Below are positions 1 through 64,000 of a stretch of 64,000 nt of DNA, one piece after another; the first letter of the stretch is position 1; every line of letters starts with the position of its first letter. Below the pieces are notes generated by a model. The model did no database searches and had not been told where the DNA came from. It saw nothing but the letters and a program-made list of their open reading frames with translations. This DNA comes from Bilabrum cf. latius. Lineage: Eukaryota. The DNA lies in assembly GCA_965178125.1 (NCBI GenBank), contig OZ237757.1, positions 434,001-498,000 on the forward strand, written 5' to 3'. The position numbers were made by a program, and so were the translations under genes.

Positions 1-2
1 CT

Positions 3-3000
3 TCGGGCGCAGCCGTAGCAGTGCCGAAGGCTGCGATGCGTGGAGATTTCCCAGTGCGTGGTCTCATCGTGGCATCGGCTACCCCTGACCTTCCGCTGCT
101 CGACTAGTACATCGGCAGTGACCACATCAGCGTGGATTTGGGCAAGGGCGAGTTTCAGGTGAAGACCAAGATCGAATCGCTCCTGTCCCTCCGAACGGCA
201 CTGGAAACCCACGAGAAAGAGCTGCACTCCGGGTCTCGTTTCAGCATCCTCGGGTCGGATGCCCCGACTAAGCGAGGCAAGGGTGGAGGCTCCAGAGGAC
301 AGCGACAAGAGCTACCACGGGTCAGCTCCATGCTCGGCAAACGGATTGCAAAGACGGTTGCAATGCTGGCATTTCGAGAAGCACACCTCCTCGGAGCAGA
401 AGGGAGAAGCGTGCTCGTATTTGTGCCAGGTAGGGAGGAGGGATACGCTGCTGAACATGCGTTCCACCTGGCCCAAAGCGTACAGGGCACTCAGCCTGGC
501 AACGGCCTCTACAGCACCATAGTCATTCATGAGGACAACATGAACGACAAGAGTATCCGAAGGAGTATGCAGGGGTAGTGCGTGTTCTTTGCCACGCGGG
601 TGGCCGAGTCTTCCATCACGCTGCCCAACGTGGCCTGCGTGATCGATTGCGGCTACGACTGGCAGGACTTATACGATCCAGATCTCAGGACCTATCAGCG
701 CAGGCTAGAGCGGATCTCGCAAGCGTCCTCTCGCCAGAGGAGAGGACGAACGGGTCGCACATGCTCAGGCAGATACATCCAGATGTTCTCCCGCCAAGCA
801 GCCAAGGCCATGCCGAGGCACCCAGTGCCAGGCGTGCTACGGGACGACCTGGCGCCTGTCGCGCTTGATCTCCGTGCATGTGGACAGGACCCGACGTGCT
901 TTCGCTGGATTTCACCACCGAGGTGTGGCGACTTGGTCGAGGCAGATCAGCGGCTGATAGCACTTCAGACCATCCCAGGATTTGATGCCTCGCCGCTTGC
1001 ATCCGCTGTGGAGCTATCTGAGGCCTCATCCAGGGCAGCCACGGTCGCGGAGACCCAAGTGCTAAGACAGCTCGGCCTGCAGCCCTGGCTCGGTGCACTG
1101 GTGCTGCGCGGAATGCGCCGGAATTTCACAACTCGCGTATGCAGCGATATCGTGCAGCTGGCTAGCTTGATTGACCTCGGTGCCATCGATCGGATGCTTC
1201 CCATGCAGCCAGGGGTGATGCAGCTGATTGGTGCCCCTCGAGGCGATCCCATCACTCTGTTGAGAGTGTACAAGGCCTGGAAGCAGGCAATGGCGCAGAG
1301 AGGGTCCAAAGCAGCCCTGGCCATTCTCCAAGCAGTGTATTCAAGGCACGCCGCAGACGACATGCACGGCATCTTCGGCAGGGCTGAAACTAGAGCGGAA
1401 ACCCTGGTGCGTCTTGCCGTCCGGGTTGGGGTGCGGTTGTCCCCCGAAACTCAAAAGTACACGGAGGCTAGCCTGCCCGACGAAGCATTGGATTTGATTG
1501 CCAGCGACAGCCGAGAGGCGGATGCACTGCATGCGTGCGTGAGAGACTTGTCGGATGCGTACGTGGAACATCCCACTGGTATCGAATCGGACATCGCAGT
1601 GCTGCTGGGCTGGGCCCTGAATGACCGGCTGGCGGCCAGAAACGTGGGTAGGAGAGCAGGATACAGCGTGTCAAGGGCGGGTAAATGGCTTGGGATTGGG
1701 CATCTTGACCCGAACTCAGGCCTGGGCATCTCCGGCATCAAGCACGTGGCAGAAGAACCGCCCAGCCCAGAAGGTGGGGGAATAGCCGCATCCGAGGCGG
1801 AGTCGCTTGAGCTTGTGGCCTTTACCAGCGTTGAGAACGACGGTGGATTGCTGCTGAGGGGATGCCTGAGCGTCAGAAGGCAGGAGCTAGTGGATATTGC
1901 TGGGCTGGACGAGAAGCTTATTCCACAGCCGCTCGTCATGACTGAGAGGATCATATCTGGGATATCAACAGCAGGGTACCGCAGCCTGCTCGGCGAAGAT
2001 TGCGCTGACACCGACCGAATTACTCGATTGAAGCACCTTCCAGACTATCGCGTGCTGGTCGAGTCACCCTGGTCAGAGCAGCGGCCTGCGGCTATGGGTA
2101 CATTGTGCTTGTGGGCACCGGAAAGTATTGCAGACGTCGTCGCGGATTGGATTGCAAAACGGGTAGAAGATCATGAAGCTATGGAAGCGTAGCGCATGGA
2201 TGTAGTCCCGATGCCCGCAGAGTAGGGGTTAGACGATAAGGCAGCAGTGCTGCTGGGAGCGGGAGCCCGGCCGCTCCAGCTGCTGCCGTACACCCCCGGC
2301 ACGCAGGAGCTACAAGATCCCGTCTAGCTTGACGTGACTTGCAAGGAATCTGCATATGATGATGGCGGTGCTTCCGCGGGCGATGCAGCTGAAGACGCTG
2401 CGGGCAAGGACTCGAGCGCGAGAAGAAATCACGCAATGGACTGGATGGCTCTTCTTCTGGGATTCCACGAGTGGTACAGAGATGTTGCTCTCGCGATGGA
2501 TTCGCGTGCAGCGACAGACCTCGAACTGAAACATCTCGAGATGGGCCAATTGGTCGCAACAGTGCAGCCGCTTGACAGCGTGTTCCAACGCAACTGCCGC
2601 GCTCGATTCACGACGGTAAGCCCCCTCGCCCTTCGGCAACTCAGAGAGTTCTTCAAGTAGCTCAATTATAACGACCGATTGGCTGCCTACAGCTCCGAGC
2701 TGGTCAGAGCAGTACCAGGCGGATCCGAATTGGATCGGGCGTACGGAACAGAGGTAGAGTGTCACGTGATTGTATCTTGGTTGACCCAGCTCCATGATGG
2801 AGCCGCTACCGTTGAGGTGGACCCTATCGCAGCAGAGACCATGGATCGATACCTTTGCCAGAGCCCCGCTGGGTTCGTTGTTCGCGCAGAGGAGGACGAG
2901 ACTGCGTCCAACGGTAAATCCGGACAGATTTCCGCTACGCTGCACGGGCAGAGGCTCACTGCCACGATGTTTCACGTCTGGGGGCTGAAGCAGAACCGGC

Positions 3001-6000
3001 ATCCGAGCGAGGTTTCTCGTCTTGTTGATTTGGCCTTGCGGCAGGCAAACCAAGTCGAACTGTTCCACGTTCGAGCAAACCTGGTTCGACGTGCTATGCT
3101 CCACTGGGGAGGGCCTGCAAATGGTTAGGTGGGCATGTGGCTGCGGCAAGCCGGCGCAATCGAGGAGACAAAGCCGGAGAAATCGTTCGTGCCCGGGAAT
3201 AGTACAATCTCTGCTAAGCAAGCAGACTAGCCCGCGAACGGGTCTTATGTGTACATACCAACAGGTCTCGTCAAAACCGTGCGAGACAAGCTCAAACGTT
3301 CCAAGATTCGCCTGTAGAATGCCAAGGAGGAGAACGTGTACAAGCTATAGGGGTGCGTGCCTGTGCAAACGCTTGGATTCGTGGTTCACCTCATCGCTAG
3401 TCACGTGCCTTGCGTCGTCAAAACGTACTCTCTAGGCAAGAGTAAAACTATGTCGCGCATTGTTGTACGTTCCGCCGCAGTGCAAAGTGCAGTACTTCAA
3501 CTGCGGTGCGTAGAGAGGGGCAACATCAATCTAAGAAAGGATGAGAAGCCCATCACCGGGGTGAATTCGGTGTTCGCTCGACACGACGTCATGGAATAGT
3601 ATGAGCTCAGGAAGGCGGTTGAGGTCGCTCTCAAGGGGCGCATGCCACTGAGCGACGAGAAGCTCCCTATCCAGGCCTGGATCGAAGGCAAGCGGTTAGA
3701 TGTACCGCTCGCAGCTCTGTCCGAGCGTGAGCGCGATTCGATTTCATTACAGACTCAAAGCGGGAAGGCTTCTGCATCCGCAGCAGCAGCTTCAGCAGGG
3801 GTATCCCAGCCGATTAAGACGCTCCCACCTCCTCCAGAAAACAGAAGTGGAATGTTCGGACTTGCCGGCAATGATTCCGACAGGTCGCGGGCGCTGCAGT
3901 AGATTGCCCACACACTCAGCGATTTGGAGGGTGACTTCCCAGGCGTAGACGGCCAGGCCAAGGATCTCTGCATCAATCCAGAGACAGGGATCGGGTCATT
4001 CCTAATTCGAATGAAGAGATCAGACTAGTGCATGCGGCTTGTGCGACACTTCAACAACGCGGATTTGTGCGGACACTTGCAGTGCAGCCCGGCGAGGGCG
4101 CAATGCTGGATCACAGCCTAGCTGAGTGTGCCGGATGGAGCTGCCCCTTTCGCAGCGAGGGCCTTCTAGTCTGCCTCTGGGCTGTTTGAATACGACGATG
4201 CCAGTGTTACTGTAGCCCGACGCATGCACGGTCCGGCATCAGGGGCCGGTGCTGACGAATCGAAGATCGAGCCGCCATCCGGCGATGTTCCCGAATTTGA
4301 TTCGTGTCAGGAGGCGTCTTTAGTCGCAAACATGCTTCAAATTGGCTGCGTGGAGCCCTGTGTGGAGATGCCCAGGGTGTTTGTGTCTGGATTGTCGAGT
4401 GGCGGGGAAGATAGTCCACTAGAGTAGAGCGTTGGGTTCAATATGTCCACCACGAAGCAGTTTGCTGAGCTATACAAGCACTTGGAACGCGCTGCAGGAG
4501 GCATCCCTCTCATGCAGCTGCTGCAGTTTGTGTGGGACAAGCCACAAAAGGACATTGTTGCCCAGCTGCTCATGCACATGCACGCAGCCACAAGAGACAA
4601 GCCTCTGCGAGACGTGTTGAAAGATTCGGCAACGGCTGCATCTGTGTGGCTACAATTGGATGATCCTGTCTTGGAAGAGCATGCAGGTGACGCGGCTGCA
4701 AGCAAGCACCAGTCAACCTCAGACCTCCCGCAATTGCTATATGGCACACTTGCAGCCGCCACACACTTTGCTCAGTGCCTTGGTCGTGCGCTGGAGGACC
4801 GCCAGTGGGGTGCGGCCGTCTGCTCAGAGGTCGCCTTCTCCGAACTTGGGCCAAGGGTAGCGCGCTACCTCGCTGGTCTTTTAAACTATGGGACTAACAC
4901 TGTCATGCAGTTAGTTGGCAGCAAGGATCCGGAAAAGTTCGTGCTCTCGCGACAAGAAGTGATCGACATCCGCAAGTCAATTCAGGCGATGGACCCGTCG
5001 TCGCCCTCCGATGAATTCAATCCGCTTGCCCCCGTGTGTTTCAAGCACAGGCGAATGATCGGACTGATGGTAGATCTACAGCTGAAGCCAAAGAAGGTGC
5101 TTCGTTTTGTCGGCAGAATCCAAGACCATTGCGACAGGGCGAGGAAGGCGCTGCTCGAGAGACTCATGGACGGCGTGGGAGGCCAGACAGCAGCCGATGC
5201 AACTCTAGGCGATGGCTCAGTCTCGAACAGACTTGAGTTTTGTGAGGTGACCTACGAGCAATTCAAGTGCACGGACAGTGATCTATTCATGCTACGGAAA
5301 AGAAGAGGGCGGCACGCTGTAGTTGAGCCTAGCGGCGTCCGCAAAGGCGCTTCTCTGCCTGCAGAATCAGGTCTTGCTGACGATTCCCGCTCGCTTGCCA
5401 TGTTCATTGGCACTGCTGCTTTGCGTGACCAGGTGTCTGGGATGGATTCTTAGCAACAAACGGAAGTATTGGTTCCTGCTCCCGAATGTGACGTGCCGGT
5501 GCCTCTTGGTCTACTCGCTGAGGCCGTGGGCGTCCAGTCGATCGCGCGAATCGCGGGGATGGCGCTTCTAGGTGCTGCTTCCGGGTCTTGCGGCCGCTTG
5601 CCCTTGCCCACTACCCCACCGGTGGACCGCGGTCCAGCAGCTGGGGCTGAAGCCGGCGCTGGCGCAGCAGGTCATTCGCATGACCTCGGGCTCCTCCAAG
5701 AGCAGCTGCAAAGAGTTGCTCGATGCCCAGGGAAGCAGTGTGGTCGGCTGTGCATGTTTCCCCCCGAGATGGATTGTTCTGACATGGGGTGGCACAGGCT
5801 GGAGGGGAGGTGTCCCCACGCGGACTGCGAGGTGAAGTCATGGTGCATCAAATGCGGGTGGCAGGGTGAGAAGATGCACCCAGGCCCGTGCAGTGCAGCA
5901 GAGCTGTGGTCGAGGAGAGAGGAAGCTGGCAGGCTGGTGCAGCAGCAGTCAAGAGAGACTGGCCTGGACATTCGCCTCTGTGGCAATCCAGACTGCGATC

Positions 6001-6284
6001 ACGGCATCGAGAGGCGAGACGGCTGCAATCACATCACCTGCCTCAAGTGCAGATGCCACTTTTGCTACTCTTGTGGGTACCCCTGGGGCCGTGGAGCAAC
6101 TAGTAACGATGTGTATGCACACTTCAGAAGTAGTACGACTCGTCGGACGGGTTGTGTTACGCATTCGACTGACCACACTCCCTGGGGCAGCTTTAGCCAG
6201 GAGGAGCTCACCCGGCGGCGAGGAGGTGTGCATCTTCCGAGCGGGAAATCGCTAGAGCCAGCTGCTGTGCTTGGAGAGTGCTGA
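3..6284 (+). CDS. DEAH-box RNA helicase fused to C-terminal IBR + RING2 (RBR E3 ligase) domains; 5' end lies outside the window
   Basis: ORF pieces 132, 582, 2334, 2679, 3357, 3642, 4224, 4443 and 5469 share one frame and are separated only by TAG (17 counted); ends TGA 6282-6284. Motifs: LIVASAT (III), VLVFVPG (IV), ATRVAESSITLPNVACVIDCG (V), QRRGRTGR (VI), IBR-like CPGKQC..CPHADC..WCIKC..HPGPC, RING2 CGNPDC..IERRDGCNHITCLKCRCHFCYSC. Confidence 0.9.
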
Positions 6285-6642
6285 CTTACAGGTGATTCGG
6301 TGTCGCTGGGAACATCCGGGAAACATGATGAAATTGACACGTAGTTTCGTTGGCGGCCCTGCAGCCCTGGCGAATCTAGTCCACCGCTCGTTCAGCTGAT
6401 GCGCGTCGCAACCCCTACCACCTCCACCGAGTGCTTGGACTTAACCAACAGGGCGCCCCTTACTGCGCTAAGCCGCTACCCGATATAGACTATACCCCCT
6501 TCCGGCTAATCGAGATCCTTTGGATTGCTCCTCGTCCTCATTCGAAAAACTTTGTTTTTGATCCTTTCATTATTCAGACTGATTGCCTTTACTAGGCAGT
6601 TCGTTTCTTTCTAATGTCCTTCAAATATCATTGATCGGCAGA

Positions 6643-8739
6643 ATGACAACCGGCTGGGCAGCCTTACTCACTTTGACGGCTGTATATGCTCTAAACTAGT
6701 GGGATCGGTATCTCCTGAATAATCTAGCAGGCGCCCGCACGGTTGATTGCAGTCACCACTGCTCAATAAATCATGTGTTTATAGATTAGTGCGGTAAATG
6801 CTAGCCGTACCAGACAGCATTCGCTAATACTTCGACTTGTGCGTCTTGCCAAACGTGTCTTGACAACAATCGCGCTCGCGCAACCAGCATGGCATACGGA
6901 ACTTGTCTAAATGGCAGAGAGTACGGTATATTGACTGGGTTAGGGTTTTCTGGGCTGTATGTGCTAACTGCCGTAATTGCTGGCCGGCTGGTAGATTCCA
7001 TCTCGCCGTACGTCGTGTTGCTAGCAGGGCTGTGTATTTGGTCACTAGCGACCACGGCGCAGTCACTGACGCATAATTTCGCTGGTTTATTTGCTGTGCG
7101 GCTAATTCAAGGCGCAGCTGAAGCCGTGGCAGCGCCGGCATCGTACGCGATTGTTGCGATGATCACGACACCGGACCAACGGGGCCTTGCCAACGGAGTG
7201 TTTTCAGTCGGGGTATATGCCGGCGGGTCTTTGGCTAGTCTTTCAATACTTTTAGCCAGGACAGTCGGGTGGCGCCCGATTTGCGTTGGCCTGGGAGTGC
7301 TCGGAATGTTGCTAGCTTGCTTGCTGTGCTGCCAGAGGCTGTCAGTGGCCACGGAGCTGCAGCGCCGCGGCACTGCCGACCCCACTGAAGCTAGATGCAC
7401 AGAAGATGGAATCGAATGCAGCCACCAAGATACTAACTCAGATGCAGTGTTGCTGATTCGCGATTCAAGCCGCAGGAACGGGCAATGCGAGGGGGAGTTG
7501 CGGGCAGCAAAGCAGGACTTGCATGCGCAACACGTAGCCTGCCCCGAAACGCAGCTGCGCGACGCGGTGCAGTTTCAATCCCTAGCAAGCGTCCAAACTA
7601 GCAATATAATACCACACGGGCAGACACCTGCAGTACGTTGCACCCAGGCGTCCTTAGCAGGGCCGGTCGGGCTGGCTATCCATGACGCAATCGAGGCAGC
7701 CTCCCTCATCGGTGGCAGTCCTCGAGCCCTCCTGCTCCTGGCAGGGTCCTCTGCGCGGTTCTTTGGAGGCTACGCTATCGGCTCATTTCTCGGGAGGTAC
7801 CTTACCAGCGTGTTTCCGGGAAAAGCCGCGGAATATTCCCTGGGGAACGCGGCTGTGATCGGGCTGGGTGGAGCTGCTGCGGCTGTGCTCGGTGGCTTGG
7901 CGGCGGACTCGGCTGCGAGATGCGTGGCTGCCCGGAACTAGCTCGGAAGCAGCGGTGGAGTCACAGTGCAGTGCAGCGCACGGCAGGCTGTGCGAGGTTC
8001 CGACAGATCTGACAGTCCAGGCTCGGAAACAGGCAGCCACGGGACAGCGGCAACCGCGGCCACACCGTCGCTGGCCTTGTTGGAGGCATCCGCGCCAACA
8101 GGGCCGATCAAGACCTTGGAAGACGGTCCAGAATCGGACCGCTTAGCTGCTCAGCCTCTTCTCTCCGGCGAATTGGATGCTCGTATTCTGCATGCAGATG
8201 ACCCAGGAACAACCACAGCTGGTGAGAATCGGTCAGTCCTCGGTTCCATAGTTGGGGAGAGGGAGGAGGAGGAGGAGGAGGAGGGGGAGGGCAGCACGCT
8301 GATCTCGCCGGACCTGGCTCGGGCGGCTGTCCCAGCCCTGTCCGGATTGCTTGCAGTGCCGTGCATGCTGGCGGTTCTGCTAGCACCCAGCCTTGAAACC
8401 GCTTTGGCAGCTCTTGCGGTGGAGTACTTGTTCGCGGAGGGCTGGTTCGGGCCTGTGCTGACCATGCTGCTCGGCGCGCTGCCCAAGCGGGTGCATGGGT
8501 CTGCGGTGGCCGTGTTTGTGGTTTGCACGACGGTCGTAGGGTCCATCGCACCGCTTGTGCTCGGGATTGTGTGGGACCGCGCTGATGCAATGCATGGCAG
8601 TGGTGAAGCGGGTGGGGGGCGGCAGAGCCAGGATGCGGCCAAAGCAGGTGCCCTGCGGTGGCCTCTGTTCGGCGCCGTGGCGGCGTCGTATGGCACCGGC
8701 TCAGTGATGTTTGTGCTAGCCGCACTACAAAACAAGTGA
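6643..8739 (+). CDS. Spinster-like major facilitator superfamily transporter
   Basis: ATG 6643; first helix VYALN*WDRYLLN, AGRLVD and RLIQGAAEA MFS motifs, RGLANGVF, many hydrophobic helices; 4 in-frame TAGs (6697, 6787, 6802, 7939); ends TGA. Confidence 0.85.
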
Positions 8740-9014
8740 ATTTTGTCGAGGGTGTCGGATCGAATCTTTTGCTGGTGCAAGCAACAAGCAACCTCTGCCA
8801 GCCTTGCCGCGTTCGTGAACTTCGATGGAACCATGACGAAACGACGAAACCGAAAATACCTATTTGGTGCCAGATTTGGTACGGCGAGAGCGGAATTGGT
8901 ATTCAACACACATCCTGAATTGCATATTATCTGTACTCGTAGCCTATTGGAACTCAAGGGTCGCATTTACGCTCCCAGTTCCCCGGGTTTCGACTCAACG
9001 CACACATCAGCAAA

Positions 9015-12000
9015 ATGTCATCTGCGGCATCAAAGCAAGCTGGAGACGGCGCAAAGGTGGCAGATGACGCCGGAAAGAAAAATGAGAAGCCCAAACGTCG
9101 TGTGGGTTCATCTGATGTCAGGGTGGCTACCGCTGGGTTGCTGCAATACTCACCCGAGGGCAACCGCTTCACAATCGAGAAGCTGCTCGGCAAGGGCGCG
9201 TATGGGGCCGTGTATTCAGCCAAAGACCGCGCAAGCCCAGGCAAGGACTAGAGCAAGAAAGTTGCCCTGAAGCACGTCATGAACGCGTTTACGTCACCAA
9301 CCGACGCTAGGCGCATCTTCCGCGAGATCCACGTGATGGCTCATTTTGATCACCCGAACATCGTGAGGCTGATGCGAGTCCTGCGGCCACAGGACAGCAA
9401 GATCAAGGATTTTGTCCAGCTTTACTTGGTCACGGAGGTAATGGAGACGGACCTGCACCGCGTGATCCACTCGAGGCAGGACCTGACGTCTGACCACATC
9501 TCGTACTTCCTGTACCAGCTGCTCTGCGGCCTCAAGCACCTTCACTCGGGGGGAGTTCTCCACAGGGACCTCAAGCCTAGTAACCTGCTCGTGAATGCAG
9601 ACTGCCAGCTGAAAGTGTGCGATTTCGGCCTGGCCCGAGAGAGCGAGGCCACCGTGAGCACTGCCCTGACCGAGTACGTCGTCACTCGCTGGTACCGCGC
9701 CCCCGAGGTTCTGCTCAGCGGGGGCCACTACAAGGAAAGCATAGACGTGTGGAGCGTGGGATGCATCCTCGGGGAACTGCTCCTCCGCCGCCCCTTGTTC
9801 CCTGGAGAGAACTACCTCCACCAGCTGCAGCTCATCATCCAGACGCTGGGGTCACCTGCCGAGGAGGACCTTCATTTCATTCGGAACGACGCCGCAAGGG
9901 ACTTTGTGCTCAGGCAGCCGCACTCGGACGGAATCTCGTACAGCCGGCTGTTCCCTCACGTGCGTGGACCGTGTCTCGACCTCATTGCCAAGATGCTGGT
10001 TTTCGATCCCGACCAGAGGATCAGCATCGACGAGGCATTGGCACATCCCTTCTTGGCGCGAGTCCGCGCCGCGAGGAAACACGTGTGCGAATACTCGGCC
10101 CCCGTCAAGCTCAGGATGAGGCACAGGCTAAGAAAGATGAGCATCGACCAGATCCGCGACACTTTCGCTGCGGAATTCATGACTCCGGGGAGGTGGGACG
10201 GCGTTGTGCCGGCGGCAGACAGGCAGCACGCGCCCTCCCGCCCTCTTCCACCCGCCCCACCCTCGGGCGCTACCACTGGAAGCGCCAGGACGGCGGGATC
10301 AGCCGCTGGAAGCGCGCGGGGCCGCGTGGGCCAGCAGCGCTAGAGCGGCACTGTGGTTGACATGACCAGAGGCATGAAGGCAGCCACGGGCTAGGGCACG
10401 CAAGGAGGTTCCAGCAGATCTGGCCGAACGGAAACTGACGATGACTTCCACGATCTGGAATCGCCTTCGACAGGCTCAGCAGACGTCGGGATAGACGGAG
10501 CCCATGGTGCAGCGAGGCCGCACAGGCGATCTGCCTCCTCCTCGTCCAGCTCTGCGGCGGTAGCGGCCAAGGCAGCCACCTAGACCGGGCGGCCCCCGGC
10601 CGTTCTCAGTGGAACTGCGGTGGGTGCGTCCGTGCCAGCGACCGGGAGCAGTCGTTCGGTCGCTCGTGCCACTGCCGAGGCATACCTGAGGCGGAGAGCT
10701 GCACCAGGTGGTGCTCATGTAGGTGCTACTGCGGGTGCTGCTGCAGGTGCTCATATGGGTGCTCATGTAGGTGCTACTGCGGGTGCCAAGAGGGGCGCTG
10801 TGTCTGGGGTGCTGTCGCCCGAGGATGAGGAAGAGGACAGCAAGCCCGTGCGTAGGGGTGCTGGGAAATCAGCCGTTCGAGAGGCCTATCGGAGTCATGG
10901 GGCAGCCGCCGGTGCCGCAGTGGGTGCAGAGAGTGGTGTCAGTGAAGACATTGATGATGACGATGACGACGATGACGACGAGTTCTTCGATGCCGTGGGA
11001 GAGGATGAAGAAGAAGAAGACCATGCTGGTGGGGCGGGTGCAGCAATGCAGCACGGCGCTACAGCTGTTGGGGATGCTGGTCGGTAGTACCCGGCCGGTA
11101 CCGTGCCGCCGGGTGCAGTGCATGGTGGTGCGAGGCACCACCGCGGAGGGAAGGGCGGCTCCGGCTCCGGCTCCGGCTTCTACAACGCGGTGGACGATTC
11201 GGTGAAGGAGGCTCAGACGGACGAGTATTGGAGCAGGGCGCAGCAGCAGCTCGACCAGGTGCTACAGAAAGCCAGCTCGAGCGGACTTGGGCTCCGTAGC
11301 AAGGTGCCCACTGGTGCGATCGGGACAGCTGCAGGCCCCGCAGGAGCGGCAGCCGGTGGAGCTGCAGGTGGCAGTGCGCTGCAGTCGTACTAGTACGACG
11401 GTACGTCTGCAGAGTATAGGGAACAAGGGTCTACGCTCGTGCAGGTACCGGAAGAGCTCAGCACGCCGGAGCACGAGAAGCCGAAGCCGGTCGACGGGCG
11501 CAGGGGCCTGGGCTTATCTGCCGCGGTAGGGGGCGCACCCTCGGGCTTGGTGTCCTTGCAGGCGGCTGGCACTGGGCATGCACCCATCGCTGGACGCAGA
11601 GCGCAAGCTGGTGCCAATGCCGGCACCGGTGCCAAGCGGCCCGGCCGGCTGGCGGCTCCGGATACCGGGGAACAAATCACCGGCCCTGGTGCCGGGGGGT
11701 CGCACTTCGTGGCGGCTCCTGCGCGAAGAAACGATGGCTTGCCTAGATCCGTCTCGCCGATGCGGTCGCCCACCGGCAGCGGAAGCGCAGCAGTATCGTC
11801 GAAGCCATTCGGGGGATCCTCGTCTTCGTTGGCATATGCCCGTGCCAGCAACAGAGGGGCAGCGCCAGGCTCCAAGGGCAAGAGAGTCCCAATAGTGCCT
11901 GCCCCGCGCGGCATGGGGTCACGGTTACCCGGCGAGAGGGGTTCCGCCGGTGCCGTCAGTGCAGTGCACCCAGACGCGCTCAGCAGGCAGGTGATGGAGG

Positions 12001-12437
12001 CGGCTCGGTAGGGGCACTCGGCGAGGTCGGCGGGTGGCGGCGCGGCGCCGGTGGCTGGTTTCGCTGACCCGGGCGCTGGTCCTGTGGGCGAATCGCCGCG
12101 CAGGCAGGGCACCGGCAGGGCAGGCGGAGCCGCACAGCACTCGTCACCCGCTCTCTCTCATCGAAGCGGTGGAGGAAGAGGAGGAGGTGGATCGAGCCAG
12201 GGCAGTACTCCCGCACGCAGGGGCCTCGGGAGCGGTGGGCGAGCTGCGCTGGCATCTGGCGCGTCTGCCGGTTTCACGCCCTCTCCGGCTGCGTCAACGC
12301 GCGGTTCAGCCGCGTCTACCGCAGGGCCCGGCTCTGCGCACAGCGAGGCAGGCAGGAGGCAGGCCCGGTCGTCGCTGAGCAGCGCCGCTGCCAGCATGCT
12401 TGCGGGGACCGGCTCGCCCAGGCTAGGAGGCCACTGA
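9015..12437 (+). CDS. MAP kinase (TEY activation loop) with a long Gly/Ala/Ser/Asp low-complexity C-terminal tail
   Basis: GKGAYGAV loop, then TAG 9249, then VALK, HRDLKPSNLL, DFGLAR, TEYVVTRWYRAPE; all downstream fragments in the same frame broken only by TAG (7 in total); ends TGA followed directly by TAA. Confidence 0.92.
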
Positions 12438-12552
12438 TAAAGAGATAATTGAATGTCAGTCTGTTTTACACGAGTAGACACAGGCTGAGTACCCTTGAAT
12501 CCGATACTTGCCAACTGTAACACCTCAACCGCCCTGCCGTCCGCGAGCCACA

Positions 12553-13281
12553 TCATGTCATTATTATGTCACTTGCCCGTATAGGCGGGCTGTAAAAAGT
12601 GAACGTTGCATCGAGCGTCGCCACGGTCGCTGGCACTAGTCCACTGCGCATCGCGGTAACCGGGACGCAACAGCTCGCAAACCACGCCAAAACCCAATCA
12701 TATGACAGAGCTTCTGTGAATCCTGCTCGACGATACTTTGTGACTTGCTCTCCGCAATAATCGGCGAACGACTTGACACAACGGAACTACTAGTAGTCGA
12801 AGCGAGACCCGCTTGTGCTGGAAAGCGACAGCTCAATACTGGCACAGCCTTCACCGATTGTTTGGGTAAGCAGCAATTGCTTGCCTCCATACCTAATAAT
12901 CACGCTGGTCTTTCTACAGCTGCTCTCGGAGAGTTCGGCCGGCGGATGCACGCTGCACCATCTGCAACACACCGCGGCTGCCTCCAGCAGCTACGCAAAG
13001 GTTCCCCCTCCATCCTTGATGGAAGCAGTCATCAGAAGCCGCTGGAACTTGATCAAATTCAATACCGCAGGTAGATGCGTCGCGATGCCGGCATAGATCA
13101 CGTCTGACTGCCAGCGCCCGTCAATGCTGACTCGGTGCAGTGCAACACACCACCACAGCAATGCAACACACACCCGAAAAGACATAAATATTTGCTTTGT
13201 ACGCACTCTCAACGACGCTCCACCCAACTGAACCTGTCCAATGGGGCAAATACTCGCAATCCCCCCCCTTGCACCACCCAT
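12553..13281 (-). CDS. Hypothetical protein, visible only if TAG is read as sense
   Basis: ORFs 12991..13281 and 12790..12972 share a frame that stays open through TAG 12991 and TAG-TAG 12787-12792 to TGA 12553-12555. No recognisable domain; start uncertain (ATG 13281 or 13185). Confidence 0.4.
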
Positions 13282-13341
13282 GCTATAGGCCTACTCAATA
13301 CACAACGAAGCAGCTCACGCTGGCCCCGCTTTCACAACGTC

Positions 13342-15040
13342 TCACACCGGCTTCGTCTTCACGGCGGATCCTAGCCCCGGCAACCCCCCTGCGCTGGTGT
13401 ACCGCCTCCCACCCCTTCCCGTGGAGGAGCCCCCCCTGCATGAGAGCCAGATCGACACTGCCACTCCGACCAGAAGCAGCGCGATGGCCCCCCACATGAA
13501 CATGCCTCCCTGCCCCTGCAGTGCCTTCGAGGCCTCCTCCTGGGCCGTCTGCTTGAGCTGATCCGTGAGGGAATTGATCTTCCTGGAGAGATCCTGGGAG
13601 TTGATCGAGGCCTGCTGCTGGGTGGTCTGCTGATGCCTGTCGATCTGGCTCTGGAGTCTCCTCTCGATGTCGCCTGTTTTGTCCTGGATACCCCGCTCCA
13701 CGTGCTGCGCCACTTGCTCGCTCACACCGTCTCGCACCTTCTGATCGACCCTCTCGTCCACTTTCTGCTCCACCTGGCCCGCAACCCGATCCGTGACCTT
13801 GTCAGCCAGCCTGTCCTCCAGCTCCCTGAGCCGCCGCTCGAGGTCCTGCTCCTGCGCCTTGAGCTTGCCCACTGTGTTCTCCAGGCGCTCGTACACGGCG
13901 TGCAGGTGGTGCTCCATCTCGTGGGTCATGGAATCTAGGCGCGCCTCTAGCCTGGAGCCCTCCCTCTGCACAGCTGACCGGATGGCCGTGTCTACGACCT
14001 GGGTGCCAGTGGACACCTGAGCGGGAAGCATGTTGCCGCCGGGTTTCTCGGGGAGGAGTTCATCTCCCTCTGCGGTCATCAGGCTGATCACATCGTGGTT
14101 GTCGGCCAGCTGGCCCGTGCTGGAAGTCACGCCGATCCTGGCGCTGCGGTGCCAGCCGTCGGGCAGGCCATGGAGCGGTGCCTTGTCGATGCAAGTCTTG
14201 AACTCGCCCGTGTTCTTGGCATCAAGAGATACAGTCACGGTGGCGGGATACCGTGTGGCGTCAACGGTGATTTTTGCGACCGATTTGCTCTCGGAAGCCT
14301 TGAAATCTGCTCGCTTCTCGTAGTACCTGAAGTCGCCAGAGCAGCCCGGGTCATCGTTTGCGATGAGCGCACCGCCGTGGGGACTCTCCACCGATCTGGT
14401 TCCATCATTAGTAACAAGAGAAATATCCTTGTGGGTACCCGCACTCTCTCGGTTGACGAACGTGTCGAACACAATACCAAAACCTGCGATGGATAGTGGG
14501 CCACCCTTGCTGCTTTCAATACAAACCTCTGCATGCCTACTCCCAACGCAGAACTACCGACAGGTTGCGTAGCTCACCCGTAAACTTATCAGTGTATCCA
14601 TGGACATTTCCATCCTTGTGGTACTCGTCCTGCGTTACCCAAAACGCGAAGCCATCCCCAAACAGAATCTTGCCCTGGCCGCTAACTCGAAATCGCAAGG
14701 TCGTGGTGAACTTATCCAATGATACAGGGTTCTTTCCCCAGACGAAGCCTCGCCGATTCTGCGAGAGAAAGCGTAGCACGACTGCACCACGGCGCGATCA
14801 TGTGCAACTGCAAGCGAACCCGCCGAGAAACAAGGAGTTCCTCACCGCTCGATCCGTCGTCAACCTAAGGTAGTTGTCTTTGATTTCTGTCATTCCACCC
14901 CAGTTCCAGTCCTATAGCGTGCGATCCCCCTCGCTGTTGACGTCGGTGAACGGTGGGATCAGGCTGAGCGGCGATATAGGGTCAGCAGCATTTGCAACTG
15001 CAGCGATGAGAGCAGCAAGAACAGTGCAGAAAGTTTTCAT
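13342..15040 (-). CDS. L-type (legume-like) lectin, VIP36/ERGIC-53 family type I membrane cargo receptor; 3 exons
   Basis: Signal peptide MKTFCTVLAALIAAVANA; LRLT, FGDGFAFW, FTG|FGIVFDTF, STGQLADNHDV motifs; coiled coil; TM helix; C-terminal KTKPV (KxKxx retrieval signal). Introns 14759-14845 and 14484-14577 restore the frame; one TAG in exon 1; ends TGA. Confidence 0.9.
14484..14577 (-). other. Spliceosomal intron (lectin intron 2)
   Basis: GTGAG...ATCGCAG; removal yields FTG-FGIVFDTF. Confidence 0.85.
14759..14845 (-). other. Spliceosomal intron (lectin intron 1)
   Basis: GTGAG...TCGCAG; removal yields LRLTTDRA-NRRGFVW. Confidence 0.8.
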
Positions 15041-15344
15041 CTTGTAAAAACTATATCAAGCCTGGAAGATGCGAGTGACCCTGCCGCCGTCTGCCGCGAT
15101 CAGGCCAAACACGTGGATGCTGTAAATGCAACGGAACAATTAAATTAAATCATATTCGCGTCCGTTTGCGACGAATTCGGCTTGGAGCTGGACCTGAACG
15201 GAAATGGTACTGCTATTATTAGCATTCGTGCAGCATTGTTGTAGCCTTCAGGGAGCTGACTGTTGATTTGGTAGCATTTAATTCGACTTACGGCCCATTA
15301 AGGTCATTGCTGCTTGAGTTTCAGCTTCTGCCAAGGATCTCAGC

Positions 15345-18300
15345 ATGGCGCACCCGGGAAGAACCATCATGCGTTCTGTGCCGACACTAGAAAGGGTTGG
15401 ACCATGGCGACGGCTGAAGGACAAACAAGGGCGGGCATTCTACTTCAACAAGGAGACAAAGGCTAAACAGTGGCAGAAACCGGCAGAAGTGGCCGAGGCC
15501 GAGCGAAGAGCTGCAGATATGAGACCAACAGCTCCACCTAGATCTGCTGCGCCCCAATTTTTACCAGCGGGAGCCTCTGCTAGAGCAGCTCTTGGCAGCT
15601 AGCAGGTCCCGCCTGGCCCGTTACCCGTAACCCGCATGCTTGGCAGGCGATCGTCCGGTGGGAGCCAATCGAGCGGAGCGGGCAGCGCCGCGCCAGGAGC
15701 GCCAAGAAGCTCTGCCGCTGGAGGAAGGGCACCAGGAATCGGCAAAAGCTCGTTGCCGTTGCCATCGCGAGGAGTATCGCAGGGCGCAAGCGGAGCAGCG
15801 GGATTGCGGCCCATGCCCGCGACCGGCGCTCCCATCACCAAGCACGGCGACTGGCGCTTAATACCTGCGAAAACCCCGGATGCAAAACCATTTTGGTATA
15901 ACAAAGCAACAAAAGCGAAGCAGTGGGGGAAGCCAGCCGAAGTGCTTGCGGCCGAGCAGCAGCAATCGCAGTCGCAGGGATCCGCAGCTGGCGCAGCCCC
16001 GAGCTCCCCGCCCATGAGGCGAGCACCACAAGCGCCGGCAGCTGCCAGCGGCACGACCGCTGGATTGCCAACAGCCAGCTCTCTTGGAACTGCCACAGGG
16101 CCAGCTACCGTACGGCTACCGTCCTCTGGCAGTGGCAGCGCTGCCCCATCGCCTGCTCCCATCACCAAGCTTGGTGATTGGCGCCTCATTCCCGCAAAGA
16201 CACCCACCGGCAAGCCGTTCTGGTACAACAAAGCTACGAAAGCAAAATAGTGGGATAAGCCTGCCGATGTTGCGTTAGCCGAGCAGCAGCAAAAGGACGC
16301 GCATGCAGCCGGAGCAACTGCTCGGGGAGGAAGCGAGCAAACAGCGAGTGCAGGCCAAAATGCAGGCGCGAAGCCAGCACCGGCACTTGAGCCAATCACG
16401 CGCCTCGGCAATTGGCGGCTGATTCCGGCCAAGCAGCAGGGTGGAAAGCCGTTCTGGTACAACAAAGAGACGAAAGCGAAGCAGTGGGGCAAACCAGCCG
16501 AGGTCATTGCAGCCGAGCACGCACGGGCGCGAGAGCAGCAAGCCGCGGAGTCATCATCTGCACCGGTTGCAACTGCATTATCCCCGTTTCCCGCGGCGGG
16601 TCCAGTGGCAGCGGAACCTGTGCAGCCTGTCACGCTGAACAAATTCGAGGGCTGGCGTCTCATTCCGGCCAAGAAGGAAGGGGCAAGGCCGTTCTGGTAC
16701 AACAAGGCCACCAAGGCCAAGCAGTGGGACAAGCCAACGGAAGTGATCCAGGAAGAAACCAGGCTGACTGCACAAGCCCAGGCAGAGGCCGACAGCGCAG
16801 CCCAGAATGCAGCAGCAGCAGCAGCAGGAGCAGGGAACACAGGGAACGACGAAGGCAGCGGCAGCGGCAGCGGCGCTCCTGCGTATCCCGGTTCCGACCT
16901 GAGTCACGCGCCCACCGACCCCGGTGTGCCGTTCCCACCCCCCTATGACCCCCCCGTGCACCTGGGTGAGGATCCAGACGAGGCAGCTGACCTGGCGGCA
17001 GCGGCAGTGAGCTCCACTGACGTGGCACCACTCAGAAAAGCAGGCGACTGGCGAATGATCCCGGCGAAAACCGAGGGCGGTAAGCCGTTCTATTACAACA
17101 AGGCCACCAAGGCCAAGCAGTGGGACAAGCCCGTGGAGTTTCTCTCGGCAGAGGAAGAAGCGCTGCAGCAGGCAAGGCAGCAAGCGGCTGATGCCGCGAG
17201 ACAGCGCGTGCAAGATGCCAGAAACCAGCAGCGAGAGCTGGACGAGGCAGCTGCGGCGATCGTCACAGCGAAGCTTGCAAGGGGGCAGCCTGCCACGGGC
17301 TGGCGCGCGGATCGCGACCCCTAGAGCGGGTACGTGTTCTACCGCAACGTGCTGTCTGGCGAGAGGCAGTGGAACAAGCCAGCGGAGCTGGAGGGGCCCG
17401 TGGCCGGCATGCCGTCCGTAGATGCCGGTGCGCCTGCCCCTGTGGCTGCCACAACACCCAAGATACCGACTACCGTCACCCCCCAGCACACCATAGTCAC
17501 TACTAATCCTGCTTCGGACGAATCTGACGGTGCAGCTGGTGGCGATGGCAGCGGAGACGGGGTCGGTCAGGACGATGGCGCGAAGCATGGCCATGGCGAG
17601 GACGATGATAAGGAGGAGGATGCGGCCAATGAAAGCGGCAAAGGCCAGGGTGAAGCTGCACCGGCGACCAAGCAACCGGCCAGGGTTACCCTAGTGTCGC
17701 CGAAGAGTGGCAGCAGCAAGAACCTAGGCTCCTTGGCGGCTGATGAGGGCGACAGTCCGGCATACGGCAGTCACACGCACGCAGCCAGGTCGGGAGGCCG
17801 GCTTGCGGCTGCCGTGAAACGATCCAGCGATGCCTCGGTGCGGGAAGCGCTAGATCAGGAGCATGATCGCAAGGAGAGAGACGCAAGCGATGCCCTGCAC
17901 GCTGCGACCGCCAGTGCCCGTGCAGCCGAAGGAGCTGCAGATGACTCCCCGCCGGAGCAGCTGGACGAGGAGGCGGCTGCTGCGGCACACGGCTAGGGAC
18001 AGGGAAGCATCGCCAAGGAGTTGGGCGAGTCCTCGCGAAGCCAGAAATAGGACCTCACCCGCAACACGGGCGATGACCCCGCTACGGGCGGTGCCGATGC
18101 TTCAGCAACGCAGGATCAAGATGACGAGGGCAGCAGGGGCCACGGGCAGTCGGACTCGCTCATGATGGGAGGTCCGGCCAGCGGGCACGGCGGACCGGTA
18201 GACGTGGCTGTGGTGAAACGCCCGGCGCTGAGGCCAGTGGCATCCGGCCTTTTTGCACCTGAAGACGACCACCTTCGTCTCGAAGGGCACCTGTACAAGC

Positions 18301-21300
18301 AGTCCAAGAGCCTGCTTCGGTTATGGCTGCGCCGCTACTGGGTCACGGAAGGTCCCCTCCTGCTCTACTGGAGGGAGGAGGAGGACCGGCACAAGCAAGG
18401 CGCGGCCGGCCTGCCGCAAGCCGCCATTGACCTGCGCTTCTGCACAGACCTGCGCCTCGTGGCAGACGACCCGCTCGCCTTTGAGCTCGAGGGGACAGAG
18501 GTCGGTGTGTACAAGCTGAGGGCCTCAACGAACCAGGAGGCGAGGCTTTGGTACAGCGGCTTGCTTTGCGTGCTCTACGAGTACGGGTGCTTGGCACAAG
18601 CGAACAGTGCGTTGGGGCACAGGCTGGCCTACCGGTTCGGCTGGCAGCCCGGTGACGTCGGTGCGGCGATTCGCGCGTATGAGGAGCAGCAGCTCGCTGG
18701 TGCTGCCGATGCAGGAGCGGTTGCTGACGGCGCCGATGGGGGGCAGGACGAGAAGGACGGCTCATCAGGCATAAGGGGTGGCAAAGGGGAAGAGGAAAAG
18801 GAGGGGCCGATGACGCCGGGTGGCTCCCTGCTCCGGGCCACAAAGTCGTTCCGGCAGCGCGGCCTCGCGGACATTGTGGGCCAGAGGCGGTCGCCTGTAG
18901 GGAAGCAGGGGGTCTCGTCAGGCCTGGGTCAGGGAGGGGCCGCGGAGGAAGAGGCCAGGGCGATTCGGGAGGAACAGCAGCGCGCGATGCAGCGCGCCAT
19001 GGCCGCCCTTGGCGGCACAGTTCACGAGGATGGTGCGGGGAGCGATGCCGTTGGTGGGTCTTCCATTGGCCAAGGGTCTGCAGCTGGAGGCAGCGGCGCG
19101 ATGCCCTTCGATGGACCCGAGCTGCCTTGGCCCGAGGAGCTGGACCCGGAGGCCTCTGGCCCCAGCACTGCCGGCGAGAGTGGGGCCGAACGGCGTGCCA
19201 GGGTGAGCATGGCTGCAGGTGCGGATGGTGCTGCGGACGATGGTACTGGTGATGGCGCGGCCGACTGGGCCGCAAGAGAGAAGACGGGCGGCGGCTAGGC
19301 CTCCTCGAGGCGGGGGCGTTCAGCCCAGATCGGGGGCAGGGCATCAAGTGCCCCGTCACCCACGACAAGAGGGGGGGCAAGAGAGCCAGACCGTGCCCTT
19401 ACCGGGCTAGCATGGCTCGCCTCCCAGCTCAGGAGCATTGGGCAGGCGCAGGCGAAGGAGCCCCCGGCCACGATCGACCCAGCGGACGTGCAGCTACCGC
19501 CTGCGTCCAGGCCTGTATCCAGGAGCAACCCAGCGGCAGCGGCAGCAGCGGGGTCGCCAGCTCGGCCACCCCTAGTCCTCCGCGCCGACGGGACTGACCC
19601 GCAGGTGGAGTCACCACGCCGCGCCGACAACCTGGGCCAGGCCGGCGGCTTCGGCGCGATCGGCGGAAGCGCACGAAATGGTGTTACTGTGGTGGACAGG
19701 ACGGGCGCAAGCCCCTCCTCCACCAGCAACGATAGGGAGGGCTCCTATAGCGCGTACGCAGGCCGCATCGACGACGAGGGCGACGGTAGGGCTGGCAGCA
19801 GAGACAGCGCGAGTCGCCTGGTAGGCGGCGGCTCCGCTGTTCGTTCTCCAGGCCGGTCGCCCCAGCACCGCGCCGGTGCTCTGGGTCCCGCAGCCGCTGC
19901 CGTGCTGGCACAGATGTCGGCCAATCCGCCGGACCACTCCCCACGATCCAGCGCTGGAGCCCCCTTGGCTGCCGAGCCACTATCGCGGCAAGACCTGTCG
20001 CAGCAGTCCTCCCCCGGCGGCCCGTTGGGTGCACAGAGCGCAGCAGTTGCAGCCTCTGCACTGCGGGGCTCCGATGACAGTCCCAGCCGGGACAGGACGC
20101 AGGCGGGCTCGTCTGCGGTGCGTCTGGAGCAGCCTCCCGCCGGTTTCTCTGCTGATGCAACTGTCGATCGAGCCGCAGATGATGCGGGCCAGGATGCGGG
20201 AGCCGCCAGCAGCCAGACTGGCACGCCATCCAAGGCAAGCGGCAGCCCCGGCAGCAGCAGCCCGCACAGGACCCCGAGGCGTGTGGGAGCCGCCGGTGTT
20301 GACGTGCCCGTGCGGCCCGCCAACGCCTCACCCATCCCGCGTGGGCTAGTCGAGCTGCAGTGCAGGCGGGCAGTGAGGGTGCTCCGGACCCAGGCGCCTG
20401 ACCCCGACGATGGAGAGGGTGACGACGAGGGACTCGACGTTGAGACGGGCGAACTAGCCGCGCACAGATCTGCGGAACCGGTAGATCAGCTTCTGCGGAG
20501 GGTGATGCCTCCGTCCGGAGCTGAAATTGCCCACATGCGTGCCCTCACAGACGCAAGGAGCAGCAGGGCAAGGAAGGACGCTGCCATGCTGGCCTCGGCA
20601 ATCCACACGGCGGCGTGCCGGCGCATCCAGATCGCAAGGTCGGGAACGAGTCGTGGCGATTCTTCGGGGCTCACCACTGACGCATCGGCTGCCAGCGGGG
20701 AGGCAGGGAACGCGTCGAGCATCGTCGCCGCTGCGCGCGGCTCTGTGCCAGACGCGTTCGCCCGGGGCGGCAGCGCTGTCCTCGACGTAGACTCGTACCG
20801 TAACAGGATACTGACGCCGCATGTAACCACGGGTACGGGTGAGTCCGGGGCTAATGGTGCCTCGAGCTCTAACAGGAACGGATTCGCATTCGGTGGATCG
20901 GGAGGCCGCACGACGGGCCGTGCCACTGCCAGCATGACGGCTATGGCTGGAACCACCAACCGGGCCGAAGCCATGTCCCGGAACGACGCACTACCGCCCG
21001 CTCTGCTGCCACCCTCGCGAAGTGGCGGTGGGGCTGCTTCAATGGACGACCAGGTCTCCTTGGCAACTGGCGGTGGGCTTGGCGACACTATGCATAGCGT
21101 GGGAGGCATGACGGCCTCTGGCGGGCTGGGCCTGTCAGGCACGTTCCGGTCCACGAGCGCCCAGGCGGGCGCGCGCTCCGGTGACAATCAGCAGCAGCAC
21201 TCGATGCCGGCCGACCCGCTGCAGCAGCAGGCCGTCGCTGGCGCAGCCGTGCTGTGCTCTCGCGTGAGAGATACGCCTGGGCTGACCATTCGGCTGCTGC

Positions 21301-24017
21301 GGGCGCTGAGCCCGCTGGAGCGGCCTCGTGCCGCGGTGGCAGTGGTGGCCGGTCTCCTGGACTCGTCATGCGCCGATGAGGCACGTCTGCCCGCCTTGTT
21401 TGCTGCCGCGACTGATGCGGGTGATCTCGGCGACGAGTTTGCGACTAGGGGCACGTGGGAGTCCTCGGTGCTGTGCAGCCTGGCGCGCGCCATGTCGGCC
21501 AGGCCAGCGGTGGCAGAGTTCGTGGCGCGAGTGGCCGTGCCCCTCGTGTCGCAAGCTGTGCCTCGTGCCCTTCGACTCTGGTCCACCGGTGGTGGGCGTG
21601 GTGGTGGTGGTGGAGGAGTGCATGGGCAGCGCACCGCCCGTCGAGATGGGCTATCCAATGGCCACGGGGACCCAGGGCATTCTGGCAGTGCAAGCGGCAC
21701 GCAGGAAAGCAAAGAGGAGGGCGAGTTTGCTGACGATGGGGAACTCGATGCATCGTCCTCTCTGGAGGCACGGAGGGCGCGGACGTGGGGCGCCACGGGT
21801 ATCTTGGGCGGGGCGCAGGCGCCCGCTGCAGGGGAAGAGGAGGGCGACGATGAGACTGAGCGGGCGAGAAACGCCGCCATCCGCACCCTGTGCATCTGCT
21901 GCTTCTCCCACGGCGGAGGCGGTGGTAGCCACGTGAACGTGATGGGCGCGGGTGCTGACGTGCCTTTCGAGCTGGCACAGTGCATGGCGGCTGCAGAGCA
22001 GCGCGTAGGGGGGCGACTGGCCGCTGCCATCCTCGTGGCTGCCGTGCTGCAGCCCGCCGTTGCTGCTGTTGCGGAGCACGCGCCCAGCATGGAGCTGAAG
22101 GGGGCGCTCATGGGCCTGCTAGATGCCTGCATGGACGCTCTGTGGGCGTGGCAGGAGGCCAAGGATGACGGCAGTTTGGGCGGTGCTCTGGCGGTTGCTA
22201 GGTCCAAGCATCTGCCGGTTGTACCGCTGGTGTTAGCGGCACAAGACGCCGCCGACGCGGCTAGAATACGGGCTGTGCGAGAGCTGCTTCGGGAGGCGGG
22301 GGAGATGGGACTGGCAGGTGACGACGGAGCCCCTGCTGGCAGAGGTGCTGTTGCGAGCGGAGGCAGTCCCCGGAATCAGGGAGGACGCAGCCAGCAGAGC
22401 GAGAAAGACGTGCTGGCAGTTCGTGCTGCGGCGGCGGTGGAGGCACGGCGGCAGCTTCGCAGGCGGCTGGAGGCACGGTGCGTCGCCAGCGGGGATGGGC
22501 TCGGGCTGCTCGCAGTTGCGGTGCAGCGGTGCGCCGGCAGCATGGTCGGCGGTGCACTGCTGTCCACAGACGTACGCGAGTGCGCGTAGGCGGTACGCAG
22601 CTGGCTGGCATCTACTGCTGGTGGCAGTGGTGCTGCATCGAGCCAGGGGGCGGGATTCGAAGCGGCGGCCTCTGGGTACATGGGCCGGGGTTCGCTGGAT
22701 ATGGGGGCAAGCAGCTTGCAGGCGAAGCACGCTGCGTGGAGTCAGCTGCCCATCGTGGGACCCGGGGCAGGCGCGGACAGCTCAGAGCATTCCGACCTGC
22801 AGCTCAGGCTGACAACGTACGGCGTCATTCCCGCGCAGGTGTCTGCCCGTGACCCACCACGGCTGTCGGAGTGCATCGGCGTTGGCATAGAGGAGGCGGA
22901 GGAGGCCGCAGAGGCTGGCGTGAAGGGGGCAAGCGAAGATGGGGAGGATCTCGAGTACGAGGGCAATGACAAGGGCAAAGGCAAGGGTGCTGGCGACAAG
23001 GAGCATGGTGTGGATTCCAATGGCGGTGCTTCCAGCGGGCACTTGGCCGTCGGCGTGGATGCAAGCCTGCGCCGAGCCGCCAGCGGTCATTTCGAGATGG
23101 CGAGCGCGTCGGCAGCCGAGGGCAGGCGTGCAAAGGCAGTTCTGGAGCGGCTGCGCAGAGCAGCCGTGGAAGCTAGCCGGCAGGTGCGCCCGCCGGGCGG
23201 TGGTCCCCAGCTTGAAGACGTCCGTGGCTTTGATGCCGCGCGAGACGCTGTTCTCTTCCTGTCTGCCTCTTTGGAGCAGCTGGACGACACTGGGTCTGAC
23301 CTCCTTGCCGGCGAGAGGGGCAGAGAGGAGCTGGAGAGTCCTCGTCGGAAGGCGGTCGAGTGGTCCATGCAGGACGGCGGCGCTGCTGGCAAGGAGGCCT
23401 GCACGTCGGCGGAGCTCGGGTGCTCCGACGCTGCGGACGAGGTGCTGCGATGGTGCGTTGGCAGCGCGCTAGCGACGGCCCTGCGGCTAAGGGAGGTGCT
23501 TCGTGAAGCTTCGATCGATGCGTCCGAGAGGGCTGAATCGGCGCAGGCGGGCGCCGCTGCCGTGCTCGAGCTGGCAAGGGGGGGCGGGCCTGCGGAGGAT
23601 GCGTGGAGGTTCGTGGGCGGCGGGCTCGGCCTCTCCTTTGGGGAATCTTCGTTGCGGGCTTCCTTCGGCGCAGGGAGCGTAAGAAGTGCGGGAAAACCCG
23701 CGAGCAGCGCTGCCGGTGCTGGTGCTGGTGCTGGTGCTGCAGGAATCGCTTCACCGGGGCGCGCCACGGGCGATCTCGTCGGAACACCCCAGAGGAAGGG
23801 TGGGGCTGACGGGGGGTCAGCTGCAGGTGATGTACAGGATTAGTTTGGGAGCATGGGCGGGGACGGAGAGCAGAGCGATGATGACGACGACGATGACGAT
23901 CTCACCCTGGGCATGCTGATGGGCAGCATTTTTTCGCCGTACAAGCTCGAGAGGCAGCAGCTGCGTGACAGGGAGCGGGCTGCAGAAGGGAATGATGGGA
24001 GGCGTGATGATCTTTGA
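15345..24017 (+). CDS. ~2,890-aa protein with seven WW domains, a PH domain and a helical C-terminal region
   Basis: Fragments 15345, 15636, 16605, 17334, 18162, 19488 and 22680 are one frame broken only by 8 TAGs; ends TGA 24015-24017. WW consensus W-x(n)-F[WY]YNKxTKAKQWxKP; PH: LEGHLYKQSKSLLRLWLRRYWV..LLYW..IDLRFC..YKLRAST..ARLW. Confidence 0.88.
15405..17381 (+). repeat. Seven dispersed WW-domain coding repeats
   Basis: Near-identical units such as TGGTACAACAAGGCCACCAAGGCCAAGCAGTGG separated by Ala/Pro/Gly linkers. Confidence 0.9.
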
Positions 24018-24645
24018 TGTGGAGTAGCACAAAGGCTACGTTGTCTTACATTCCTGTGTCCACTTGCGCATTTAGCCCGTCTTCATACGATCGTCGTCAC
24101 CCGGCTGCCCAAGCACGCATATAGTCCAGCGATGCCTGTAGCACAAATAAGACCCACACCGTAGGTGCCGCTCGCCCAACAACGTGTGAGAGAATGGAAT
24201 ATACTCGAGAGTGTCCATGATTGCACCAAGCTGCAGGTCGGACACCTGCGAGAATCCTCGCCACGTTTTCATGTTCGAATGCTTCGATACGGGTTGTGAT
24301 TCGTGTGTGTGTTCCCCATCTGGATCTCGACCAAACCTGGAATGCAAATTATTTGCTGTGTACTTGTAGTACTATAATGGCCAGCGAACATCGTAGGTGT
24401 GGCATGTAGTTTGGATTGCACGTAACGCTTGACAATTATGTTAGTCCCAGGCGATGCAACGGCACCTGGGACATTGAGCATTCACAGTAGACATGGTATG
24501 CTTTCAATTTGACATTGATGTTCACCTTTCAATTAAGTGACGTCCTTCGCAGGATCGCAGCCCTACCAGTTGCTCTGCCTGCCTACATCTGGTCGCACGT
24601 TCTCGTCAAGAAGTTCGTCCAACGATATACTAATTGAGCATAGAT

Positions 24646-27600
24646 ATGGATAGTCAACAAAGCAAACGCGACGATGGGGTGGCCCGTGACGCACCGCACA
24701 CGCACACTGACCAGGCTGCTGGGCTGTCGCGGAGCGCAGACCCATCAAGAGCTTCTCCAGTTGCTGCTGCCACTGGCAGTGCCGCCACGTAGAGTCTTGG
24801 AAGCGGCGAATCTCGCTACTTGGGCCGCGAGCAATTATCAATGGAGCCGCACGACGAGCCACCGCCGCGCGATGCTCAAGCGACAACGATCGCCCCATCA
24901 GTTTACGGGTGCCAGGGAGGACCAATGGCCGGGTATGCACCTGCCACTGCCAGGCAGAGTGCGAGCGCTGGCGAGTCGCGGGAATCGGGGCAGCTGCACG
25001 CTAGCAATGCACGGACTAGAACCCAGTTACCACCAAGTTCATACGAACCCGCTGCCGATGGTGGTGATCCCACATCGTGTCGGCCTGCTGTTGCATCGTT
25101 GGAACCGTGGCAGCTCTCTGATATTACGATGCCAGCGGGCCCGTGGCATCCCCAGGTCCAGACGGGGCACGCCGGGCATCGCCCCAGACCTCCACCGGAT
25201 CCGCCAGCCCCACGCCCGCCAGCCCCGGCGCCACCACCACCGCTTCCGCGACCAGCAGCATAGTCCCGTGCTGGGCCAGGTCAACGATCGTCCCTTGCTG
25301 GTCCAGAGTCGCCGTTACTCGGACTGCCTCAGCCTGGCGGTACGGCTGGAGGGTCAGCACCGTCTTGGCACGATCAGGTATATGCTGATTTAATGGATGA
25401 TGCATGCTATCCTTCAGATATGATCAAAAAGTCAGGGATGGGCATGGCCCGTAGGCAGCTCGAATTTGAAACGGCCAAGCGCTGGGTGGCGCTGTATCCT
25501 TCCGAGCACGACGCGCGCCGGGCGAGTTTCGCTGATATCGGAGCGGGGTTCCGAAGCGACGTCATGAAGGCATTCAAGCACTTTCCCAAGGTAAGCATGG
25601 TCTGGCGGGAGGATCAGCCCATCGGATTCACTTCTGGAGATGTGGCCGCTGTTCAAGAGAGCACAGGCATCGAGTTCATCGATGCGGGTGGTCTTGCAGG
25701 TGGGCTCAAAGCAATTCACAGAGAGTTGGGCCTCTTTCTAAAATTTGCGCTGGACCAGAACGGGTACTACAAGAGCTCTCGCATGGCTGCCAAGGCAGCC
25801 AAGCGGGAGGCGGCGGCTAGTCGGTGGGTGCACGCGATGGACAGCGTGCACGTGTCAACGCCTCTGCAAGAATGCGTCGATTTAACCGTTCAGCTCGCCG
25901 GCGGTGGGGTACGAGTGGTACGCGTGCAGGTATTTGCAAGTGTCAGCATTGCCGGATACGATGCCTCTGAGCCATCAACGCTGGAATCAACGACCATGCG
26001 CGTGGGCTCCTCGGATGGTGGGTACTCTGTGCACGTCGACAGCGAGCAGATCGACAATGTCGTGAAGCCACTGGCAAAGAGATTCTTCATCGTGCCCTAC
26101 AATCGAACCGCTGAAGTTGTTATTAGGCACAAGCTGGAAGCTGGCACAACTAGTGTCGAGAGGAAAGCTCCGGGTGTGCGAGCTGTTGGCGGGGCAAGCG
26201 ACGGAAAATGTGCCGGTGTAGACAGCCACATTGCTGCTGCGGAAAGTCATACAGCAGCCTCAGGGGCTGGTGATTGTTCCAGTCCTATCGATGCTAGTAA
26301 GCAGACAGTCAAGCATGCACCATGTGAGTTGGGTTTCGGTGCTGATCAGGCTGTCAATGCAGACGACATACTTACAGCAACCAAATTCTATGCAGGAAAG
26401 CTGATCGACCACAGTATGTCGCCATACTATCACAAGGTAAATGTGATCGAAGACAGCGAGCAACAGCTTTTCTTGCCGTTTGACGTGGAGGTGCACCAGC
26501 TGGCGAGTGGGCAGCGGATGGTGCTGGACACGCACCGGCTGCTGATCCCGGACATCCCGTGGATTGACTGGATGGAGTCTGAGGAGGCCAGACCAGTTGT
26601 TTGGATGGCTCTGTCAGGCTAGATGCCGCTCATGCTGCAAGGGCAGCTCGGCGGATCCCCAGGAACCAAGAGTGAGCCCGATGTGAGCTAGCTGGCGACA
26701 CAGATGCAGGAGTGGGTGAAGGGGATAGGAAGCCCTGAAATCCCAACAGAAGTGTAGCGAAGCATTCATACGCTGTCTTTTGACCCAGCCAGCATGCGAC
26801 TGCATCGAGACTCGGGTTGTGTGGTTGCACCGTCGTCGACCCGAGGCAACGCACCCGAAGCGGTGGCCATTATAGCATGCCCTCTTTGGTATTTCTGCGG
26901 GTACCTTGCCCTTTCCTGCCTTCTTCCCCCCGAGGCTGCACGCTGTCTCGCCGAGCTCTGCGGCGGCACTGAGATAGAGGGGCTCTGCCCCGACCTCATT
27001 ATGTCTGGACGAGACAAAGGGGGCTCGAAACGGAAAGCGAGGCAGGCAATAGGCATGCTCTATGACAAGGCCCGAACGGTTGGTCCCGACCGATTCAGTG
27101 ACGAGATCGCCTTGGAGGTGTGCCGCCACCCAACGTTTGATCCAGACTGTGATGCCAGAGCACTGAGATCTGTGCTCAAGAGGACGATGCACTCAATGGG
27201 TCTCGGCTTGAGGCACGCCCGCTTGCTGCTTGCAGGACGAAACTGCGACGAAGTGTGCGCTCGACGCGTCCAATTCGCACTGGTTGGGTCTCATAATGCC
27301 TGCAAGAGGGCGGCGGTGCAATCTCTGCAGCGCATGATCCATGATCACATGGACAGCTCGACTGAATCAGGGAATCGATCGGGCAGTGCGGCAGGATTAG
27401 CCCAAGCTGCTTGCCTGTATGCATCGAAGGGCATCGTCACCAGAGCCGACGACGCTTGTCTTCAAGAGCCCGCTGGTGCCGTTGGCGGGGCTGCTGGTGG
27501 GGCTGCTGGTGGGGCTGCTGGCGGGGCTGTTGGCGGGACTGCTGGTGGGGCTGTTGGCGGGACTGCTGTTGGGGCTGGTGTTGCGATTCCTGGTAGAGCT

Positions 27601-28509
27601 GATGCTCCAGAGTGGTAGCTCCGGGCAGTTTCTGTAGCCACTGAAACATCGTGCGTTGGCGTCCAGCTCGCTGCAGAGGGCGGCATACACACGAAGACAC
27701 CTGCCCACGGCGCTGCTCAGCTCATCGAAGAGCTGGATCACATCAGGCGAGTGCCCGGTGCAGACATTCTCCCGACCTTTTGCTCGCTTGCGTCCCTCGC
27801 GACTCTCGTGGCTGGAATGCCCGTGAGCGAAAGGGATCAGGTGAGCCAAGTTCAAGATGCGGGTCATGCCAATGCCACTTCTGGAAGCGTTGGCCATGAC
27901 GACGTTCATGGTGATAGTGATGACGACAGGAGTTTGGAAGCTTTGCCAAGGCCCCTCTCTTCCTCGTTAGAGCTGGCACAGCAGCTTTCGATTCCCAATA
28001 GTTCCGCTTTCAGGATGCGAGCGCGTGTCATTAAGGCCGGGTAGCTGAGGCAGATGGGCCAGCACGACATGGCACACTTGAGGGCTGATCAGGGCATGCG
28101 GGAATAGTACTGGATTTCTGCGATCACGGTGCTGGCCGAGATACTGCAGGAAACAGGCGATTATGCGGGGGCTCTGTCGTGGTACGGCATCATTTTGGAG
28201 CACGAGGCTGACCTGCTGCCGATCAACGCCATGTCGTCTCTGTACATTTACAAAAGTATGGCGGACTGCTAGATCCAATTGAAGATGTACCCCGAAGCTA
28301 TACGGTCCCTGAAAGAGTTCATGCCGTTTCACAGGCAAAGGTTCGGCACGGGGGATCCGATCCACCTGAATGCTTTGGCGAAGCTGATCCATTGCTTTGG
28401 CGAGACACAGCGGTATGATGAAGCCATTCCGGTGATTGCTGACCTGTGGGAGCTGCAGAAGATTGCTAAACCGCTCGATATTTCGGGTCATAGAACTAGA
28501 TTTGTATAA
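24646..28509 (+). CDS. Large hypothetical protein with C-terminal TPR-like helical repeats
   Basis: ATG 24646 after an upstream in-frame TAA; fragments 24820, 25393, 26794, 27751 and 28279 in one frame with 9 TAGs; TPR-like LAEILQETGDYAGALSWY, MADC*IQLKMYPEAI, FGETQRYDEAIPV; ends at TAA 28507-28509. Confidence 0.7.
27476..27578 (+). repeat. 12-bp coding tandem repeat encoding (GGAA/GGAV/GGTA)n
   Basis: About 8 copies of GGTGGGGCTGCT-like units. Confidence 0.85.
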
Positions 28510-28683
28510 ATTATCCTGCTGCTTGGTATTGCAATAATCTTGTGTGTATAGCGAATCATCCAAATAGATCCGGAATCCGGGAGCACTTGCCCAGATCTAG
28601 CAAGCCGGAACTCACATGTTCCCATGCTCAAAGGTGAGCAGGGGAATCTAGCGGCATCCCAGCAACATCCTTTTTGTTTGAAT

Positions 28684-30577
28684 TCACGGGGATGGGTCAT
28701 ACACGAGGGTATGCGCGCTATGAGGCGGCAGCTGCAGAGTGGCCGTCTGGTCGTGGTCCACGAGTGTGTAGTTCTGCGCCGTGTCCGCGGTGTTCATCGC
28801 AACCACGACGATCTGCTGCTTGGTAGCAACTCCTGGCGGCAGCAATCCCGCCCCGGCAGGATCGCCCCCATTCTTTGGAGTAAGGAACGCAGACACGACG
28901 AGCGTCTCGTTGGAAGCGCCGGACATGGAGCACCCAATTCGGTGGGAGCCCGGAGGCACGAACTTGGAGATCTGGCCCATATAATAGTAGAAGTACTGAG
29001 GAATGATCTTCTGCTTGTCCGTATCCACCATGATCATCGCGCTGGAGCCGAACAGGTCGTACGAGATGATCGGCCCGATGTGCAGCGGGGTGCCTGCGGA
29101 GAATCGGAGCGCACGAACACAAGGAAGAGCGGGAAGGAGCCATCAAGAATGCAGCAGGCACAACACTGAACAAGTTGTAGAGTGCAGTTGATTGGTAGAG
29201 TTAAACGTCGCAATCGGGTGGCGCTTTCAAAGCAGCGTCGCAGCCACTGTCAGGCACTGTGGAATCCGGAAACATCGTTTATTCGAATCTCACCTGCCAC
29301 GCTCAGCGCCACGTTCCAATCAATAAATCCCACCGAAAATGCATTCAAATCTCCCAGGATCTCCCCAAGGTACTTTTCAGCGTCCTTCCACTCCCCTCCA
29401 GTCTCCGTGAACGTGTTGATCGCCACTGTGGACTCTGTCGAAAGGAGCATCTTGTCGGGGTACTTGTCATGAGCTGCAAGCACGTTGTCGAAATGGGACC
29501 CGTCGTACCTGCGGTGTGACGAGTATATGAATTAGACACTGTTGCTTGGTAGGGTAGCGCAGGCCGCGGGTAGCAAAAATATGCGAGCTGCATCATGTGA
29601 GCGTAGCCCAGCCAAGCCGCTCACCAGTGGTAGGCCGTGCCGGCGACGTACTGGGCGGCATCCGGGTCACCCAGAACAGTGTCGACCCACTTGGGCAGGT
29701 GCCCCTTGTTATGATCGTACTGGAAGATGTTCACCTCTGGGTGCGCCTGCTTCATGGCAGGGCCCAGGTGGTTCTTGAGCCAATCGCGCTCGGTTTCGGG
29801 CGTGAACACCATGCTCTCATATGTGAGCAGATTCTCGGTCTCTGGTTCGTTCTAGGGGGTGACTGCCCAAATGTCGAGCCCGTGCGCCTTCATTGTATCG
29901 ACATACTTGACGAAATACTGGGCGTACGAGGCCCGAATCGCCGGATCCGAGGATAGCTCGCATCCGATCAGGTACATCCAGACCGAGCACACCATCGCGC
30001 GGTTGCTCTTCATCCACCACGGCGCGCTCCAGGGAGACCCAAGAAGTTTGATCTTAGTTTCGGTGGAGTTCGGGAATGCAGCTGAGCGTGCTGCGATGGC
30101 GTCCTGGATGAATTGAATGCGACCCATCCGCACGTCGTGCTAAATAGAGAACTGGGTCAAGTTGAGGTCGCCATCGAACTCTGCGTACGAATTCGTACCC
30201 AAGCTAAAGTCACAAGCACCCATGGGAAGCCGAGCCATGCTGTATCCGAGCGAGTTCTTTCCGTAGATCAGATCCAAGAGCTGCTGCTTGCCGGCCGACT
30301 CTAGCTGGTTGTACACCCACGTCGATGACTCCGTGATGGCGCCCCCAAAGCCAAGAATTTCCTGAAATACCTGGCTAGAATTTACCGACACGATTGCGCC
30401 AGCAGCTGGGTCATCTGCATTTGGCAAGGATCCATACCCCCGAACAGTGGAAAGGCCACCGGGCGTTTGAGGTTTCAGGCGATCCCCCGTAGAGTTACTC
30501 GTCTACACGATGTAAACAACCCGTGATGCAAAAGCCACAGATGTAATCGATGCTAATACAACCGCAGACGCGGCCAT
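28684..30577 (-). CDS. Secreted glycoside hydrolase family 30 (glucosylceramidase-like); 3 exons
   Basis: Signal peptide; QEILGFGGAITES, RLPMGACDFS, SPWSAPWWMK, WAVTP*NEP (acid/base motif), AYHW|Y, LLSTES (nucleophile), IDWN, YYYMGQISKFV. Introns 29509-29624 and 29094-29293; TAGs at 30503, 30140, 29852; ends TGA. Confidence 0.93.
29094..29293 (-). other. Spliceosomal intron (GH30 intron 2)
   Basis: GTGAG...CCGCAG; joins WNVALSVAG to TPLHIG. Confidence 0.8.
29509..29624 (-). other. Spliceosomal intron (GH30 intron 1)
   Basis: GTGAG...CCGCAG; restores the conserved HWY. Confidence 0.88.
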
Positions 30578-30794
30578 TATATGCAGCTAGGAAGGCAAAG
30601 TGTTGCCGTTGGAGCGCGTTGTCTGTGCGTGGCGTGACGATCAGATTGGCAGTCGTGGCACGCGTAGCCTGATCGGCACGCAGGTTGCATGTAGTACCAG
30701 ACAACTGCAAGCCGCCTCTATATTGCAGAATGCTGCACAACCTGTTGGACAGTATTGAATGATACGCGTCAACGCATGTCGACCCCAGCACCGC

Positions 30795-33700
30795 TCACAC
30801 ACCCCTACCGTCCGCAGTGCAATCCACACCGACCGGCTCAAATGCAGGGTACACGTCCACCAGCAGAAGGTCCTGCTTGATGGCATGGTAAGGCATCGCG
30901 AGTATCCCTGGATTCCCTTTCACTCTGTACACCATAGGGCTGCCCCCTTCCGGGATTTCCTCCGCGGGTATATCCAAAGAAGGGGCCAGCTCAGGGGCAG
31001 GAGTCAGGTATCCCACCGGACTGCCAGGATCCGAAATGCCGCGGATTAGCACGGTGTCCGTGGCATTGCTCCAGCCAGACCCATCCGGTGTGACGAATGC
31101 GAGCGCCACCGGACCCTGGTGCACGGACCATCGGCTGTGGCCAGGCACCACCGTGCTGCCAGTATACTCGAACGCGTGAAGCTCCCAGGGAAGGCTCATC
31201 GAGATCGTCACACCGGATGCAGCTGCCTAGTCGTGTGGTGCGTTCTAGGACTCGGAATTGGGACGCCACCCCGCACCGGCGTCAGGTTTCTGCACGTGCA
31301 CGTAGCTCCCCGGCGTGCCGACTTGGTATTCCTTCCCGTCCACCAGCACAGGCACACCATGCTTTGCCCCGTACTGCGCCCAAAGAGGCACACGGACAGC
31401 TACGCTTCCCACGGCATACGCACTCACATTCCTTGCGATGCCAGCCGTCTCACTCGTCACACCAGGATCTCCCTCCTCGCTGGCCCACGCCCTCACCGTC
31501 ACGTTTCCTCCCCAAGGGTACGCCCCTCCCACCTGGGCCTTGAAGCCCGAGGGCAGCGAGAGCAGCGAAGGAAAGTACAGGTCCACGTGCACCTCGGTTG
31601 ACGCACTCGTCAAGCCATCACGACCACCATTCACCGACTCGGAGCCGGAAAGAAAGAAGACGTATTCGGGCAGGGACCCGAACGTCCTCGTCCCCTGGCC
31701 CTCACAGCAGTCTCCCACGTACCTGGGCGGCATCTTGCGCTTGTGCAAGGAAGTGAAGTGCCGGATGCCGCGGGTGCCGCCCGCATCCTGGGCCAGCACC
31801 ACATTCGTCAGCGAACGTTCGATTTCAAATGCGTAGGATTCGTCCTCAATCTCGCCCGTGAGTGCGCGCATCTTCTGATTCACTCGGATCCAGAAGGAAT
31901 GTCCGCAGAACTCCCCGATCGGATGACCGTGGTAGCCGCCTCCCACTGCCCCAGCGGTCAACTTGTGCGCGTCTGCCGCAGAAGATGCATCCAGTACAGT
32001 GCTAGTTGAAAGTGCACTGCTCCTTTCTTGGCGCGCGGCAGATCGCAGGCGCTTGGCGTGCTCGCTCTCGTACGACCCACCCCGAAGTGACTCAAGCACC
32101 TGCTCCCGCGGGGCCGACGGCAGGTGCTCATCATGCCAGTGGTCGTGATGATCATGCTAGTGTTGGTGCGCGGCTGCAACCACCTCATCGTGTCCCCCCA
32201 GGCGTCGCCTGGTGGGCCCCTTGCAGGCAGGGCGCACACCCTGCAGGCTGGGCATGCCTCCCTCCTCGGGAGATTTGTTCCAGTCAGCGCCATATGCCCT
32301 CGCCAAGCGAAGGTCCTGAGGGTCGAGCCCCCAATCCACCCGTGGAGCAGCCCCGCCGGCCACTTCGGTGTAGCTCTGCTGACCGGGTGCTACGGGTGGA
32401 TCATGGACCGTCGCGAATGCTTCGGTCGTCGCGTTCGGCTATTTGGGATCGAACCCATCAAAGTCGAGGAGGTAGGACCCAGGCGGGTAGAAGATGAGCT
32501 CGTTGAGCTAGATGACCCCGCTGTGGTCAATCCAGTGCTACCTGAGGGCGCTGCGCCACCCCTTGGCCGCGTTGACGTACTTGGGATCGCCCGTGAGGCG
32601 ATACATGTCGAGGTATGCGTTGATGGCAGTGCCTTCGTAGTTGTGCGGCCAGGGAACACGAGCCCACACCGCGGTTGTGTTCCCTCGGGCCAGTTCCTCC
32701 AGCCACCAGGGCTCTTCGTACAGGCTAGCCACGAGGTCAACGTCTGCCTGCGTGCCCAAGTCAGACAGGGCCATCTGCGTGTTATGTATGATCCCTTGGT
32801 AGATGAGGTAGATGAGGTGGCCAAAGAGGGGTAGCTTGCCCGTGGACTTGCCGGGGTTGTAGCCCTCCGGAAAGCGAGCTGGTGAGGGGCCCCCGTCGGG
32901 GGGAAGGAACAGAGGGAGGTAAGTCGCGTTGTTGAACCAGCTCATGTGCGCTCGCGCGACCTGGAGGGCCCCGTTGACCCCAGCGCGATCCGCGGCAAGC
33001 AGCCCGTGGATGACCCAAGATGTGACATAGTCGGGGTTCTCGTGCGAAATTGTGTCGTTCGGCTCAAAAGCCATGGCATAGCCGGCCAACGAGGCCCCGC
33101 CGGCCGATCCACCGGTGGATTGCGCTGCTCCGATCCCGCCAACGAGCGCCTCGAGGGCCCCGCGCAGGTCCTGCAGTCCACCGGCTGTGCGAGCCGGTGC
33201 ATCGGATGTATTCTATTCTAAAGATGAAGATGAAGATTCCCACTGCAGCGAGTTTCCGATGCCCATCATGACACCGCCCGCCACGGACCCACGCAACCCG
33301 CAGTCCCACCCGACAGGGACGGCGCCAGGCACCTGCCCCTTGCCTGCTCGCTCTCTGAACCAGTACAGCAGGTTGTCGGTGCCTGCGATGCCATCATCGG
33401 ATTTATTCACCCACCCGCGAAGGTACTCTACGTTGTGGACGAATGCGTCGCGGTAGACGCCCGGGAGCAGTTGCACCTAGCCCGCTCGAGGCCGCGAAGC
33501 GAGCATCGGGATCGCTGGCTACACTGATGAGTCGTTCCTCGATTGACGGCGCAAATAGTAGCGCCACCCATCTTCTGCATCTTTATCGGGACCGCCCTCC
33601 GCCAACTCAAATTCCCGGGCGTACCCCAGTAGCTCGCAAGTGCCATTCAAGATATTGAAGTTGAAGCCTACACACTCGCTTGATGCTTGGGCAGAGCAAT

Positions 33701-33881
33701 TTCCGGCGCATTCACCCGGTCCTGCTGATAATGTCTCTATTGAGCGTACCGTGGCGCCAGAGATCTTGGCATCTCTGTCACCAACGGGCTGGACATAATC
33801 AGTTGCACCTAGAATCGAGCGCTCGACGTCATCGGCAATCGCTGCTGAAGTAGCGACAAGCACGACCCCAAACGCCAGCAT
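30795..33881 (-). CDS. Secreted GH127/GH146-like beta-L-arabinofuranosidase with an N-terminal PAN/apple-like module
   Basis: Six ORF fragments in one frame joined through 9 TAGs, ends TGA; signal peptide; CAGNC..CVGFNF..CEL (PAN-like); GWDCGLRGSVAG, GEFCG, EIERSLTNVVLA, DCCEGQGTR (Glu/Cys pattern of GH127), YPWGG, VRVPLWA. Confidence 0.8.
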
Positions 33882-34179
33882 GTACTACATCAAGTACATT
33901 CTAATAACTATGCCACCCTGAAGACCTCACCAGAAGTCTTCAGGTCAATCTGTGGGATTCGATGTTAACCAGATTTGTAAAGTAAACTACACGGAACAAT
34001 ATCAAAGAGCTGTTGCAGCTAAATTTACGCAATTTTGAAGCATCTGTGGTTACTATGCGCAGGTCATACAAACCATTATAATTTGATTTATTTGAAATCT
34101 CCGTGTCTTTTGTGTGGCATTAATTAGTGCCGTATATCTGTGCTGAAGGGAATCGAATATCTTGCGACGACCCGTTACA

Positions 34180-37100
34180 ATGGCGGCACCCCCTGGAGAA
34201 AGCACGCATGCCCGTGCGATTGGCATTGCTAAGAGAGATGAAGCAGCAAGGGCCGACGACGGGTCTGCAGAAAGCATGATGAAGCAGCGGGACGCGAAGC
34301 TAGCTTATCCAAAAACGGCCCTTGCAGAGGGCAAGGCTCGAGGACAAATGACAGGGGCTAACCTGCGACTTGCTCCCAGCGATGGGCGCGAATTGATTGC
34401 AAGTGTTCGTGAATCCGGCGGTGGAGGCAGCAGCGACCCTTACTCGGCCAAGGCTCGCCGTGACTACGCCGTCGATTTCACTTAGCACCACCCCGCCAAC
34501 TATGTCGGCCACTACCACACGTTTAAGATCAAGAATAAGTATCCCATCCCCGGTGCCGCTGTTTTGGATGACTACCGCCGCCGTCGCGGCGCCGCAAACG
34601 CGGAAGCCACCGACGCTCGCTTGCAGCTGGAGGCCGAGCGCCGCAAAGAGGCCGCCGCGGTGGAGATGGTGGTACACCAGGGCAAGCAGGACGTGCGGCT
34701 GCAGTCCAACATGGAAAAAATCCTAGACCAGCTGGAAGGGACCGTCCAGGAGCGAGAGAAGCTTCACGAAGACACGAGGATCGAGGCCAGGAAGCACCCG
34801 GCGGACGAGACGCAGATCCACGCCATGCGGCTGATCAAGGACAAGAAGCTGGGGCTGCTAGAGGACATGTTCCGCAGCGGGAACATCAATGTAAACTCCG
34901 TGGAGCCGTCCATGTCCAACTCCGGTCTCATGGTCGCTACCTCCTGGGGCGTCCTCACTGCTGTAAGGCTCTACCTGCAGTACGGGGGCGACCCCAACAC
35001 CGCCAACCTGGCGGGGGAATACCCCTTGCACATGGCCTGGAACAGCTGGATGAGGGTGCCGCACACGTCGCCCCGGAGACAGTTTGTCCTGCTGAAATGC
35101 GTGGATATCATCAGAATGCTGCTCGGATACGGGGCGCAGCCCGACGTGGTCACTCACGACGGCATGACTGCGCTCCACCTGGCCTGCAGGTTCGGACACG
35201 ACAGCATCGCAGTGATGCTTCTCAAAGCCGGAGCAAACCCCCACCGGAATGCAGAGGACGGCACCACACCGTTGGACCTTGCCAAAGCCAGGGAACACAA
35301 GGGGCTGGAAGGGGGCACCGCGTGCAAGCGGCTCCTAACGCAGTGGGCGGCGATCGAGGGAGAGCGAAAGCTGAGGGAATTCAGGCAGTCCTGGCAGGTG
35401 TCCATGCAGCGGTCCACCCGAAGGTACAGAGAGATGTCGCAGCACCAGGGCGAAGCGAGAAACGCGGCAGATGCGCCCAAGCCCTCGCACGCAGGCATCA
35501 CCGACATCCCCGGTGGCGCCGAGATGGCTGCCCGCGAGGAGGAGAGGAGGATGCTCTTCGGACACAGCGTGGAGGCGACTCGGCTGCTGGAGGGGATGGA
35601 ATTGGAGGAAAGGGTAAGGGAGAGGAACGTCGTGCCCGTCGTGAGGACCGCGCACGTCAGCCTGCGTCAGACGGGAGGGCCAGGCTGGGTGCCCCTTCCT
35701 GCATCGGACACCGATGTCGGATTGCTGAAGGGAGGGGGCGCCACCATGCAGACAGACGGTGTGAAGCAGCACAAGGCCATCACCAACGGCGGCGAGCAAG
35801 ACCAGGAAACGGGCATGTCACTTGGGGTGCCAACGATGGCGCAGTCGCAGCTAGAGGGGGCCTCAGCGAAGGAACAAGGGGCCCTGGTGGACCCCTACCA
35901 GGGCATGGAGGAGAAGAGGGCGGCAAACATGGGCACGCAGAAGCAGGCTCCCGGGGCCGGCGGGCTGACTCGCACGGGGTTTGGAATGGGCGGTGGCGAC
36001 GATGGCGATGGCGATGATGATGGAGCGGGCAGCACTGCCGGCGATGCTGGCGAGGGCCTGGGCGCTATCGATCCTCTCGAAAGGGAAGTGGGCAATCACC
36101 TGGGCCACAAGCGGGTGCTGTACAGGCAATGGAAGAAGCGGCAGCAGGAGATGATGCCCATGGCAGAGGCAAAGATTCGGCAGGATATATACGATGCTGT
36201 CGCTGGCAATAACGGCAAGCAGACGGGCGCAGTGGCCTCCTCCGGCGGAGCTGACAGTGGCAAGGGCTAGGGGTACGCTCCAGATGAAGCAGCGAGGGCC
36301 TTCGATGCAGAACCGGCCGGGATGGACGATCTGCCAGCTGGCATGAGAGCGGTCAACGTGAACGAAAGCGCCTTGGATAGAGCCGTTCGGCTGGATAAGG
36401 AGGACAAGAAGCGCAAGGCAAGGGAGGCCGCGGCCGCCGGACCGAAGCTCTCCAGCGTGGAGCGGGGCATGGAGGCGGTCAAGAGCATGAAGCGGAGGAG
36501 GAGGCAGGCGGCTCTGCAGGCCCTGGGTGACGCGGAGGGGCCGGATACCATGCAGGTGAACCTTCGTTTTACCACTGGAGAGCAGTACGTCCGGAGGCCC
36601 GCTCTGCACTCGTCGCTCATGCGCGGGACCAGGTACAGGGTGGACGGAAGGCGCAAGGTGGGTGCCGACACGAGGCTTTCGGGCCCGTACGCCGGACACA
36701 TGAGCGAGCAGGAGAGGCGGTTGGACGAGGAGCGGCAGCTGAGGGAGGGGTCCCAGCTGTGGGGCGGGGCTGGTGCCATCGCTGCGGGCGCCTAGGCAGG
36801 GCGAGGACCAGCGGACGGCAAGACATCGTTCGACGCGCAGGCGGAGCGGGCCGTGCAGCGCATGGCGATCAAGGGCGTGGACGTGGCGGGTCACGAGGGG
36901 GTGCCCTCCGATGACGTCAGTGTCGGCGTTGTTCCCTCGGAGAATCTGGAGGGTCAGACCGCCCGAATGCTCAAGGCCCAGCAGCAGGGACAAGGACAGC
37001 AGGACCCGTCTGCGGTCAGTGACAGCACAGCCCGCGTGGGCCTCAGCAAGCAGGACGCTGACATGAGGTCCAGAAGGATGGACGCGGTGCTGCCTCGGAG

Positions 37101-38196
37101 GCTGCTGCCCGCGTCAGGCACAGCCAGGGAACAAAGCGTGGGTCAGGCCAGGGAGGCGGCCCGCAGGAGCAAAGAGCTCGTGCAGTCAGACATCGCGGAC
37201 AAGCGGCGCCAGGCAGTAATGCAGTCCCAGCGGAGGGCAAGCGTGCAGGGCATGTCGGCTGCTGCAGCGCAGAGTTTCCTTGGGATCCGCAGCAGGGTTC
37301 AGCTGCAGGCAGTCACGCAGAGCCAGGTGGACCAGCCCCGGGAAGGCATGCTGAGCATACGAGTCGGCCGGTTCGGCGGGGAGGGCGCGTCTGCCGCGAG
37401 GAAGATAGCGGCGGTGGCATCCGCAGAGGCAGACGGCATCGTGGTCACGGAAGACGACAGAGACCCAATGAAGAGGAAGAGGAATACCGTAGGGAACAGG
37501 AGGGCGAGCAGGGGCAGCGATGGCCGGCCCACCTCAACGGCACAAGCCGCTCGCAAGGCCGCCCAGGGTCAGATCCAGCTAGTGCACAGGCCGTCCTCGC
37601 AGACCTCATTGCCGGGTCGCGGGGCAAGGGGGCACTCGGTGCGCAGCAGGGACCGGCCGGGCGTGCCCGGCGACGCGGGAGCCAGGATGGGATCGGACCG
37701 GCGGAAAGCTCTACCCAAGCCGCAGGACGAGGAGCCCGTAAATTACGGTCCGCTGCACGGCCCCGGCTCCCTGCAGGTCGGCCGGAAGGAGGGCCTTCTG
37801 GACATGTCCCAGTTCGAGCGGCTCGCCCCGGTGTTCGGAGGGGGCGTCACCGGCCGTGCTGCGAGAGCGGACGCCGTATTTGGGGGCGCGGACGAGGACA
37901 GTCTTCGAGCCGCGCGCGGGCTCGGCTCCCTTTCGGCAGTGGAAAAGGCCAAGCAAGCGGCGGCAGAGGCCAAGAAGATTGGCAAGAATGCCGGGCTACG
38001 GACGGCTCTCGCGGCGCTCACTACAGGCAGGATGGCGGCGAGGAGCAACGCCTCCAAACCGACGGATCCGTACGCGGTTGCTGCCAAGCGGAGGCCGCAG
38101 ACGGGCAAGTATTCAAGGTTCGCCGCAATGGAGGAGACGTGGGCCAAGGCGACGTACGACCCCAAGCAGCCTGTAGAGGCCTACGACGTGACGTGA
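34180..38196 (+). CDS. Ankyrin-repeat protein with a long charged/low-complexity C-terminus
   Basis: GEYPLHMA, GMTALHLACRFGH..LLKAGANP, GTTPLDLA; fragments 34162, 34564, 36322 and 36853 in one frame with 3 TAGs; ends TGA. Confidence 0.85.
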
Positions 38197-38429
38197 ATGC
38201 TCGACACTTGGTAGTCTTGTCTATACTTTATCCGGAATTCGGATCCGATTCGGATACTCGGGGTCTAGGGATTAGGCCTAAGTGGTTGAAATTGCCTGGA
38301 TTGCAGCCAAAACTGTGAGCCAGGTCTGTGTTTGCACGCTTCCGGTTGGGATATCCGGCCGGCGCAAAAGATTGAAGTTGTATTATGTAATTAAGCTGAC
38401 ACAATCCAGGACGAGGATTAATTGCGTGA

Positions 38430-38700
38430 CGAGGTATAATGCAGAAACAAGCACCTCAGTGCATCCAAAGATCCAGGGATCAAACCCCGCATGTCCTGCG
38501 GAGGAAGGCGTGTGCGGAACCTGGGAGCACCGCCAGGGTGGCTATGCCCCGTGGGACAAGAGTTCCAAATACCCAGACGTTCGCACACAAGTCCCGCACC
38601 GCCATCCCATCCCTTGCTCTGTAGAACCCACGAGCCTGCTGCAAGAGTCGCGCAGGTCGCGCAGCTCTGGCAGAGCATAGTGGTGACGACTCTTGTATCA
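38430..38700. ncRNA. Candidate structured non-coding element of unknown class
   Basis: Intergenic; stems 38510-38525/38572-38588 (15 Watson-Crick pairs, two small bulges), 38640-38650/38687-38697 (11 bp, one GU) and CCGCA-tgtcc-TGCGG. No family motif recognised. Confidence 0.3.
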
Positions 38701-38825
38701 CTTCACCTTCCGGTTGTCTGACAATGCCTCGTTGCATTACAAATCGCCTCCTTCTATATCAACACACAAGCAAGGCGTCAACAGCGAAACGGCCACAGCT
38801 CTGAAGCGTGCGAAACAGCAAGCGA

Positions 38826-40727
38826 TCAGCACTTGCTGGAATCGAACGCCGCGAAGTTCGTAATCAGCGGCACGCCCACGCTCTGCGTCACGTTGAGGCG
38901 GAAGGCGCTGATTCCCGCGCTCGCCTCCTTGGCAACGAAAATTCGCTTGTTCCCGATGGCCTGCCCGGTCATGAAGGTCGACCAGGAGCCGCCCTGCAGG
39001 GACTCAACGGTGTACGCCCGGACGCGCTCGCCGTACTCGATCATCTCCTGCATCATGACGCGGTCGATGCTGTGGCCAGAGGGCACCGACATGGTGAGGG
39101 AGCTGGTGTTGCCGCTCGTGGAGGCCACGGGACTCCCGTAGCAGTTCCTGATCCAGTCACCGAAGGCCTTGTAGGACTCCGCCTGCACAGGGTCCACGTT
39201 GCCCGTGCGGTCGATGGCGAAGTCCAGCTCCAGGACGGCGTTGTTCCCCACGGAATCGTGGTACACGGTTTTGAGCTCTGACAGGGGCCTCACTCCGTAC
39301 CCAGGCACGTAGAACCACGCCTTGGGAGACTGAAGGACCGTGTCTGCGCCCGTGGGACAGAAGGTGGTGCTCGTAGGGTCCCCTCTCGACGAGCTGCAGC
39401 CAGTGCTCCACTGCGGGGGGTTGCTGAACCCCGTCTCGGTGCCGATCCACTTGAGCGGGTTGGGAGACACGCCGTACCCGTTGAAGGCTGTGGTGTGCGG
39501 CTGCAGCTTCTTCAGCAGGTCGATGAGGCGCTGCTGCTGGGAGGGTGCGTAGCCGTGGTCGAGCCAGATCTCCGTCAAATCGCCGTAGTTGCCCCAGAGC
39601 TCTGTGAGCTGGGCAAACACGAGGTCGTTGAACTGGTCGTCGGTGATGTTGAGCTGGCCGGGGAGCAGCGGCGTGATGATCTTGCCCCCATCCCTGGCGG
39701 CGTAATAGTTGTTCGTCGTGGAGTAGTAGAATCCGTGCCCCAGACCCGCAGCCTCTGTCGCCTCTGAGAACTCCTTCACCACGTCTCGCTGAATGCTCCC
39801 GTTGTTCGGCCTCGCGACACCGAAGCGGTAGGGCTCGTCGGTGCCGGGGATGGTGGTGGACGTGTTGAACAGGAGGAAGCCGCAGCCGTGCTTCGCAGTG
39901 AGCACTGCGTGCTTGGCGCCGTACGCCTTGTACGACTCGATCCAGTTGCTCACGTTGAGCTTGACGGGGTTGAAGGTCCACGGGTCCGAGGAGTTCACCT
40001 TGCTGGATGGATTGTCCCAGTTGTTCGGGTCGCAGGCCGGGTCACCATCCCTCACGAATGTGGCCATGTTGAAGTGGGTGAGCGCCATTTGCTCGTGCTT
40101 GAGATAGCGAACCTGGTCCGCCGTCGGCCTCGGCACCGGGGTGGTGGGGCACTGGTATCCGCTCTTGACCTGGCCGCACGCGGCAGGGTGCTTCCATGTA
40201 ATTTTGTAAACGCATTCATCCGTCTGCACGGGCCCTGAGGGGCCCTAGGAGGCGGGAGCAGATGCGTCGCACGCCATCTCGTACACGACGGTACGGCCAC
40301 CGTCGCAGTTCGGGTGGTTCTGCCCCCCCGAGAGGGTAAGGACGACGCCCGCCGTCGGATCGCTTGCTTCCAGTGCTTCTGCCGTGGTGTGCGAGCGGAG
40401 ACCCAGATCAAGGCATTCTGATGGGTTTGTCGGGTCCGGGCCAAGTAGCTGGATCGCTGGTGAAGCCTGGTCTGGTTGCGAATTAGGGCAGAGCTTGGCC
40501 ACGTTTTGCACATCCATGTTCGGCGAAGAAAATATGTAGTTATCCGGATAACTGTCCTTTAAGCGAAAGGTACCAGTGGGCATACTGCTGAAATCGAAGA
40601 GAGCGGCTCCTGCCTGTGTTGGTACACAGTATGAATCTGACCCAGTCACTCCCACCCCGAGCTCATTGGCCCGACGAGCAAGCGTGAATGTAGCAATACA
40701 TGCTAGGACAACAGCCTGCGTTCGCAT
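38826..40727 (-). CDS. Secreted alpha-L-fucosidase (GH29) with an N-terminal MRH (mannose-6-phosphate receptor homology)-like domain
   Basis: Signal-like start MRTQAVVLAC (alternative ATG 40766); MRH-like CDGGRTVVYEMACD..ECVYKITWKHPAAC split by TAG 40245; GH29 motifs THFNMATF, AVLTAKHGCGFLLF, GFYYS, EIWLD, YHDSVGNN; ends TGA. Confidence 0.9.
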
Positions 40728-40883
40728 GGCGGCTGGGTGTGATAGCGAATTGTACGACCGAGCCATTATACGTTCTGTGATGAACCACTGTCTGGTTTTC
40801 GTGATTGTTGCGAGTGCTTTGTTTCGGAGTTTTACACTACGCATTCTTGCGGTGGCAGCCCACAGTCGCATTCAACACATGTC

Positions 40884-43109
40884 ATGAACAGGGGAATATA
40901 TGCAAAATATACTGGTAAATCCAGCGGGCAGCATGATACAACTGTTCGAGTCGCAGCATTTCAACTCGAGTCCTTGATCGCTCACGAGGCAGCGAATCCA
41001 GGATCTTTTGTTGAAGTTGCCTTGGTACCTGCCCCGTTGACCGATCGCGTTGGACCAGAAGCACCAGTGTTTATTACTGATCTGGATAAAACAGCGATCG
41101 GGTGCCCGATCACCCTAATTCCAGTGCTACTACTTGGTGCTCGGCGTATCCGGAGCTTGCTCGAGGAATCTATAGACAATTAGACTAATTCAATAATGTG
41201 TGGACTTGAAGTATTAGTGTGTCCTCCATCTCGACATGCATGGATAGGCAGGCGAAAGGCATGCATGCGCCAGGAAGGCACGACTGATGGCTACCTGCTG
41301 CTGCTCGCCAAAGAAATGGCGCTAGCTCGCTTGAGTCTGCTCGTCCGACCAAAAACCGACGAGGCGTGGCTCCATCTTCGCTGGAGTCTACATAAACTGC
41401 GGTAGGTCACTCAGTTGAGCACTGCTTTAACGTGCCAAGCAGCTGTTCGGGCTCTGGTGGATGCCTTGCGAGCAGTCCTGCAGGCTTGTGCAAGAGCATG
41501 CAAACAGTACGGGAGGAACGTCCCGGGCTGGTAGATGCGGAGATATGCAGTCTCTGTGTGGGCTGGATGGGGCGGCACACCAGCCCCTCAGGCACGCAGC
41601 CACCGGGCCGGGGCTATGGGCGGGGCTGCTGCCTCTGCCGCTGCCTGTGGTACCAGCCGTAGCACTGGCACCACAACCGGCGATAGCAGCAGCGTAGGCA
41701 GCTCAATCAAGCCGCTAACCGGTGCAGCATCCATGCTATGCGATGAGTACGAGCTGTGCGACGCCTGGATGGACAAGAAGCCGGACGATCTGAGCTGCCT
41801 ATCCTACAGGCACTGGCTGCTGGGGCAGTGCGGGGAGCACGGGATCGGCTGCTCTGCTCCGACTAAAGGAGCTGGATCCAAGGAGTCAGGCGCGGCACTG
41901 CTCGCTTCATGGAACCTTCGGGGCGGATTGCTGGAGACCGCCTGCCTTGTGACTGGTTCCAAGCTGCACCCCGGCATGCTGGGGCTAGAACGGGAGCCGC
42001 CGGGAGGTGGTGCCGAGCCATCGAGCTCGCATACAGCAGCAGCGTCGTCAACACCCGCACCCGCGGCAGCTTCGTGCCGACATGAAGGTTGCATCTGTCA
42101 CACGAGGGCGTGCCCAGAGCTTGTTCCCCGAGATCACGCCGCTTTGGCTCGCTCTTCCCTACCCGGCCACGAGGCCAGAGCATCTGCAGCCCTGGCAGCG
42201 GCTCGCCGAGCACTTGCTCTAGGACGAGCACTGGACCGAAGCCTACAAGCTGAAACTGGAGATCGATTAGTAGGGCGAGACCGCGCTATGAAAGCCGTCG
42301 CCGAGGGCGGGAAGCGAGCACGGAGCAAGTGCTCGACCGTCCTGGCGGATTCGCTCGCCCTCCTGTTGGCTGCCGGCACCCACGCGATCGATTCATTTCC
42401 GCCAGATAAAGCTGAGCTCGATATGGATGGAAGGATCGACAGCGAATCGTCTGGGGCAGACAAGGAATGTGACAGGCAGAGTAAGCCGGTTGCAACCGTG
42501 ACGACCTACGTGGCTCGCTTGGCCGTGACATGGCGGGCAGTTGCACTGTCCTGCTCGGAGCTGGGGGCCGGCGCAAGCGAAAGGCTGTGGCTTTTTGGTG
42601 CGGGTCATGTGGTGGGTTGTGTGTCTGTGCTCGTCACGCGCGCTGCTCTGCTGTCTCGGGCGGCACGGCTGGTGATGTTCCGCGGGGATCGCGCGGCGCC
42701 GGATGCAGCCGAGTAGCTGCGAAAGCTGCTCTTTCACTCTGCCTTGCTACGCCGCGCGCTGAATGCCGGTACTGATGACAGTGCCTCCGACTGTCGCGGT
42801 TGTTCAAGTTTCACTGGCACTGATGCTTCAGTACAAACCGCCACAGCCGCTCAATAGGAACAGGCAAGTGCCCGGGAACAATCGAAGAGCGAGGTAGGCG
42901 AGGCCGCGGAGACTGACAGTTGCATCGCAGCACCCGAACACATGAGCAAACTTGCATAGGCTGTTGATAATTTTGGGGCGGCGGTGGATCAGCTGCATGC
43001 CTTTGTTAGTCAGACGGCATGTGTTCGACCAGGTAGTCCAGGCGATGGCAGCGGCGCCGACTCTGTGGCCAGCCACAGGCTTGGTCTTGTGCAGAGGCAA
43101 ATAACATGA
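40884..43109 (+). CDS. Protein prenyltransferase alpha-subunit repeat protein (PTAR1-like)
   Basis: PPTA-like repeats RPKTDEAWLHLRW, YGRNVPGW*MRRY, KPDDLSCLSYRHWLL, PGHEA; one frame with 6 TAGs; ends TGA 43107-43109. Confidence 0.7.
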
Positions 43110-43353
43110 ATGGCGCATATCGCTAAACTTGCTGTAAGACAGCCGATGGTACGTTGCATCTCCCAACGCACCGTGTAACTCCACAGCTGCACTGACGAAC
43201 AAAGTGACAAAGTGAACGCGTTATCCAAACACTCGTCATACCGTTGTACGATCGAAATCATCGCGACGGAAAGTTGGCGGAATTTGTGGCAGGCGCGTAC
43301 TATTGACCTCTAGGTTGTCCACGTAGCAGATTAAGCGATCAGGCGAACAAAGT

Positions 43354-45598
43354 ATGGACGTGCATTGGTTGAGAGAAATGTACGCGAACATGGAACTGGT
43401 CGGGAAGGGAGTATTCGGGCAGGTACTGCGGTGCGAGAACAGGCAGACAAAGCAGTCGGTAGCTCTGAAAGTGGTCCGCTTTGACGGTAAACGGTGCGGA
43501 GTGCCACAGTCAATCATTCGCGAAATTTCAATCCTTCGAGACATGGACCATCCGAACATAGTCAAGTGAGTACGGAGCTGTGATGCCTTCGAGCACGCGC
43601 CGTCAATGTGACACTGCTGGCCAGAATTGGAGAACCGACCCTTTGCCGCATACTGTGCTCCTCTCGCTAATATCGACCGCCAACTGCAGGCTCATCAACT
43701 TTCATGTTAGCCCTGACGATGGAATTGCTGCATTGGAGCTGGAGCTGATGGACACGGACGCGCGAAGTCTCGTTCGTCGAGGTGCACTGTCGTCCGCACA
43801 CGTCCGAACGGCTGGCAGGCAGCTGATCCGCGCGGTGGCCCACTGCCACTCATGTGATGTAGTCCATAGAGACATCAAACCTGGCAACTTTTTGCTCAAT
43901 ACATCGGGTAGGGTCAAGCTCGCAGACTTCGGTTTGTCCCGTGTGTTGCCACCATGGTCAGGTTCGACGACTACCCTGTCCAATGACGTTGTCTCTCTGT
44001 GGTACCGGGCGCCGGAGCTGCTGCTCGGCTCCGACAATTACTCGCTTAGTATCGATGTATGGAGTGTAGGCTGCGTGCTTGTTGAGCTGGCAACGGGAAA
44101 GCCACTGTTTGATGGGAAAACGGTGGATGAGCAGATGGCAAAAATCGTCTGTGTGCTAGGTGCGCCTACATAGGAGCGATGCCCAAGCATGAAGCACCTG
44201 GTTTCCGATGATGTTGCAGCACATGGGGCTAAATTGGGCGCCGGTTTGCTCGCGGTGGCGCCATCTCTGGCGACAGAGCCAGAGCTGCTCGCTCTGATCG
44301 AAGCAATGCTGGAGCTGGAACCTTCTCGCCGCATCTCTGCGAAGGAAGCGCTCGACCACCCCTTCTTTCGAGGCAAACAAGCTGAAAAAGGACCAAATTA
44401 GTAGGCACCAGACAGATCCACCAGCACGGCGGAAGCTAGCTCGCAAGCGACAGTCGGACCCGTTCCGAGCAGCAGCAGTTCCACGCCGCTCACAGCTGCA
44501 GCGAGTAAGGCATCAGAGGTTCATCGCCGAATGCCGAGTCGTGGATCCTGCAGTACCACTGGACCCATGGTATCACCTTGGAGGAATCAGCCACGCGCCG
44601 CAGAGCAATAGCCACGAACCGTACCAAAGGCGACTGAACGAGCAAGGGACGGAACAGATACCCGTGAAAACGGGCCTGGCCAGCCCCCGAAGCGGCTACG
44701 AAAGCGCAGCAGTGGATCAAGATCAAGCAAAGGATCACGATCTAGCGGAAGGCACTCTTCCCGTTCCGGTCACCGGGCCGGTCGGCGAAAGCATGCTTCG
44801 AACCGACGCAGCCATGAGGTGAAGGAGCGCAAGCGAAGGGGGACAACTGCCGCATCAGATGAACTCAAGACCAGCAAGAATACTTCCTCTAGTGCAGCGG
44901 ACGCAAGCTCGCGAGCGGCCGCCGTGCCTGTTCCGAGCAGCAGGTCGAAGCTGAGCATTGCGGTAGAGCCCAGGGCGCGGGAGGACGACTCCTTGTCATC
45001 GAGTTTTGGATCGTGCAGCACCACTGGGCCTATGATCACCCCGCGAAGGAATCAGCCACGCATCGCAGAGCGAATCGCAAGAGGGACGTCGGGCCCAATG
45101 CAAGACCGATCGTGCAGCCTTGCTGGGCAGCGGTCCAAGCACCTGAGCGAGCGTAGCGGGGGATCGGGATCAAGCGATGAATCGCGGCCTAGCGGCAGGT
45201 ACTCATCTCGCACCGGACGATTGAGGCATGCGGTGGCCCAGGAGCGACGAAGCCGCGAAGCGTAGCAGCCGAATATGAAGCAAAGTGAAAGGGCCTGGGG
45301 CGCTGCTGGGAGGCCGGTGCCAGCGCCCGGTGCAGGACCGTTGGCTGCGGCTGTCGGGTATTCCAGCGATTCAAGCCTGGAGGCACTGTCGGCCGAGCAC
45401 ATCTCTGCATCTGCCGACGCGGTGTCGCTCGGGGGGTCAGGGTCAGCAGCTGCGGGCTCATCGTCGTCGGCCCATCTGTGCGCAATGGTGGCGCACGAGA
45501 ACGAGAGCACCATGAGATTCGGTCACTGGAGGGAGGAGGGGGTGGCGGATTTGGCACCGGACCTTGAGGATACGTTGCACCATTATGTGAGAGATTGA
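43354..45598 (+). CDS. CDK-like Ser/Thr kinase with a Ser/Arg-rich tail; 2 exons
   Basis: GKGVFGQV, VALK, PQSIIREISIL (PSTAIRE-like), intron 43566-43689, HRDIKPGN, DFGLSR, VVSLWYRAPE; TAG 44171 lies inside the kinase C-lobe; TAG-TAG 44399-44404; ends TGA. Confidence 0.88.
43566..43689 (+). other. Spliceosomal intron (CDK-like kinase)
   Basis: GTGAGT...CTGCAG; restores HPNIVKL. Confidence 0.88.
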
Positions 45599-45707
45599 CT
45601 CGATTATTCCACGTAGGGTCTTCAGGGCGTAAAACCGGAACTATCTGTTCCCAAAGTTGCACAAACCTTCTCCTCGTAAAATACCGAGTAGTCTAGCATC
45701 AATCGCA

Positions 45708-46463
45708 ATGGAAGGAGCACGAAAGTACAATCTTGGTATGCTAGGAGGCGATGACTCCGATTCGGACCAAGAAGAGGGTGGCAAGGCAGGCAGCGTGATT
45801 GCCCAGAGCAAGCTTGGTGAAGTTCTTGATCGTGATGGCGGGATTGGCGTTGTAGAGTCATCAACGTTTGACCTTCGCACTTCGCTAGTTGGCAGATCTG
45901 CCGGGCTTGCAGGCAGCTCGAAGCCAGCGTGGGTGTCTGAGCTGGAGCGCAGCGGCAAGTCTGACATGCTGCCACACCAGGCGCAAGGTAGCAGCGGAGG
46001 GGGGTCATTCGAATCAGAACTAGACGCAATCCTGGATGGAAAAATGAAAGAATCCGAGGAGGACCAGGGCGGTAAGGACAAGTTTAATTTTGCGCGGTTG
46101 GCGGCGTAGGCGAGTGGACAAGAGGATGCAGCTCTCAAGCTGGGCACGCAAGCCTGGGACTTCTCCGGTCTATCGGCCGAAGCATCCAGCTAGAGCAGCA
46201 AGTCGGCCGCTGAAGACCAGGCAAAGCTCGCTGCCCGCCTCGAGGCCACCCAGTCACGTGACAGGGAGACGGCTGAAATCATGAGGGCGAGGGCCGCCAT
46301 GGAGCGGAGAGGTGGGGGCGTGCCAAAGGGGCGGAGCGGAAAGGCACGCGCAAGGCTGGCTCAGCGCGCCATGGAGCGAGTGAATGGAAGAGCAGACGCT
46401 GCCGACCGCAAGGTCAGGCGCAATGCGCTCAAGGCAAAGAGGAAGAAGCAGCTGTTGCGGTGA
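45708..46463 (+). CDS. Hypothetical protein with acidic N-terminus and Lys/Arg-rich C-terminus
   Basis: ORFs 45657 and 46281 share a frame joined through 2 TAGs; ATG 45708; ends TGA. Confidence 0.65.
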
Positions 46464-46590
46464 GGCAAGCTCGAAACACGCAGTGCTACTCACGGCACGA
46501 TTGGAAAACCCAGCGCATGGTTAGGAATGCTGTACCATACTTTCCTGTGCGAGCATGTATCGCATGCTGCGCCTCGCGCGTGATGAGCCG

Positions 46591-46752
46591 GGGGTGGCCT
46601 GCTGGGCTGTGTGCTTGCCCCCCGCACAACACGGGACCACCCCGGGGTGGCCTGCTGGTCTGTGTGCTTGCCCCCCGCACAACACGGGACCACCCCGGGG
46701 TGGCCTGCTGGGCTGTGTGCTTGCCCCCCGCACAACACGGGACCACCCCGGG
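46591..46752. repeat. 53-bp tandem repeat x3 with palindromic junctions
   Basis: Units start at 46591, 46644 and 46697: GGGGTGGCCTGCTGGGCTGTGTGCTTGCCCCCCGCACAACACGGGACCACCCC (one mismatch in unit 2). Confidence 0.95.
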
Positions 46753-47157
46753 CGTACCCAAAATGCTAGCCCCCGCCATTGGGTTGCTGCCGTGTAGCAG
46801 CTGCTGAGACATGCATGAGTGCAGCAGCGCAAGAATATAGCAAACGACGATGCTGTCCAGCCGCCGGGCAATTTGAGTGTGCCGGCGCTGCCCGCGGCCC
46901 AACGGTCACATGGGTTGCATGAACTGCATGAACTCGCATAGGCTTGTACCGTGCATAGAGGGGAAGAGTGGAACGAGAGCGGATGGGGTAGATGGGCAGC
47001 GAGCAATATCGCTTTGCCAGTGAGGCAGAGGAAGACGGCATTCGTATCCTGATCGGATCAGGAATCCAGGATGCTTCCTGCTTTTGATATGCTGCACGAT
47101 TACACGTCGTACAGAAAACCAACACTTGTGCCATGCTGCACAATCACATTCGGCCAG

Positions 47158-48246
47158 TCACTCTGCCATGAGCCCTAGGTACCCCTCGGGGGCTTCTGCC
47201 AGAGACTCACCGGTCACCGCGTTGTAGAAAAACTCGTCCCCGTCCTCGTCCCGCGTCTTGACCCAGTCAATCCCGCTCCCCTCTGGCACGTCGTACGAGG
47301 ACTCACCCGTCTCCTTGTCATGGAAGTAAATGCCGCCCTCGTCATCCCTGAAGATGCCGTACCTCGCTGTGATCGACGTTGCGGTCGCAGGCCCGGCCTC
47401 TGCCCCTGAGGCTGCGGCCCCACCTAGCTCATCCCCATCGGCTGATTCATGGTCTCCACCACCTGCATTTTCCGTCGTGTCGGCAGCTGATCCGCTCTAC
47501 TGGCTTGTTTCAGTGCCATCATCATCGCCATCGCCATCGCCACTAGGGTCGTCTTGGCCTCCGCCGGCTGCTTGATCGGTGGATTCTGCCGATTCGCGAG
47601 AGCCTAACGAGCTGCCAGCAGAGCGGGCACGATTCTTTTTCACTAATAGGGTGGCGCTACTTCCCCCAGCGGCGTCCTCGCTGCCCTCTCCTTTCATGCT
47701 GCGGAATTTGCTTCCAGTGCTGCCAGACGAATCGGCAGATCTAGACTACTCGCCGGACTTCTGCTGTACATTCCCAAGGCTCTTGAGAGGATTGGTTTTC
47801 TTTAATTCATCCTGTGTCTCCTCTTCTGCGACTTCCATATCAAGCAGCTTTGCCTGCCTAGCAACAATCGTACGCGCGCTGGTTTGCTTTATCATACCGC
47901 CGCGAGTCGCCCTGGTATCCAGCGGCCGCCGCGATACCACATCACCGTTATTACTTTGTCCACCAGATCGCGCGCCAGCTGCTGCAGAGCCAGCATTTCT
48001 GTTTGCTCGCATTGGATTCACACCATGAAGTGGGTCCTAGTCCGAAGGGCCCCCACTGCTGTCTTCTGCAGGCTATTTGTCGAGACAATATGACTTGACA
48101 GCGAAATATGCCCCAGCAATAAGTGCAACGACAACAACCATTACGCCAAACCCTATTCCAATCCCCGTTCCAAACTCGGCAATGTCAAACCCTGACCCTT
48201 CGCTGCTTCCTTCGGGAGTAGTTCCATTGCCAGCGGCCGAGGACAT
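47158..48246 (-). CDS. Single-pass membrane protein with two C-terminal WW-like domains
   Basis: ATG 48246 downstream of an in-frame TAA; TM GIGIGFGVMVVVVALIAGAYFAV; 4 TAGs; DDEGGIYFHDKETGESSYDVP and WVKTRDEDGDEFFYNAVTGES; ends TGA. Confidence 0.72.
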
Positions 48247-48816
48247 ACCGCCACGAACAACTTCGAAATTGACGGTTTAACCGAACCCAGTCGAATATAT
48301 CGTCCAGAACGACGTGTTCGCCAGACTAGCGGGGTGCTGTCTGCGGCGCAGACGCGGTGTCTTTGCTGGCCACGTTCGCCACGAACCCCAGCGAACCATG
48401 GATCACCGCCACGCACCAGATGGGTCAAACGGTGAGGATACTAGTGCCCCAACAGTCTGAATTAGAAAGGTCTGGAGCTGTACACCTCGCGGCAGCGGCC
48501 CTACCGAAGCCAACGGCCTTGTAAACCTGCTTGCGCGGCGTGGTTCCCAATGGCAGGCCTTCGCCCCCTGTGGTGCTAGCTTGCCCGGGCGGAATGCGGC
48601 ATGCAGTGGCCCTGCACAGCAGCCGTATCAGGCGATGCTTCTGCATTGTGTGTACAAGCTGCATGCGCTATTCTGACTGTCCCACCGGTATGCAGCGCGG
48701 CCACCCACCCGCCTTGCCACCCTGCCCCACCCACCCGCAGTTTCGCCGCGCGTCGCTCGTCAGCGCCGGAAAGGCGAGGAAACGCGCAAGGTTCGACAGC
48801 CACAGTGCTGGTACTG

Positions 48817-51252
48817 ATGGCCGCAGCAGGGGCTTAGAGCGATGAATCTGGCAAACAGTATCTTTTTCCTGCACAGAAAGCAATTGGACGCCCACTCAAA
48901 CACTCGGTACAGAGGGCTGTGGTGGCCTGTAGCAATTTCGATGGTGAGTTGACCACTGCTCAAGACAGGTTGGGCTTGGATGTCTGCTTGGCGTGTAAAT
49001 ATGTTCACTTAATGGGGCTGCCCCCCTTTAAGACTGGGACGTGTGCCGTGCTCGGCTGATCAAAGGAGCTCTGCGTGTTATTGCGGATATACTGTTCGTT
49101 CGCAGGTATCGCCGACGGAGTCGCTCTCACCTTGAATATGCTTGTCGACTACTTGCAAAAGTGTGGCATTGAGGTGCTGGTGCTGACCTGTGGCTACAGT
49201 GAGCCTCAATTGAAGACATTGGCGACGAGGTAGCGCACGGTGCCCGGCATCGTAATCCAAGGCAAGTACTAGATGGGCTACCCGATCAGCTCCGAGGTCA
49301 TTGCAGAGCTAGAAGAGTTTGATCCGCAAGTTATTCACTGCGGTAGTCCCTGCCCGATGGGCGTGTCGGTGATGCGATGGGCGAAGGGCCGTGGCGGGGA
49401 CAAGAACGTCCCCTGCCTCATCACCTTCCACACCGACTTTGCCTCCTACCTGCGATTCCATTTCGCGGGTGCCATCGAGCCTGCCTTGTGGTGGTATTTC
49501 GGGTGGTTTTACTCCCACGCCGACAGGCTGCTCGCTCCCTCCCGCACCACGATGCTCAACCTGGCCGAGAAGGGCTTCGATTCCGACGTGCTGGGCGTGT
49601 GGGGCAGGGGCGTAGACATGCGAGCGTTCAGCCCCTCCAAGCGATCCCTGGAATGGAGGCGGTCCATCGGAGTGGCTGACGACGACATCATGATCCTGTT
49701 CGTGGGCAGGTTGGTCAAGGAGAAGAACCTCGTCGGAGTCAACGCGACCTTCAGAAACCTGACCAAGCGGGGAGTTAAGTACAAGGGGGTGGTGGTGGGG
49801 GAGGGGCAGTCCGCCTCTACGCTGACGGACGGGCTGCCTGACGACGTTCAGCTCGTGGGGTTCATGGGAGGGGACGACCTGTGCATGGCCTACGCGTCGG
49901 GTGACGTTTTCTACTTCCCCTCGCCCACCGAGACCTTCGGCCGTGTGACGATTGAGGCCATGGCCAGCGGCCTGCCGGTGGTGGGCGCGGCGGGCGGCGG
50001 CACTCTCGACATCCTGACCGAGGGCGAGGACGGGTACCTCTGTGACCCCGACGACTACGAGGAGCAGGCGGACAGACTTGAGGCGCTGGTAAACGACCCC
50101 GAGTTGCGGAACCAGATGGCCGCGCGGGCGCTGCGGAACAGTCGGGACTGGGGATGGGAGAAGATCCTGCAGGGTATGGTGCGAGAGTACGACAGGTTGG
50201 CTGGGTTCGTGCCATACCCGTACGACCCGTCGCCCGACGGTGCCGACGGGCAGGCAGTCGGGGCAGGGGCCCAAGGAGCAGAAGAGGGTGGGGAGGAGGA
50301 GGGTGGCAAGCAGACGGTCGCATCGCGAGGGGCTGCCGCCGGCGGAGCTCCCAGTGGCGCGGCCGCGGGATCGGGCGCGGTACCCTCAGGGGTAGACCCT
50401 GCCGGTGAGGGCTCCAAGCCAGGGAACAAAGACGACTCGCCCCCGGCCAGCTTGCTGATCCGGACACCCAGCTAGGGCGGGTCTGGCGCGTCAGGTGCGG
50501 CATTTGCGAGCCCCGGTACTCCGATCGATTCCGGGTTGCGGCCCAGGAAAGACCTGCCGGACCTGCCCCACATGCCGGGCAAGCTCGCCCGCACGCTCGT
50601 CACACTGCCTGAGGGCAAGCGTGCCCTGGAGGTGCGGTCGAGGGCACGGACGAGGTCGCGTTCTGCGAGCGGGATGGGGCTGGGGCTCGGTTCTGGTGTG
50701 ACGAGCGCGGCGGCAGGATCCTCTGTGTCTCCCTTGAAGCGGCTCAGCGAGGCAGAGGAAGAAGACGAGGAGGAAGACGACGGGGAGGCCAAGGAACAAG
50801 AGGAGGAGGATGGTGATGGTGTGACGAGGGAGGTGCACGTGGCTGGTGGAAAGGGGAAGGGGGAGGGTGGGAGGCCCTGCGGGGAACAGCTGCTGGCGGG
50901 GTGCGTGGACGTGGACGAGGGCGCCTGCCGGCCCGCGGCTGGTTGGGACATCACCACTTGGTGGTCTCTTGCCGCGAGTTTCTGGGACGGCGGGCTCGGT
51001 GGGGATGGGGAGCTGGAGGAGGACGGGAAGGAGGAGGATGGGGTGGTTGGGAAGGGTGGGCAAACCGGCGCTGGGGTGGCGATCAGTGGGGGGCTGGCAG
51101 GCGGGAGAGCTGGGCGTGGGGAGGACGAGGACGATCTGGGAGATGAGCTGGGGGACGACGGGGATGAGCTGGGGGAGGTGGAGGAAGAGGAGGAAATGAT
51201 GAGGATTGCTGCTGCGTCTGCTGCCAAGCAGGTGGCCGGCGGCGGCTCGTGA
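48817..51252 (+). CDS. Glycosyltransferase family 4 (SQD2/MgtA-like) with an acidic C-terminal tail; 2 exons
   Basis: RAVVACSNFDG|IADGVALTL across intron 48944-49105; FHTDFASY, WGRGVD..FSP, FVGRLVKEKN, ETFGRVTIEAMASGLPVV; 4 TAGs; ends TGA. Start could be further upstream (in-frame ATG 48601). Confidence 0.88.
48944..49105 (+). other. Spliceosomal intron (GT4)
   Basis: GTGAGT...TCGCAG; joins NFDG to IADGVA. Confidence 0.8.
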
Positions 51253-51380
51253 ACTGCCCGCACACTACTAGATCTACTTTGCTCAACTCGGTTGCAACCA
51301 CTGCAGTGGCGCTCGCCTCCACATTGCACTCGAGTACCCGGCGATTCAAACACACTGCTTGTCCTCCCCACAGTCTATAT

Positions 51381-53915
51381 ATGGAAAAACCTGTAACACT
51401 TTTAAGCTGCGATGCCCTTGCGAGGCTGCTGCCCACGAGCGAGACTGCATTCCCAGGGTCGGACCGTGCTCACAGGCAAGGCTCTCGTTCAGGCAAAGGA
51501 GGGAAGACTAACAGAAGAGATGGCAAGGCAGGCAAGTTAAGGTATCGGCTAGAAGGAGTAAGAGGTGCGGAAATCGGCGAATCGTATGCGACGGATGTGT
51601 CGCAGAGCTTTCGCAAATTCGTGCACCCAACGGGTATCCCAGCTGGCGGTGTCGTCGCGCTACGAATTCCGGATGCATCCAGTTTTGAAAAGTCTTATAG
51701 AGACAAAAAACACCATGCTATCCCAAACGCTGTTCGAGGAGCCAGAAATAGGTATGGAGCACCCGCTGGCCGGTACTTGGCGAACGACGACGCGTACGTT
51801 GTGGACCCACCAGCTTAGAGTCCCGCAAGCAGTCGCGAGCAGAACCTTTCTGTGCGCAAATCAGAAACAATTTTTGTCGGTAGCCGTGCATTGGTGCCTA
51901 CGCGCTCGTATTTTGTGCGAAATGCTCGGCAGATGGTACTGAGCCAAGACTACGCCGGCATGCAGCGAGACCGCGCGCGGCGCGCCAAACAGGTGAGGAC
52001 GCAGTAGCTGAGTGCAAAGCAAGCGCAGGAAGAGGAGGAAGAAGCCGCTGCAGAACGACTGAACGTTAGCAAGGAGCAGCTCAGGCAGTTTGTCAAGGAG
52101 CAGGAGCAGCTTAAGCACTCAAAGGAGACGACCGAGCAGCTGCTCGCCCGCCGAGACACGTTCGAGACGGGCTGGCTGCAGCCCGACCAGGTGCGCTCCG
52201 CTCTATCCAGAGCACCCAAGGCAATTCGCATAGCCCCAGACGCCGTGGAAGCTTTACTATCTTAGCTGCCATCTCGATCGAACGGCTCAGTGTACTACAG
52301 GAGGCTGCCCGGACTGGCCGTCAAGATGGGTGTGCTGCACACTGCAAGTCGAGCGAAGCATCAGGAGCAGCGAGCACCAGTTCGCATTGTTGCAGTTGCT
52401 AGCAAACACACCGGCGATTTGGCCCGCGAATCTGCAGTCGAGCGCACGGTGGGTGGCTTCAGCCGAAGAAACCCATGGTCCATTGTTGGAGCCGGGGTAG
52501 GCGCAGCAGGGGTCAAGATGGGAGAGCCGCTCGGTTCTGAGTTGTACCCTGCAACCAAACAGGCCATGGGGCCTTTAGGTCGTGCTGCGGTTCCCACCAA
52601 AGAAGCGGGCACCGTCAGTACTTCATACATGTCCTCAATCTACACCAAGGGGGACTCAGCCGGGGTGCCATTTGCAGGGGTGGACGGATTGGGAAGGAAG
52701 CACAGGGACATGCACGCTATGAAACACGAAGCAAGGACCAGAGGCCTGCTGGGTCCCGGTCCGATCCGAGATCCCGAGTCCAGGGGCAGGCCTCGCTCGT
52801 CTGCTTTCGGGACGGCGGGCCAGGGCGCGTGGGAGCCGCTGCCCGACGGTGCCGGCGGGCAGCCCGTTGTCTCACATGTGGCGATAGAAGCAGACAGTGC
52901 GGCTCCTAGAGCCAACGGGTTGCCACTTTTGATGCAGGCTCCGCGTCCTGATAAAAACGCGGAGCAGGCTGAGCAGACGACGGGGCAGCAATTGGAGTCG
53001 CGCATCCCTGTAGCGGGGGGTGTGCGAGCAAAAACGATTGCAGAGGAGGTGCCGCAACCCGCAAGCCAATCCCCGGAAAAAGAACCAGAGACAGAGCTCA
53101 ATTCAAATCTAGGAACATCGGTATGGCAGTTGCAGCAATCGCAAGCGGTGGCAACAGGCGAGAGCCTGCTTCACGCGGCCAGCGTGGGCATGCGTATCGT
53201 AGAAGAAGATGAGCTAGAGCAGCCAGCAACGTTAGCGCAACCAGACACTCGGTATGATGGTGGTGTCATCCCGCCTTCGTTCAATGCTTCGTTGCTGCAC
53301 CAGCATGGTTCCCTCGAAGGCGGCTCATCAGGCACGGCACCTCAGGAGGAGCATCACGGGGAGGGGCGCCGAGCACTTGCCCCGGGGAGTCCGCACCACC
53401 CAAGCTCCAGCAAGCTGGTGCCCTATGAGCAACATGGACGAAGATCTGAAAAGCATGGATAGGTCATTGTCTAGAGCAACGATACAGTGGCGCAGGACGC
53501 CTTCGGGGACCGGGCGGTTTCGGCTGGATTCGCAGGCACACTCGAGCCGAGGAAGCCCAGGGCACGAACATTCCGAGAGAAAATGATCAGCCTGCGGCTC
53601 GGGGCCGATAAGTGTGCCGCGGTGCTCGGAAAAGTGCATCGTTCCTTTCTGCTGGTTGCATTCACGAAGTGGCACCGTGCATCCGACGCGATCGGGGAGC
53701 AGCAGCAGGCGAGGCGATTCCTGCAAGCGCGGGCCCTCCGGCAATTCTTGTCGGTAGTGGAGCAGGCGACCGAGCGCCTCATTGGGTACAAGTTCGAGCT
53801 GTGGCGTGACACCGTGATGGACAAGTCCTGGAATCCGTTTGGCCCGCCTGACGTGGACTCGGACGACTCGGAGGCGAGCAGCGCAGATGAGTTCGATGAT
53901 GACGAGATCCTGTGA
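51381..53915 (+). CDS. Hypothetical protein (coiled coil and a possible degenerate EF-hand)
   Basis: Fragments 51249, 52290 and 53487 in one frame with 5 TAGs; RDTFETGWLQPDQVRSAL resembles an EF-hand loop; ends TGA. Confidence 0.65.
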
Positions 53916-54309
53916 GCGCAGATGGTGATGGTGGCCACATCACCCAAGAACCGTCAAACGATGTTGGCTGACATCAAACTTGCCTGTGAATACATCCAGT
54001 TCGTTAGACCATGTCTACTGGAGTACTCCATGAAGGTGAGTCTTGTAGCTGGGAGAAGGCTTATCTAGCAGCTAGCTGCGCTCAACCAGCCGCCTTGAGC
54101 TGCACGCCTTAAAACTTGAGATTACAGACTAAATTTCGTATTACTTCCTTCAACTGCACCCATCCTGGTCTCTAGATCTAAACTCCGGAATCCGGAGTCC
54201 GGATCTTGAGTCATTCTTGACCCAGCATTGAATCCATCCTCTCGGTAGGCGTAGGGCACGGCCGAACTGCTTCGCTTCTAACCTGTCCAAACGCTTGTTG
54301 GTCTAGTCT

Positions 54310-54393
54310 GCATGTGCAACGGTACGCTGTGCACCCCGCTTAAAGCTGCCTTGGTGAGGGGACACGGTGATTGCGTGGCGGCGATTCGAGCCG
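54310..54393 (+). pseudogene. Duplicated fragment of the 3' (ankyrin-like) end of the PCIF1 gene
   Basis: 84-bp close match to the reverse complement of 57158-57241 (CTPLKAALVRGHGDCVAAIRA vs CTPLQAALVRGHGDCVAAIRA); preceded by in-frame TAA 54279. Confidence 0.75.
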
Positions 54394-54491
54394 AGAGAGA
54401 CACGCGAGGTCGTGTGAGATGAATAAGGGCGTAAGCCGTTTATTGTTGCTGCAGGCAACGAATGCACCATTTTTTCTACCCGGTGCCCGGG

Positions 54492-54590
54492 TACTAGTGC
54501 CCAAACACGCTCCCAGAGCGAGTCAAGTGCCCGGATACTAGTGCCCAAACACGCTCCCAAACACGCTCCCAGAGCGAGTCAAGGTGCGGA
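54492..54590. repeat. Short nested tandem duplication
   Basis: TACTAGTGCCCAAACACGCTCCCAGAGCGAGTCAAG occurs twice, the second copy with an extra AAACACGCTCCC. Confidence 0.85.
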
Positions 54591-54627
54591 TGGCCCGACG
54601 TTGCCCCAGCCAGCCACAGGAACTCGT

Positions 54628-55725
54628 TCAGTTGCCGATCGGTGGCGGCAGCGGCTGCCTCGGGTACCCGCCTCCCCCCACGTGCCCAGGCGCGCTGTTG
54701 TTCACAATCATCAGGTGCTTCGAGATCAGGATCATGTCGTCCACGTAGCTGTTCCCCTCCCCGCCCACGCCGCTCATCTCGATCCCGTACACCTCCCGCA
54801 CCTCGTCTGCCACCCCGTGCTCCACGCACACCTGCTGCGCGTCCCAGGCCGTGTCGTCCACCTGGTAGGCCCCGTAGTCCACGAGGGCCTACAGGATCTT
54901 GCGGGCCACGGGGGTGGCCAAACTGGCGTTGAGGTCGCTGGCCTCCGTTGGCTTGACGGCGAGCAGAGTGCCCTGGCGCATCCATGGGTTGGTTCCGTTG
55001 TAGGCAATGTCGCTGCTGTTGTCCAGAGCGTAAGTATCGCAATTCGTGGCTGGCCATCGGAAGCACTCTTGCGGCTGGCCAGCCGGCGGCTTGAACAGGT
55101 AGTCTTTTCCGAACACCTCCCACTTGAGCACGTGCTGGATTGGCCCGCTGCCAGGCAGCAGCTCACCAAGGCGGATGGTCCCGCCGATGCTCGACAGACC
55201 GGAGCCGCTGTGACCGCCATACATACCCTCGGCATAAATCGACCCATTCACGCTTGGCTTAATGTCGTTGGTCGTGTATCCGTAGACGGGCCCGTTTATC
55301 TTACAACGAGTGAGCGGATTTAGAGATACCATTGTGCTTCCATCCGGTTGCAGCACTGCAGCAGCGTTGTTTGGGGTTACATAAGGATCTTCACTGGCAT
55401 CAGGTACCACGAGCCGGGCCGGAAACACAATGTTGCCATGCACCTATGTCCCATTTTGGCAGCGCTTGTTCCAAGATCCGGGGTTTTTCCATTCCACTGT
55501 TGGATCGCTAGCCTCAGTGATTACGAACCAGTCTTCATCGAACGTAAACACCTTCGAGCCGTCGATACCGGACGGGATGTATTGCGCGCTACCGCCAATC
55601 GCAGTGTTCCATATTGAATCCGACTTGAATGGCCATATTAGCTTGTTTCTGGTACCGTCTGGGAGAATATGCTGTGACAGCACGACAGGTGATGCAATGC
55701 AAAGCACCGTTATTGCAGTTTTCAT
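54628..55725 (-). CDS. Secreted protein of unknown function, paralog A of an inverted pair
   Basis: Signal peptide MKTAITVLCIASPVVLS; WPFKSDSIWNTAIG, GGHSGSGLSSIGGTIRLGEL, FRWPA; TAGs 55444 and 54889; ends TGA. Confidence 0.85.
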
Positions 55726-55840
55726 GGTATTTGTCTGTCTAGGGACCAAACTGACGAAATAGGATCCGGTTATGTGGAGATGACGAGTTGCACTTGACGT
55801 GTATCGTTCTGGTTCTTCATGCCATTACAAGACACAAATA

Positions 55841-56953
55841 ATGCGCAGGAGCACGCCGGTACTTGTCTTTTGTATTTGTTTTAGTCTCGGGTGGTTGGTT
55901 GATGCATAGCATATTCTCCCAGACGGTACCAGAAACAAGCTAATATGGCCATTCAAGTCGGATTCAATATGGAACACTGCGATTGGCGGTAGCGCGCAAT
56001 ACATCCCATCTGGCTTGAATGGATCTCACGTTTTCACGTATGATGAAGACTGGTTCGTGATTGCCGATTCTGGCGATCCTCAAGTTGAGTGGCGGGCCCC
56101 CGTTTCTTGGGGGACGCGATGCGGCAATGGCTCTCAAGTGTTTGAGAAGATCAATTTTCCGCCACGCTTGCTCGTCCCAGATGGAAGCACTGATCCACAT
56201 TCTACGCCAAATAACGCTGCTGCCGTCCTTCAGCCGGATGGAAGCACGCTTGTGTCAATGAATCCGCTGGCGCGCTGCAAGATCAATGGGCCAGTGTACG
56301 GCGATGCCACGCCTGCAAATGACCCGAAAGTCAACAGCTCAATCTATGAAGAGGGGCAGTTCGGCGGTCACGGCGGCTCCGGCCTGTCGAGCATCGGCGG
56401 GACCATCCGCCTTGGTGAGCTGCTGCCTGGCAGCGGGCCAATCCAGCACGTGCTCAAGTGGGAGGTGTTCGGAAAAGACTACCTGTTCAAGCCGCCGGCT
56501 GGCCAGCCGCAAGAGTGCTTCCGATGGCCGGCCATGCGGTGCGACGGGTACGCTTTGGACAACAGCAGCGACATTGCCTACAACGGAACCAACCCATGGA
56601 TGCGCCAGGGCACTCTGCTCGCCGTCAAGCCAACGGAGGCCAGCGGGCTCAACGCCAGTTTGGCCACCCCCGTGGCCCGCAAGATCCTGTAGGCCCTCGT
56701 GGACTACGGGGCCTACCAGGTGGACGACACGGCCTGGGACGCGCAGCAGGTGTGCGTGGAGCACGGGGTGGCAGACGAGGTGCGGGAGGTGTACGGGATC
56801 GAGATGAGCGGCGTGGGCGGTGAGGGGAACAGCTACGTGGACGACATGATCCTGATCTCGAAGCACCTGATGATTGTGAACAACAGCGCGCCTGGGCACG
56901 TGGGGGGAGGCGGGTACCCGAGGCAGCCGCTGCCGCCACCGATCGGCAACTGA
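55841..56953 (+). CDS. Secreted protein of unknown function, paralog B of an inverted pair
   Basis: Signal peptide MRRSTPVLVFCICFSLGWLVDA; same motifs as paralog A; TAGs 55907 and 56690; ends TGA. Confidence 0.85.
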
Positions 56954-57134
56954 ACGAGCTCTTTCTTGTAAGGCTGGCTGGGGCAAGCGTTGGGCAATCG
57001 CACCCCCGCTCGCATTAGCCAATGGAAGCGTGGTTTGTCAGTTTTATTCGGATGACTGCGTCCATTTTGGATGGTGCATGATTAGCAAAATGGGTAACGT
57101 AAGGCTGCAGCAACAATGGCTTATTCATCCCATC

Positions 57135-59900
57135 TCATCCAATCTAGCCCAGCTCTACGGCTCTAATCGCCGCCACGCAATCACCGTGTCCCCTCACCAA
57201 GGCTGCTTGAAGCGGGGTACACAGCGCACCGTCGCACCTGCCGCGCCTGTGCAGACCTCCCGCCAGCGCACCCAGCCTCAAGCACCTCTGCAGCTCAGCG
57301 AGCCGCCCATCCCTTGCCGCAGCATGCAGCCTGCTCGCGTGGTCATGCGCAGTTCTTGCCCTCCTGTGCAGCAGCACGACATTTCTTCGGCTAGTCGGGG
57401 TTCGATTCGCCCCAAAGCCAGGTTGTCGACCCGTGGAAATCTGCCTCTGCAAGCTACTCTGCACCGCCGGTGAAGGAAAAACTGGTGTCTCTGGCTCTGA
57501 TACACCGACTGAGGGGACCACTGTTGTCAGCACCGATGCCTGAGCCGGTTGTGGTGCTGGCACAATCGAACCAAGACTGCTGGGTACATGTGAGCTTGGA
57601 CCAGCCGCGACTCTGATCTCCTGGACCTTGCTCATCCCAGCGGGGGGCAGCTTGCTGATATAACCCTTGCTCTAGCCCAGCCTCTGCACGCACACCTCGG
57701 GCAATGCATCGTCCTCTCCCTTCTTGCAGCAAGCCAAGAACGACTCCCGCACCGAGTCAGCTCCAGACTGCCGCACCATACCGCTTGGCACACTGTCACT
57801 GACATCCCCCAGGCTGCTCGTGCCAGAGTCACGCGACCTTTGCACCAATCGGTCCCATCCTGTTTGGTTGAACAAGAAGAACACGAGCGAGTCCACGCGC
57901 GCGCTCCACACCGCCCTCCCGGCGCTGTGCTGCATCCCGTCCCTGTAGTCGTGCTCGTTCCGCCTCAGCCTCACCTCGAGCTTGAGGTGCCTGCTCCCTC
58001 GAGCCATGGCCACGTACTTGTCATCTTCCCACGCTGGCACAAAGACGATCACCCCGCAAGGAGGAGGCTGTGTAAAGCTGCTGCTGCTGTCGTTGCTTGG
58101 CCCAGGCCTCGCCTGGGCGCCCTGTCCAGTCCCACGAGCGCCCCAGCCCAGCTCCCACCACTGGCTCTCGTTCGTCCCGTGTGGCCTACCGGACTCAACC
58201 GCATTTAACAGATCGATGGAGTGCTCCACCGCCCGCCGCATCATGTAGCTCGTGAAGGGGGGATTGCACTCTGCCACGAACCCGCGCGTGCGAGATACGC
58301 CGTCTGGCCTGAAATCGAAAAAGGAGCCGGCCGAGCCGAACGGCGCGTCCGTGTCGGGAAACGCGGAACAGAACGAGGGAAAGTACGCGTTCAGTGGGCT
58401 GGCGAAGCACTCGTGCTCCACACCAGCGCAATCCCCCAGCCACTGCATCACCCTCCGGGGCACGGAGCCCTGGATCCCGCTCGTGGTCCGGCTGAGTGTC
58501 TCGTATCTCGCCACCATGCAGAAGAGACAAGAGAGGAAGGAAGGACCGATCATAGGGGTTGCATGGGAGCTTTGATCTCCTTCTGCTTGTCCGGTGCTGC
58601 TCTTGGAAATGCCAGCAGCGCCAGCGGTGGAGGAAGCAATGCTGCTGCTTCCAGCCGATTCTCGAGGTCCTGCCTGGTGCCAGTGCATCGCCAGCAGCTT
58701 AGCTACCCAAGAGGCTCGAAGGACGAAATTGCAACGGAGCGGCTAGACCTACCCCGCTTCGCGCGGTGTGACGAGTGCACTGGCCGCCGCCCAGCCGGGC
58801 TCTGCGTATCCCATCAAGGGGTCGGAGCCGAGTACGGCCCTGGCCAGTGGCGAGACAGGCAGGCCGGTACCGCCTTCAGGTACCGTCGTTGGACTCGGGC
58901 GGCGGTCGTACTTCAGAAAATGTAAGCCTACGCTGGCACTGTCGATGAGCGGTTTCGCGAGGGCGCCCCCCGGCAGCAGCATGGTGGCCAGCATGCCCTG
59001 CAGGCCCTGGTCCTCGGGGCAGAAAGCGAGCATGGCCCAGTGCTCGTTGGCGGGTCCGAAGTGCGCCATTCTCTGCTTATGTGACACTCTTGCTACCAGC
59101 GCGGCGGCATATGATGTCACGATGGCTCCGATTGTGCTCGTATCCACTGTGCGGGTCCCGGGCACAGCTGCCGTCCTGCTAGTGAGAGGCTGTGCGCTGC
59201 CTGGAGCGGCGCTCACATTCACGGCCCGGTCCCAATTAGGAGGGCCAGCAATGCCGCAAGCTATGCAAACGCCGTTTTGGATCTAACGGACTGGTACGGC
59301 CAAGTCTTGCTAAAGTGCACTTGCAACCTTTGCTGAAGCGCTTGCGAGACTGTTCGACAGCCGGCGAGCAGCTCCTCGCGCCCCTTGCTCAGAGACACCA
59401 GCCTTTGCGAGCTCGCCCACCATGCCTGCATCTACATATTCAGGCACACTTGGTACTAATGGGTCGCTTGGGGACGGGCTGAGCTGCCGCTGTTGGTTGA
59501 TGGCCGCGAACAGCCAACGCGCCCACATGCCTTGGGTGCCCAGCACCCATCCAGTGTCACGTATAGCTCTGCCACTCTTTGTGACAAGTGATGGTTGTGC
59601 CTAAAATCTGCGAGACACTTCGTGTGCAAGCTGTATCCTGGCCCGATTCAGGTAGTACGCCCTCCGTATGGCGCTGTTGGGCGAGTCGGAAGGCACAGAC
59701 CTCTTCTCGACCGATGCAGCTATTCTTGTTGGTTTTGATGCAGCAGAATGTTTTTGTTGGACACAATGTAACACTTCCGGGTCGTACGTGGACTCATTCG
59801 TATCTGTGTTGAAGAAATACTTCCTTCCCGTTCGACGCGAGATGCGCACTACCCAGCTGGAGTGGAGGACACTGGTGCGCTGCACGGCCAAGCCTTCCAT
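57135..59900 (-). CDS. PCIF1: Cap-specific adenosine N6-methyltransferase (CAPAM/PCIF1): N-terminal WW, MTase domain, C-terminal ankyrin-like repeat
   Basis: WW: WVVRISRRTGRKYFFNTDTNESTY; MTase: RYETL..GIQGSVP..ECFASPLN..FCSAFPDTDAPFGSAGSFFDF..ECNPPF..VFVPAW; five fragments in one frame with 7 TAGs; ends TGA 57135-57137. Confidence 0.88.
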
Positions 59901-60210
59901 TGCAGATGCAATATTGCAGCGATTCTCTGATATGCAGCTGTGCTTCTGCGTTTCCAGTGGAGTGGAGCGAGCACAAAAGCTTGCGCATTGCTTCACTCAT
60001 CACGCTTCTCTGCCAGTGCCGGGAGTCAACCCCCGCGCGCCGTGGAGCCGGCCGCTTGGATCACGTGCAGTAAGACCTAGCTGTGATCACACGGGTACAT
60101 TGTGCATGCATACCTCTCCGAACAAATCTCACGATGCAGCCTGCCAGAACCCACACCATGCGAAGGCAATCGCTGCCCCACACCCACCCACCCACCAGCG
60201 CTCGATTGCT

Positions 60211-61973
60211 TCACTGCCTCCCCCCCTACCTCGCCGAAGCCACACTCTAGTACCACCCTAGGGGCTCACCAGGCTTGTTCGCCTTGCACAGCGTCTTTGC
60301 CTCCAAGAAAGGCCCCAGTGCATTGGGGCCCATCTCCCTGCCGATCCCGCTCTCGCCCATCCCACCCCAGGGGAGCTGCGGCGGCACGGGCTGCGCGCAA
60401 TTCTCCCACACAGTCCCTGCCCTGATGCCGCGGGCCACACGTCGCATCGCGTCGTCGTCTCCACCGAAGACCGCGGCGGCAAGCCCGAACTCGGAATCGT
60501 TTGCCATGGCGATGGCCTCCTCCTCCGTCTTGTAGGTCGCCAGGTGACCCACAGGCCCGAAGATCTCAGTGTTCCACAGCGGAGTCCCCGGAACAACCCC
60601 ATCAAGCAGCGTCGGCTCCACGAAACAGCCCTCCGGGATTCGATCCCCGGCAGACTCGTCCGCAAACGAGCCCGTGAGCAGCGTGGCACCGGCCGCCTTC
60701 GCCGCCCGAAGCCCCTGGAACACCTTGTCCCGCTGGGCGGCGGAGATCACAGGGCCCAGCTCGTTGGCTCTCTCGTCCTCCGCAGCGCCGCAGCCTCTCC
60801 ACCCAGTGGCAGTCTCCGACTCGGAATCAGAACCGCTGCCTGAACCGCCCCCCCCCGCGGGAGGCATCAGGCCATCGTCACCCGCCAGGTGCTCGAATGG
60901 CCCTCCCACGCGCAGCCCCTTCACGGCCTCCGCCAGCCTCTCCTTGACCTCGCTGTGAATGGACTCGTGCACGATCATGCGGGCCGTGGAGGAGCAGATC
61001 TGGCCCGCGTTCCAGTAGGTGGAGAACAGGAGGTGCTCCACGGCGGTATCCAGGTCGGCGTCATGCATGACCACGGCGGGGCTCTTGCCCCCAAGTTCCA
61101 GCACGACCGGCCGCGCCCCTCGAGCGGCAGCCTGCATGACCCGCTCCCCCGTGGGGCCGCTCCCCGTGAAGGAGAGCTTGCGACCAAGAGGGGAGCGAGC
61201 AAGTGCCTCGCCAACGGCACCGTCCCCGCACACCACCTGAAGCACCCCGGGGGGCAGCATACCCGTATCTTCTGCCGCCTGTGCCAGCGCGAGTGTCGTG
61301 AGCGGGGTCAGCTCCGATGGCTTCAGCACGATGGGGCACCCCGCCGCCAGGGCGGGCGCCGCCTTCCAAGCAGCCATCATGAGTGGGTAGTTAAAGGGAC
61401 AAATACCCACCACCGTGCCGATGGCCTCGTGGGTGATTTCACCCCGATAGTCTCCGGTGTGGTCCATCCTGTCGGCGAGACGCTCCGTGAACACACCACC
61501 AGGCTGCCCTCCCTTGATGGCTTCCTAGGCGCAGTAGCGGAACGCCGTGACCGCCTCATCGACGTCCCCCTCGGCCTCCTTCAGCGGCTTCCCAGTGTTT
61601 AAGCTCTCGATTCTGCGATATTGGGAGAGCATATGGCGCATGAACTCGAATCGCGCGGGATTGGAGGGCCCAGTTGCAGCTAGCACCACTCCTCTCACTC
61701 TGCTATCCACGCTTTGCGCTTCTCCAAATTGTCAGCTATCCGGTTCAAGGCCTCCCCGCGGTCCTCTGGCAATGTTGATCTCCAGAGCGCTTCTGCCTAG
61801 AATGCTGCTTCCATGGCAGCGGTAGCTGCGGCCGGATCGTTCGGCTGTTCGCAAATGGTCTCATTCGAGCAAGGGTTGATCACTGGAAACGATTTCTGAA
61901 CCGCGGACCACCGTCCAGCAACGAAATTCTTCATTGGGATTCGCCTTGCGATGCGCGCGGCCCGTGCGGCCAT
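60211..61973 (-). CDS. Aldehyde dehydrogenase, betaine/aminoaldehyde dehydrogenase-like; 2 exons
   Basis: INPC, ESLNTGKP, PFNYPL, LKPSELTP, FTGS, LELGGKSP, GQICSS, EIFGPV, C-terminal EPLGWY; intron 61613-61698; 4 TAGs; first TGA at 60211-60213; Arg-rich N-terminus may be a transit peptide. Confidence 0.92.
61613..61698 (-). other. Spliceosomal intron (ALDH)
   Basis: GTGAG...TCGCAG; restores WIAE-IESLNTGKP. Confidence 0.85.
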
Positions 61974-62134
61974 GACTCCAGATGCGATTGCGAAAGGTGC
62001 GACAGCCTCCTGCCCACACAAACCAGGTCGCTGCTGGAGGCACTCGTCATTTCAAGCGTTTTCGAGGCGACTTTGATTGATCCAATCGCATGCAATATAC
62101 AGCCAATATCGTGATTGTTGCTTCAAGCGCGGCA

Positions 62135-63104
62135 TCAGGGCTTCGCAGCATCGATGGCCTTCCTAATCTCCTCGGCGTGCGCAGCGCCCGCCGCGTCCGC
62201 AGTGGCCTTGCCTTCCTCCTCACCGTGCTTCTCGGCATCCCCAGCATTCTTGGACACCTCGTCCACGCCACCCTTGGCCGTAGAGGCGTGCTCCTACCCG
62301 GCCTCGTCGGCCGATTTCCCAGCCTCTTCCTCCGAGACGCCCCCTGCATCCTTGTCGTTAGACACCGTGATGTGGGTGCTCGTCTCGGTCACGTGCTCAC
62401 CGTGCTCGTTTGTGTGAGTTTTCGTCTCAGTCTTAAGGTTCACGTGCTTCTTCTGCGCGCAGGGCACGTCGTCCTCGCACTTGAGCTGGCAGTCGGGCCG
62501 CGGGCAGTCCGATGGCTTGTGGCAGCTCCACTCGCATTCCACGTCCTCGCACTTCACCTCGCACTTGGCTGACGGGATGGAAGGCACGGTGACGCCACAC
62601 TTGGGAGGCTTGCACACGGTCTCGCATTGCGGGCAATCCTCTTTCTCGCACACGTCCTCCGGGCACTGGACCTCGCACGCGGGCTCCTCACTGCGATCCG
62701 AGAGAGCAGGCGCAGCAACACGGCAAATGAAAATACGTGAGATGAACTAGATACGAGCGGGTAGTACATGTGCAAGTAGTACATGTGCAATGCTCTAGAC
62801 TACTTACCAGCTCGTTTTCGTGGACAGTTCATGCTCTTCGCAAGTGGTTTGGCACTTGGGTGCCTTGCAGACCGGGTCGCATACCTGCATGAGCATGAAT
62901 TGAACAAGGGTACGCGGAACTAGGCGCCTAAATGAATAACGCGCAATGGTATCCCGAATGGAAGCAGGTACAGAATCTCACCTGAGGGCATACTGGGTCT
63001 GTGCACTCCCATCGGCATACTGGGTGGCAAGACTCGTCAACTTCACCTTCCTATGCGTACGCAACGGACAAGAAAACGAAAGAAGCAACAGTAAGCAGCC
63101 TCAT
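62135..63104 (-). CDS. Secreted cysteine-rich (CxxxC repeat) protein with an acidic/His tail; 3 exons
   Basis: MRLLTVASFVFLSVAYA*EGEVDESCHPVCRWECTDPVCPQ|VCDPVCKAPKC..; introns 62885-62981 and 62691-62807 keep the Cys register; TAGs 63051 and 62294; ends TGA. Confidence 0.82.
62691..62807 (-). other. Spliceosomal intron (Cys-rich protein intron 2)
   Basis: GTAAG...TCGCAG; contains a 15-bp tandem duplication GTAGTACATGTGCAA x2 (62761-62790). Confidence 0.8.
62885..62981 (-). other. Spliceosomal intron (Cys-rich protein intron 1)
   Basis: GTGAG...ATGCAG; joins CPQ to VCDP. Confidence 0.8.
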
Positions 63105-63589
63105 GGGGGCTACGCTGCAGCAATGTATTTGGCCCTGAGCTGGCTCAATTTAGTCAGATTCTGCTCGCAACATTCAAGCTGCATTCGTCACAGACAGAGC
63201 AGTTGCTGCAAAATTTCATTCGGAGTGTCCTGTTGATTACACGACGTTTCAATGGCGTTATTTGACCGTAGCAGAGTTCGATTGCATCTTACATTTGAGC
63301 GACGTGCTGGGGGTACTTTGGTTGTTCCAGTCGTCACAGAAACTCCTAGAGAGGCATGGCCAAGGTTGAATCGATTGTCAAGTCTTGTGCTCGATCATGT
63401 ACGAGATCTCGTGTTGAAAAAGGGCCTAGATTTGCTTGGCTACGTTGGTTTAGAAGTTCGCGATGCAGGTCTTCGAAAGAAAGGGTAGGATGAGTTCTCG
63501 ACGTAGTTCGAGATGGACATTGAGATTGGGATTGGCAGCTCGTCATACCGCGTCCTCGAATTGGGCGGGGTTCGGGCGCAGACGGCCAG

Positions 63590-64000
63590 TCAACCTACAA
63601 CATCGGTCCAATCTGAGTAGCTGAAGGAAGGCGACGCCATAGCCTCCACCCTGCCTGCCATGCGCTCGTCTGAAGTGGCATTGCACCCTTTGATTGTGTC
63701 CATCCAGCCAAAGACAGGCATCCAAGCTGATCTGGCAAGAGAAGGCTATAGCGACCATCCATCATTGCCCAGTACTACATCGATCGGAGGCATTACACTA
63801 AGGAGTGCGGTGCCGGGGGCCGGTGCCTCCTTGCCGACAATGCCGTCGGCCGCCAGCCCAGACACAACTGGAGTGTCCCTGGGACATGCAGCTACTAGCA
63901 GCACTGCCAGCGGGCCCGGTACACCTGCATCATCATCATCATCATCATCATCATTATTTGCAGGATCATCGTCCTCATCATCGGTGCCACAGACAGTGCC
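63590..64000 (-). CDS. 3' end of a hypothetical protein (poly-Asp tract); 5' end lies outside the window
   Basis: Frame open from the window edge through (GAT)8 and one TAG to TGA 63590-63592. Confidence 0.45.

What the first reader, a model, noticed from the sequence alone, without database searches (positions are those of the whole stretch)
1..64000. Non-standard nuclear genetic code: UAG is a sense codon (most likely Gln) throughout the window
Seen: essentially every gene on both strands is a chain of same-frame ORF fragments broken only at TAG (about 100 by hand count over about 21 genes; 17 in the 6.3-kb helicase alone). I found no internal in-frame TAA/TGA and no frameshifts other than nine clean GT-AG introns. 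TAGs fall inside folded domains: between the Gly loop and VALK of the MAPK (9249), in the CDK C-lobe (44171), between helicase motifs IV and V (576), and in ALDH (61525). They also occur in tandem (44399-44404), which leaky readthrough would not tolerate well. Known: nuclear UAR reassignment usually affects UAA and UAG together (ciliates, hexamitid diplomonads, some ulvophytes). Inference: full reassignment of UAG in a GC-rich, intron-poor protist that does not look like an AT-rich ciliate or a diplomonad, so possibly an independent and undescribed origin. The lineage cannot be determined here.
Basis: partly seen in the sequence, partly recalled or inferred. Interest (0 to 1): 0.97.

Follow-up and report, generated by a model that had tools for sequence, protein, structure and literature searches.

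The report
UAG read as glutamine, nuclear genes
This GC-rich protist DNA uses the stop codon UAG as an ordinary glutamine codon while UGA and UAA still end genes, a rare kind of genetic code seen here in what looks like a new lineage.

Summary
Read by the standard code, nearly every gene is cut at TAG. With TAG as sense, 20 ORFs (17,837 codons) carry 104 in-frame TAG and no in-frame TAA or TGA, and Pfam domains run across the TAGs.

The TAGs are real. A DNA run and three transcript-like runs from two other studies match with no differences. That includes spliced contigs across ALDH and the glycosyltransferase.

TAG most likely means Gln:
- One WW repeat has TAG where six repeats have CAG.
- Two paralogs show TAG/CAG and TAG/CAA.
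- A 92%-identical relative has Q at one site.
- Likelihood ranks Gln first.

TAA stays a stop. None is in frame where about 35 would be expected, and one gene ends in TAA against 20 in TGA.

All 23 environmental loci encoding relatives of one protein show the same TAG pattern.

The only named close relative is Cafeteria, a stramenopile. Seven full-text searches found no report of such a code in stramenopiles. The tRNA-Gln(CUA) and the eRF1 change are inferred, not seen.

Verdict: a new member of a known kind of code (UAG-only to Gln).

The parts
3..6284 (+). Helicase_C ... IBR protein, 5'-open ORF of 2093 codons with 17 in-frame TAG (e.g. 576-578). Ends in TGA.
6583..8739 (+). MFS transporter ORF, 4 in-frame TAG. 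Ends in TGA.
9015..12437 (+). MAP kinase with a long low-complexity tail, 7 in-frame TAG (9249-9251 lies in the N-lobe). Ends in TGA. Used as the lineage marker.
13342..14613 (-). Legume-like lectin exon, 1 in-frame TAG. Ends in TGA.
15345..24017 (+). WW-repeat and PH protein of 2890 codons, 8 in-frame TAG. At 16248-16250 TAG fills the conserved Q of KAKQW, which is CAG in the other 6 repeats.
24634..28509 (+). CLU-like and TPR protein, 9 in-frame TAG. Codon 1158 (28105-28107) is Q in a 92%-identical relative. The only gene here that ends in TAA (28507-28509).
28684..30598 (-). GH30 glycosidase in about three exons. Exon 1 (29621-30598) has 4 in-frame TAG. The final stop is TGA at 28684-28686.
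30795..33899 (-). GH127-like protein, 10 in-frame TAG. The two closest homologs have Q at codons 141 and 464.
34162..38196 (+). Ankyrin-repeat protein, 3 in-frame TAG. Ends in TGA.
38826..40871 (-). Alpha-L-fucosidase, 1 in-frame TAG. Ends in TGA.
40884..43109 (+). ORF with a weak prenyltransferase-alpha repeat match, 6 in-frame TAG. Ends in TGA.
43481..45598 (+). CDK-like kinase exon, 6 in-frame TAG, including 44171-44173 and the tandem pair 44399-44404. Five of the six lie in the stretch laid (44001-63900) and all five are covered by transcript-like contigs with 0 differences.
45657..46463 (+). ORF of unknown family, 2 in-frame TAG, covered by transcript-like contigs.
47158..48246 (-). Small WW-domain protein, 4 in-frame TAG.
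48835..51252 (+). GT4 glycosyltransferase. A GT..AG intron at about 48944-49105 is removed in contigs of 3 runs. The 3 in-frame TAG (49231, 49270, 50473) are kept in the spliced contigs.
51249..53915 (+). ORF of unknown family, 5 in-frame TAG.
54628..55749 (-). Paralog A of an unknown secreted-looking family. TAG at 55444-55446 faces CAA in paralog B. CAG at 55672-55674 faces TAG in paralog B.
55799..56953 (+). Paralog B. TAG at 55907-55909 faces CAG in paralog A. One TAG is shared by both copies.
57135..59996 (-). PCIF1-like protein with a WW domain, 7 in-frame TAG, all covered by a transcript-like contig with 0 differences. Ends in TGA.
60211..62690 (-). Aldehyde dehydrogenase. The intron 61613-61698 is removed in contigs of 3 runs. 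TAG at 61525-61527, 60247-60249 and 60226-60228 are kept in them. Ends in TGA at 60211-60213.

Best explanation
The window is nuclear DNA of a GC-rich (about 60%), compact, intron-poor eukaryote. In it UAG has been reassigned from stop to glutamine. UGA is the usual terminator and UAA remains a rarer one. In mapping this equals NCBI table 15.

Shown here: TAG lies in frame inside conserved domains of every gene examined. It is kept in spliced transcript-like assemblies. It lines up with Gln codons in repeats, paralogs and close relatives.

Inferred from work on other UAG-reassigned eukaryotes (Panek et al. 2017, PMC5304391, passages read): a tRNA-Gln with anticodon CUA decodes UAG but cannot pair with UAA. 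Such a tRNA is one base away from the ordinary tRNA-Gln(CUG). The release factor eRF1 has lost recognition of UAG while keeping UAA and UGA. New TAG codons then arise mainly from CAG by C-to-T transitions at tolerant sites. The trait is shared by a set of environmental relatives, so it belongs to a lineage and not to one strain.
For: 1. Sense codon.
- 104 in-frame TAG, against 0 TAA and 0 TGA, in 17,837 codons of 20 ORFs.
- The ORFs lengthen only when TAG is opened.
- Pfam domains span or follow TAGs.
- In-frame codon usage continues after the last TAG, at +0.28 bits per codon over 3,319 codons.

2. Real, and present in RNA.
- DNA run X4 has flat depth of about 104-277 and no differing letter at any TAG.
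- Runs X5-X7 come from two other studies. Their depth varies by gene over about 100-fold.
- They hold contigs that skip GT..AG introns, which X4 does not.
- Their listed pieces cover 25 of the 33 in-frame TAG in 44001-63900 with 0 differences.

3. Glutamine.
- TAG sits in 1 of 7 WW repeats where the other 6 have CAG.
- The paralog pair shows TAG/CAG, TAG/CAA and TAG/TAG.
- P0156, 92% identical, has Q at CLU codon 1158 and ends just before the next TAG.
- The two closest GH127 homologs have Q at 2 of 5 alignable TAG sites.
- At 10 TAG sites with homologs of at least 40% identity, Q has a share of 0.38. The known Gln codons score 0.41 (CAA) and 0.59 (CAG). All 15 control codons gave their true residue first.
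- Log-likelihood: Q -24.3 against the next best, K, at -33.5. The right residue came first in 5,498 of 5,500 control draws.
- In an independent set of environmental loci Q ranks first under all 5 filter settings.
- Among pairs at least 60% identical, TAG most often faces CAG (13 raw, 5 after removing duplicates).

4. TAA is a stop.
- 0 in-frame TAA where about 35 are expected from the CAA/CAG ratio.
- The only TAA with long open frame on both sides in a gene's own frame is the CLU end. The frame beyond it is antisense to GH30 exons.
- 20 of 21 gene ends are TGA and 1 is TAA.
- In 22 ORFs of the environmental loci: 182 TAG, 0 TAA, about 125 expected. Of 10 complete ORFs supported by family or Pfam, 4 end in TAA and 6 in TGA.

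5. Lineage-wide. All 23 loci (18 non-redundant) fetched as relatives of the CLU-like protein show the TAG-only lengthening, for example 334 to 1971 and 247 to 1989 codons. Their neighbouring genes (SET, GTP cyclohydrolase II, Pan3, Cluap1) carry in-frame TAG too.
Against: - No tRNA gene was found in the window or in the 23 loci. No eRF1 and no whole genome were available. The mechanism is therefore inferred.
- There is no protein-level evidence.
- TAG sites sit at poorly conserved columns. In the environmental family the Q share opposite TAG is only 0.08-0.35, against about 0.5 for CAG and CAA. At the loosest filter Gln leads Arg by only 2.7 log units over 41 sites.
- At some sites homologs carry other residues: E in human glucocerebrosidase at GH30 codon 249; E or P in CDKs at codon 231; E/A/D at GH127 codon 454; L/Y/I in distant TPR proteins at CLU codon 1213.
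- The zero count of in-frame TAA is partly circular, because the ORFs were delimited by TAA and TGA.
- In the window TAA as a stop rests on one gene. Some ORF ends may be intron borders.
- That X5-X7 are RNA is my inference from splicing and depth. The tool labels X5 'probably DNA'.
- Contigs drop rare variants, so partial editing cannot be excluded.
Confidence: 0.86

Rival explanations
1. Both UAA and UAG are glutamine codons, as in the ciliate/hexamitid code (table 6). UAA is simply rare because the genome is GC-rich.
For: TAA is the rarest of the three triplets: 214 in the window on the + strand, against 469 TAG and 824 TGA. Twenty of 21 gene ends are TGA. UAA and UAG usually change together (Panek 2017, PMC5304391, passages read).
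Against: There are 0 in-frame TAA where about 35 are expected in the window and about 125 in the environmental ORFs. In those same ORFs TAA is common out of frame: 64 and 72 in the window, 86 and 109 in the loci. CLU ends at TAA with no coding continuation. Four of 10 supported complete ORFs in the loci end in TAA.
Confidence: 0.03
2. UAG is a sense codon for an amino acid other than glutamine, for example Glu, Lys, Leu or Tyr as in other lineages.
For: At several sites homologs carry E or L/Y/I. At the loosest filter in the environmental set Gln leads Arg by only 2.7 log units.
Against: The closest comparisons all give Gln codons: the WW repeats, the paralog pair and P0156 at 92% identity. 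Gln ranks first in every likelihood run, by 9-14 log units under the stricter filters. TAG most often faces CAG, one transition away.
Confidence: 0.05
3. UAG has two meanings: Gln inside genes and stop close to the 3' end of some mRNAs. Context-dependent codes of this sort are known in Condylostoma and karyorelict ciliates.
For: TAG lies 4 and 11 codons before the TGA of ALDH and 2 codons before the TGA of PCIF1. The plant ALDH homologs end within a few residues of the first of these. Transcript-like contigs stop 6 and 15 nt past those TGAs, but contigs cannot show transcript ends.
Against: There are 3 TAG in the last 15 codons of 20 ORFs, where about 1.7 are expected by my arithmetic. That is no clear excess. 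Coding signal continues after the last TAG in 18 of the 20 ORFs. In the other two only 2 and 4 codons follow it. No gene needs a TAG stop to match its homologs.
Confidence: 0.06
4. The TAGs are not translated: they are sequencing or assembly errors, pseudogenes, RNA editing, or leaky readthrough of true stops.
For: None was found. Contigs can hide rare variants.
Against: The same letters occur in runs of three studies. Only 6 differing positions were listed in 19,900 bases, all in the paralog pair and none in a TAG. Spliced contigs keep the TAG. Up to 17 TAG per gene, plus tandem TAG TAG, cannot be leaky readthrough. TAA and TGA are absent in frame, unlike in decaying pseudogenes. TAG positions are conserved between 98-99.9% identical environmental contigs.
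Confidence: 0.01

Closest known systems
Iotanema spirale (fornicate): UAG = Gln, with UAA and UGA as stops (Panek et al. 2017, PMC5304391; passages read)
   Same: The same codon table: only UAG is reassigned, and to glutamine. The same predicted mechanism, a tRNA-Gln(CUA) plus an altered eRF1.
   Different: It is an unrelated anaerobic metamonad. There UAA is the dominant stop; here TGA ends 20 of 21 genes. Its eRF1 change (T32G in the GTS motif) could not be compared because no eRF1 of this organism was available.
Ciliates with UAG-only Gln: Protocruzia tuzeti and two phyllopharyngean lineages (McGowan et al. 2024, PMC11687900; discussion passages read)
   Same: UAG to Gln with UAA kept as a stop. 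These cases show that this code arises repeatedly.
   Different: They are ciliates. This window has ordinary chromosomal gene arrangement, spliceosomal introns and about 60% GC, and its closest named relative is a stramenopile.
NCBI translation table 15 ('Blepharisma' nuclear code, also used for amber-recoded phages)
   Same: The formal mapping is identical: TAG = Q, TAA and TGA = stop.
   Different: This is a table, not a lineage. The phage cases found are bacterial viruses. The link of the table's name to Blepharisma is recalled, not checked.
UAR = Gln codes (table 6) of ciliates, hexamitid diplomonads, ulvophytes, Streblomastix and Amoeboaphelidium (listed in PMC11687900 and PMC5304391; passages read)
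   Same: A stop-to-glutamine change, with a tRNA-Gln one anticodon base away from a normal one.
   Different: Those lineages read UAA as Gln too. Here UAA is never in frame and it ends genes.
Rhizarian exLh (UAG = Leu) and Scotinosphaera (UAG = Ser), the other UAG-only nuclear reassignments (PMC5304391, PMC11687900; passages read)
   Same: UAG is uncoupled from UAA.
   Different: The amino acid differs. Leu and Ser rank far below Gln here.

Membership tests
UAG-only stop-to-Gln nuclear code (table 15 mapping) | UAG occurs in frame inside conserved protein-coding genes | tested here: met
   104 in-frame TAG in 20 ORFs, and Pfam domains span them. The same holds in 22 ORFs of the environmental loci, with 182 TAG.
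UAG-only stop-to-Gln nuclear code (table 15 mapping) | UAG positions correspond to glutamine in homologs | tested here: met
   WW repeats show CAG in 6 of 6. Paralogs show CAG and CAA. P0156 has Q. Q ranks first by likelihood in 6 of 6 runs. Caveat: many TAG sites lie in variable columns.
UAG-only stop-to-Gln nuclear code (table 15 mapping) | UAA is kept as a terminator and is not read in frame | tested here: met
   0 in-frame TAA against about 35 expected (window) and about 125 (loci). CLU ends in TAA. Four of 10 supported ORFs in the loci end in TAA.
UAG-only stop-to-Gln nuclear code (table 15 mapping) | UGA is kept as a terminator | tested here: met
   0 in-frame TGA, and 20 of 21 gene ends are TGA.
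UAG-only stop-to-Gln nuclear code (table 15 mapping) | UAG is present in the mature mRNA, neither edited nor spliced out | tested here: met
   Spliced contigs of X5-X7 keep the TAG with 0 differences, and 25 of 33 TAG are covered. That these runs are RNA is inferred.
UAG-only stop-to-Gln nuclear code (table 15 mapping) | A cognate tRNA-Gln with anticodon CUA | not testable with these tools
   No tRNA gene in the window or in the 23 loci, and no whole genome is held.
UAG-only stop-to-Gln nuclear code (table 15 mapping) | An eRF1 N-domain altered so that UAG is no longer recognised | not testable with these tools
UAR = Gln code (table 6) | UAA is read as a sense codon together with UAG | tested here: not met
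   No in-frame TAA, and TAA ends genes.
Context-dependent stop/sense codes (Condylostoma type) | The same codon terminates near mRNA 3' ends | not testable with these tools
   Contigs cannot show transcript ends. There is no clear excess of TAG near ORF ends.
Stramenopiles, near bicosoecids (placement of the organism) | Marker genes group with stramenopile sequences | tested here: inconclusive
   One gene only. The MAPK domain is 66% identical to Cafeteria and about 50-54% to oomycetes and labyrinthulids. It sits in a 96/96 clade with Cafeteria, with Phytophthora outside it. No rRNA is in the window. Other homolog sets carried no names.

The most novel reading that the evidence does not exclude
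This is an independent and so far unreported origin of the UAG-only glutamine code in a clade of GC-rich heterotrophic stramenopile flagellates related to bicosoecids. It would be the first nuclear code change in stramenopiles. It arose in a genome where UGA, not UAA, carries nearly all termination. It is shared by a diverse set of uncultured relatives visible in environmental assemblies.
Probability: 0.45. Interest if true: 0.8.

Novelty: new member of a known kind. Interest (0 to 1): 0.72.

Why it matters
Nuclear code changes that separate UAG from UAA are few. The papers read list Iotanema, a rhizarian, Scotinosphaera, Protocruzia, an oligohymenophorean ciliate and some phyllopharyngean ciliates. 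Each new origin tests how eRF1 can tell UAG from UAA and how a stop codon is captured.

This case is unusual in its background. The genome is about 60% GC and compact, TGA ends 20 of 21 genes, and TAG already supplies 13% of Gln-type codons in the window and 21% in the environmental relatives.

There is also a practical side. Standard-code gene callers cut these genes apart. Many database relatives of the CLU-like protein are short fragments. Proteins of this lineage are therefore mis-predicted in public catalogues until table 15 is applied.

Tried and rejected
- Whole genome: none is held.
- tRNA and Rfam scans of the window found nothing. tRNA scans of the 23 loci found nothing.
- The look-up of sequencing runs: no RNA holder was listed. 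I inferred the RNA nature of X5-X7 from splicing and depth instead.
- Helicase homolog search: only 8 distant hits, 28-41% identity over 5-11% of the query. They were of no use for TAG sites.
- All-against-all search of the window's ORFs: apart from the paralog pair and CDK/MAPK it returned only low-complexity matches.
- First metagenome scan, with the CLU C-terminus: no relative found.
- The listing of cluster members on 19 proteins: no organism names.
A TAG-free MAPK stretch gave only generic kinase clusters and nothing on lineage.
- My counting test for TGA was badly designed, because TAA is too rare to bound the frames. I do not use it.
- The aphelid Amoeboaphelidium, a lead recalled from memory, was dropped. 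The papers list it as UAR=Gln and the nearest named relative here is Cafeteria.
- Pyrrolysine-type decoding was considered and rejected. TAG is 0.6% of codons and lines up with Gln.
- No structure or complex prediction was run, because none bears on the question.
Full report
**1. The observation**

Under the standard code the window's longest stop-to-stop frames are 1096, 594 and 537 codons. With TAG open they become 2899, 2093, 1349, 1291, 1172 and so on. Opening TAA instead leaves the list almost unchanged (ORF lists). The window is 57-68% GC.

Pfam scans of the TAG-open frames give ordinary eukaryotic proteins:
- a Helicase_C protein with a C-terminal IBR domain
- an MFS transporter
- a MAP kinase
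- a legume-like lectin
- a WW-repeat and PH protein
- a CLU-like and TPR protein
- GH30, a GH127-like protein and a fucosidase
- an ankyrin protein
- a CDK-like kinase
- a GT4 glycosyltransferase
- a PCIF1-like protein
- an aldehyde dehydrogenase

I counted 111 in-frame TAG in 22 ORFs, 17 of them in the helicase. For statistics I dropped one unsupported ORF (12553-13305, minus strand) and one end-cut ORF (63252-63998). That leaves 20 ORFs with 17,837 codons, 104 in-frame TAG and no in-frame TAA or TGA. Out of frame, all three triplets are common in the same ORFs.

Sequence after the last TAG of each ORF still has in-frame codon usage, at +0.28 bits per codon over 3,319 codons. The flanks after the TGA or TAA are negative in 18 of 20 genes. 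The IBR domain lies 170 codons after the last helicase TAG.

**2. Are the TAGs real, and are they in the RNA?**

Seven public runs from three studies hold the stretch 54001-63900. Four of them hold 97-98% of the sampled words. I laid four runs on 44001-63900.
- Run X4 behaves as DNA. Its depth is fairly flat at about 104-277, no intron is skipped, and its long pieces have 0 differing letters.
- Runs X5, X6 and X7 come from two other studies. Their depth differs by gene over about 100-fold: about 4-6 over 51305-54624 against about 390-640 over ALDH in X5.
- They hold contigs that skip 48943-49104 (GT..AG) and, on the minus strand, 61613-61698, 62691-62807 and about 62883-62979. The ends are GTGAG or GTAAG and CAG. 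X4 shows none of these joints.

From this I infer that X5-X7 contain transcripts. The tool itself marks them 'RNA?' and X5 as 'probably DNA'.

Their listed pieces, each with 0 other letters, cover 25 of the 33 in-frame TAG in the laid stretch. X4's pieces cover 28 of 33. The covered sites include the tandem TAG TAG, all 7 TAG of PCIF1, and the TAGs of the spliced ALDH and GT4 contigs.

Only 6 differing positions were listed in 19,900 bases. All lie in the paralog pair and none in a TAG codon. Assembly error, and editing or splicing out of the TAGs, are therefore contradicted, within the limit that contigs drop rare variants.

**3. Which amino acid?**

The closest comparisons all give glutamine codons.
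- In the WW-repeat protein the motif KAKQW occurs in seven repeats. The Q is CAG in six and TAG in the third, at 16248-16250.
- The two head-to-head paralogs at 54628-55749 and 55799-56953 differ at two TAG sites, TAG/CAG and TAG/CAA. They share a third TAG.
- In the exhaustive search with the CLU-like protein, P0156 is 72 residues long and 92% identical. It has Q where the window has TAG (ORF codon 1158). It stops exactly before the position of the next window TAG, as a standard-code gene caller would make it do.
- The two closest homologs of the GH127-like protein (48-49% identical) have Q at codons 141 and 464. At codons 127, 454 and 487 they have other, variable residues.

As a calibrated test I collected, for every codon of six window ORFs (the GH127-like protein, MAPK, the CLU-like protein, the helicase and the paralog pair), the residues of homologs at least 40% identical. 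For all 15 control codons listed, the commonest aligned residue was the true one. For TAG (10 sites) it was Q, with a share of 0.38. CAA scored 0.41 and CAG 0.59.

A likelihood over the 20 amino acids gives Q -24.3 and the next best, K, -33.5. With the WW site added these become -24.9 and -37.1. In 5,498 of 5,500 control draws of 10 sites the right residue ranked first.

Results that do not point to Q:
- human glucocerebrosidase has E opposite GH30 codon 249
- CDK16 has E and a Cryptosporidium CDK has P opposite CDK codon 231
- the window's own MAPK has E at that CDK site
- plant ALDHs have D or G at codon 62, and Q or K at codon 488
- MAPK relatives have T, G or S at codon 79
- distant TPR proteins have L, Y or I at CLU codon 1213

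These are mostly variable columns or distant relatives.

**4. UAA and UGA**

TAA is rare overall (214 on the + strand). Even so, it occurs 64 and 72 times in the two wrong frames of the 20 ORFs and never in frame. From the CAA share of CAR codons (0.25), about 35 in-frame TAA would be expected if TAA were also Gln. This test is partly circular, because TAA and TGA bounded the ORFs.

As a further check I looked for TAA codons with at least 150 open codons on both sides. Of 13 such codons, only one is in the frame of a gene: the end of the CLU-like ORF at 28507. The frame beyond it is antisense to the downstream exons of GH30 and gives an arginine-rich, non-protein-like translation.

Of 21 gene ends, 20 are TGA and one is TAA.

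**5. Relatives**

A first scan of metagenome contigs with the CLU C-terminus found nothing. A second scan used an alignment of the conserved CLU-like region (A3). It returned 23 loci, 18 of them non-redundant, at 31-60% identity and 52-61% GC.

In every locus the longest frame grows greatly when TAG alone is opened: L005 from 334 to 1971 codons, L017 from 247 to 1989, L002 from 401 to 1752. Opening TAA does almost nothing. The family ORFs carry 1-28 in-frame TAG each.

Neighbouring genes on these loci also carry in-frame TAG: a SET-domain protein, GTP cyclohydrolase II, Pan3 and Cluap1/IFT38. A malate dehydrogenase has none.

In 22 supported ORFs (18,297 codons) there are 182 TAG and 0 TAA, where about 125 TAA would be expected. 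Of 10 complete supported ORFs, 4 end in TAA and 6 in TGA.

Contigs 98-99.9% identical keep all their TAGs. Across all pairs at least 60% identical, including some fully identical contigs, I counted 57 TAG/TAG pairs. TAG faces CAG 13 times (5 after removing duplicate contigs), CAA twice (once after removing duplicates), and eleven other codons once or twice each.

In this independent set Gln ranks first under all five filter settings. The lead is 2.7 log units at the loosest setting (41 sites) and 9-14 at the stricter ones. The share of Q opposite TAG (0.08-0.35) is well below that for CAG and CAA (about 0.5). TAG codons therefore sit mostly at weakly constrained positions, as expected if they arose recently from CAG at tolerant sites. 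That last point is my inference.

**6. Who is it?**

There is no rRNA or tRNA in the window. The MAPK domain's best named hit is a Cafeteria roenbergensis protein, at 66% identity over 91% of the query. Unnamed environmental sequences reach 57-73%. Oomycetes, labyrinthulids and green algae are near 50-54%.

In a maximum-likelihood tree of 37 rows chosen from those hits, the query falls in an 8-row clade with 96/96 support, together with Cafeteria. A Phytophthora protein is the next named branch outside.

The relatives in that clade were predicted as uninterrupted proteins of 525-682 residues (P0022, at 261 residues, is shorter). That suggests they use the standard code; this is an inference from the lengths.

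So the organism is probably a stramenopile near the bicosoecids. This rests on one gene, and I put it at about 0.6.

**7. How it most likely works**

Panek et al. 2017 (PMC5304391; I read passages of the background and mechanism sections) argue as follows. A UAG-only reassignment needs a tRNA with anticodon CUA, which pairs with UAG and not with UAA. That anticodon is one base from tRNA-Gln(CUG). It also needs an eRF1 with weakened UAG recognition. In Iotanema they saw T32G in the GTS motif.

I take the same mechanism as most likely here (about 0.75). None of it could be checked: no genome is held and no tRNA gene was found.

Whether UAG also terminates near some 3' ends is open. TAG lies 4 and 11 codons before the ALDH stop and 2 codons before the PCIF1 stop. 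That makes 3 TAG in the last 15 codons of 20 ORFs, which is not clearly more than the roughly 1.7 expected.

**8. What is known**

McGowan et al. 2024 (PMC11687900; discussion passages read) list UAG-only Gln in Iotanema, Protocruzia tuzeti and two phyllopharyngean lineages. They list UAG = Leu in a rhizarian and a ciliate, and UAG = Ser in Scotinosphaera. They list UAR = Gln in ciliates, ulvophytes, Hexamita, Streblomastix and Amoeboaphelidium. No stramenopile appears.

Seven full-text searches found no paper reporting a nuclear stop-codon reassignment in stramenopiles, bicosoecids or Bigyra. They combined UAG, glutamine and genetic code with stramenopile, bicosoecid, Bigyra, Opalozoa, Placididea and table 15. 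I saw only the listings and abstracts of the other papers they returned. The library holds open-access PMC papers and bioRxiv only, and supplements were closed, so a report elsewhere cannot be excluded. The runs date from 2025, so their producers may well know of it.

**9. Verdict**

In kind this is the known UAG-only glutamine code. The lineage, the GC-rich genome in which TGA dominates termination, and the set of environmental relatives appear to be new.

Confidences:
- UAG is a sense codon: about 0.98
- Gln: about 0.9
- UAA remains a stop: about 0.9
- mechanism: about 0.75
- stramenopile placement: about 0.6

Noticed in passing
window 54620-56961: Two head-to-head paralogs of a secreted-looking protein with no Pfam family form an inverted repeat. 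The arms, 54620-55676 and 55905-56961, are 86% complementary. The C-terminal part of the two proteins, about 170 residues, is identical, which suggests gene conversion. The few differing letters in the laid runs all fall here.
   Followed up: partly
window 3-6284: A helicase C-terminal domain and a C-terminal IBR (half-RING) domain share one ORF of more than 2,093 residues. The best database relatives cover only 5-11% of it, at 28-41% identity.
   Followed up: partly
window 24634-28509; loci L001-L023: The CLU-like protein belongs to a family with many diverged copies in a few environmental assemblies: 18 non-redundant loci at 31-60% identity. This could be an expanded gene family or many related species. 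Public protein catalogues hold its members mostly as short fragments, probably because gene callers stopped at TAG.
   Followed up: partly
window 46591-46752: A 53-nt unit is repeated 3.1 times at 98% match. The DNA and transcript-like contigs all break at 46620.
   Followed up: no
window 57129-57137 and 60196-60213: Transcript-like contigs stop 6 nt and 15 nt past the TGA of PCIF1 and ALDH. Intergenic spacers are about 180-215 nt. The 3' UTRs may be very short, but contigs cannot show transcript ends.
   Followed up: no
window 60226-60249 and 57144-57146: TAG codons lie 4 and 11 codons before the ALDH stop and 2 codons before the PCIF1 stop. They may be former TAG terminators that are now read through to the next TGA.
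   Followed up: partly
window 44001-63900 (runs X1-X7): The transcript-like runs carry other coded organism labels (B, C) than the DNA runs (A), yet they match the window with no differences. The organism may therefore be present in material labelled as something else.
   Followed up: no
window 61699-62690: The highly covered spliced contig runs about 630 nt upstream of the ALDH reading frame and through two more introns. This is either a long spliced 5' UTR or a second, overlapping transcript. ORFs lie on the minus strand at 62135-62653 and 62554-63030.
   Followed up: no
L008:1251-2678 and L005:917-1918: The environmental relatives encode Cluap1/IFT38, an intraflagellar transport protein, so they are flagellated. 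One malate dehydrogenase gene of 334 codons has no TAG at all.
   Followed up: no

What the first reader, a model, noticed from the sequence alone, without database searches (positions are those of the whole stretch)
16176..16262. WW repeats show TAG in the invariant Gln column
Seen: six of seven WW domains end in Q-W-x-K-P with Q encoded by CAG (KAKQWQKP, KAKQWGKP twice, KAKQWDKP twice, GERQWNKP). The third repeat reads AAA GCA AAA TAG TGG GAT AAG CCT (KAK*WDKP; TAG 16248-16250) and the frame stays open for another 7.7 kb. This assigns the amino acid without external data: CAG and TAG behave as synonyms.
Basis: seen in the sequence. Interest (0 to 1): 0.85.

Follow-up and report, generated by a model that had tools for sequence, protein, structure and literature searches.

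The report
TAG read as glutamine, eukaryote
This stretch comes from a GC-rich single-celled eukaryote that reads the stop codon TAG as an amino acid, almost certainly glutamine, while keeping TGA and TAA as stops, which is a rare but already known kind of genetic-code change.

Summary
A 2,899-codon frame (15318-24014, +) encodes seven WW domains. Six end in Q-W-x-K-P with CAG; the third has TAG at 16248-16250. The frame has 8 TAG but no TAA or TGA, where about 46 are expected.

It is not a local oddity: 104 in-frame TAGs lie in 19 long frames of the window, and these carry ordinary eukaryotic domains. Assemblies that behave like RNA keep the T at 16248.

At TAG sites compared with paralogues or close relatives, the partner residue is Gln at 8 of 11. 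Gln beats Glu by 9.6-11.5 bits. More distant homologues show no Gln preference.

TAA is not a sense codon. It ends one gene here and the MAPK orthologue in a related metagenome contig that also reads TAG as sense. A more distant relative uses TAG as a stop.

So the code is TAG=Gln with TAA and TGA as stops, the pattern of NCBI table 15. It is known in a few ciliates and one fornicate. This lineage is unnamed, and its nearest named proteins are stramenopile. The decoding tRNA and eRF1 could not be examined.

The parts
15318..24017 (+). Frame of the WW-PH protein: 2,899 codons from stop to stop, then TGA at 24015-24017. The probable start is the ATG at 15345. It has 8 in-frame TAG and no TAA or TGA.
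   Evidence: Pfam finds WW (E 1.7e-32) and PH (E 4.6e-07). Contigs of X5 and X6 cover 15257-16727 and 17102-24022 with 0 differences.
15390..15491 (+). WW repeat 1 (…KAKQWQKP…), Gln codon CAG at 15468
15843..15944 (+). WW repeat 2 (…KAKQWGKP…), CAG at 15921
16170..16271 (+). WW repeat 3 (…KAK[TAG]WDKP…). This is the repeat of the finding.
16248..16250 (+). In-frame TAG (codon 311) in the column that is CAG (Gln) in the six other repeats
   Evidence: Unchanged in the contigs of X1, X5, X6 and X8.
16404..16505 (+). WW repeat 4, CAG at 16482
16644..16745 (+). WW repeat 5, CAG at 16722
17040..17141 (+). WW repeat 6, CAG at 17118
17289..17390 (+). WW repeat 7 (divergent, …GERQWNKP…), CAG at 17367. 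It holds a second in-frame TAG at 17322, in the variable loop.
18279..18563 (+). PH domain (residues 988-1082)
   Evidence: Pfam PF00169, E 4.6e-07. Weak PDB matches to the PH domains of PLEKHA5 and PLEKHA4.
15600..15602 (+). In-frame TAG, codon 95. The further in-frame TAGs of this gene start at 17994, 18048, 19296, 22587 and 23841.
3..6284 (+). Neighbouring gene that uses the same code: DEAH-type helicase with an IBR domain. It runs off the 5' end of the window, has 17 in-frame TAG and ends in TGA.
   Evidence: Relatives' fragments show Q at TAG 741 and 775 and K at TAG 1475.
8919..12440 (+). MAP kinase gene with 8 in-frame TAG. It ends in the tandem stops TGA TAA (12435-12440).
   Evidence: Compared with its orthologue in L001.
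24634..28509 (+). Gene with a weak CLU-domain match and 9 in-frame TAG. It ends in TAA (28507); the sequence downstream does not look coding.
   Evidence: Pfam finds nothing in the frame that follows.
30795..33926 (-). GH127-like (DUF1680) gene, 10 in-frame TAG, ends in TGA
60211..61731 (-). Aldehyde dehydrogenase exon with 3 in-frame TAG. The TAG at codon 495 aligns with Q in a PDB aminoaldehyde dehydrogenase (3iwj) and with K in a chloroplast betaine aldehyde dehydrogenase (4v3f).

Best explanation
The window is nuclear DNA of a GC-rich (60%), intron-poor eukaryote. Its nearest named protein relatives are stramenopiles. In this organism UAG has been reassigned from stop to glutamine, and UGA (the usual terminator here) and UAA still end translation.

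The TAG at 16248 is therefore an ordinary synonymous variant of the CAG found in the same column of the other six WW domains. The gene makes one 2,890-2,899-residue WW(x7)-PH protein.

Shown here:
- TAG sits inside coding sequence throughout the window.
- It is kept in assemblies that behave as RNA.
- It pairs with Gln in close relatives.
- TAA and TGA never occur inside these frames.
- TAA terminates genes.
- At least one related organism (L001) shares the code, and a more distant one (L002) does not.

Inferred, not shown: UAG is read by a cognate tRNA-Gln with anticodon CUA, which by wobble rules does not read UAA. This is the logic laid out in PMC11687900, of which I read passages. It is further inferred that eRF1 has lost UAG recognition but keeps UAA and UGA.
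For: 1. Reading TAG as sense raises the longest frames from 1,097 to 2,900 and 2,094 codons. The number of frames of at least 500 codons rises from 3 to 18. Reading TAA as sense changes nothing.

2. Seventeen long frames hold 96 in-frame TAG; 16 end in TGA and 1 in TAA. With further frames the count is 104 TAG in 17,548 codons. The frames carry ordinary eukaryotic domains: protein kinase, Helicase_C with IBR, MFS, WW, PH, GH29, GH30, GT4, PCIF1 and aldehyde dehydrogenase. Several domain matches span a TAG, for example the MAPK kinase domain 85-379 with TAG 111, the CDK-like kinase 88-300 with TAG 235, and Helicase_C 130-253 with TAG 192.

3. In a coding-flank test with 80 codons on each side, 66 of 895 TAG triplets have coding-like sequence on both sides. 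The figures for TAA are 1 of 416 and for TGA 5 of 1,602.

4. X5 and X6 contigs skip two CT..AC (minus-strand GT..AG) introns at 14482-14575 and 14759-14845, which the DNA contig of X1 retains. Their depth drops between genes. They cover 15257-16727 with 0 differences, so the T at 16248 is in the transcript.

5. Residue identity. The WW column is CAG in 6 of 6 paralogous repeats. In well-aligned MAPK context against L001, TAG pairs with CAG or CAA at 4 of 5 sites. Helicase TAG 741 and 775 pair with Q in the 90%-identical fragment P0275. GH127-like TAG 150 pairs with Q in the 77%-identical fragment P0122. In total this is 8 Q of 11. Gln beats Glu by 11.5 bits on these sites and by 9.6 bits on all 22 aligned sites.

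6. TAA is a stop. If TAA were Gln in the CAA:CAG proportion (168:498), about 32 in-frame TAA would be expected for 96 TAG; none connects coding stretches. The L001 MAPK orthologue has 1,178 codons and 10 TAG and ends in TAA at the orthologous place.
Against: - No tRNA gene lies in the window or in L001, and no genome is held. The decoding tRNA and eRF1 are therefore untested.
- More distant homologues do not show Gln at the window's TAG sites. The 49-51%-identical GH127-like relatives P0123 and P0284 have S, E, T, Y, A, L, R (and T): 0 Q of 7 and 0 of 8 aligned sites.
- In a 150-sequence family alignment, no TAG column prefers Q. Site 473 is A in 81 of 103, site 150 is V in 24 of 51, and site 463 is D or E in 61 of 108.
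- Single PDB alignments give R (helicase TAG 192), E (GH30 TAG 263 against human glucosylceramidase), and Q or K (ALDH TAG 495).
- Three of the 11 close comparisons are not Q (P, E, K).
- The run records do not list X5 or X6 as RNA, and the tool's own guess for X5 was 'probably DNA'. Their RNA nature is my inference from spliced contigs and uneven depth.
- Some TAGs lie very near frame ends: PCIF1-like at codon 951 of 953, and ALDH at 495 and 502 of 506. Termination at TAG in some contexts is therefore not excluded.
Confidence: 0.85

Rival explanations
1. TAG is a sense codon, but for another amino acid. Glutamate is the strongest alternative, then lysine. Leu, Tyr and Ser are known meanings of reassigned UAG or UAR in other eukaryotes.
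For: - E is the partner at GH127-like TAG 136 in the 77% relative and at TAG 463 in the 51% relative.
- D or E dominates family column 463.
- E pairs with GH30 TAG 263 in human glucosylceramidase.
- K pairs with helicase TAG 1475 and with ALDH TAG 495 in a chloroplast betaine aldehyde dehydrogenase.
Against: Gln is the partner at 8 of 11 close comparisons. The likelihood favours Q over E by 11.5 bits and over K by 14.7 bits on close sites, and by 9.6 and 16 bits on all 22 sites. The WW column is CAG in 6 of 6 paralogues although flanking codons have diverged synonymously. Q and E replace each other often, which explains the scattered E partners.
Confidence: 0.07
2. TAG is ambiguous. It is read as Gln inside genes but still terminates translation in some contexts, such as close to the mRNA 3' end. 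Context-dependent stop/sense codes of this kind are described for some ciliates.
For: The PCIF1-like frame has TAG two codons before its TGA. The ALDH frame has TAGs 11 and 4 codons before its TGA, and the first of these lies about where the PDB homologues end. This makes three TAG in the last 12 codons of 19 frames, against about 1.3 expected (my own estimate from the rate).
Against: Three against 1.3 is not significant (Poisson probability about 0.14). All 19 frames reach a TGA or TAA, and no gene needs TAG as its terminator. The base after in-frame TAG shows no strong bias: T 18, C 33, G 28, A 25.
Confidence: 0.06
3. The in-frame TAGs are not translated as written. Under this reading they are sequencing or assembly errors, pseudogene mutations, U-to-C RNA editing back to CAG, or low-level programmed readthrough.
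For: None specific. A single CAG-to-TAG change in one repeat would look the same in a pseudogene.
Against: - There are 104 TAGs in 19 frames, while TAA and TGA are absent from the same frames.
- The sequence is identical in contigs of four runs from four studies.
- Spliced, RNA-like contigs keep the T.
- A related contig from another source also has TAG-rich frames.
- Seventeen TAGs in one frame would leave no product at ordinary readthrough rates (inference).
Confidence: 0.02

Closest known systems
Nuclear code with UAG=Gln and UAA/UGA=stop (the pattern of NCBI table 15). Reported for the fornicate Iotanema spirale, the ciliate Protocruzia tuzeti and two lineages of phyllopharyngean ciliates (PMC11687900, passages read).
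   Same: Only UAG is reassigned, and to glutamine. UAA keeps its stop function, so the two codons are uncoupled.
   Different: - The genome is 60% GC, whereas the paper gives 27.4-53.6% for Phyllopharyngea.
- UGA, not UAA, is the main terminator: 16 of 17 frames.
- The window is a 64-kb stretch with genes on both strands, and its nearest named proteins are stramenopile, not ciliate or metamonad.
- Five literature searches found no stramenopile case.
- The organism itself is unnamed here, so identity with a published lineage cannot be strictly excluded.
UAR=Gln codes (NCBI table 6: many ciliates, Hexamitinae, some Ulvophyceae, Streblomastix, an aphelid; list taken from PMC11687900, passage)
   Same: A stop codon of the UAR pair is read as glutamine, and UGA remains a stop.
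   Different: TAA is not a sense codon here. There are 0 in-frame TAA where about 32 would be expected, TAA ends genes, and only 1 of 416 TAA triplets has coding-like flanks on both sides.
UAG-only reassignments to other residues: Leu in an uncultured rhizarian and some phyllopharyngeans, Ser in Scotinosphaera (PMC11687900)
   Same: UAG is uncoupled from UAA.
   Different: The residue differs. Leu and Ser score far below Gln at the compared sites; neither is among the six best.
TAG=Gln recoding in crAss-like and other phages (abstract of PMC9523058 in the listing; earlier scan note e1-1067872)
   Same: The codon and the residue are the same.
   Different: Those are phage genomes that switch code during infection of standard-code bacteria. 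This is a cellular eukaryotic genome with spliceosomal GT..AG introns and eukaryotic domains.
WW-plus-PH proteins of animals (PLEKHA5-type) and PRP40-type WW domains, as the closest relatives of the protein itself
   Same: The domain kinds are shared. The best PDB sequence matches of the WW repeats are PRP40 homologue WW domains, and those of the PH domain are PLEKHA5 and PLEKHA4. That PLEKHA5-7 combine WW and PH domains is recalled, not tested.
   Different: Seven WW domains are separated by low-complexity linkers. The roughly 1,800-residue Ala/Gly/Ser-rich C-terminal part matches no family. Orthology was not tested.

Membership tests
Nuclear code UAG=Gln, UAA/UGA=stop (NCBI table 15 pattern) | In-frame UAG inside conserved protein-coding genes across the genome | tested here: met
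   There are 104 TAG in 19 frames of the window, and several Pfam domain matches span a TAG. Only this 64-kb window and one related contig could be examined.
Nuclear code UAG=Gln, UAA/UGA=stop (NCBI table 15 pattern) | UAG positions correspond to glutamine in homologues | tested here: met
   Q is the partner at 8 of 11 sites in paralogues and close relatives, and Q beats E by 9.6-11.5 bits. This is not seen in distant homologues: 0 of 7-8 in 49-51% relatives, and no Q preference in family columns.
Nuclear code UAG=Gln, UAA/UGA=stop (NCBI table 15 pattern) | UAA retained as a terminator and absent from coding frames | tested here: met
   No TAA lies inside the frames. TAA ends the CLU-like gene (28507) and the L001 MAPK orthologue. 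Only 1 of 416 TAA triplets has coding-like flanks on both sides.
Nuclear code UAG=Gln, UAA/UGA=stop (NCBI table 15 pattern) | UAG no longer used as a terminator | tested here: inconclusive
   All 19 frames end in TGA or TAA. Three TAGs lie within 12 codons of a frame end. Transcript 3' ends cannot be read from contigs.
Nuclear code UAG=Gln, UAA/UGA=stop (NCBI table 15 pattern) | UAG present in the mRNA, not edited away | tested here: met
   Spliced contigs of X5 and X6 cover 15257-16727 with 0 differences. That these runs are RNA is inferred.
Nuclear code UAG=Gln, UAA/UGA=stop (NCBI table 15 pattern) | Cognate tRNA-Gln with anticodon CUA | not testable with these tools
   No tRNA gene is found in the window or in L001, L002, L003 and L012. 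No genome is held.
Nuclear code UAG=Gln, UAA/UGA=stop (NCBI table 15 pattern) | eRF1 altered so that UAG is no longer recognised | not testable with these tools
   eRF1 is not in the window, and no genome is held.
UAR=Gln code (NCBI table 6) | UAA as well as UAG used as a glutamine codon | tested here: not met
   Reading TAA as sense lengthens no frame. There are 0 in-frame TAA against about 32 expected, and the flank test agrees.
Codes with all three stops also used as sense (context-dependent) | In-frame UGA and UAA inside genes | tested here: not met
   The 2,899-codon frame has 0 TGA and 0 TAA. Only 5 of 1,602 TGA triplets have coding-like flanks on both sides, which is at noise level.
WW domain (Pfam PF00397) | Profile match above the curated cut-off, plus the two signature tryptophans and the proline | tested here: met
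   E 1.7e-32, 111.6 bits against a cut-off of 26.9, with 4 stretches passing on their own. All seven repeats show W…W-x-K-P.

The most novel reading that the evidence does not exclude
This is an independent and fairly recent origin of the uncoupled code UAG=Gln / UAA=stop in a clade with stramenopile affinities that has not been reported to deviate from the standard code. At least two organisms share the code: the window's organism and that of contig L001. A relative at 68% MAPK identity (L002) still ends genes with TAG. DNA and RNA-like data already exist, so the clade would be a GC-rich, UGA-terminating model for how UAG escapes from UAA.
Probability: 0.45. Interest if true: 0.7.

Novelty: new member of a known kind. 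Interest (0 to 1): 0.6.

Why it matters
UAA and UAG almost always change meaning together, and cases where only UAG is reassigned are few (PMC11687900, passages read). Each new one tests two ideas: that a CUA-anticodon tRNA can capture UAG alone, and that eRF1 can drop UAG while keeping UAA and UGA.

This case differs from the ciliate examples in base composition (60% GC) and in using UGA as the main stop. A standard-code relative appears to lie within reach, so the order of events could be reconstructed: loss of TAG stops, gain of the tRNA, change of eRF1.

There is also a practical consequence. Every gene model of this organism made under the standard code is cut into fragments. The database fragments P0272-P0276 and P0122 show this: P0274 and P0275 end exactly at the window's TAG 730 and TAG 886. 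The genome must be annotated with TAG=Gln.

Tried and rejected
- Whole genome: none is held, so the tRNA(CUA) and eRF1 searches were impossible.
- tRNA scans of the window and of L001, L002, L003 and L012 found nothing. Rfam at gathering scores found nothing in the window.
- Sequencing runs: no RNA holder is listed. The RNA nature of X5 and X6 is inferred only.
- The MAPK TAG 111 lies in a variable insert and says nothing.
- Family-column analysis of the GH127-like protein (150 representatives) showed no Gln preference at any of its 10 TAG sites. The 49-51% relatives gave 0 Q.
- PDB alignments did not settle the residue. Helicase TAG 192 aligns with R. The N-terminal TAGs of GT4 were not aligned. 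GH30 TAG 263 aligns with E. ALDH TAG 495 aligns with Q or K, and TAG 69 with D or G.
- The first version of the coding-flank test used too strict a threshold and was replaced after calibration.
- Naming the organism failed. The only named GH127-like relative is a choanoflagellate transcript at 49% identity. The MAPK search covered only proteins of 644-2,051 residues, so the 'stramenopile' placement rests on weak ground: 358 bits to oomycete kinases, against 324 bits to a PDB chain named mitogen-activated protein kinase 4 and 303 bits to mitogen-activated protein kinase 1 (ERK2).
- The protein atlas was not usable for the recoded protein.
- The scan's earlier findings held nothing on this genome or sequence.
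- Supplementary tables of PMC11687900 (Codetta counts, GC table) were not opened.
Full report
**What is in the sequence**

In the frame 15318-24014 (+), one search finds seven W-x-K-P endings. Six are preceded by CAG. The third is preceded by TAG at 16248-16250 (AAA GCA AAA TAG TGG GAT AAG CCT). Pfam recognises WW domains (E 1.7e-32) and one PH domain at residues 988-1082 (E 4.6e-07).

The next TGA or TAA in this frame is the TGA at 24015. In between lie six further TAGs, and one lies upstream. The frame of 2,899 codons contains no TAA and no TGA, where 9.5 and 36.7 are expected from window-wide triplet frequencies. It contains 8 TAG where 20.5 are expected. The other five frames of the same stretch carry 14-70 TAA plus TGA.

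The repeats are old. Repeats 3 and 2 share 29 of 34 residues, and 20 of these use different codons. Of 12 invariant columns, 9 show synonymous variation, and CAG/TAG behaves as one more such column.

**It is a property of the whole window**

The window is 60% GC. Reading TAG as sense lengthens the longest frames from 1,097 to 2,900 and 2,094 codons, and raises the number of frames of at least 500 codons from 3 to 18. Reading TAA as sense has no effect. Reading TGA as sense only merges frames unspecifically.

Seventeen long frames hold 96 TAG; 16 end in TGA and one in TAA. With further frames the count is 104 TAG in 17,548 codons.

The frames encode ordinary eukaryotic proteins:
- a DEAH-type helicase with an IBR domain;
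- an MFS transporter;
- a MAP kinase and a CDK-like kinase;
- a CLU-like protein and an ankyrin protein;
- GH29, GH30 and GH127-like hydrolases;
- a GT4 glycosyltransferase;
- a PCIF1-like protein;
- an aldehyde dehydrogenase;
- a legume-lectin-like protein.

A codon-usage test was calibrated on these frames. With 50-codon windows, 80% of in-frame windows and 6% of off-frame windows score above 2. With 80 codons on each side, the test finds coding-like sequence on both sides of 66 of 895 TAG triplets, 1 of 416 TAA and 5 of 1,602 TGA. The model was trained on frames bounded by TAA and TGA, which favours this outcome somewhat. Even so, a TAA used at the CAA:CAG proportion (168:498) would give about 32 in-frame TAA for 96 TAG, and none is seen.

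**Independent sequence data**

Eight runs from four studies hold the stretch. Contigs of four of them were laid on 8900-28600. X1 covers it evenly and without differences.

X5 and X6 have contigs that skip 14482-14575 and 14759-14845. Both gaps have CT..AC ends, which is GT..AG on the minus strand. X1 carries these stretches uninterrupted. The depth of X5 and X6 also falls from 56 and 37 inside the WW gene to 4 and 0.2 just after its TGA. I therefore take X5 and X6 to be RNA-derived. The records do not say so, and the tool's own guess for X5 was 'probably DNA'.

Their contigs cover 15257-16727, 17102-23703 and 18781-24022 with no difference from the window. The transcript therefore keeps U at 16248 and runs on to the TGA. 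This excludes assembly error and makes U-to-C editing unlikely, with one caveat: contigs drop rare variants.

**Which amino acid**

A scan of metagenome contigs with the MAPK kinase domain gave L001, which is 87% identical in that domain. L001 conserves the MFS-MAPK gene order. Its MAPK frame of 1,178 codons has 10 TAG and ends in TAA.

I aligned the two orthologues with TAG masked as X. Where local identity is at least 0.65, TAG pairs with CAG or CAA at 4 of 5 sites and with CCC at one. The other 11 aligned sites lie in poorly aligned low-complexity sequence and give R, P, S, E, A, S, D, T, I, E and L.

Database fragments from close relatives add four sites. Helicase TAG 741 and 775 pair with Q in P0275 (90% identical), and TAG 1475 pairs with K in P0273 (84%). 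GH127-like TAG 150 pairs with Q and TAG 136 with E in P0122 (77%). P0274 and P0275 end exactly where the window has TAG 730 and TAG 886.

Together with the WW column, this makes Gln the partner at 8 of 11 close comparisons. A BLOSUM62 likelihood gives Q -28.5, E -40.0 and K -43.2 bits on these sites. Q leads E by 9.6 bits when all 22 aligned sites are used.

**Evidence that does not help, or points elsewhere**

The 49-51% GH127-like relatives have no Q at the 7-8 aligned TAG sites. In a 150-sequence alignment of the family, no TAG column prefers Q. PDB alignments give R, E, Q/K and D/G at four further sites.

I read this as TAG codons sitting mostly at positions that vary between distant lineages, so it is not evidence for another residue. 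It does mean that the assignment rests on close relatives and on one internal repeat.

**TAA, and the spread of the code**

TAA ends the CLU-like gene at 28507. The following in-frame 219 codons score as non-coding and match no family. The MAPK gene ends in the tandem stops TGA TAA. The L001 orthologue ends in TAA.

L002 is 68% identical in the kinase domain and shares the YNAVD…YW C-terminal motif seen in alignment A1. Its three long standard-code frames (720, 624 and 408 codons) have no in-frame TAG, where about 10 would be expected at the window's rate. Two of them end in TAG. The code change therefore seems to lie between the L002-type and L001-type relatives.

**Who it is**

This is unresolved. 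The nearest named MAPKs are oomycete (53-55% identity, 358 bits) and brown-algal (51%). The same query scores 324 bits to a PDB chain named mitogen-activated protein kinase 4 and 303 bits to mitogen-activated protein kinase 1 (ERK2). The search was limited to long proteins, so a stramenopile affinity is only a weak inference.

**How it most likely works, and what is known**

According to PMC11687900 (passages read), a tRNA with anticodon CUA reads UAG but not UAA. UAG can therefore be captured alone. The paper lists UAG-only reassignment to Gln in Iotanema spirale, Protocruzia tuzeti and two phyllopharyngean lineages. It lists reassignment to Leu in a rhizarian and in some ciliates, and to Ser in Scotinosphaera.

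The present case fits the Gln pattern. The tRNA and the eRF1 change are inferred, not shown.

Five full-text searches found no report of a nuclear UAG reassignment in a stramenopile or a labyrinthulomycete. Subscription journals are not covered by that library.

**Verdict**

The kind of code is known. The lineage appears to be new, or at least is not in the searched literature.

Noticed in passing
window 13177-15083 (-): A gene for a legume-lectin-like protein (Pfam Lectin_leg-like, E 5.3e-08) has two GT..AG introns at 14482-14575 and 14759-14845. X5 and X6 contigs skip them and the X1 DNA contig keeps them. These are the only introns documented in the window.
   Followed up: partly
window 12435-12440 (+): The MAPK gene ends in the tandem stops TGA TAA. 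Another in-frame TAA lies 6 codons after the TGA at 56951.
   Followed up: no
window 57135-57146 (-) and 60211-60250 (-): In-frame TAGs lie very close to the terminating TGA. In the PCIF1-like frame TAG is codon 951 of 953. In the ALDH frame TAG is at codons 495 and 502 of 506, and codon 495 lies about where the PDB homologues end. Whether TAG can still terminate in such places is open.
   Followed up: partly
window 25780-26575: Inside the CLU-like gene the summed contig depth rises about fivefold in X1 (111 and 76 against about 20). Many variant contigs at 85-95% likeness lie here, so the segment is repeated elsewhere in the genome or belongs to a gene family.
   Followed up: no
window 29621-30640 (-) and 60211-61731 (-): The GH30 frame covers only positions 1-235 of the 348-position Pfam model. 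The ALDH frame starts at model position 64. The missing parts probably lie in further exons that were not mapped.
   Followed up: no
L002 1-11298: This relative (MAPK kinase domain 68% identical, 56% GC) has long frames without in-frame TAG, and two of three end in TAG. It appears to use TAG as a stop.
   Followed up: partly
window 1690-1700 (+), helicase codons ~563-566: Database fragments P0272 (100% identical) and P0274 (98%) come from the same-length ENA contig. They break and diverge from the window's frame at about codon 565 (…GKWLGI / VAS against GHLDPNSG). This may be a small intron, or a difference between gene models or strains.
   Followed up: no
runs X1-X8: The same 8.7-kb stretch stands at full or near-full word share in runs filed under four different coded organism labels in four studies. 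The labels may name the same organism differently, or the organism may travel with others. This was not pursued.
   Followed up: no

Follow-up and report, generated by a model that had tools for sequence, protein, structure and literature searches.

The question raised by this locus is whether UAG and UAA carry different meanings in the nuclear genome to which it belongs. To our knowledge, no nuclear code with a split meaning of UAG and UAA was known until 2017, and only a small number are known today. Whether tRNA wobble and a single eRF1 do tie the two codons together is put to the test by every independent case. An earlier note on this DNA, made from its letters, proposed that UAG and UAA are decoupled here and that stop usage has collapsed onto UGA. 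We examine this proposal across the window, by which we mean the whole 64-kb stretch of DNA. It is well supported, for the window and for one relative, that UAG is a sense codon for glutamine, that UAA is not a sense codon and that UGA terminates. We consider it likely that the genome uses a nuclear code of the NCBI table 15 type, in which UAG is a regular glutamine codon (about 13% of glutamine codons), UGA is the working terminator (ending about 95% of genes) and UAA is undecoded and serves as a rare terminator.

Sense and stop codons in the window

The window is eukaryotic nuclear DNA with spliceosomal introns. It is gene-dense and intron-poor, and its GC content is 57-68% per 4-kb segment and 61.5% in coding sequence. 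Ciliate macronuclear DNA is typically AT-rich, and the composition of the window appears to be unlike it. The products recognized by a Pfam scan include kinases (a MAP kinase and a CDK-like kinase), carbohydrate-active proteins (GH30, a GH127-like enzyme, an alpha-L-fucosidase and a GT4 glycosyltransferase), proteins with WW, PH, ankyrin and IBR domains, and further a CLU/TPR protein, a PCIF1-type protein, an aldehyde dehydrogenase and an MFS transporter. For the MAP kinase and the aldehyde dehydrogenase, the best PDB matches come from plants, a weak taxonomic hint at most. ARAGORN finds no tRNA genes in the window, Rfam gives no matches there, and no eRF1 gene is present among its Pfam-scanned genes.

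Long open reading frames (ORFs) emerge in the window only if TAG is taken as sense. With the three stops of the standard code, ORFs of 300 codons or more span 37,386 nt, compared with 83,034 nt once TAG is left open. Our codon census is based on 20 curated gene models, in which RNA-supported splice joints are used for the GH30 gene and the CDK gene. The RNA in question comes from sequencing runs X5, X6 and X7, whose contigs lack both GH30 introns and an intron of the CDK gene; an X5 contig also lacks an intron upstream of the CLU gene, and all of these introns have GT..AG ends. Because the introns are missing, we treat these contigs as transcript assemblies; the runs are not recorded as RNA and are taken as such solely from their spliced contigs. 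The two neighboring genes on which much of the argument turns, and the TAA codons of the first, are as follows.

24646..28509, plus strand: CLU/TPR gene, 1287 codons, with nine in-frame TAG and no in-frame TAA
28507..28509, plus strand: TAA ending the CLU/TPR ORF, in frame after ...AGA TTT GTA; the only TAA terminator among 21 genes
24631..24633, plus strand: in-frame TAA in the 5' leader of the CLU/TPR gene, 15 nt upstream of its ATG, as read from the sequence
28684..30577, minus strand: GH30 gene with three exons (30577-29623, 29506-29293 and 29092-28684)

Both gene models match known domains. The CLU/TPR gene has Pfam matches to CLU (5.1e-10) and TPR_12, and the joined GH30 coding sequence of 525 aa matches Pfam GH30 at 5.7e-47, with its splicing seen in RNA contigs of X5, X6 and X7. 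The GH30 gene ends in a TGA at 28686-28684, followed by a 3' UTR of at least 158 nt.

Across the 17,838 codons of the 20 models, in-frame TAG occurs 102 times and in-frame TAA not once, which bears out both the claim that no TAA lies inside a coding region and, together with the codons of the relative described below, the claim that the two codons are decoupled. Every one of the 20 models, including some with strong Pfam domains, has at least one TAG, and TAG makes up 12.8% of glutamine codons (102/798). When TGA is taken as the only stop, the single gene-model ORF that contains TAA is 24541..29169, which contains two, at 24631 and 28507. The same pattern is found when the three frames of single-exon coding sequence (51,081 nt) are compared: TAA occurs 0, 60 and 65 times in frames 0, 1 and 2, TGA 0, 273 and 335 times, and TAG 97, 139 and 84 times. 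The frame pattern of TAA is thus like that of TGA and unlike that of TAG, which indicates that TAA behaves as a stop and TAG as a sense codon. The lack of TAA in frame 0 is far beyond chance, and the trinucleotide itself is not missing from these genes.

We further note that TAG is evenly spread along genes, and hence gives no sign of still terminating. Counts by decile in genes of more than 300 codons are 15, 9, 9, 8, 13, 10, 10, 4, 13 and 6, and a TAG falls within the last 12 codons in 2 of 21 genes, where about 1.5 are expected. In an ambiguous code of the Condylostoma or Blastocrithidia type the reassigned codon would also terminate genes and hence be enriched at ORF ends; no such enrichment is seen for TAG in this small sample.

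The amino acid read at UAG

Repeats and paralogs within the window indicate what TAG encodes.

54628..56953: head-to-head paralog pair, one copy on the minus strand (54628-55725) and one on the plus strand (55841-56953), with TAG columns CAG/TAG, TAG/CAA and TAG/TAG
16248..16250, plus strand: TAG at a column of a WW-like repeat that has CAG in the five sister repeats
28105..28107, plus strand: TAG in the CLU/TPR gene, aligned with Q in a database protein fragment

The repeat at 16248 belongs to a giant WW/PH protein, in which one of the six WW-like repeats has TAG and the other five have CAG. Taken over all window paralogs and repeats, the partner of TAG is CAG six times and CAA once, and one column pairs TAG with TAG.

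This assignment is further supported by a relative of the organism. A scan of metagenome contigs for the GH127-like family gave 80 loci, of which 13 were checked for in-frame stops. In only two of these, L001 and L002, is TAG the sole kind of in-frame stop codon; eight are free of in-frame stops, and the mixed stops of the other three probably reflect introns or frame breaks. L001 and L002 are identical in their overlap, have about 60% GC and share the gene order of the window (ankyrin gene, GH127-like gene, GH30 gene) at 64-69% protein identity. They represent a related species and come from other samples. They carry TAGs of their own, two of them at columns where the window also has TAG, and four stretches orthologous to the window (733, 1114, 495 and 196 codons, partly overlapping) contain 6, 9, 6 and 2 TAGs. 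In-frame TAA is absent from these four stretches, which amount to about 2,000 non-redundant orthologous codons.

The alignments of the window with L001 and L002 comprise 2,214 codon pairs. The 28 canonical partners of TAG in them are Q (7), G (6), E (5), D (2), A (2), T (2) and one each of S, V, H and R, besides the two TAG/TAG pairs. When each amino acid is scored by its empirical substitution profile in the same alignments, glutamine gives the best log likelihood for TAG (-71.4), followed by glutamate (-80.9, 9.5 units lower), and leucine and serine are far worse.

A database fragment of 72 aa (P0011), 93% identical, was recovered in an exhaustive protein search that used the final 202 residues of CLU/TPR; the other matches were generic TPR proteins, with no ortholog covering the C-terminal end. 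The fragment has Q at the column of the TAG at 28105-28107 and ends exactly before the next TAG of the window (28270), as would be expected of a standard-code gene call on a relative that shares the same code. Distant homologs are mixed, with Q,Q at two of six alignable columns in the two nearest. In PDB alignments of the MAP kinase, aldehyde dehydrogenase, GH30 and GT4 proteins, TAGs fall at variable columns or opposite Q, K or E, and these homologs therefore do not decide its amino acid. On the evidence of the aligned sequences, UAG is a glutamine codon.

Termination and the rival readings of UAA

The case for UAA as a stop turns on the end of the CLU/TPR gene, where the listed RNA contigs leave a short stretch uncovered.

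28500..28525, no strand: 26 nt without RNA among the listed contigs; the CLU/TPR contig ends at 28499 and the convergent GH30 contig starts at 28526

The coding signal changes at this TAA. We scored codon usage with the other 18 ORFs as training set. The last 100 codons ahead of the TAA reach +0.178 per codon, the average of sense windows, whereas the stretch after it (28510-29166) scores -0.041 per codon, below all 66 sense windows. The frame read through the TAA runs to a TGA at 29167-29169, antisense to the last exon of GH30, an exon with homology support. The earlier note put the overlap with GH30 that such readthrough would create at about 490 bp, and we obtain 486 bp, with the GH30 coding sequence ending at 28684. 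An X5 contig covers 26523-28499 of the gene with no differences and stops 8 nt before the TAA, so that the codon itself is unseen in RNA; the start of the next listed contig is 17 nt beyond the TAA. No bridge occurs among the listed contigs; since contigs cannot define RNA ends, this hints only weakly that the CLU mRNA stops short of the TGA ending at 29169. Near-abutting contig ends are also found at the other convergent gene pair (38314 and 38394). We find no consistent poly(A) motif (TGTAA or AATAAA) near 3' ends, and no other ORF of positive coding score ends in TAA. The TAA at 28507 probably terminates the CLU/TPR gene, a conclusion that rests, as had been pointed out, on a single gene (1 of 21 terminators).

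Searches with the CLU/TPR protein leave its C-terminus uncovered. Residues 300-1287 give one match (25% identity), which aligns no further than residue 872 and leaves the C-terminus unaligned, and a word-indexed search with the last 202 residues gives no match. Runs X5-X8 show no differences on long pieces and hence contain no comparative information on the TAA at 28507.

We also considered a 48-nt intron at 28504-28551 that would remove this TAA. Its start, GTATAA, does not resemble the 5' splice sites of this DNA (GTGAG and GTAAG), no RNA joint is found there, and the frame beyond it is antisense to GH30.

The remaining features that bear on TAA are the following.

24132..24185, plus strand: upstream exon with an ATG; its score of -0.30 per codon is non-coding-like
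12435..12440, plus strand: TGA TAA tandem at the end of the MAP kinase gene, as read from the sequence
48277..48279, minus strand: in-frame TAA, 33 nt upstream of the ATG of a WW-domain gene (47158..48246)
62804..62806, minus strand: TAA within a GTAAGT 5' splice site in the second intron of a Cys-rich gene, by sequence reading; not coding
62135..63094, minus strand: the Cys-rich gene, three exons by sequence reading, ending in TGA

The second stop that had been seen after a TGA at 12438-12440 is thus present as part of this tandem, and the TAAs that had been placed upstream of start codons are found, in frame, at 24631 on the plus strand and at 48279-48277 on the minus strand. The one at 24631 lies in a leader (24553-24645) that scores -0.52 per codon and looks non-coding. 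A GT..AG joint in X5 (24185>24553, intron 24186-24552), with only 27 nt on the shorter side of the contig, brings the ATG at 24132 into frame with the CLU ORF, with this TAA as the sole interruption. We read the region from 24132 to the CLU ATG as a 5' leader or a 44-codon uORF; if, less probably, the upstream ATG is used and the TAA at 24631 is read through, this would be the one sense TAA of the window. In the Cys-rich ORF around 62804-62806, the piece upstream of the TAA scores -0.113 and the piece downstream +0.253.

Terminal codons in the 20 curated models are 19 TGA and one TAA, that of CLU/TPR. Adding the three-exon Cys-rich gene gives 20 TGA versus one TAA, close to the earlier statement that about 21 genes end in TGA and only the TPR gene in TAA. 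The view that stop usage has collapsed onto UGA therefore holds as a count (20:1), while the statistic is borderline and depends on the null chosen. TAA makes up 17% of TAA plus TGA out of frame in coding sequence and 31% in non-coding DNA, and the binomial probability of at most one TAA among 21 terminators is 0.106 against the former share and 0.004 against the latter. In 12 of 19 genes a further in-frame stop occurs within 50 codons downstream of the real one, and the first such stop is TAA in six and TGA in six. Compared with 1:20 at the terminators, this ratio gives a Fisher P of 0.0047. TAA is probably avoided as a terminator.

This avoidance is also what one would see if UAA were effectively unassigned and nearly extinct, with UGA as the only efficient terminator and the lineage as an intermediate in which UAG is already captured and UAA is free for later capture. 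We regard this alternative as unlikely. Under it, the TAA at 28507 would be a weak but tolerated stop, a codon created by recent mutation or one located right where the mRNA ends, and the contig ends on either side of that codon fit such a picture in that the 3' UTR of CLU/TPR would be unusually short; those of four other genes measure at least 43, 120, 160 and 434 nt. The depletion of TAA among terminators, which favors it by the Fisher test and against the non-coding share, is not significant against the out-of-frame share in coding sequence, and both the end of the coding signal at 28507, as predicted of a working stop, and the TGA TAA tandem at 12435-12440 argue against it. With only 21 genes, a rare stop and an unassigned codon are not separable by these counts.

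The preferred reading, UAA as an undecoded codon and rare terminator, has also to be weighed against the ordinary UAR = Gln code (table 6), in which TAA would be very rare through GC pressure or a scarce tRNA-Gln(UUA). The GC-rich genome would suit this alternative, and the in-frame TAA at 24631, between the upstream ATG and the annotated ATG of CLU/TPR, could be counted for it, although both leader pieces, the exon at 24132 and the stretch around 24631, score as non-coding. A-ending codons, however, are not so scarce in the gene models: they account for 30.6% of all NNR codons taken together, for 24.1% of the CAR pair (CAA), for 29% and 25% of the pairs of GAA and AAA, and for 17% even in the lowest pair (CTA). 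Usage of TAA at the rate of CAA would predict about 32 TAA beside the 102 TAG, and none is observed (P = (1-0.241)^102 = 5.8e-13); even at an A-ending share of 17%, the probability of none in about 100 is about 1e-8. Out of frame, the coding sequence contains 125 TAA, and the orthologous stretches of the relative repeat the pattern of many TAG and no TAA. We therefore hold the table 6 reading to be quite improbable.

X5 contigs cover 27 of the 32 TAGs checked in six genes, with no differing letters and unspliced at those positions. Being unedited in the RNA contigs, these TAGs are present as UAGs in mRNA. That there is no code change at all, the in-frame TAGs being introns, sites of U to C RNA editing, pseudogenes or assembly errors, was considered since introns exist in the genome, and is barely credible: no support was found for it, and it is opposed by these contigs, by the TAG in all 20 gene models including strong Pfam domains, by four DNA runs that contain 100% of the sampled words of 24000-31000, and by the syntenic relative from other samples with its own TAGs, two at the same columns.

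Mechanism and relation to known codes

A mechanism for the favored reading can be modeled on the one proposed, in the parts of Panek et al. (2017, PMC5304391) that we draw on, for the fornicate Iotanema spirale. A tRNA-Gln with anticodon CUA would read UAG and be unable to pair with UAA, and could arise from tRNA-Gln(CUG) by one anticodon change. The eRF1 would have lost recognition of UAG while keeping UGA and at least some UAA. The scarcity of UAA terminators probably reflects both GC pressure and selection against a stop that a single mutation now turns into a sense codon. UAA may also be less well recognized as a stop, which would add to this selection.

Iotanema, known from a transcriptome only, uses UAG for glutamine and UAA and UGA as stops. 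As in Iotanema, only UAG is reassigned to glutamine here and no in-frame UAA is found, and the mechanism set out for that organism is likewise a tRNA-Gln(CUA) that does not pair with UAA together with altered termination. The same source extends the reasoning on a CUA-anticodon tRNA and an altered eRF1 to the rhizarian exLh, and describes UAA as the predominant or dominant stop in Iotanema and exLh (PMC5304391). The genome studied here differs from Iotanema in that UGA ends 20 of 21 genes and UAA one of 21, at about 60% GC.

The ciliates Hartmannula sinica, Trochilia petrani and Protocruzia tuzeti also read UAG as glutamine and keep UAA as a stop, according to the sections used here of McGowan et al. 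(2024, PMC11687900). Our genome shares with these three the codon table and the presence of UAG in most genes. The UAG share of glutamine codons is of similar order as well, at 18.5% and 31.8% in the ciliates and 12.8% here. In the five phyllopharyngean genomes with reassigned UAG, 86.9-98.3% of genes terminate with UAA, and McGowan et al. argue that such heavy use as a stop fixes UAA and prevents its later reassignment (PMC11687900). In contrast to the UAG = Gln ciliates, the genome examined here is UGA-dominated and its UAA stops are nearly absent, and the barrier to later reassignment of UAA that is argued for those ciliates is therefore almost absent too.

The code matches formally NCBI translation table 15, the 'Blepharisma' code, in which TAG is Gln and TAA and TGA are stops. 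Phage cases of table 15 involve bacterial-type release factors, and unlike crAss-like phages the organism here has a eukaryotic nuclear genome with spliceosomal introns. For these phages the table has likewise been predicted, as reported in the portion of that work considered here (PMC9523058), and its attribution to Blepharisma is described as an error in the text drawn on above (PMC5304391).

The UAR = Gln code of table 6 is listed, in the sections cited of McGowan et al., for many ciliates, hexamitin diplomonads, Streblomastix, ulvophyte green algae and Amoeboaphelidium protococcarum (PMC11687900). It shares with the code of the window UAG as glutamine and UGA as terminator, and differs in that UAA is glutamine there, whereas none of 17,838 in-frame codons is TAA here. 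Other codes in which UAG and UAA differ in meaning involve other amino acids. UAG alone is reassigned to leucine in the rhizarian exLh and in TARA phyllopharyngean MAGs and to serine in Scotinosphaera, and the ciliate PL0344 reads UAG as glutamate and UAA as lysine (as given in parts of PMC5304391 and PMC11687900). The split between UAG and UAA is thus shared with exLh, the TARA MAGs, Scotinosphaera and PL0344, and the amino acid here is glutamine, not leucine, serine or glutamate. UAG-only reassignment is now counted in at least eight lineages in the material cited from McGowan et al. (PMC11687900), and the list of precedents in the earlier note, Iotanema and a few ciliates, is out of date.

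The code of the window is therefore of a known but rare type, and what sets it apart from published cases is its occurrence in a GC-rich genome in which UGA performs nearly all termination. In the full-text literature searched, which is of incomplete coverage and excludes supplements, no GC-rich or non-ciliate UAG = Gln lineage with UGA-dominant stops was found. A more far-reaching interpretation, which we put forward tentatively and judge rather unlikely, is that the lineage is a living intermediate between the standard code and UAR = Gln. UAG would have been captured by a tRNA-Gln(CUA), and UAA, nearly purged from terminators (1/21) and absent from sense positions, would be free for capture next, leaving UGA as the single stop in practice, the opposite of all described UAG-only lineages. 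A lineage almost without UAA stops removes the barrier argued for by McGowan et al. in the part of their work cited above (PMC11687900), and would open to direct test a stepwise origin of the common UAR = Gln code, 'UAG first, UAA later'.

This code also has a practical consequence, as gene callers set to the standard code will break up almost all proteins of the organism and its relatives. Indeed, the 72-aa fragment P0011, cut at a TAG, indicates that such fragmentation is already present in the database.

Conserved neighbourhood and occurrence across runs

The window was compared with two metagenome contigs from a syntenic relative.

L001, 1-5993: metagenome contig of a related organism
L002, 1-2391: metagenome contig of a related organism

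These contigs come from separate samples and are identical where they overlap. Their GC content is about 60% and their protein identity to the window is 64-69%, and they keep the gene order ankyrin gene, GH127-like gene and GH30 gene. TAG is likewise a sense codon in this relative, and its GH127-like gene likewise ends in TGA. The sequence of window positions 24000-43999 is itself present in sequencing runs X1-X8, with 0 differences on long pieces. These runs belong to four studies and are filed under four different organism labels; the source organism may be an associate of other organisms, living alongside, on or inside them, or the samples may be mixed.

Gene boundaries

Among the transcript contigs listed, the 3' ends at both convergent gene pairs almost abut, with gaps of 26 nt at 28499/28526 and 79 nt at 38314/38394. 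This near-abutment suggests that the intergenic regions are very compact. Directly past the TGA of the gene at 51381..53915, 60 codons stay open in the same frame (53916-54098, plus strand), with a codon-usage coding score of +0.131 per codon over a stretch too short to judge. This open frame could reflect chance or UGA readthrough.

The fucosidase gene has a transcript contig from run X5, taken as RNA.

40695-40871, minus strand: 5' part of the fucosidase gene

Past 40695, the X5 contig continues for 30 letters that have no match in the window. The 5' part of the gene probably contains an intron, and the true start may be other than the ATG at 40871.

Duplicated, Cys-rich and repeat-like sequences

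Two near-identical genes lie head-to-head.

54628-55725, minus strand: first gene of the pair
55841-56953, plus strand: second gene of the pair

Their proteins, of 366 and 371 residues, share 306 identical residues, and the pair is a recent inverted gene duplication. Both N-termini resemble signal peptides, and a Pfam scan assigned no family to either product.

62135-63094, minus strand: predicted three-exon gene, exon borders by sequence reading only

The product of this gene is secreted-looking, Cys-rich and then acidic, with no match in the Pfam scan. As read, its introns begin GTGAG and GTAAG, and a TAG lies four codons past the likely signal peptide.

Within the CLU/TPR gene, depth in the RNA runs reaches 200-600 at 25797-25851 and 26503-26558, against 11-60 nearby, and both stretches show many variant letters as well as many junctions with sequence from elsewhere. 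They look like a motif common to many other transcripts, from a multi-copy family or repeat.
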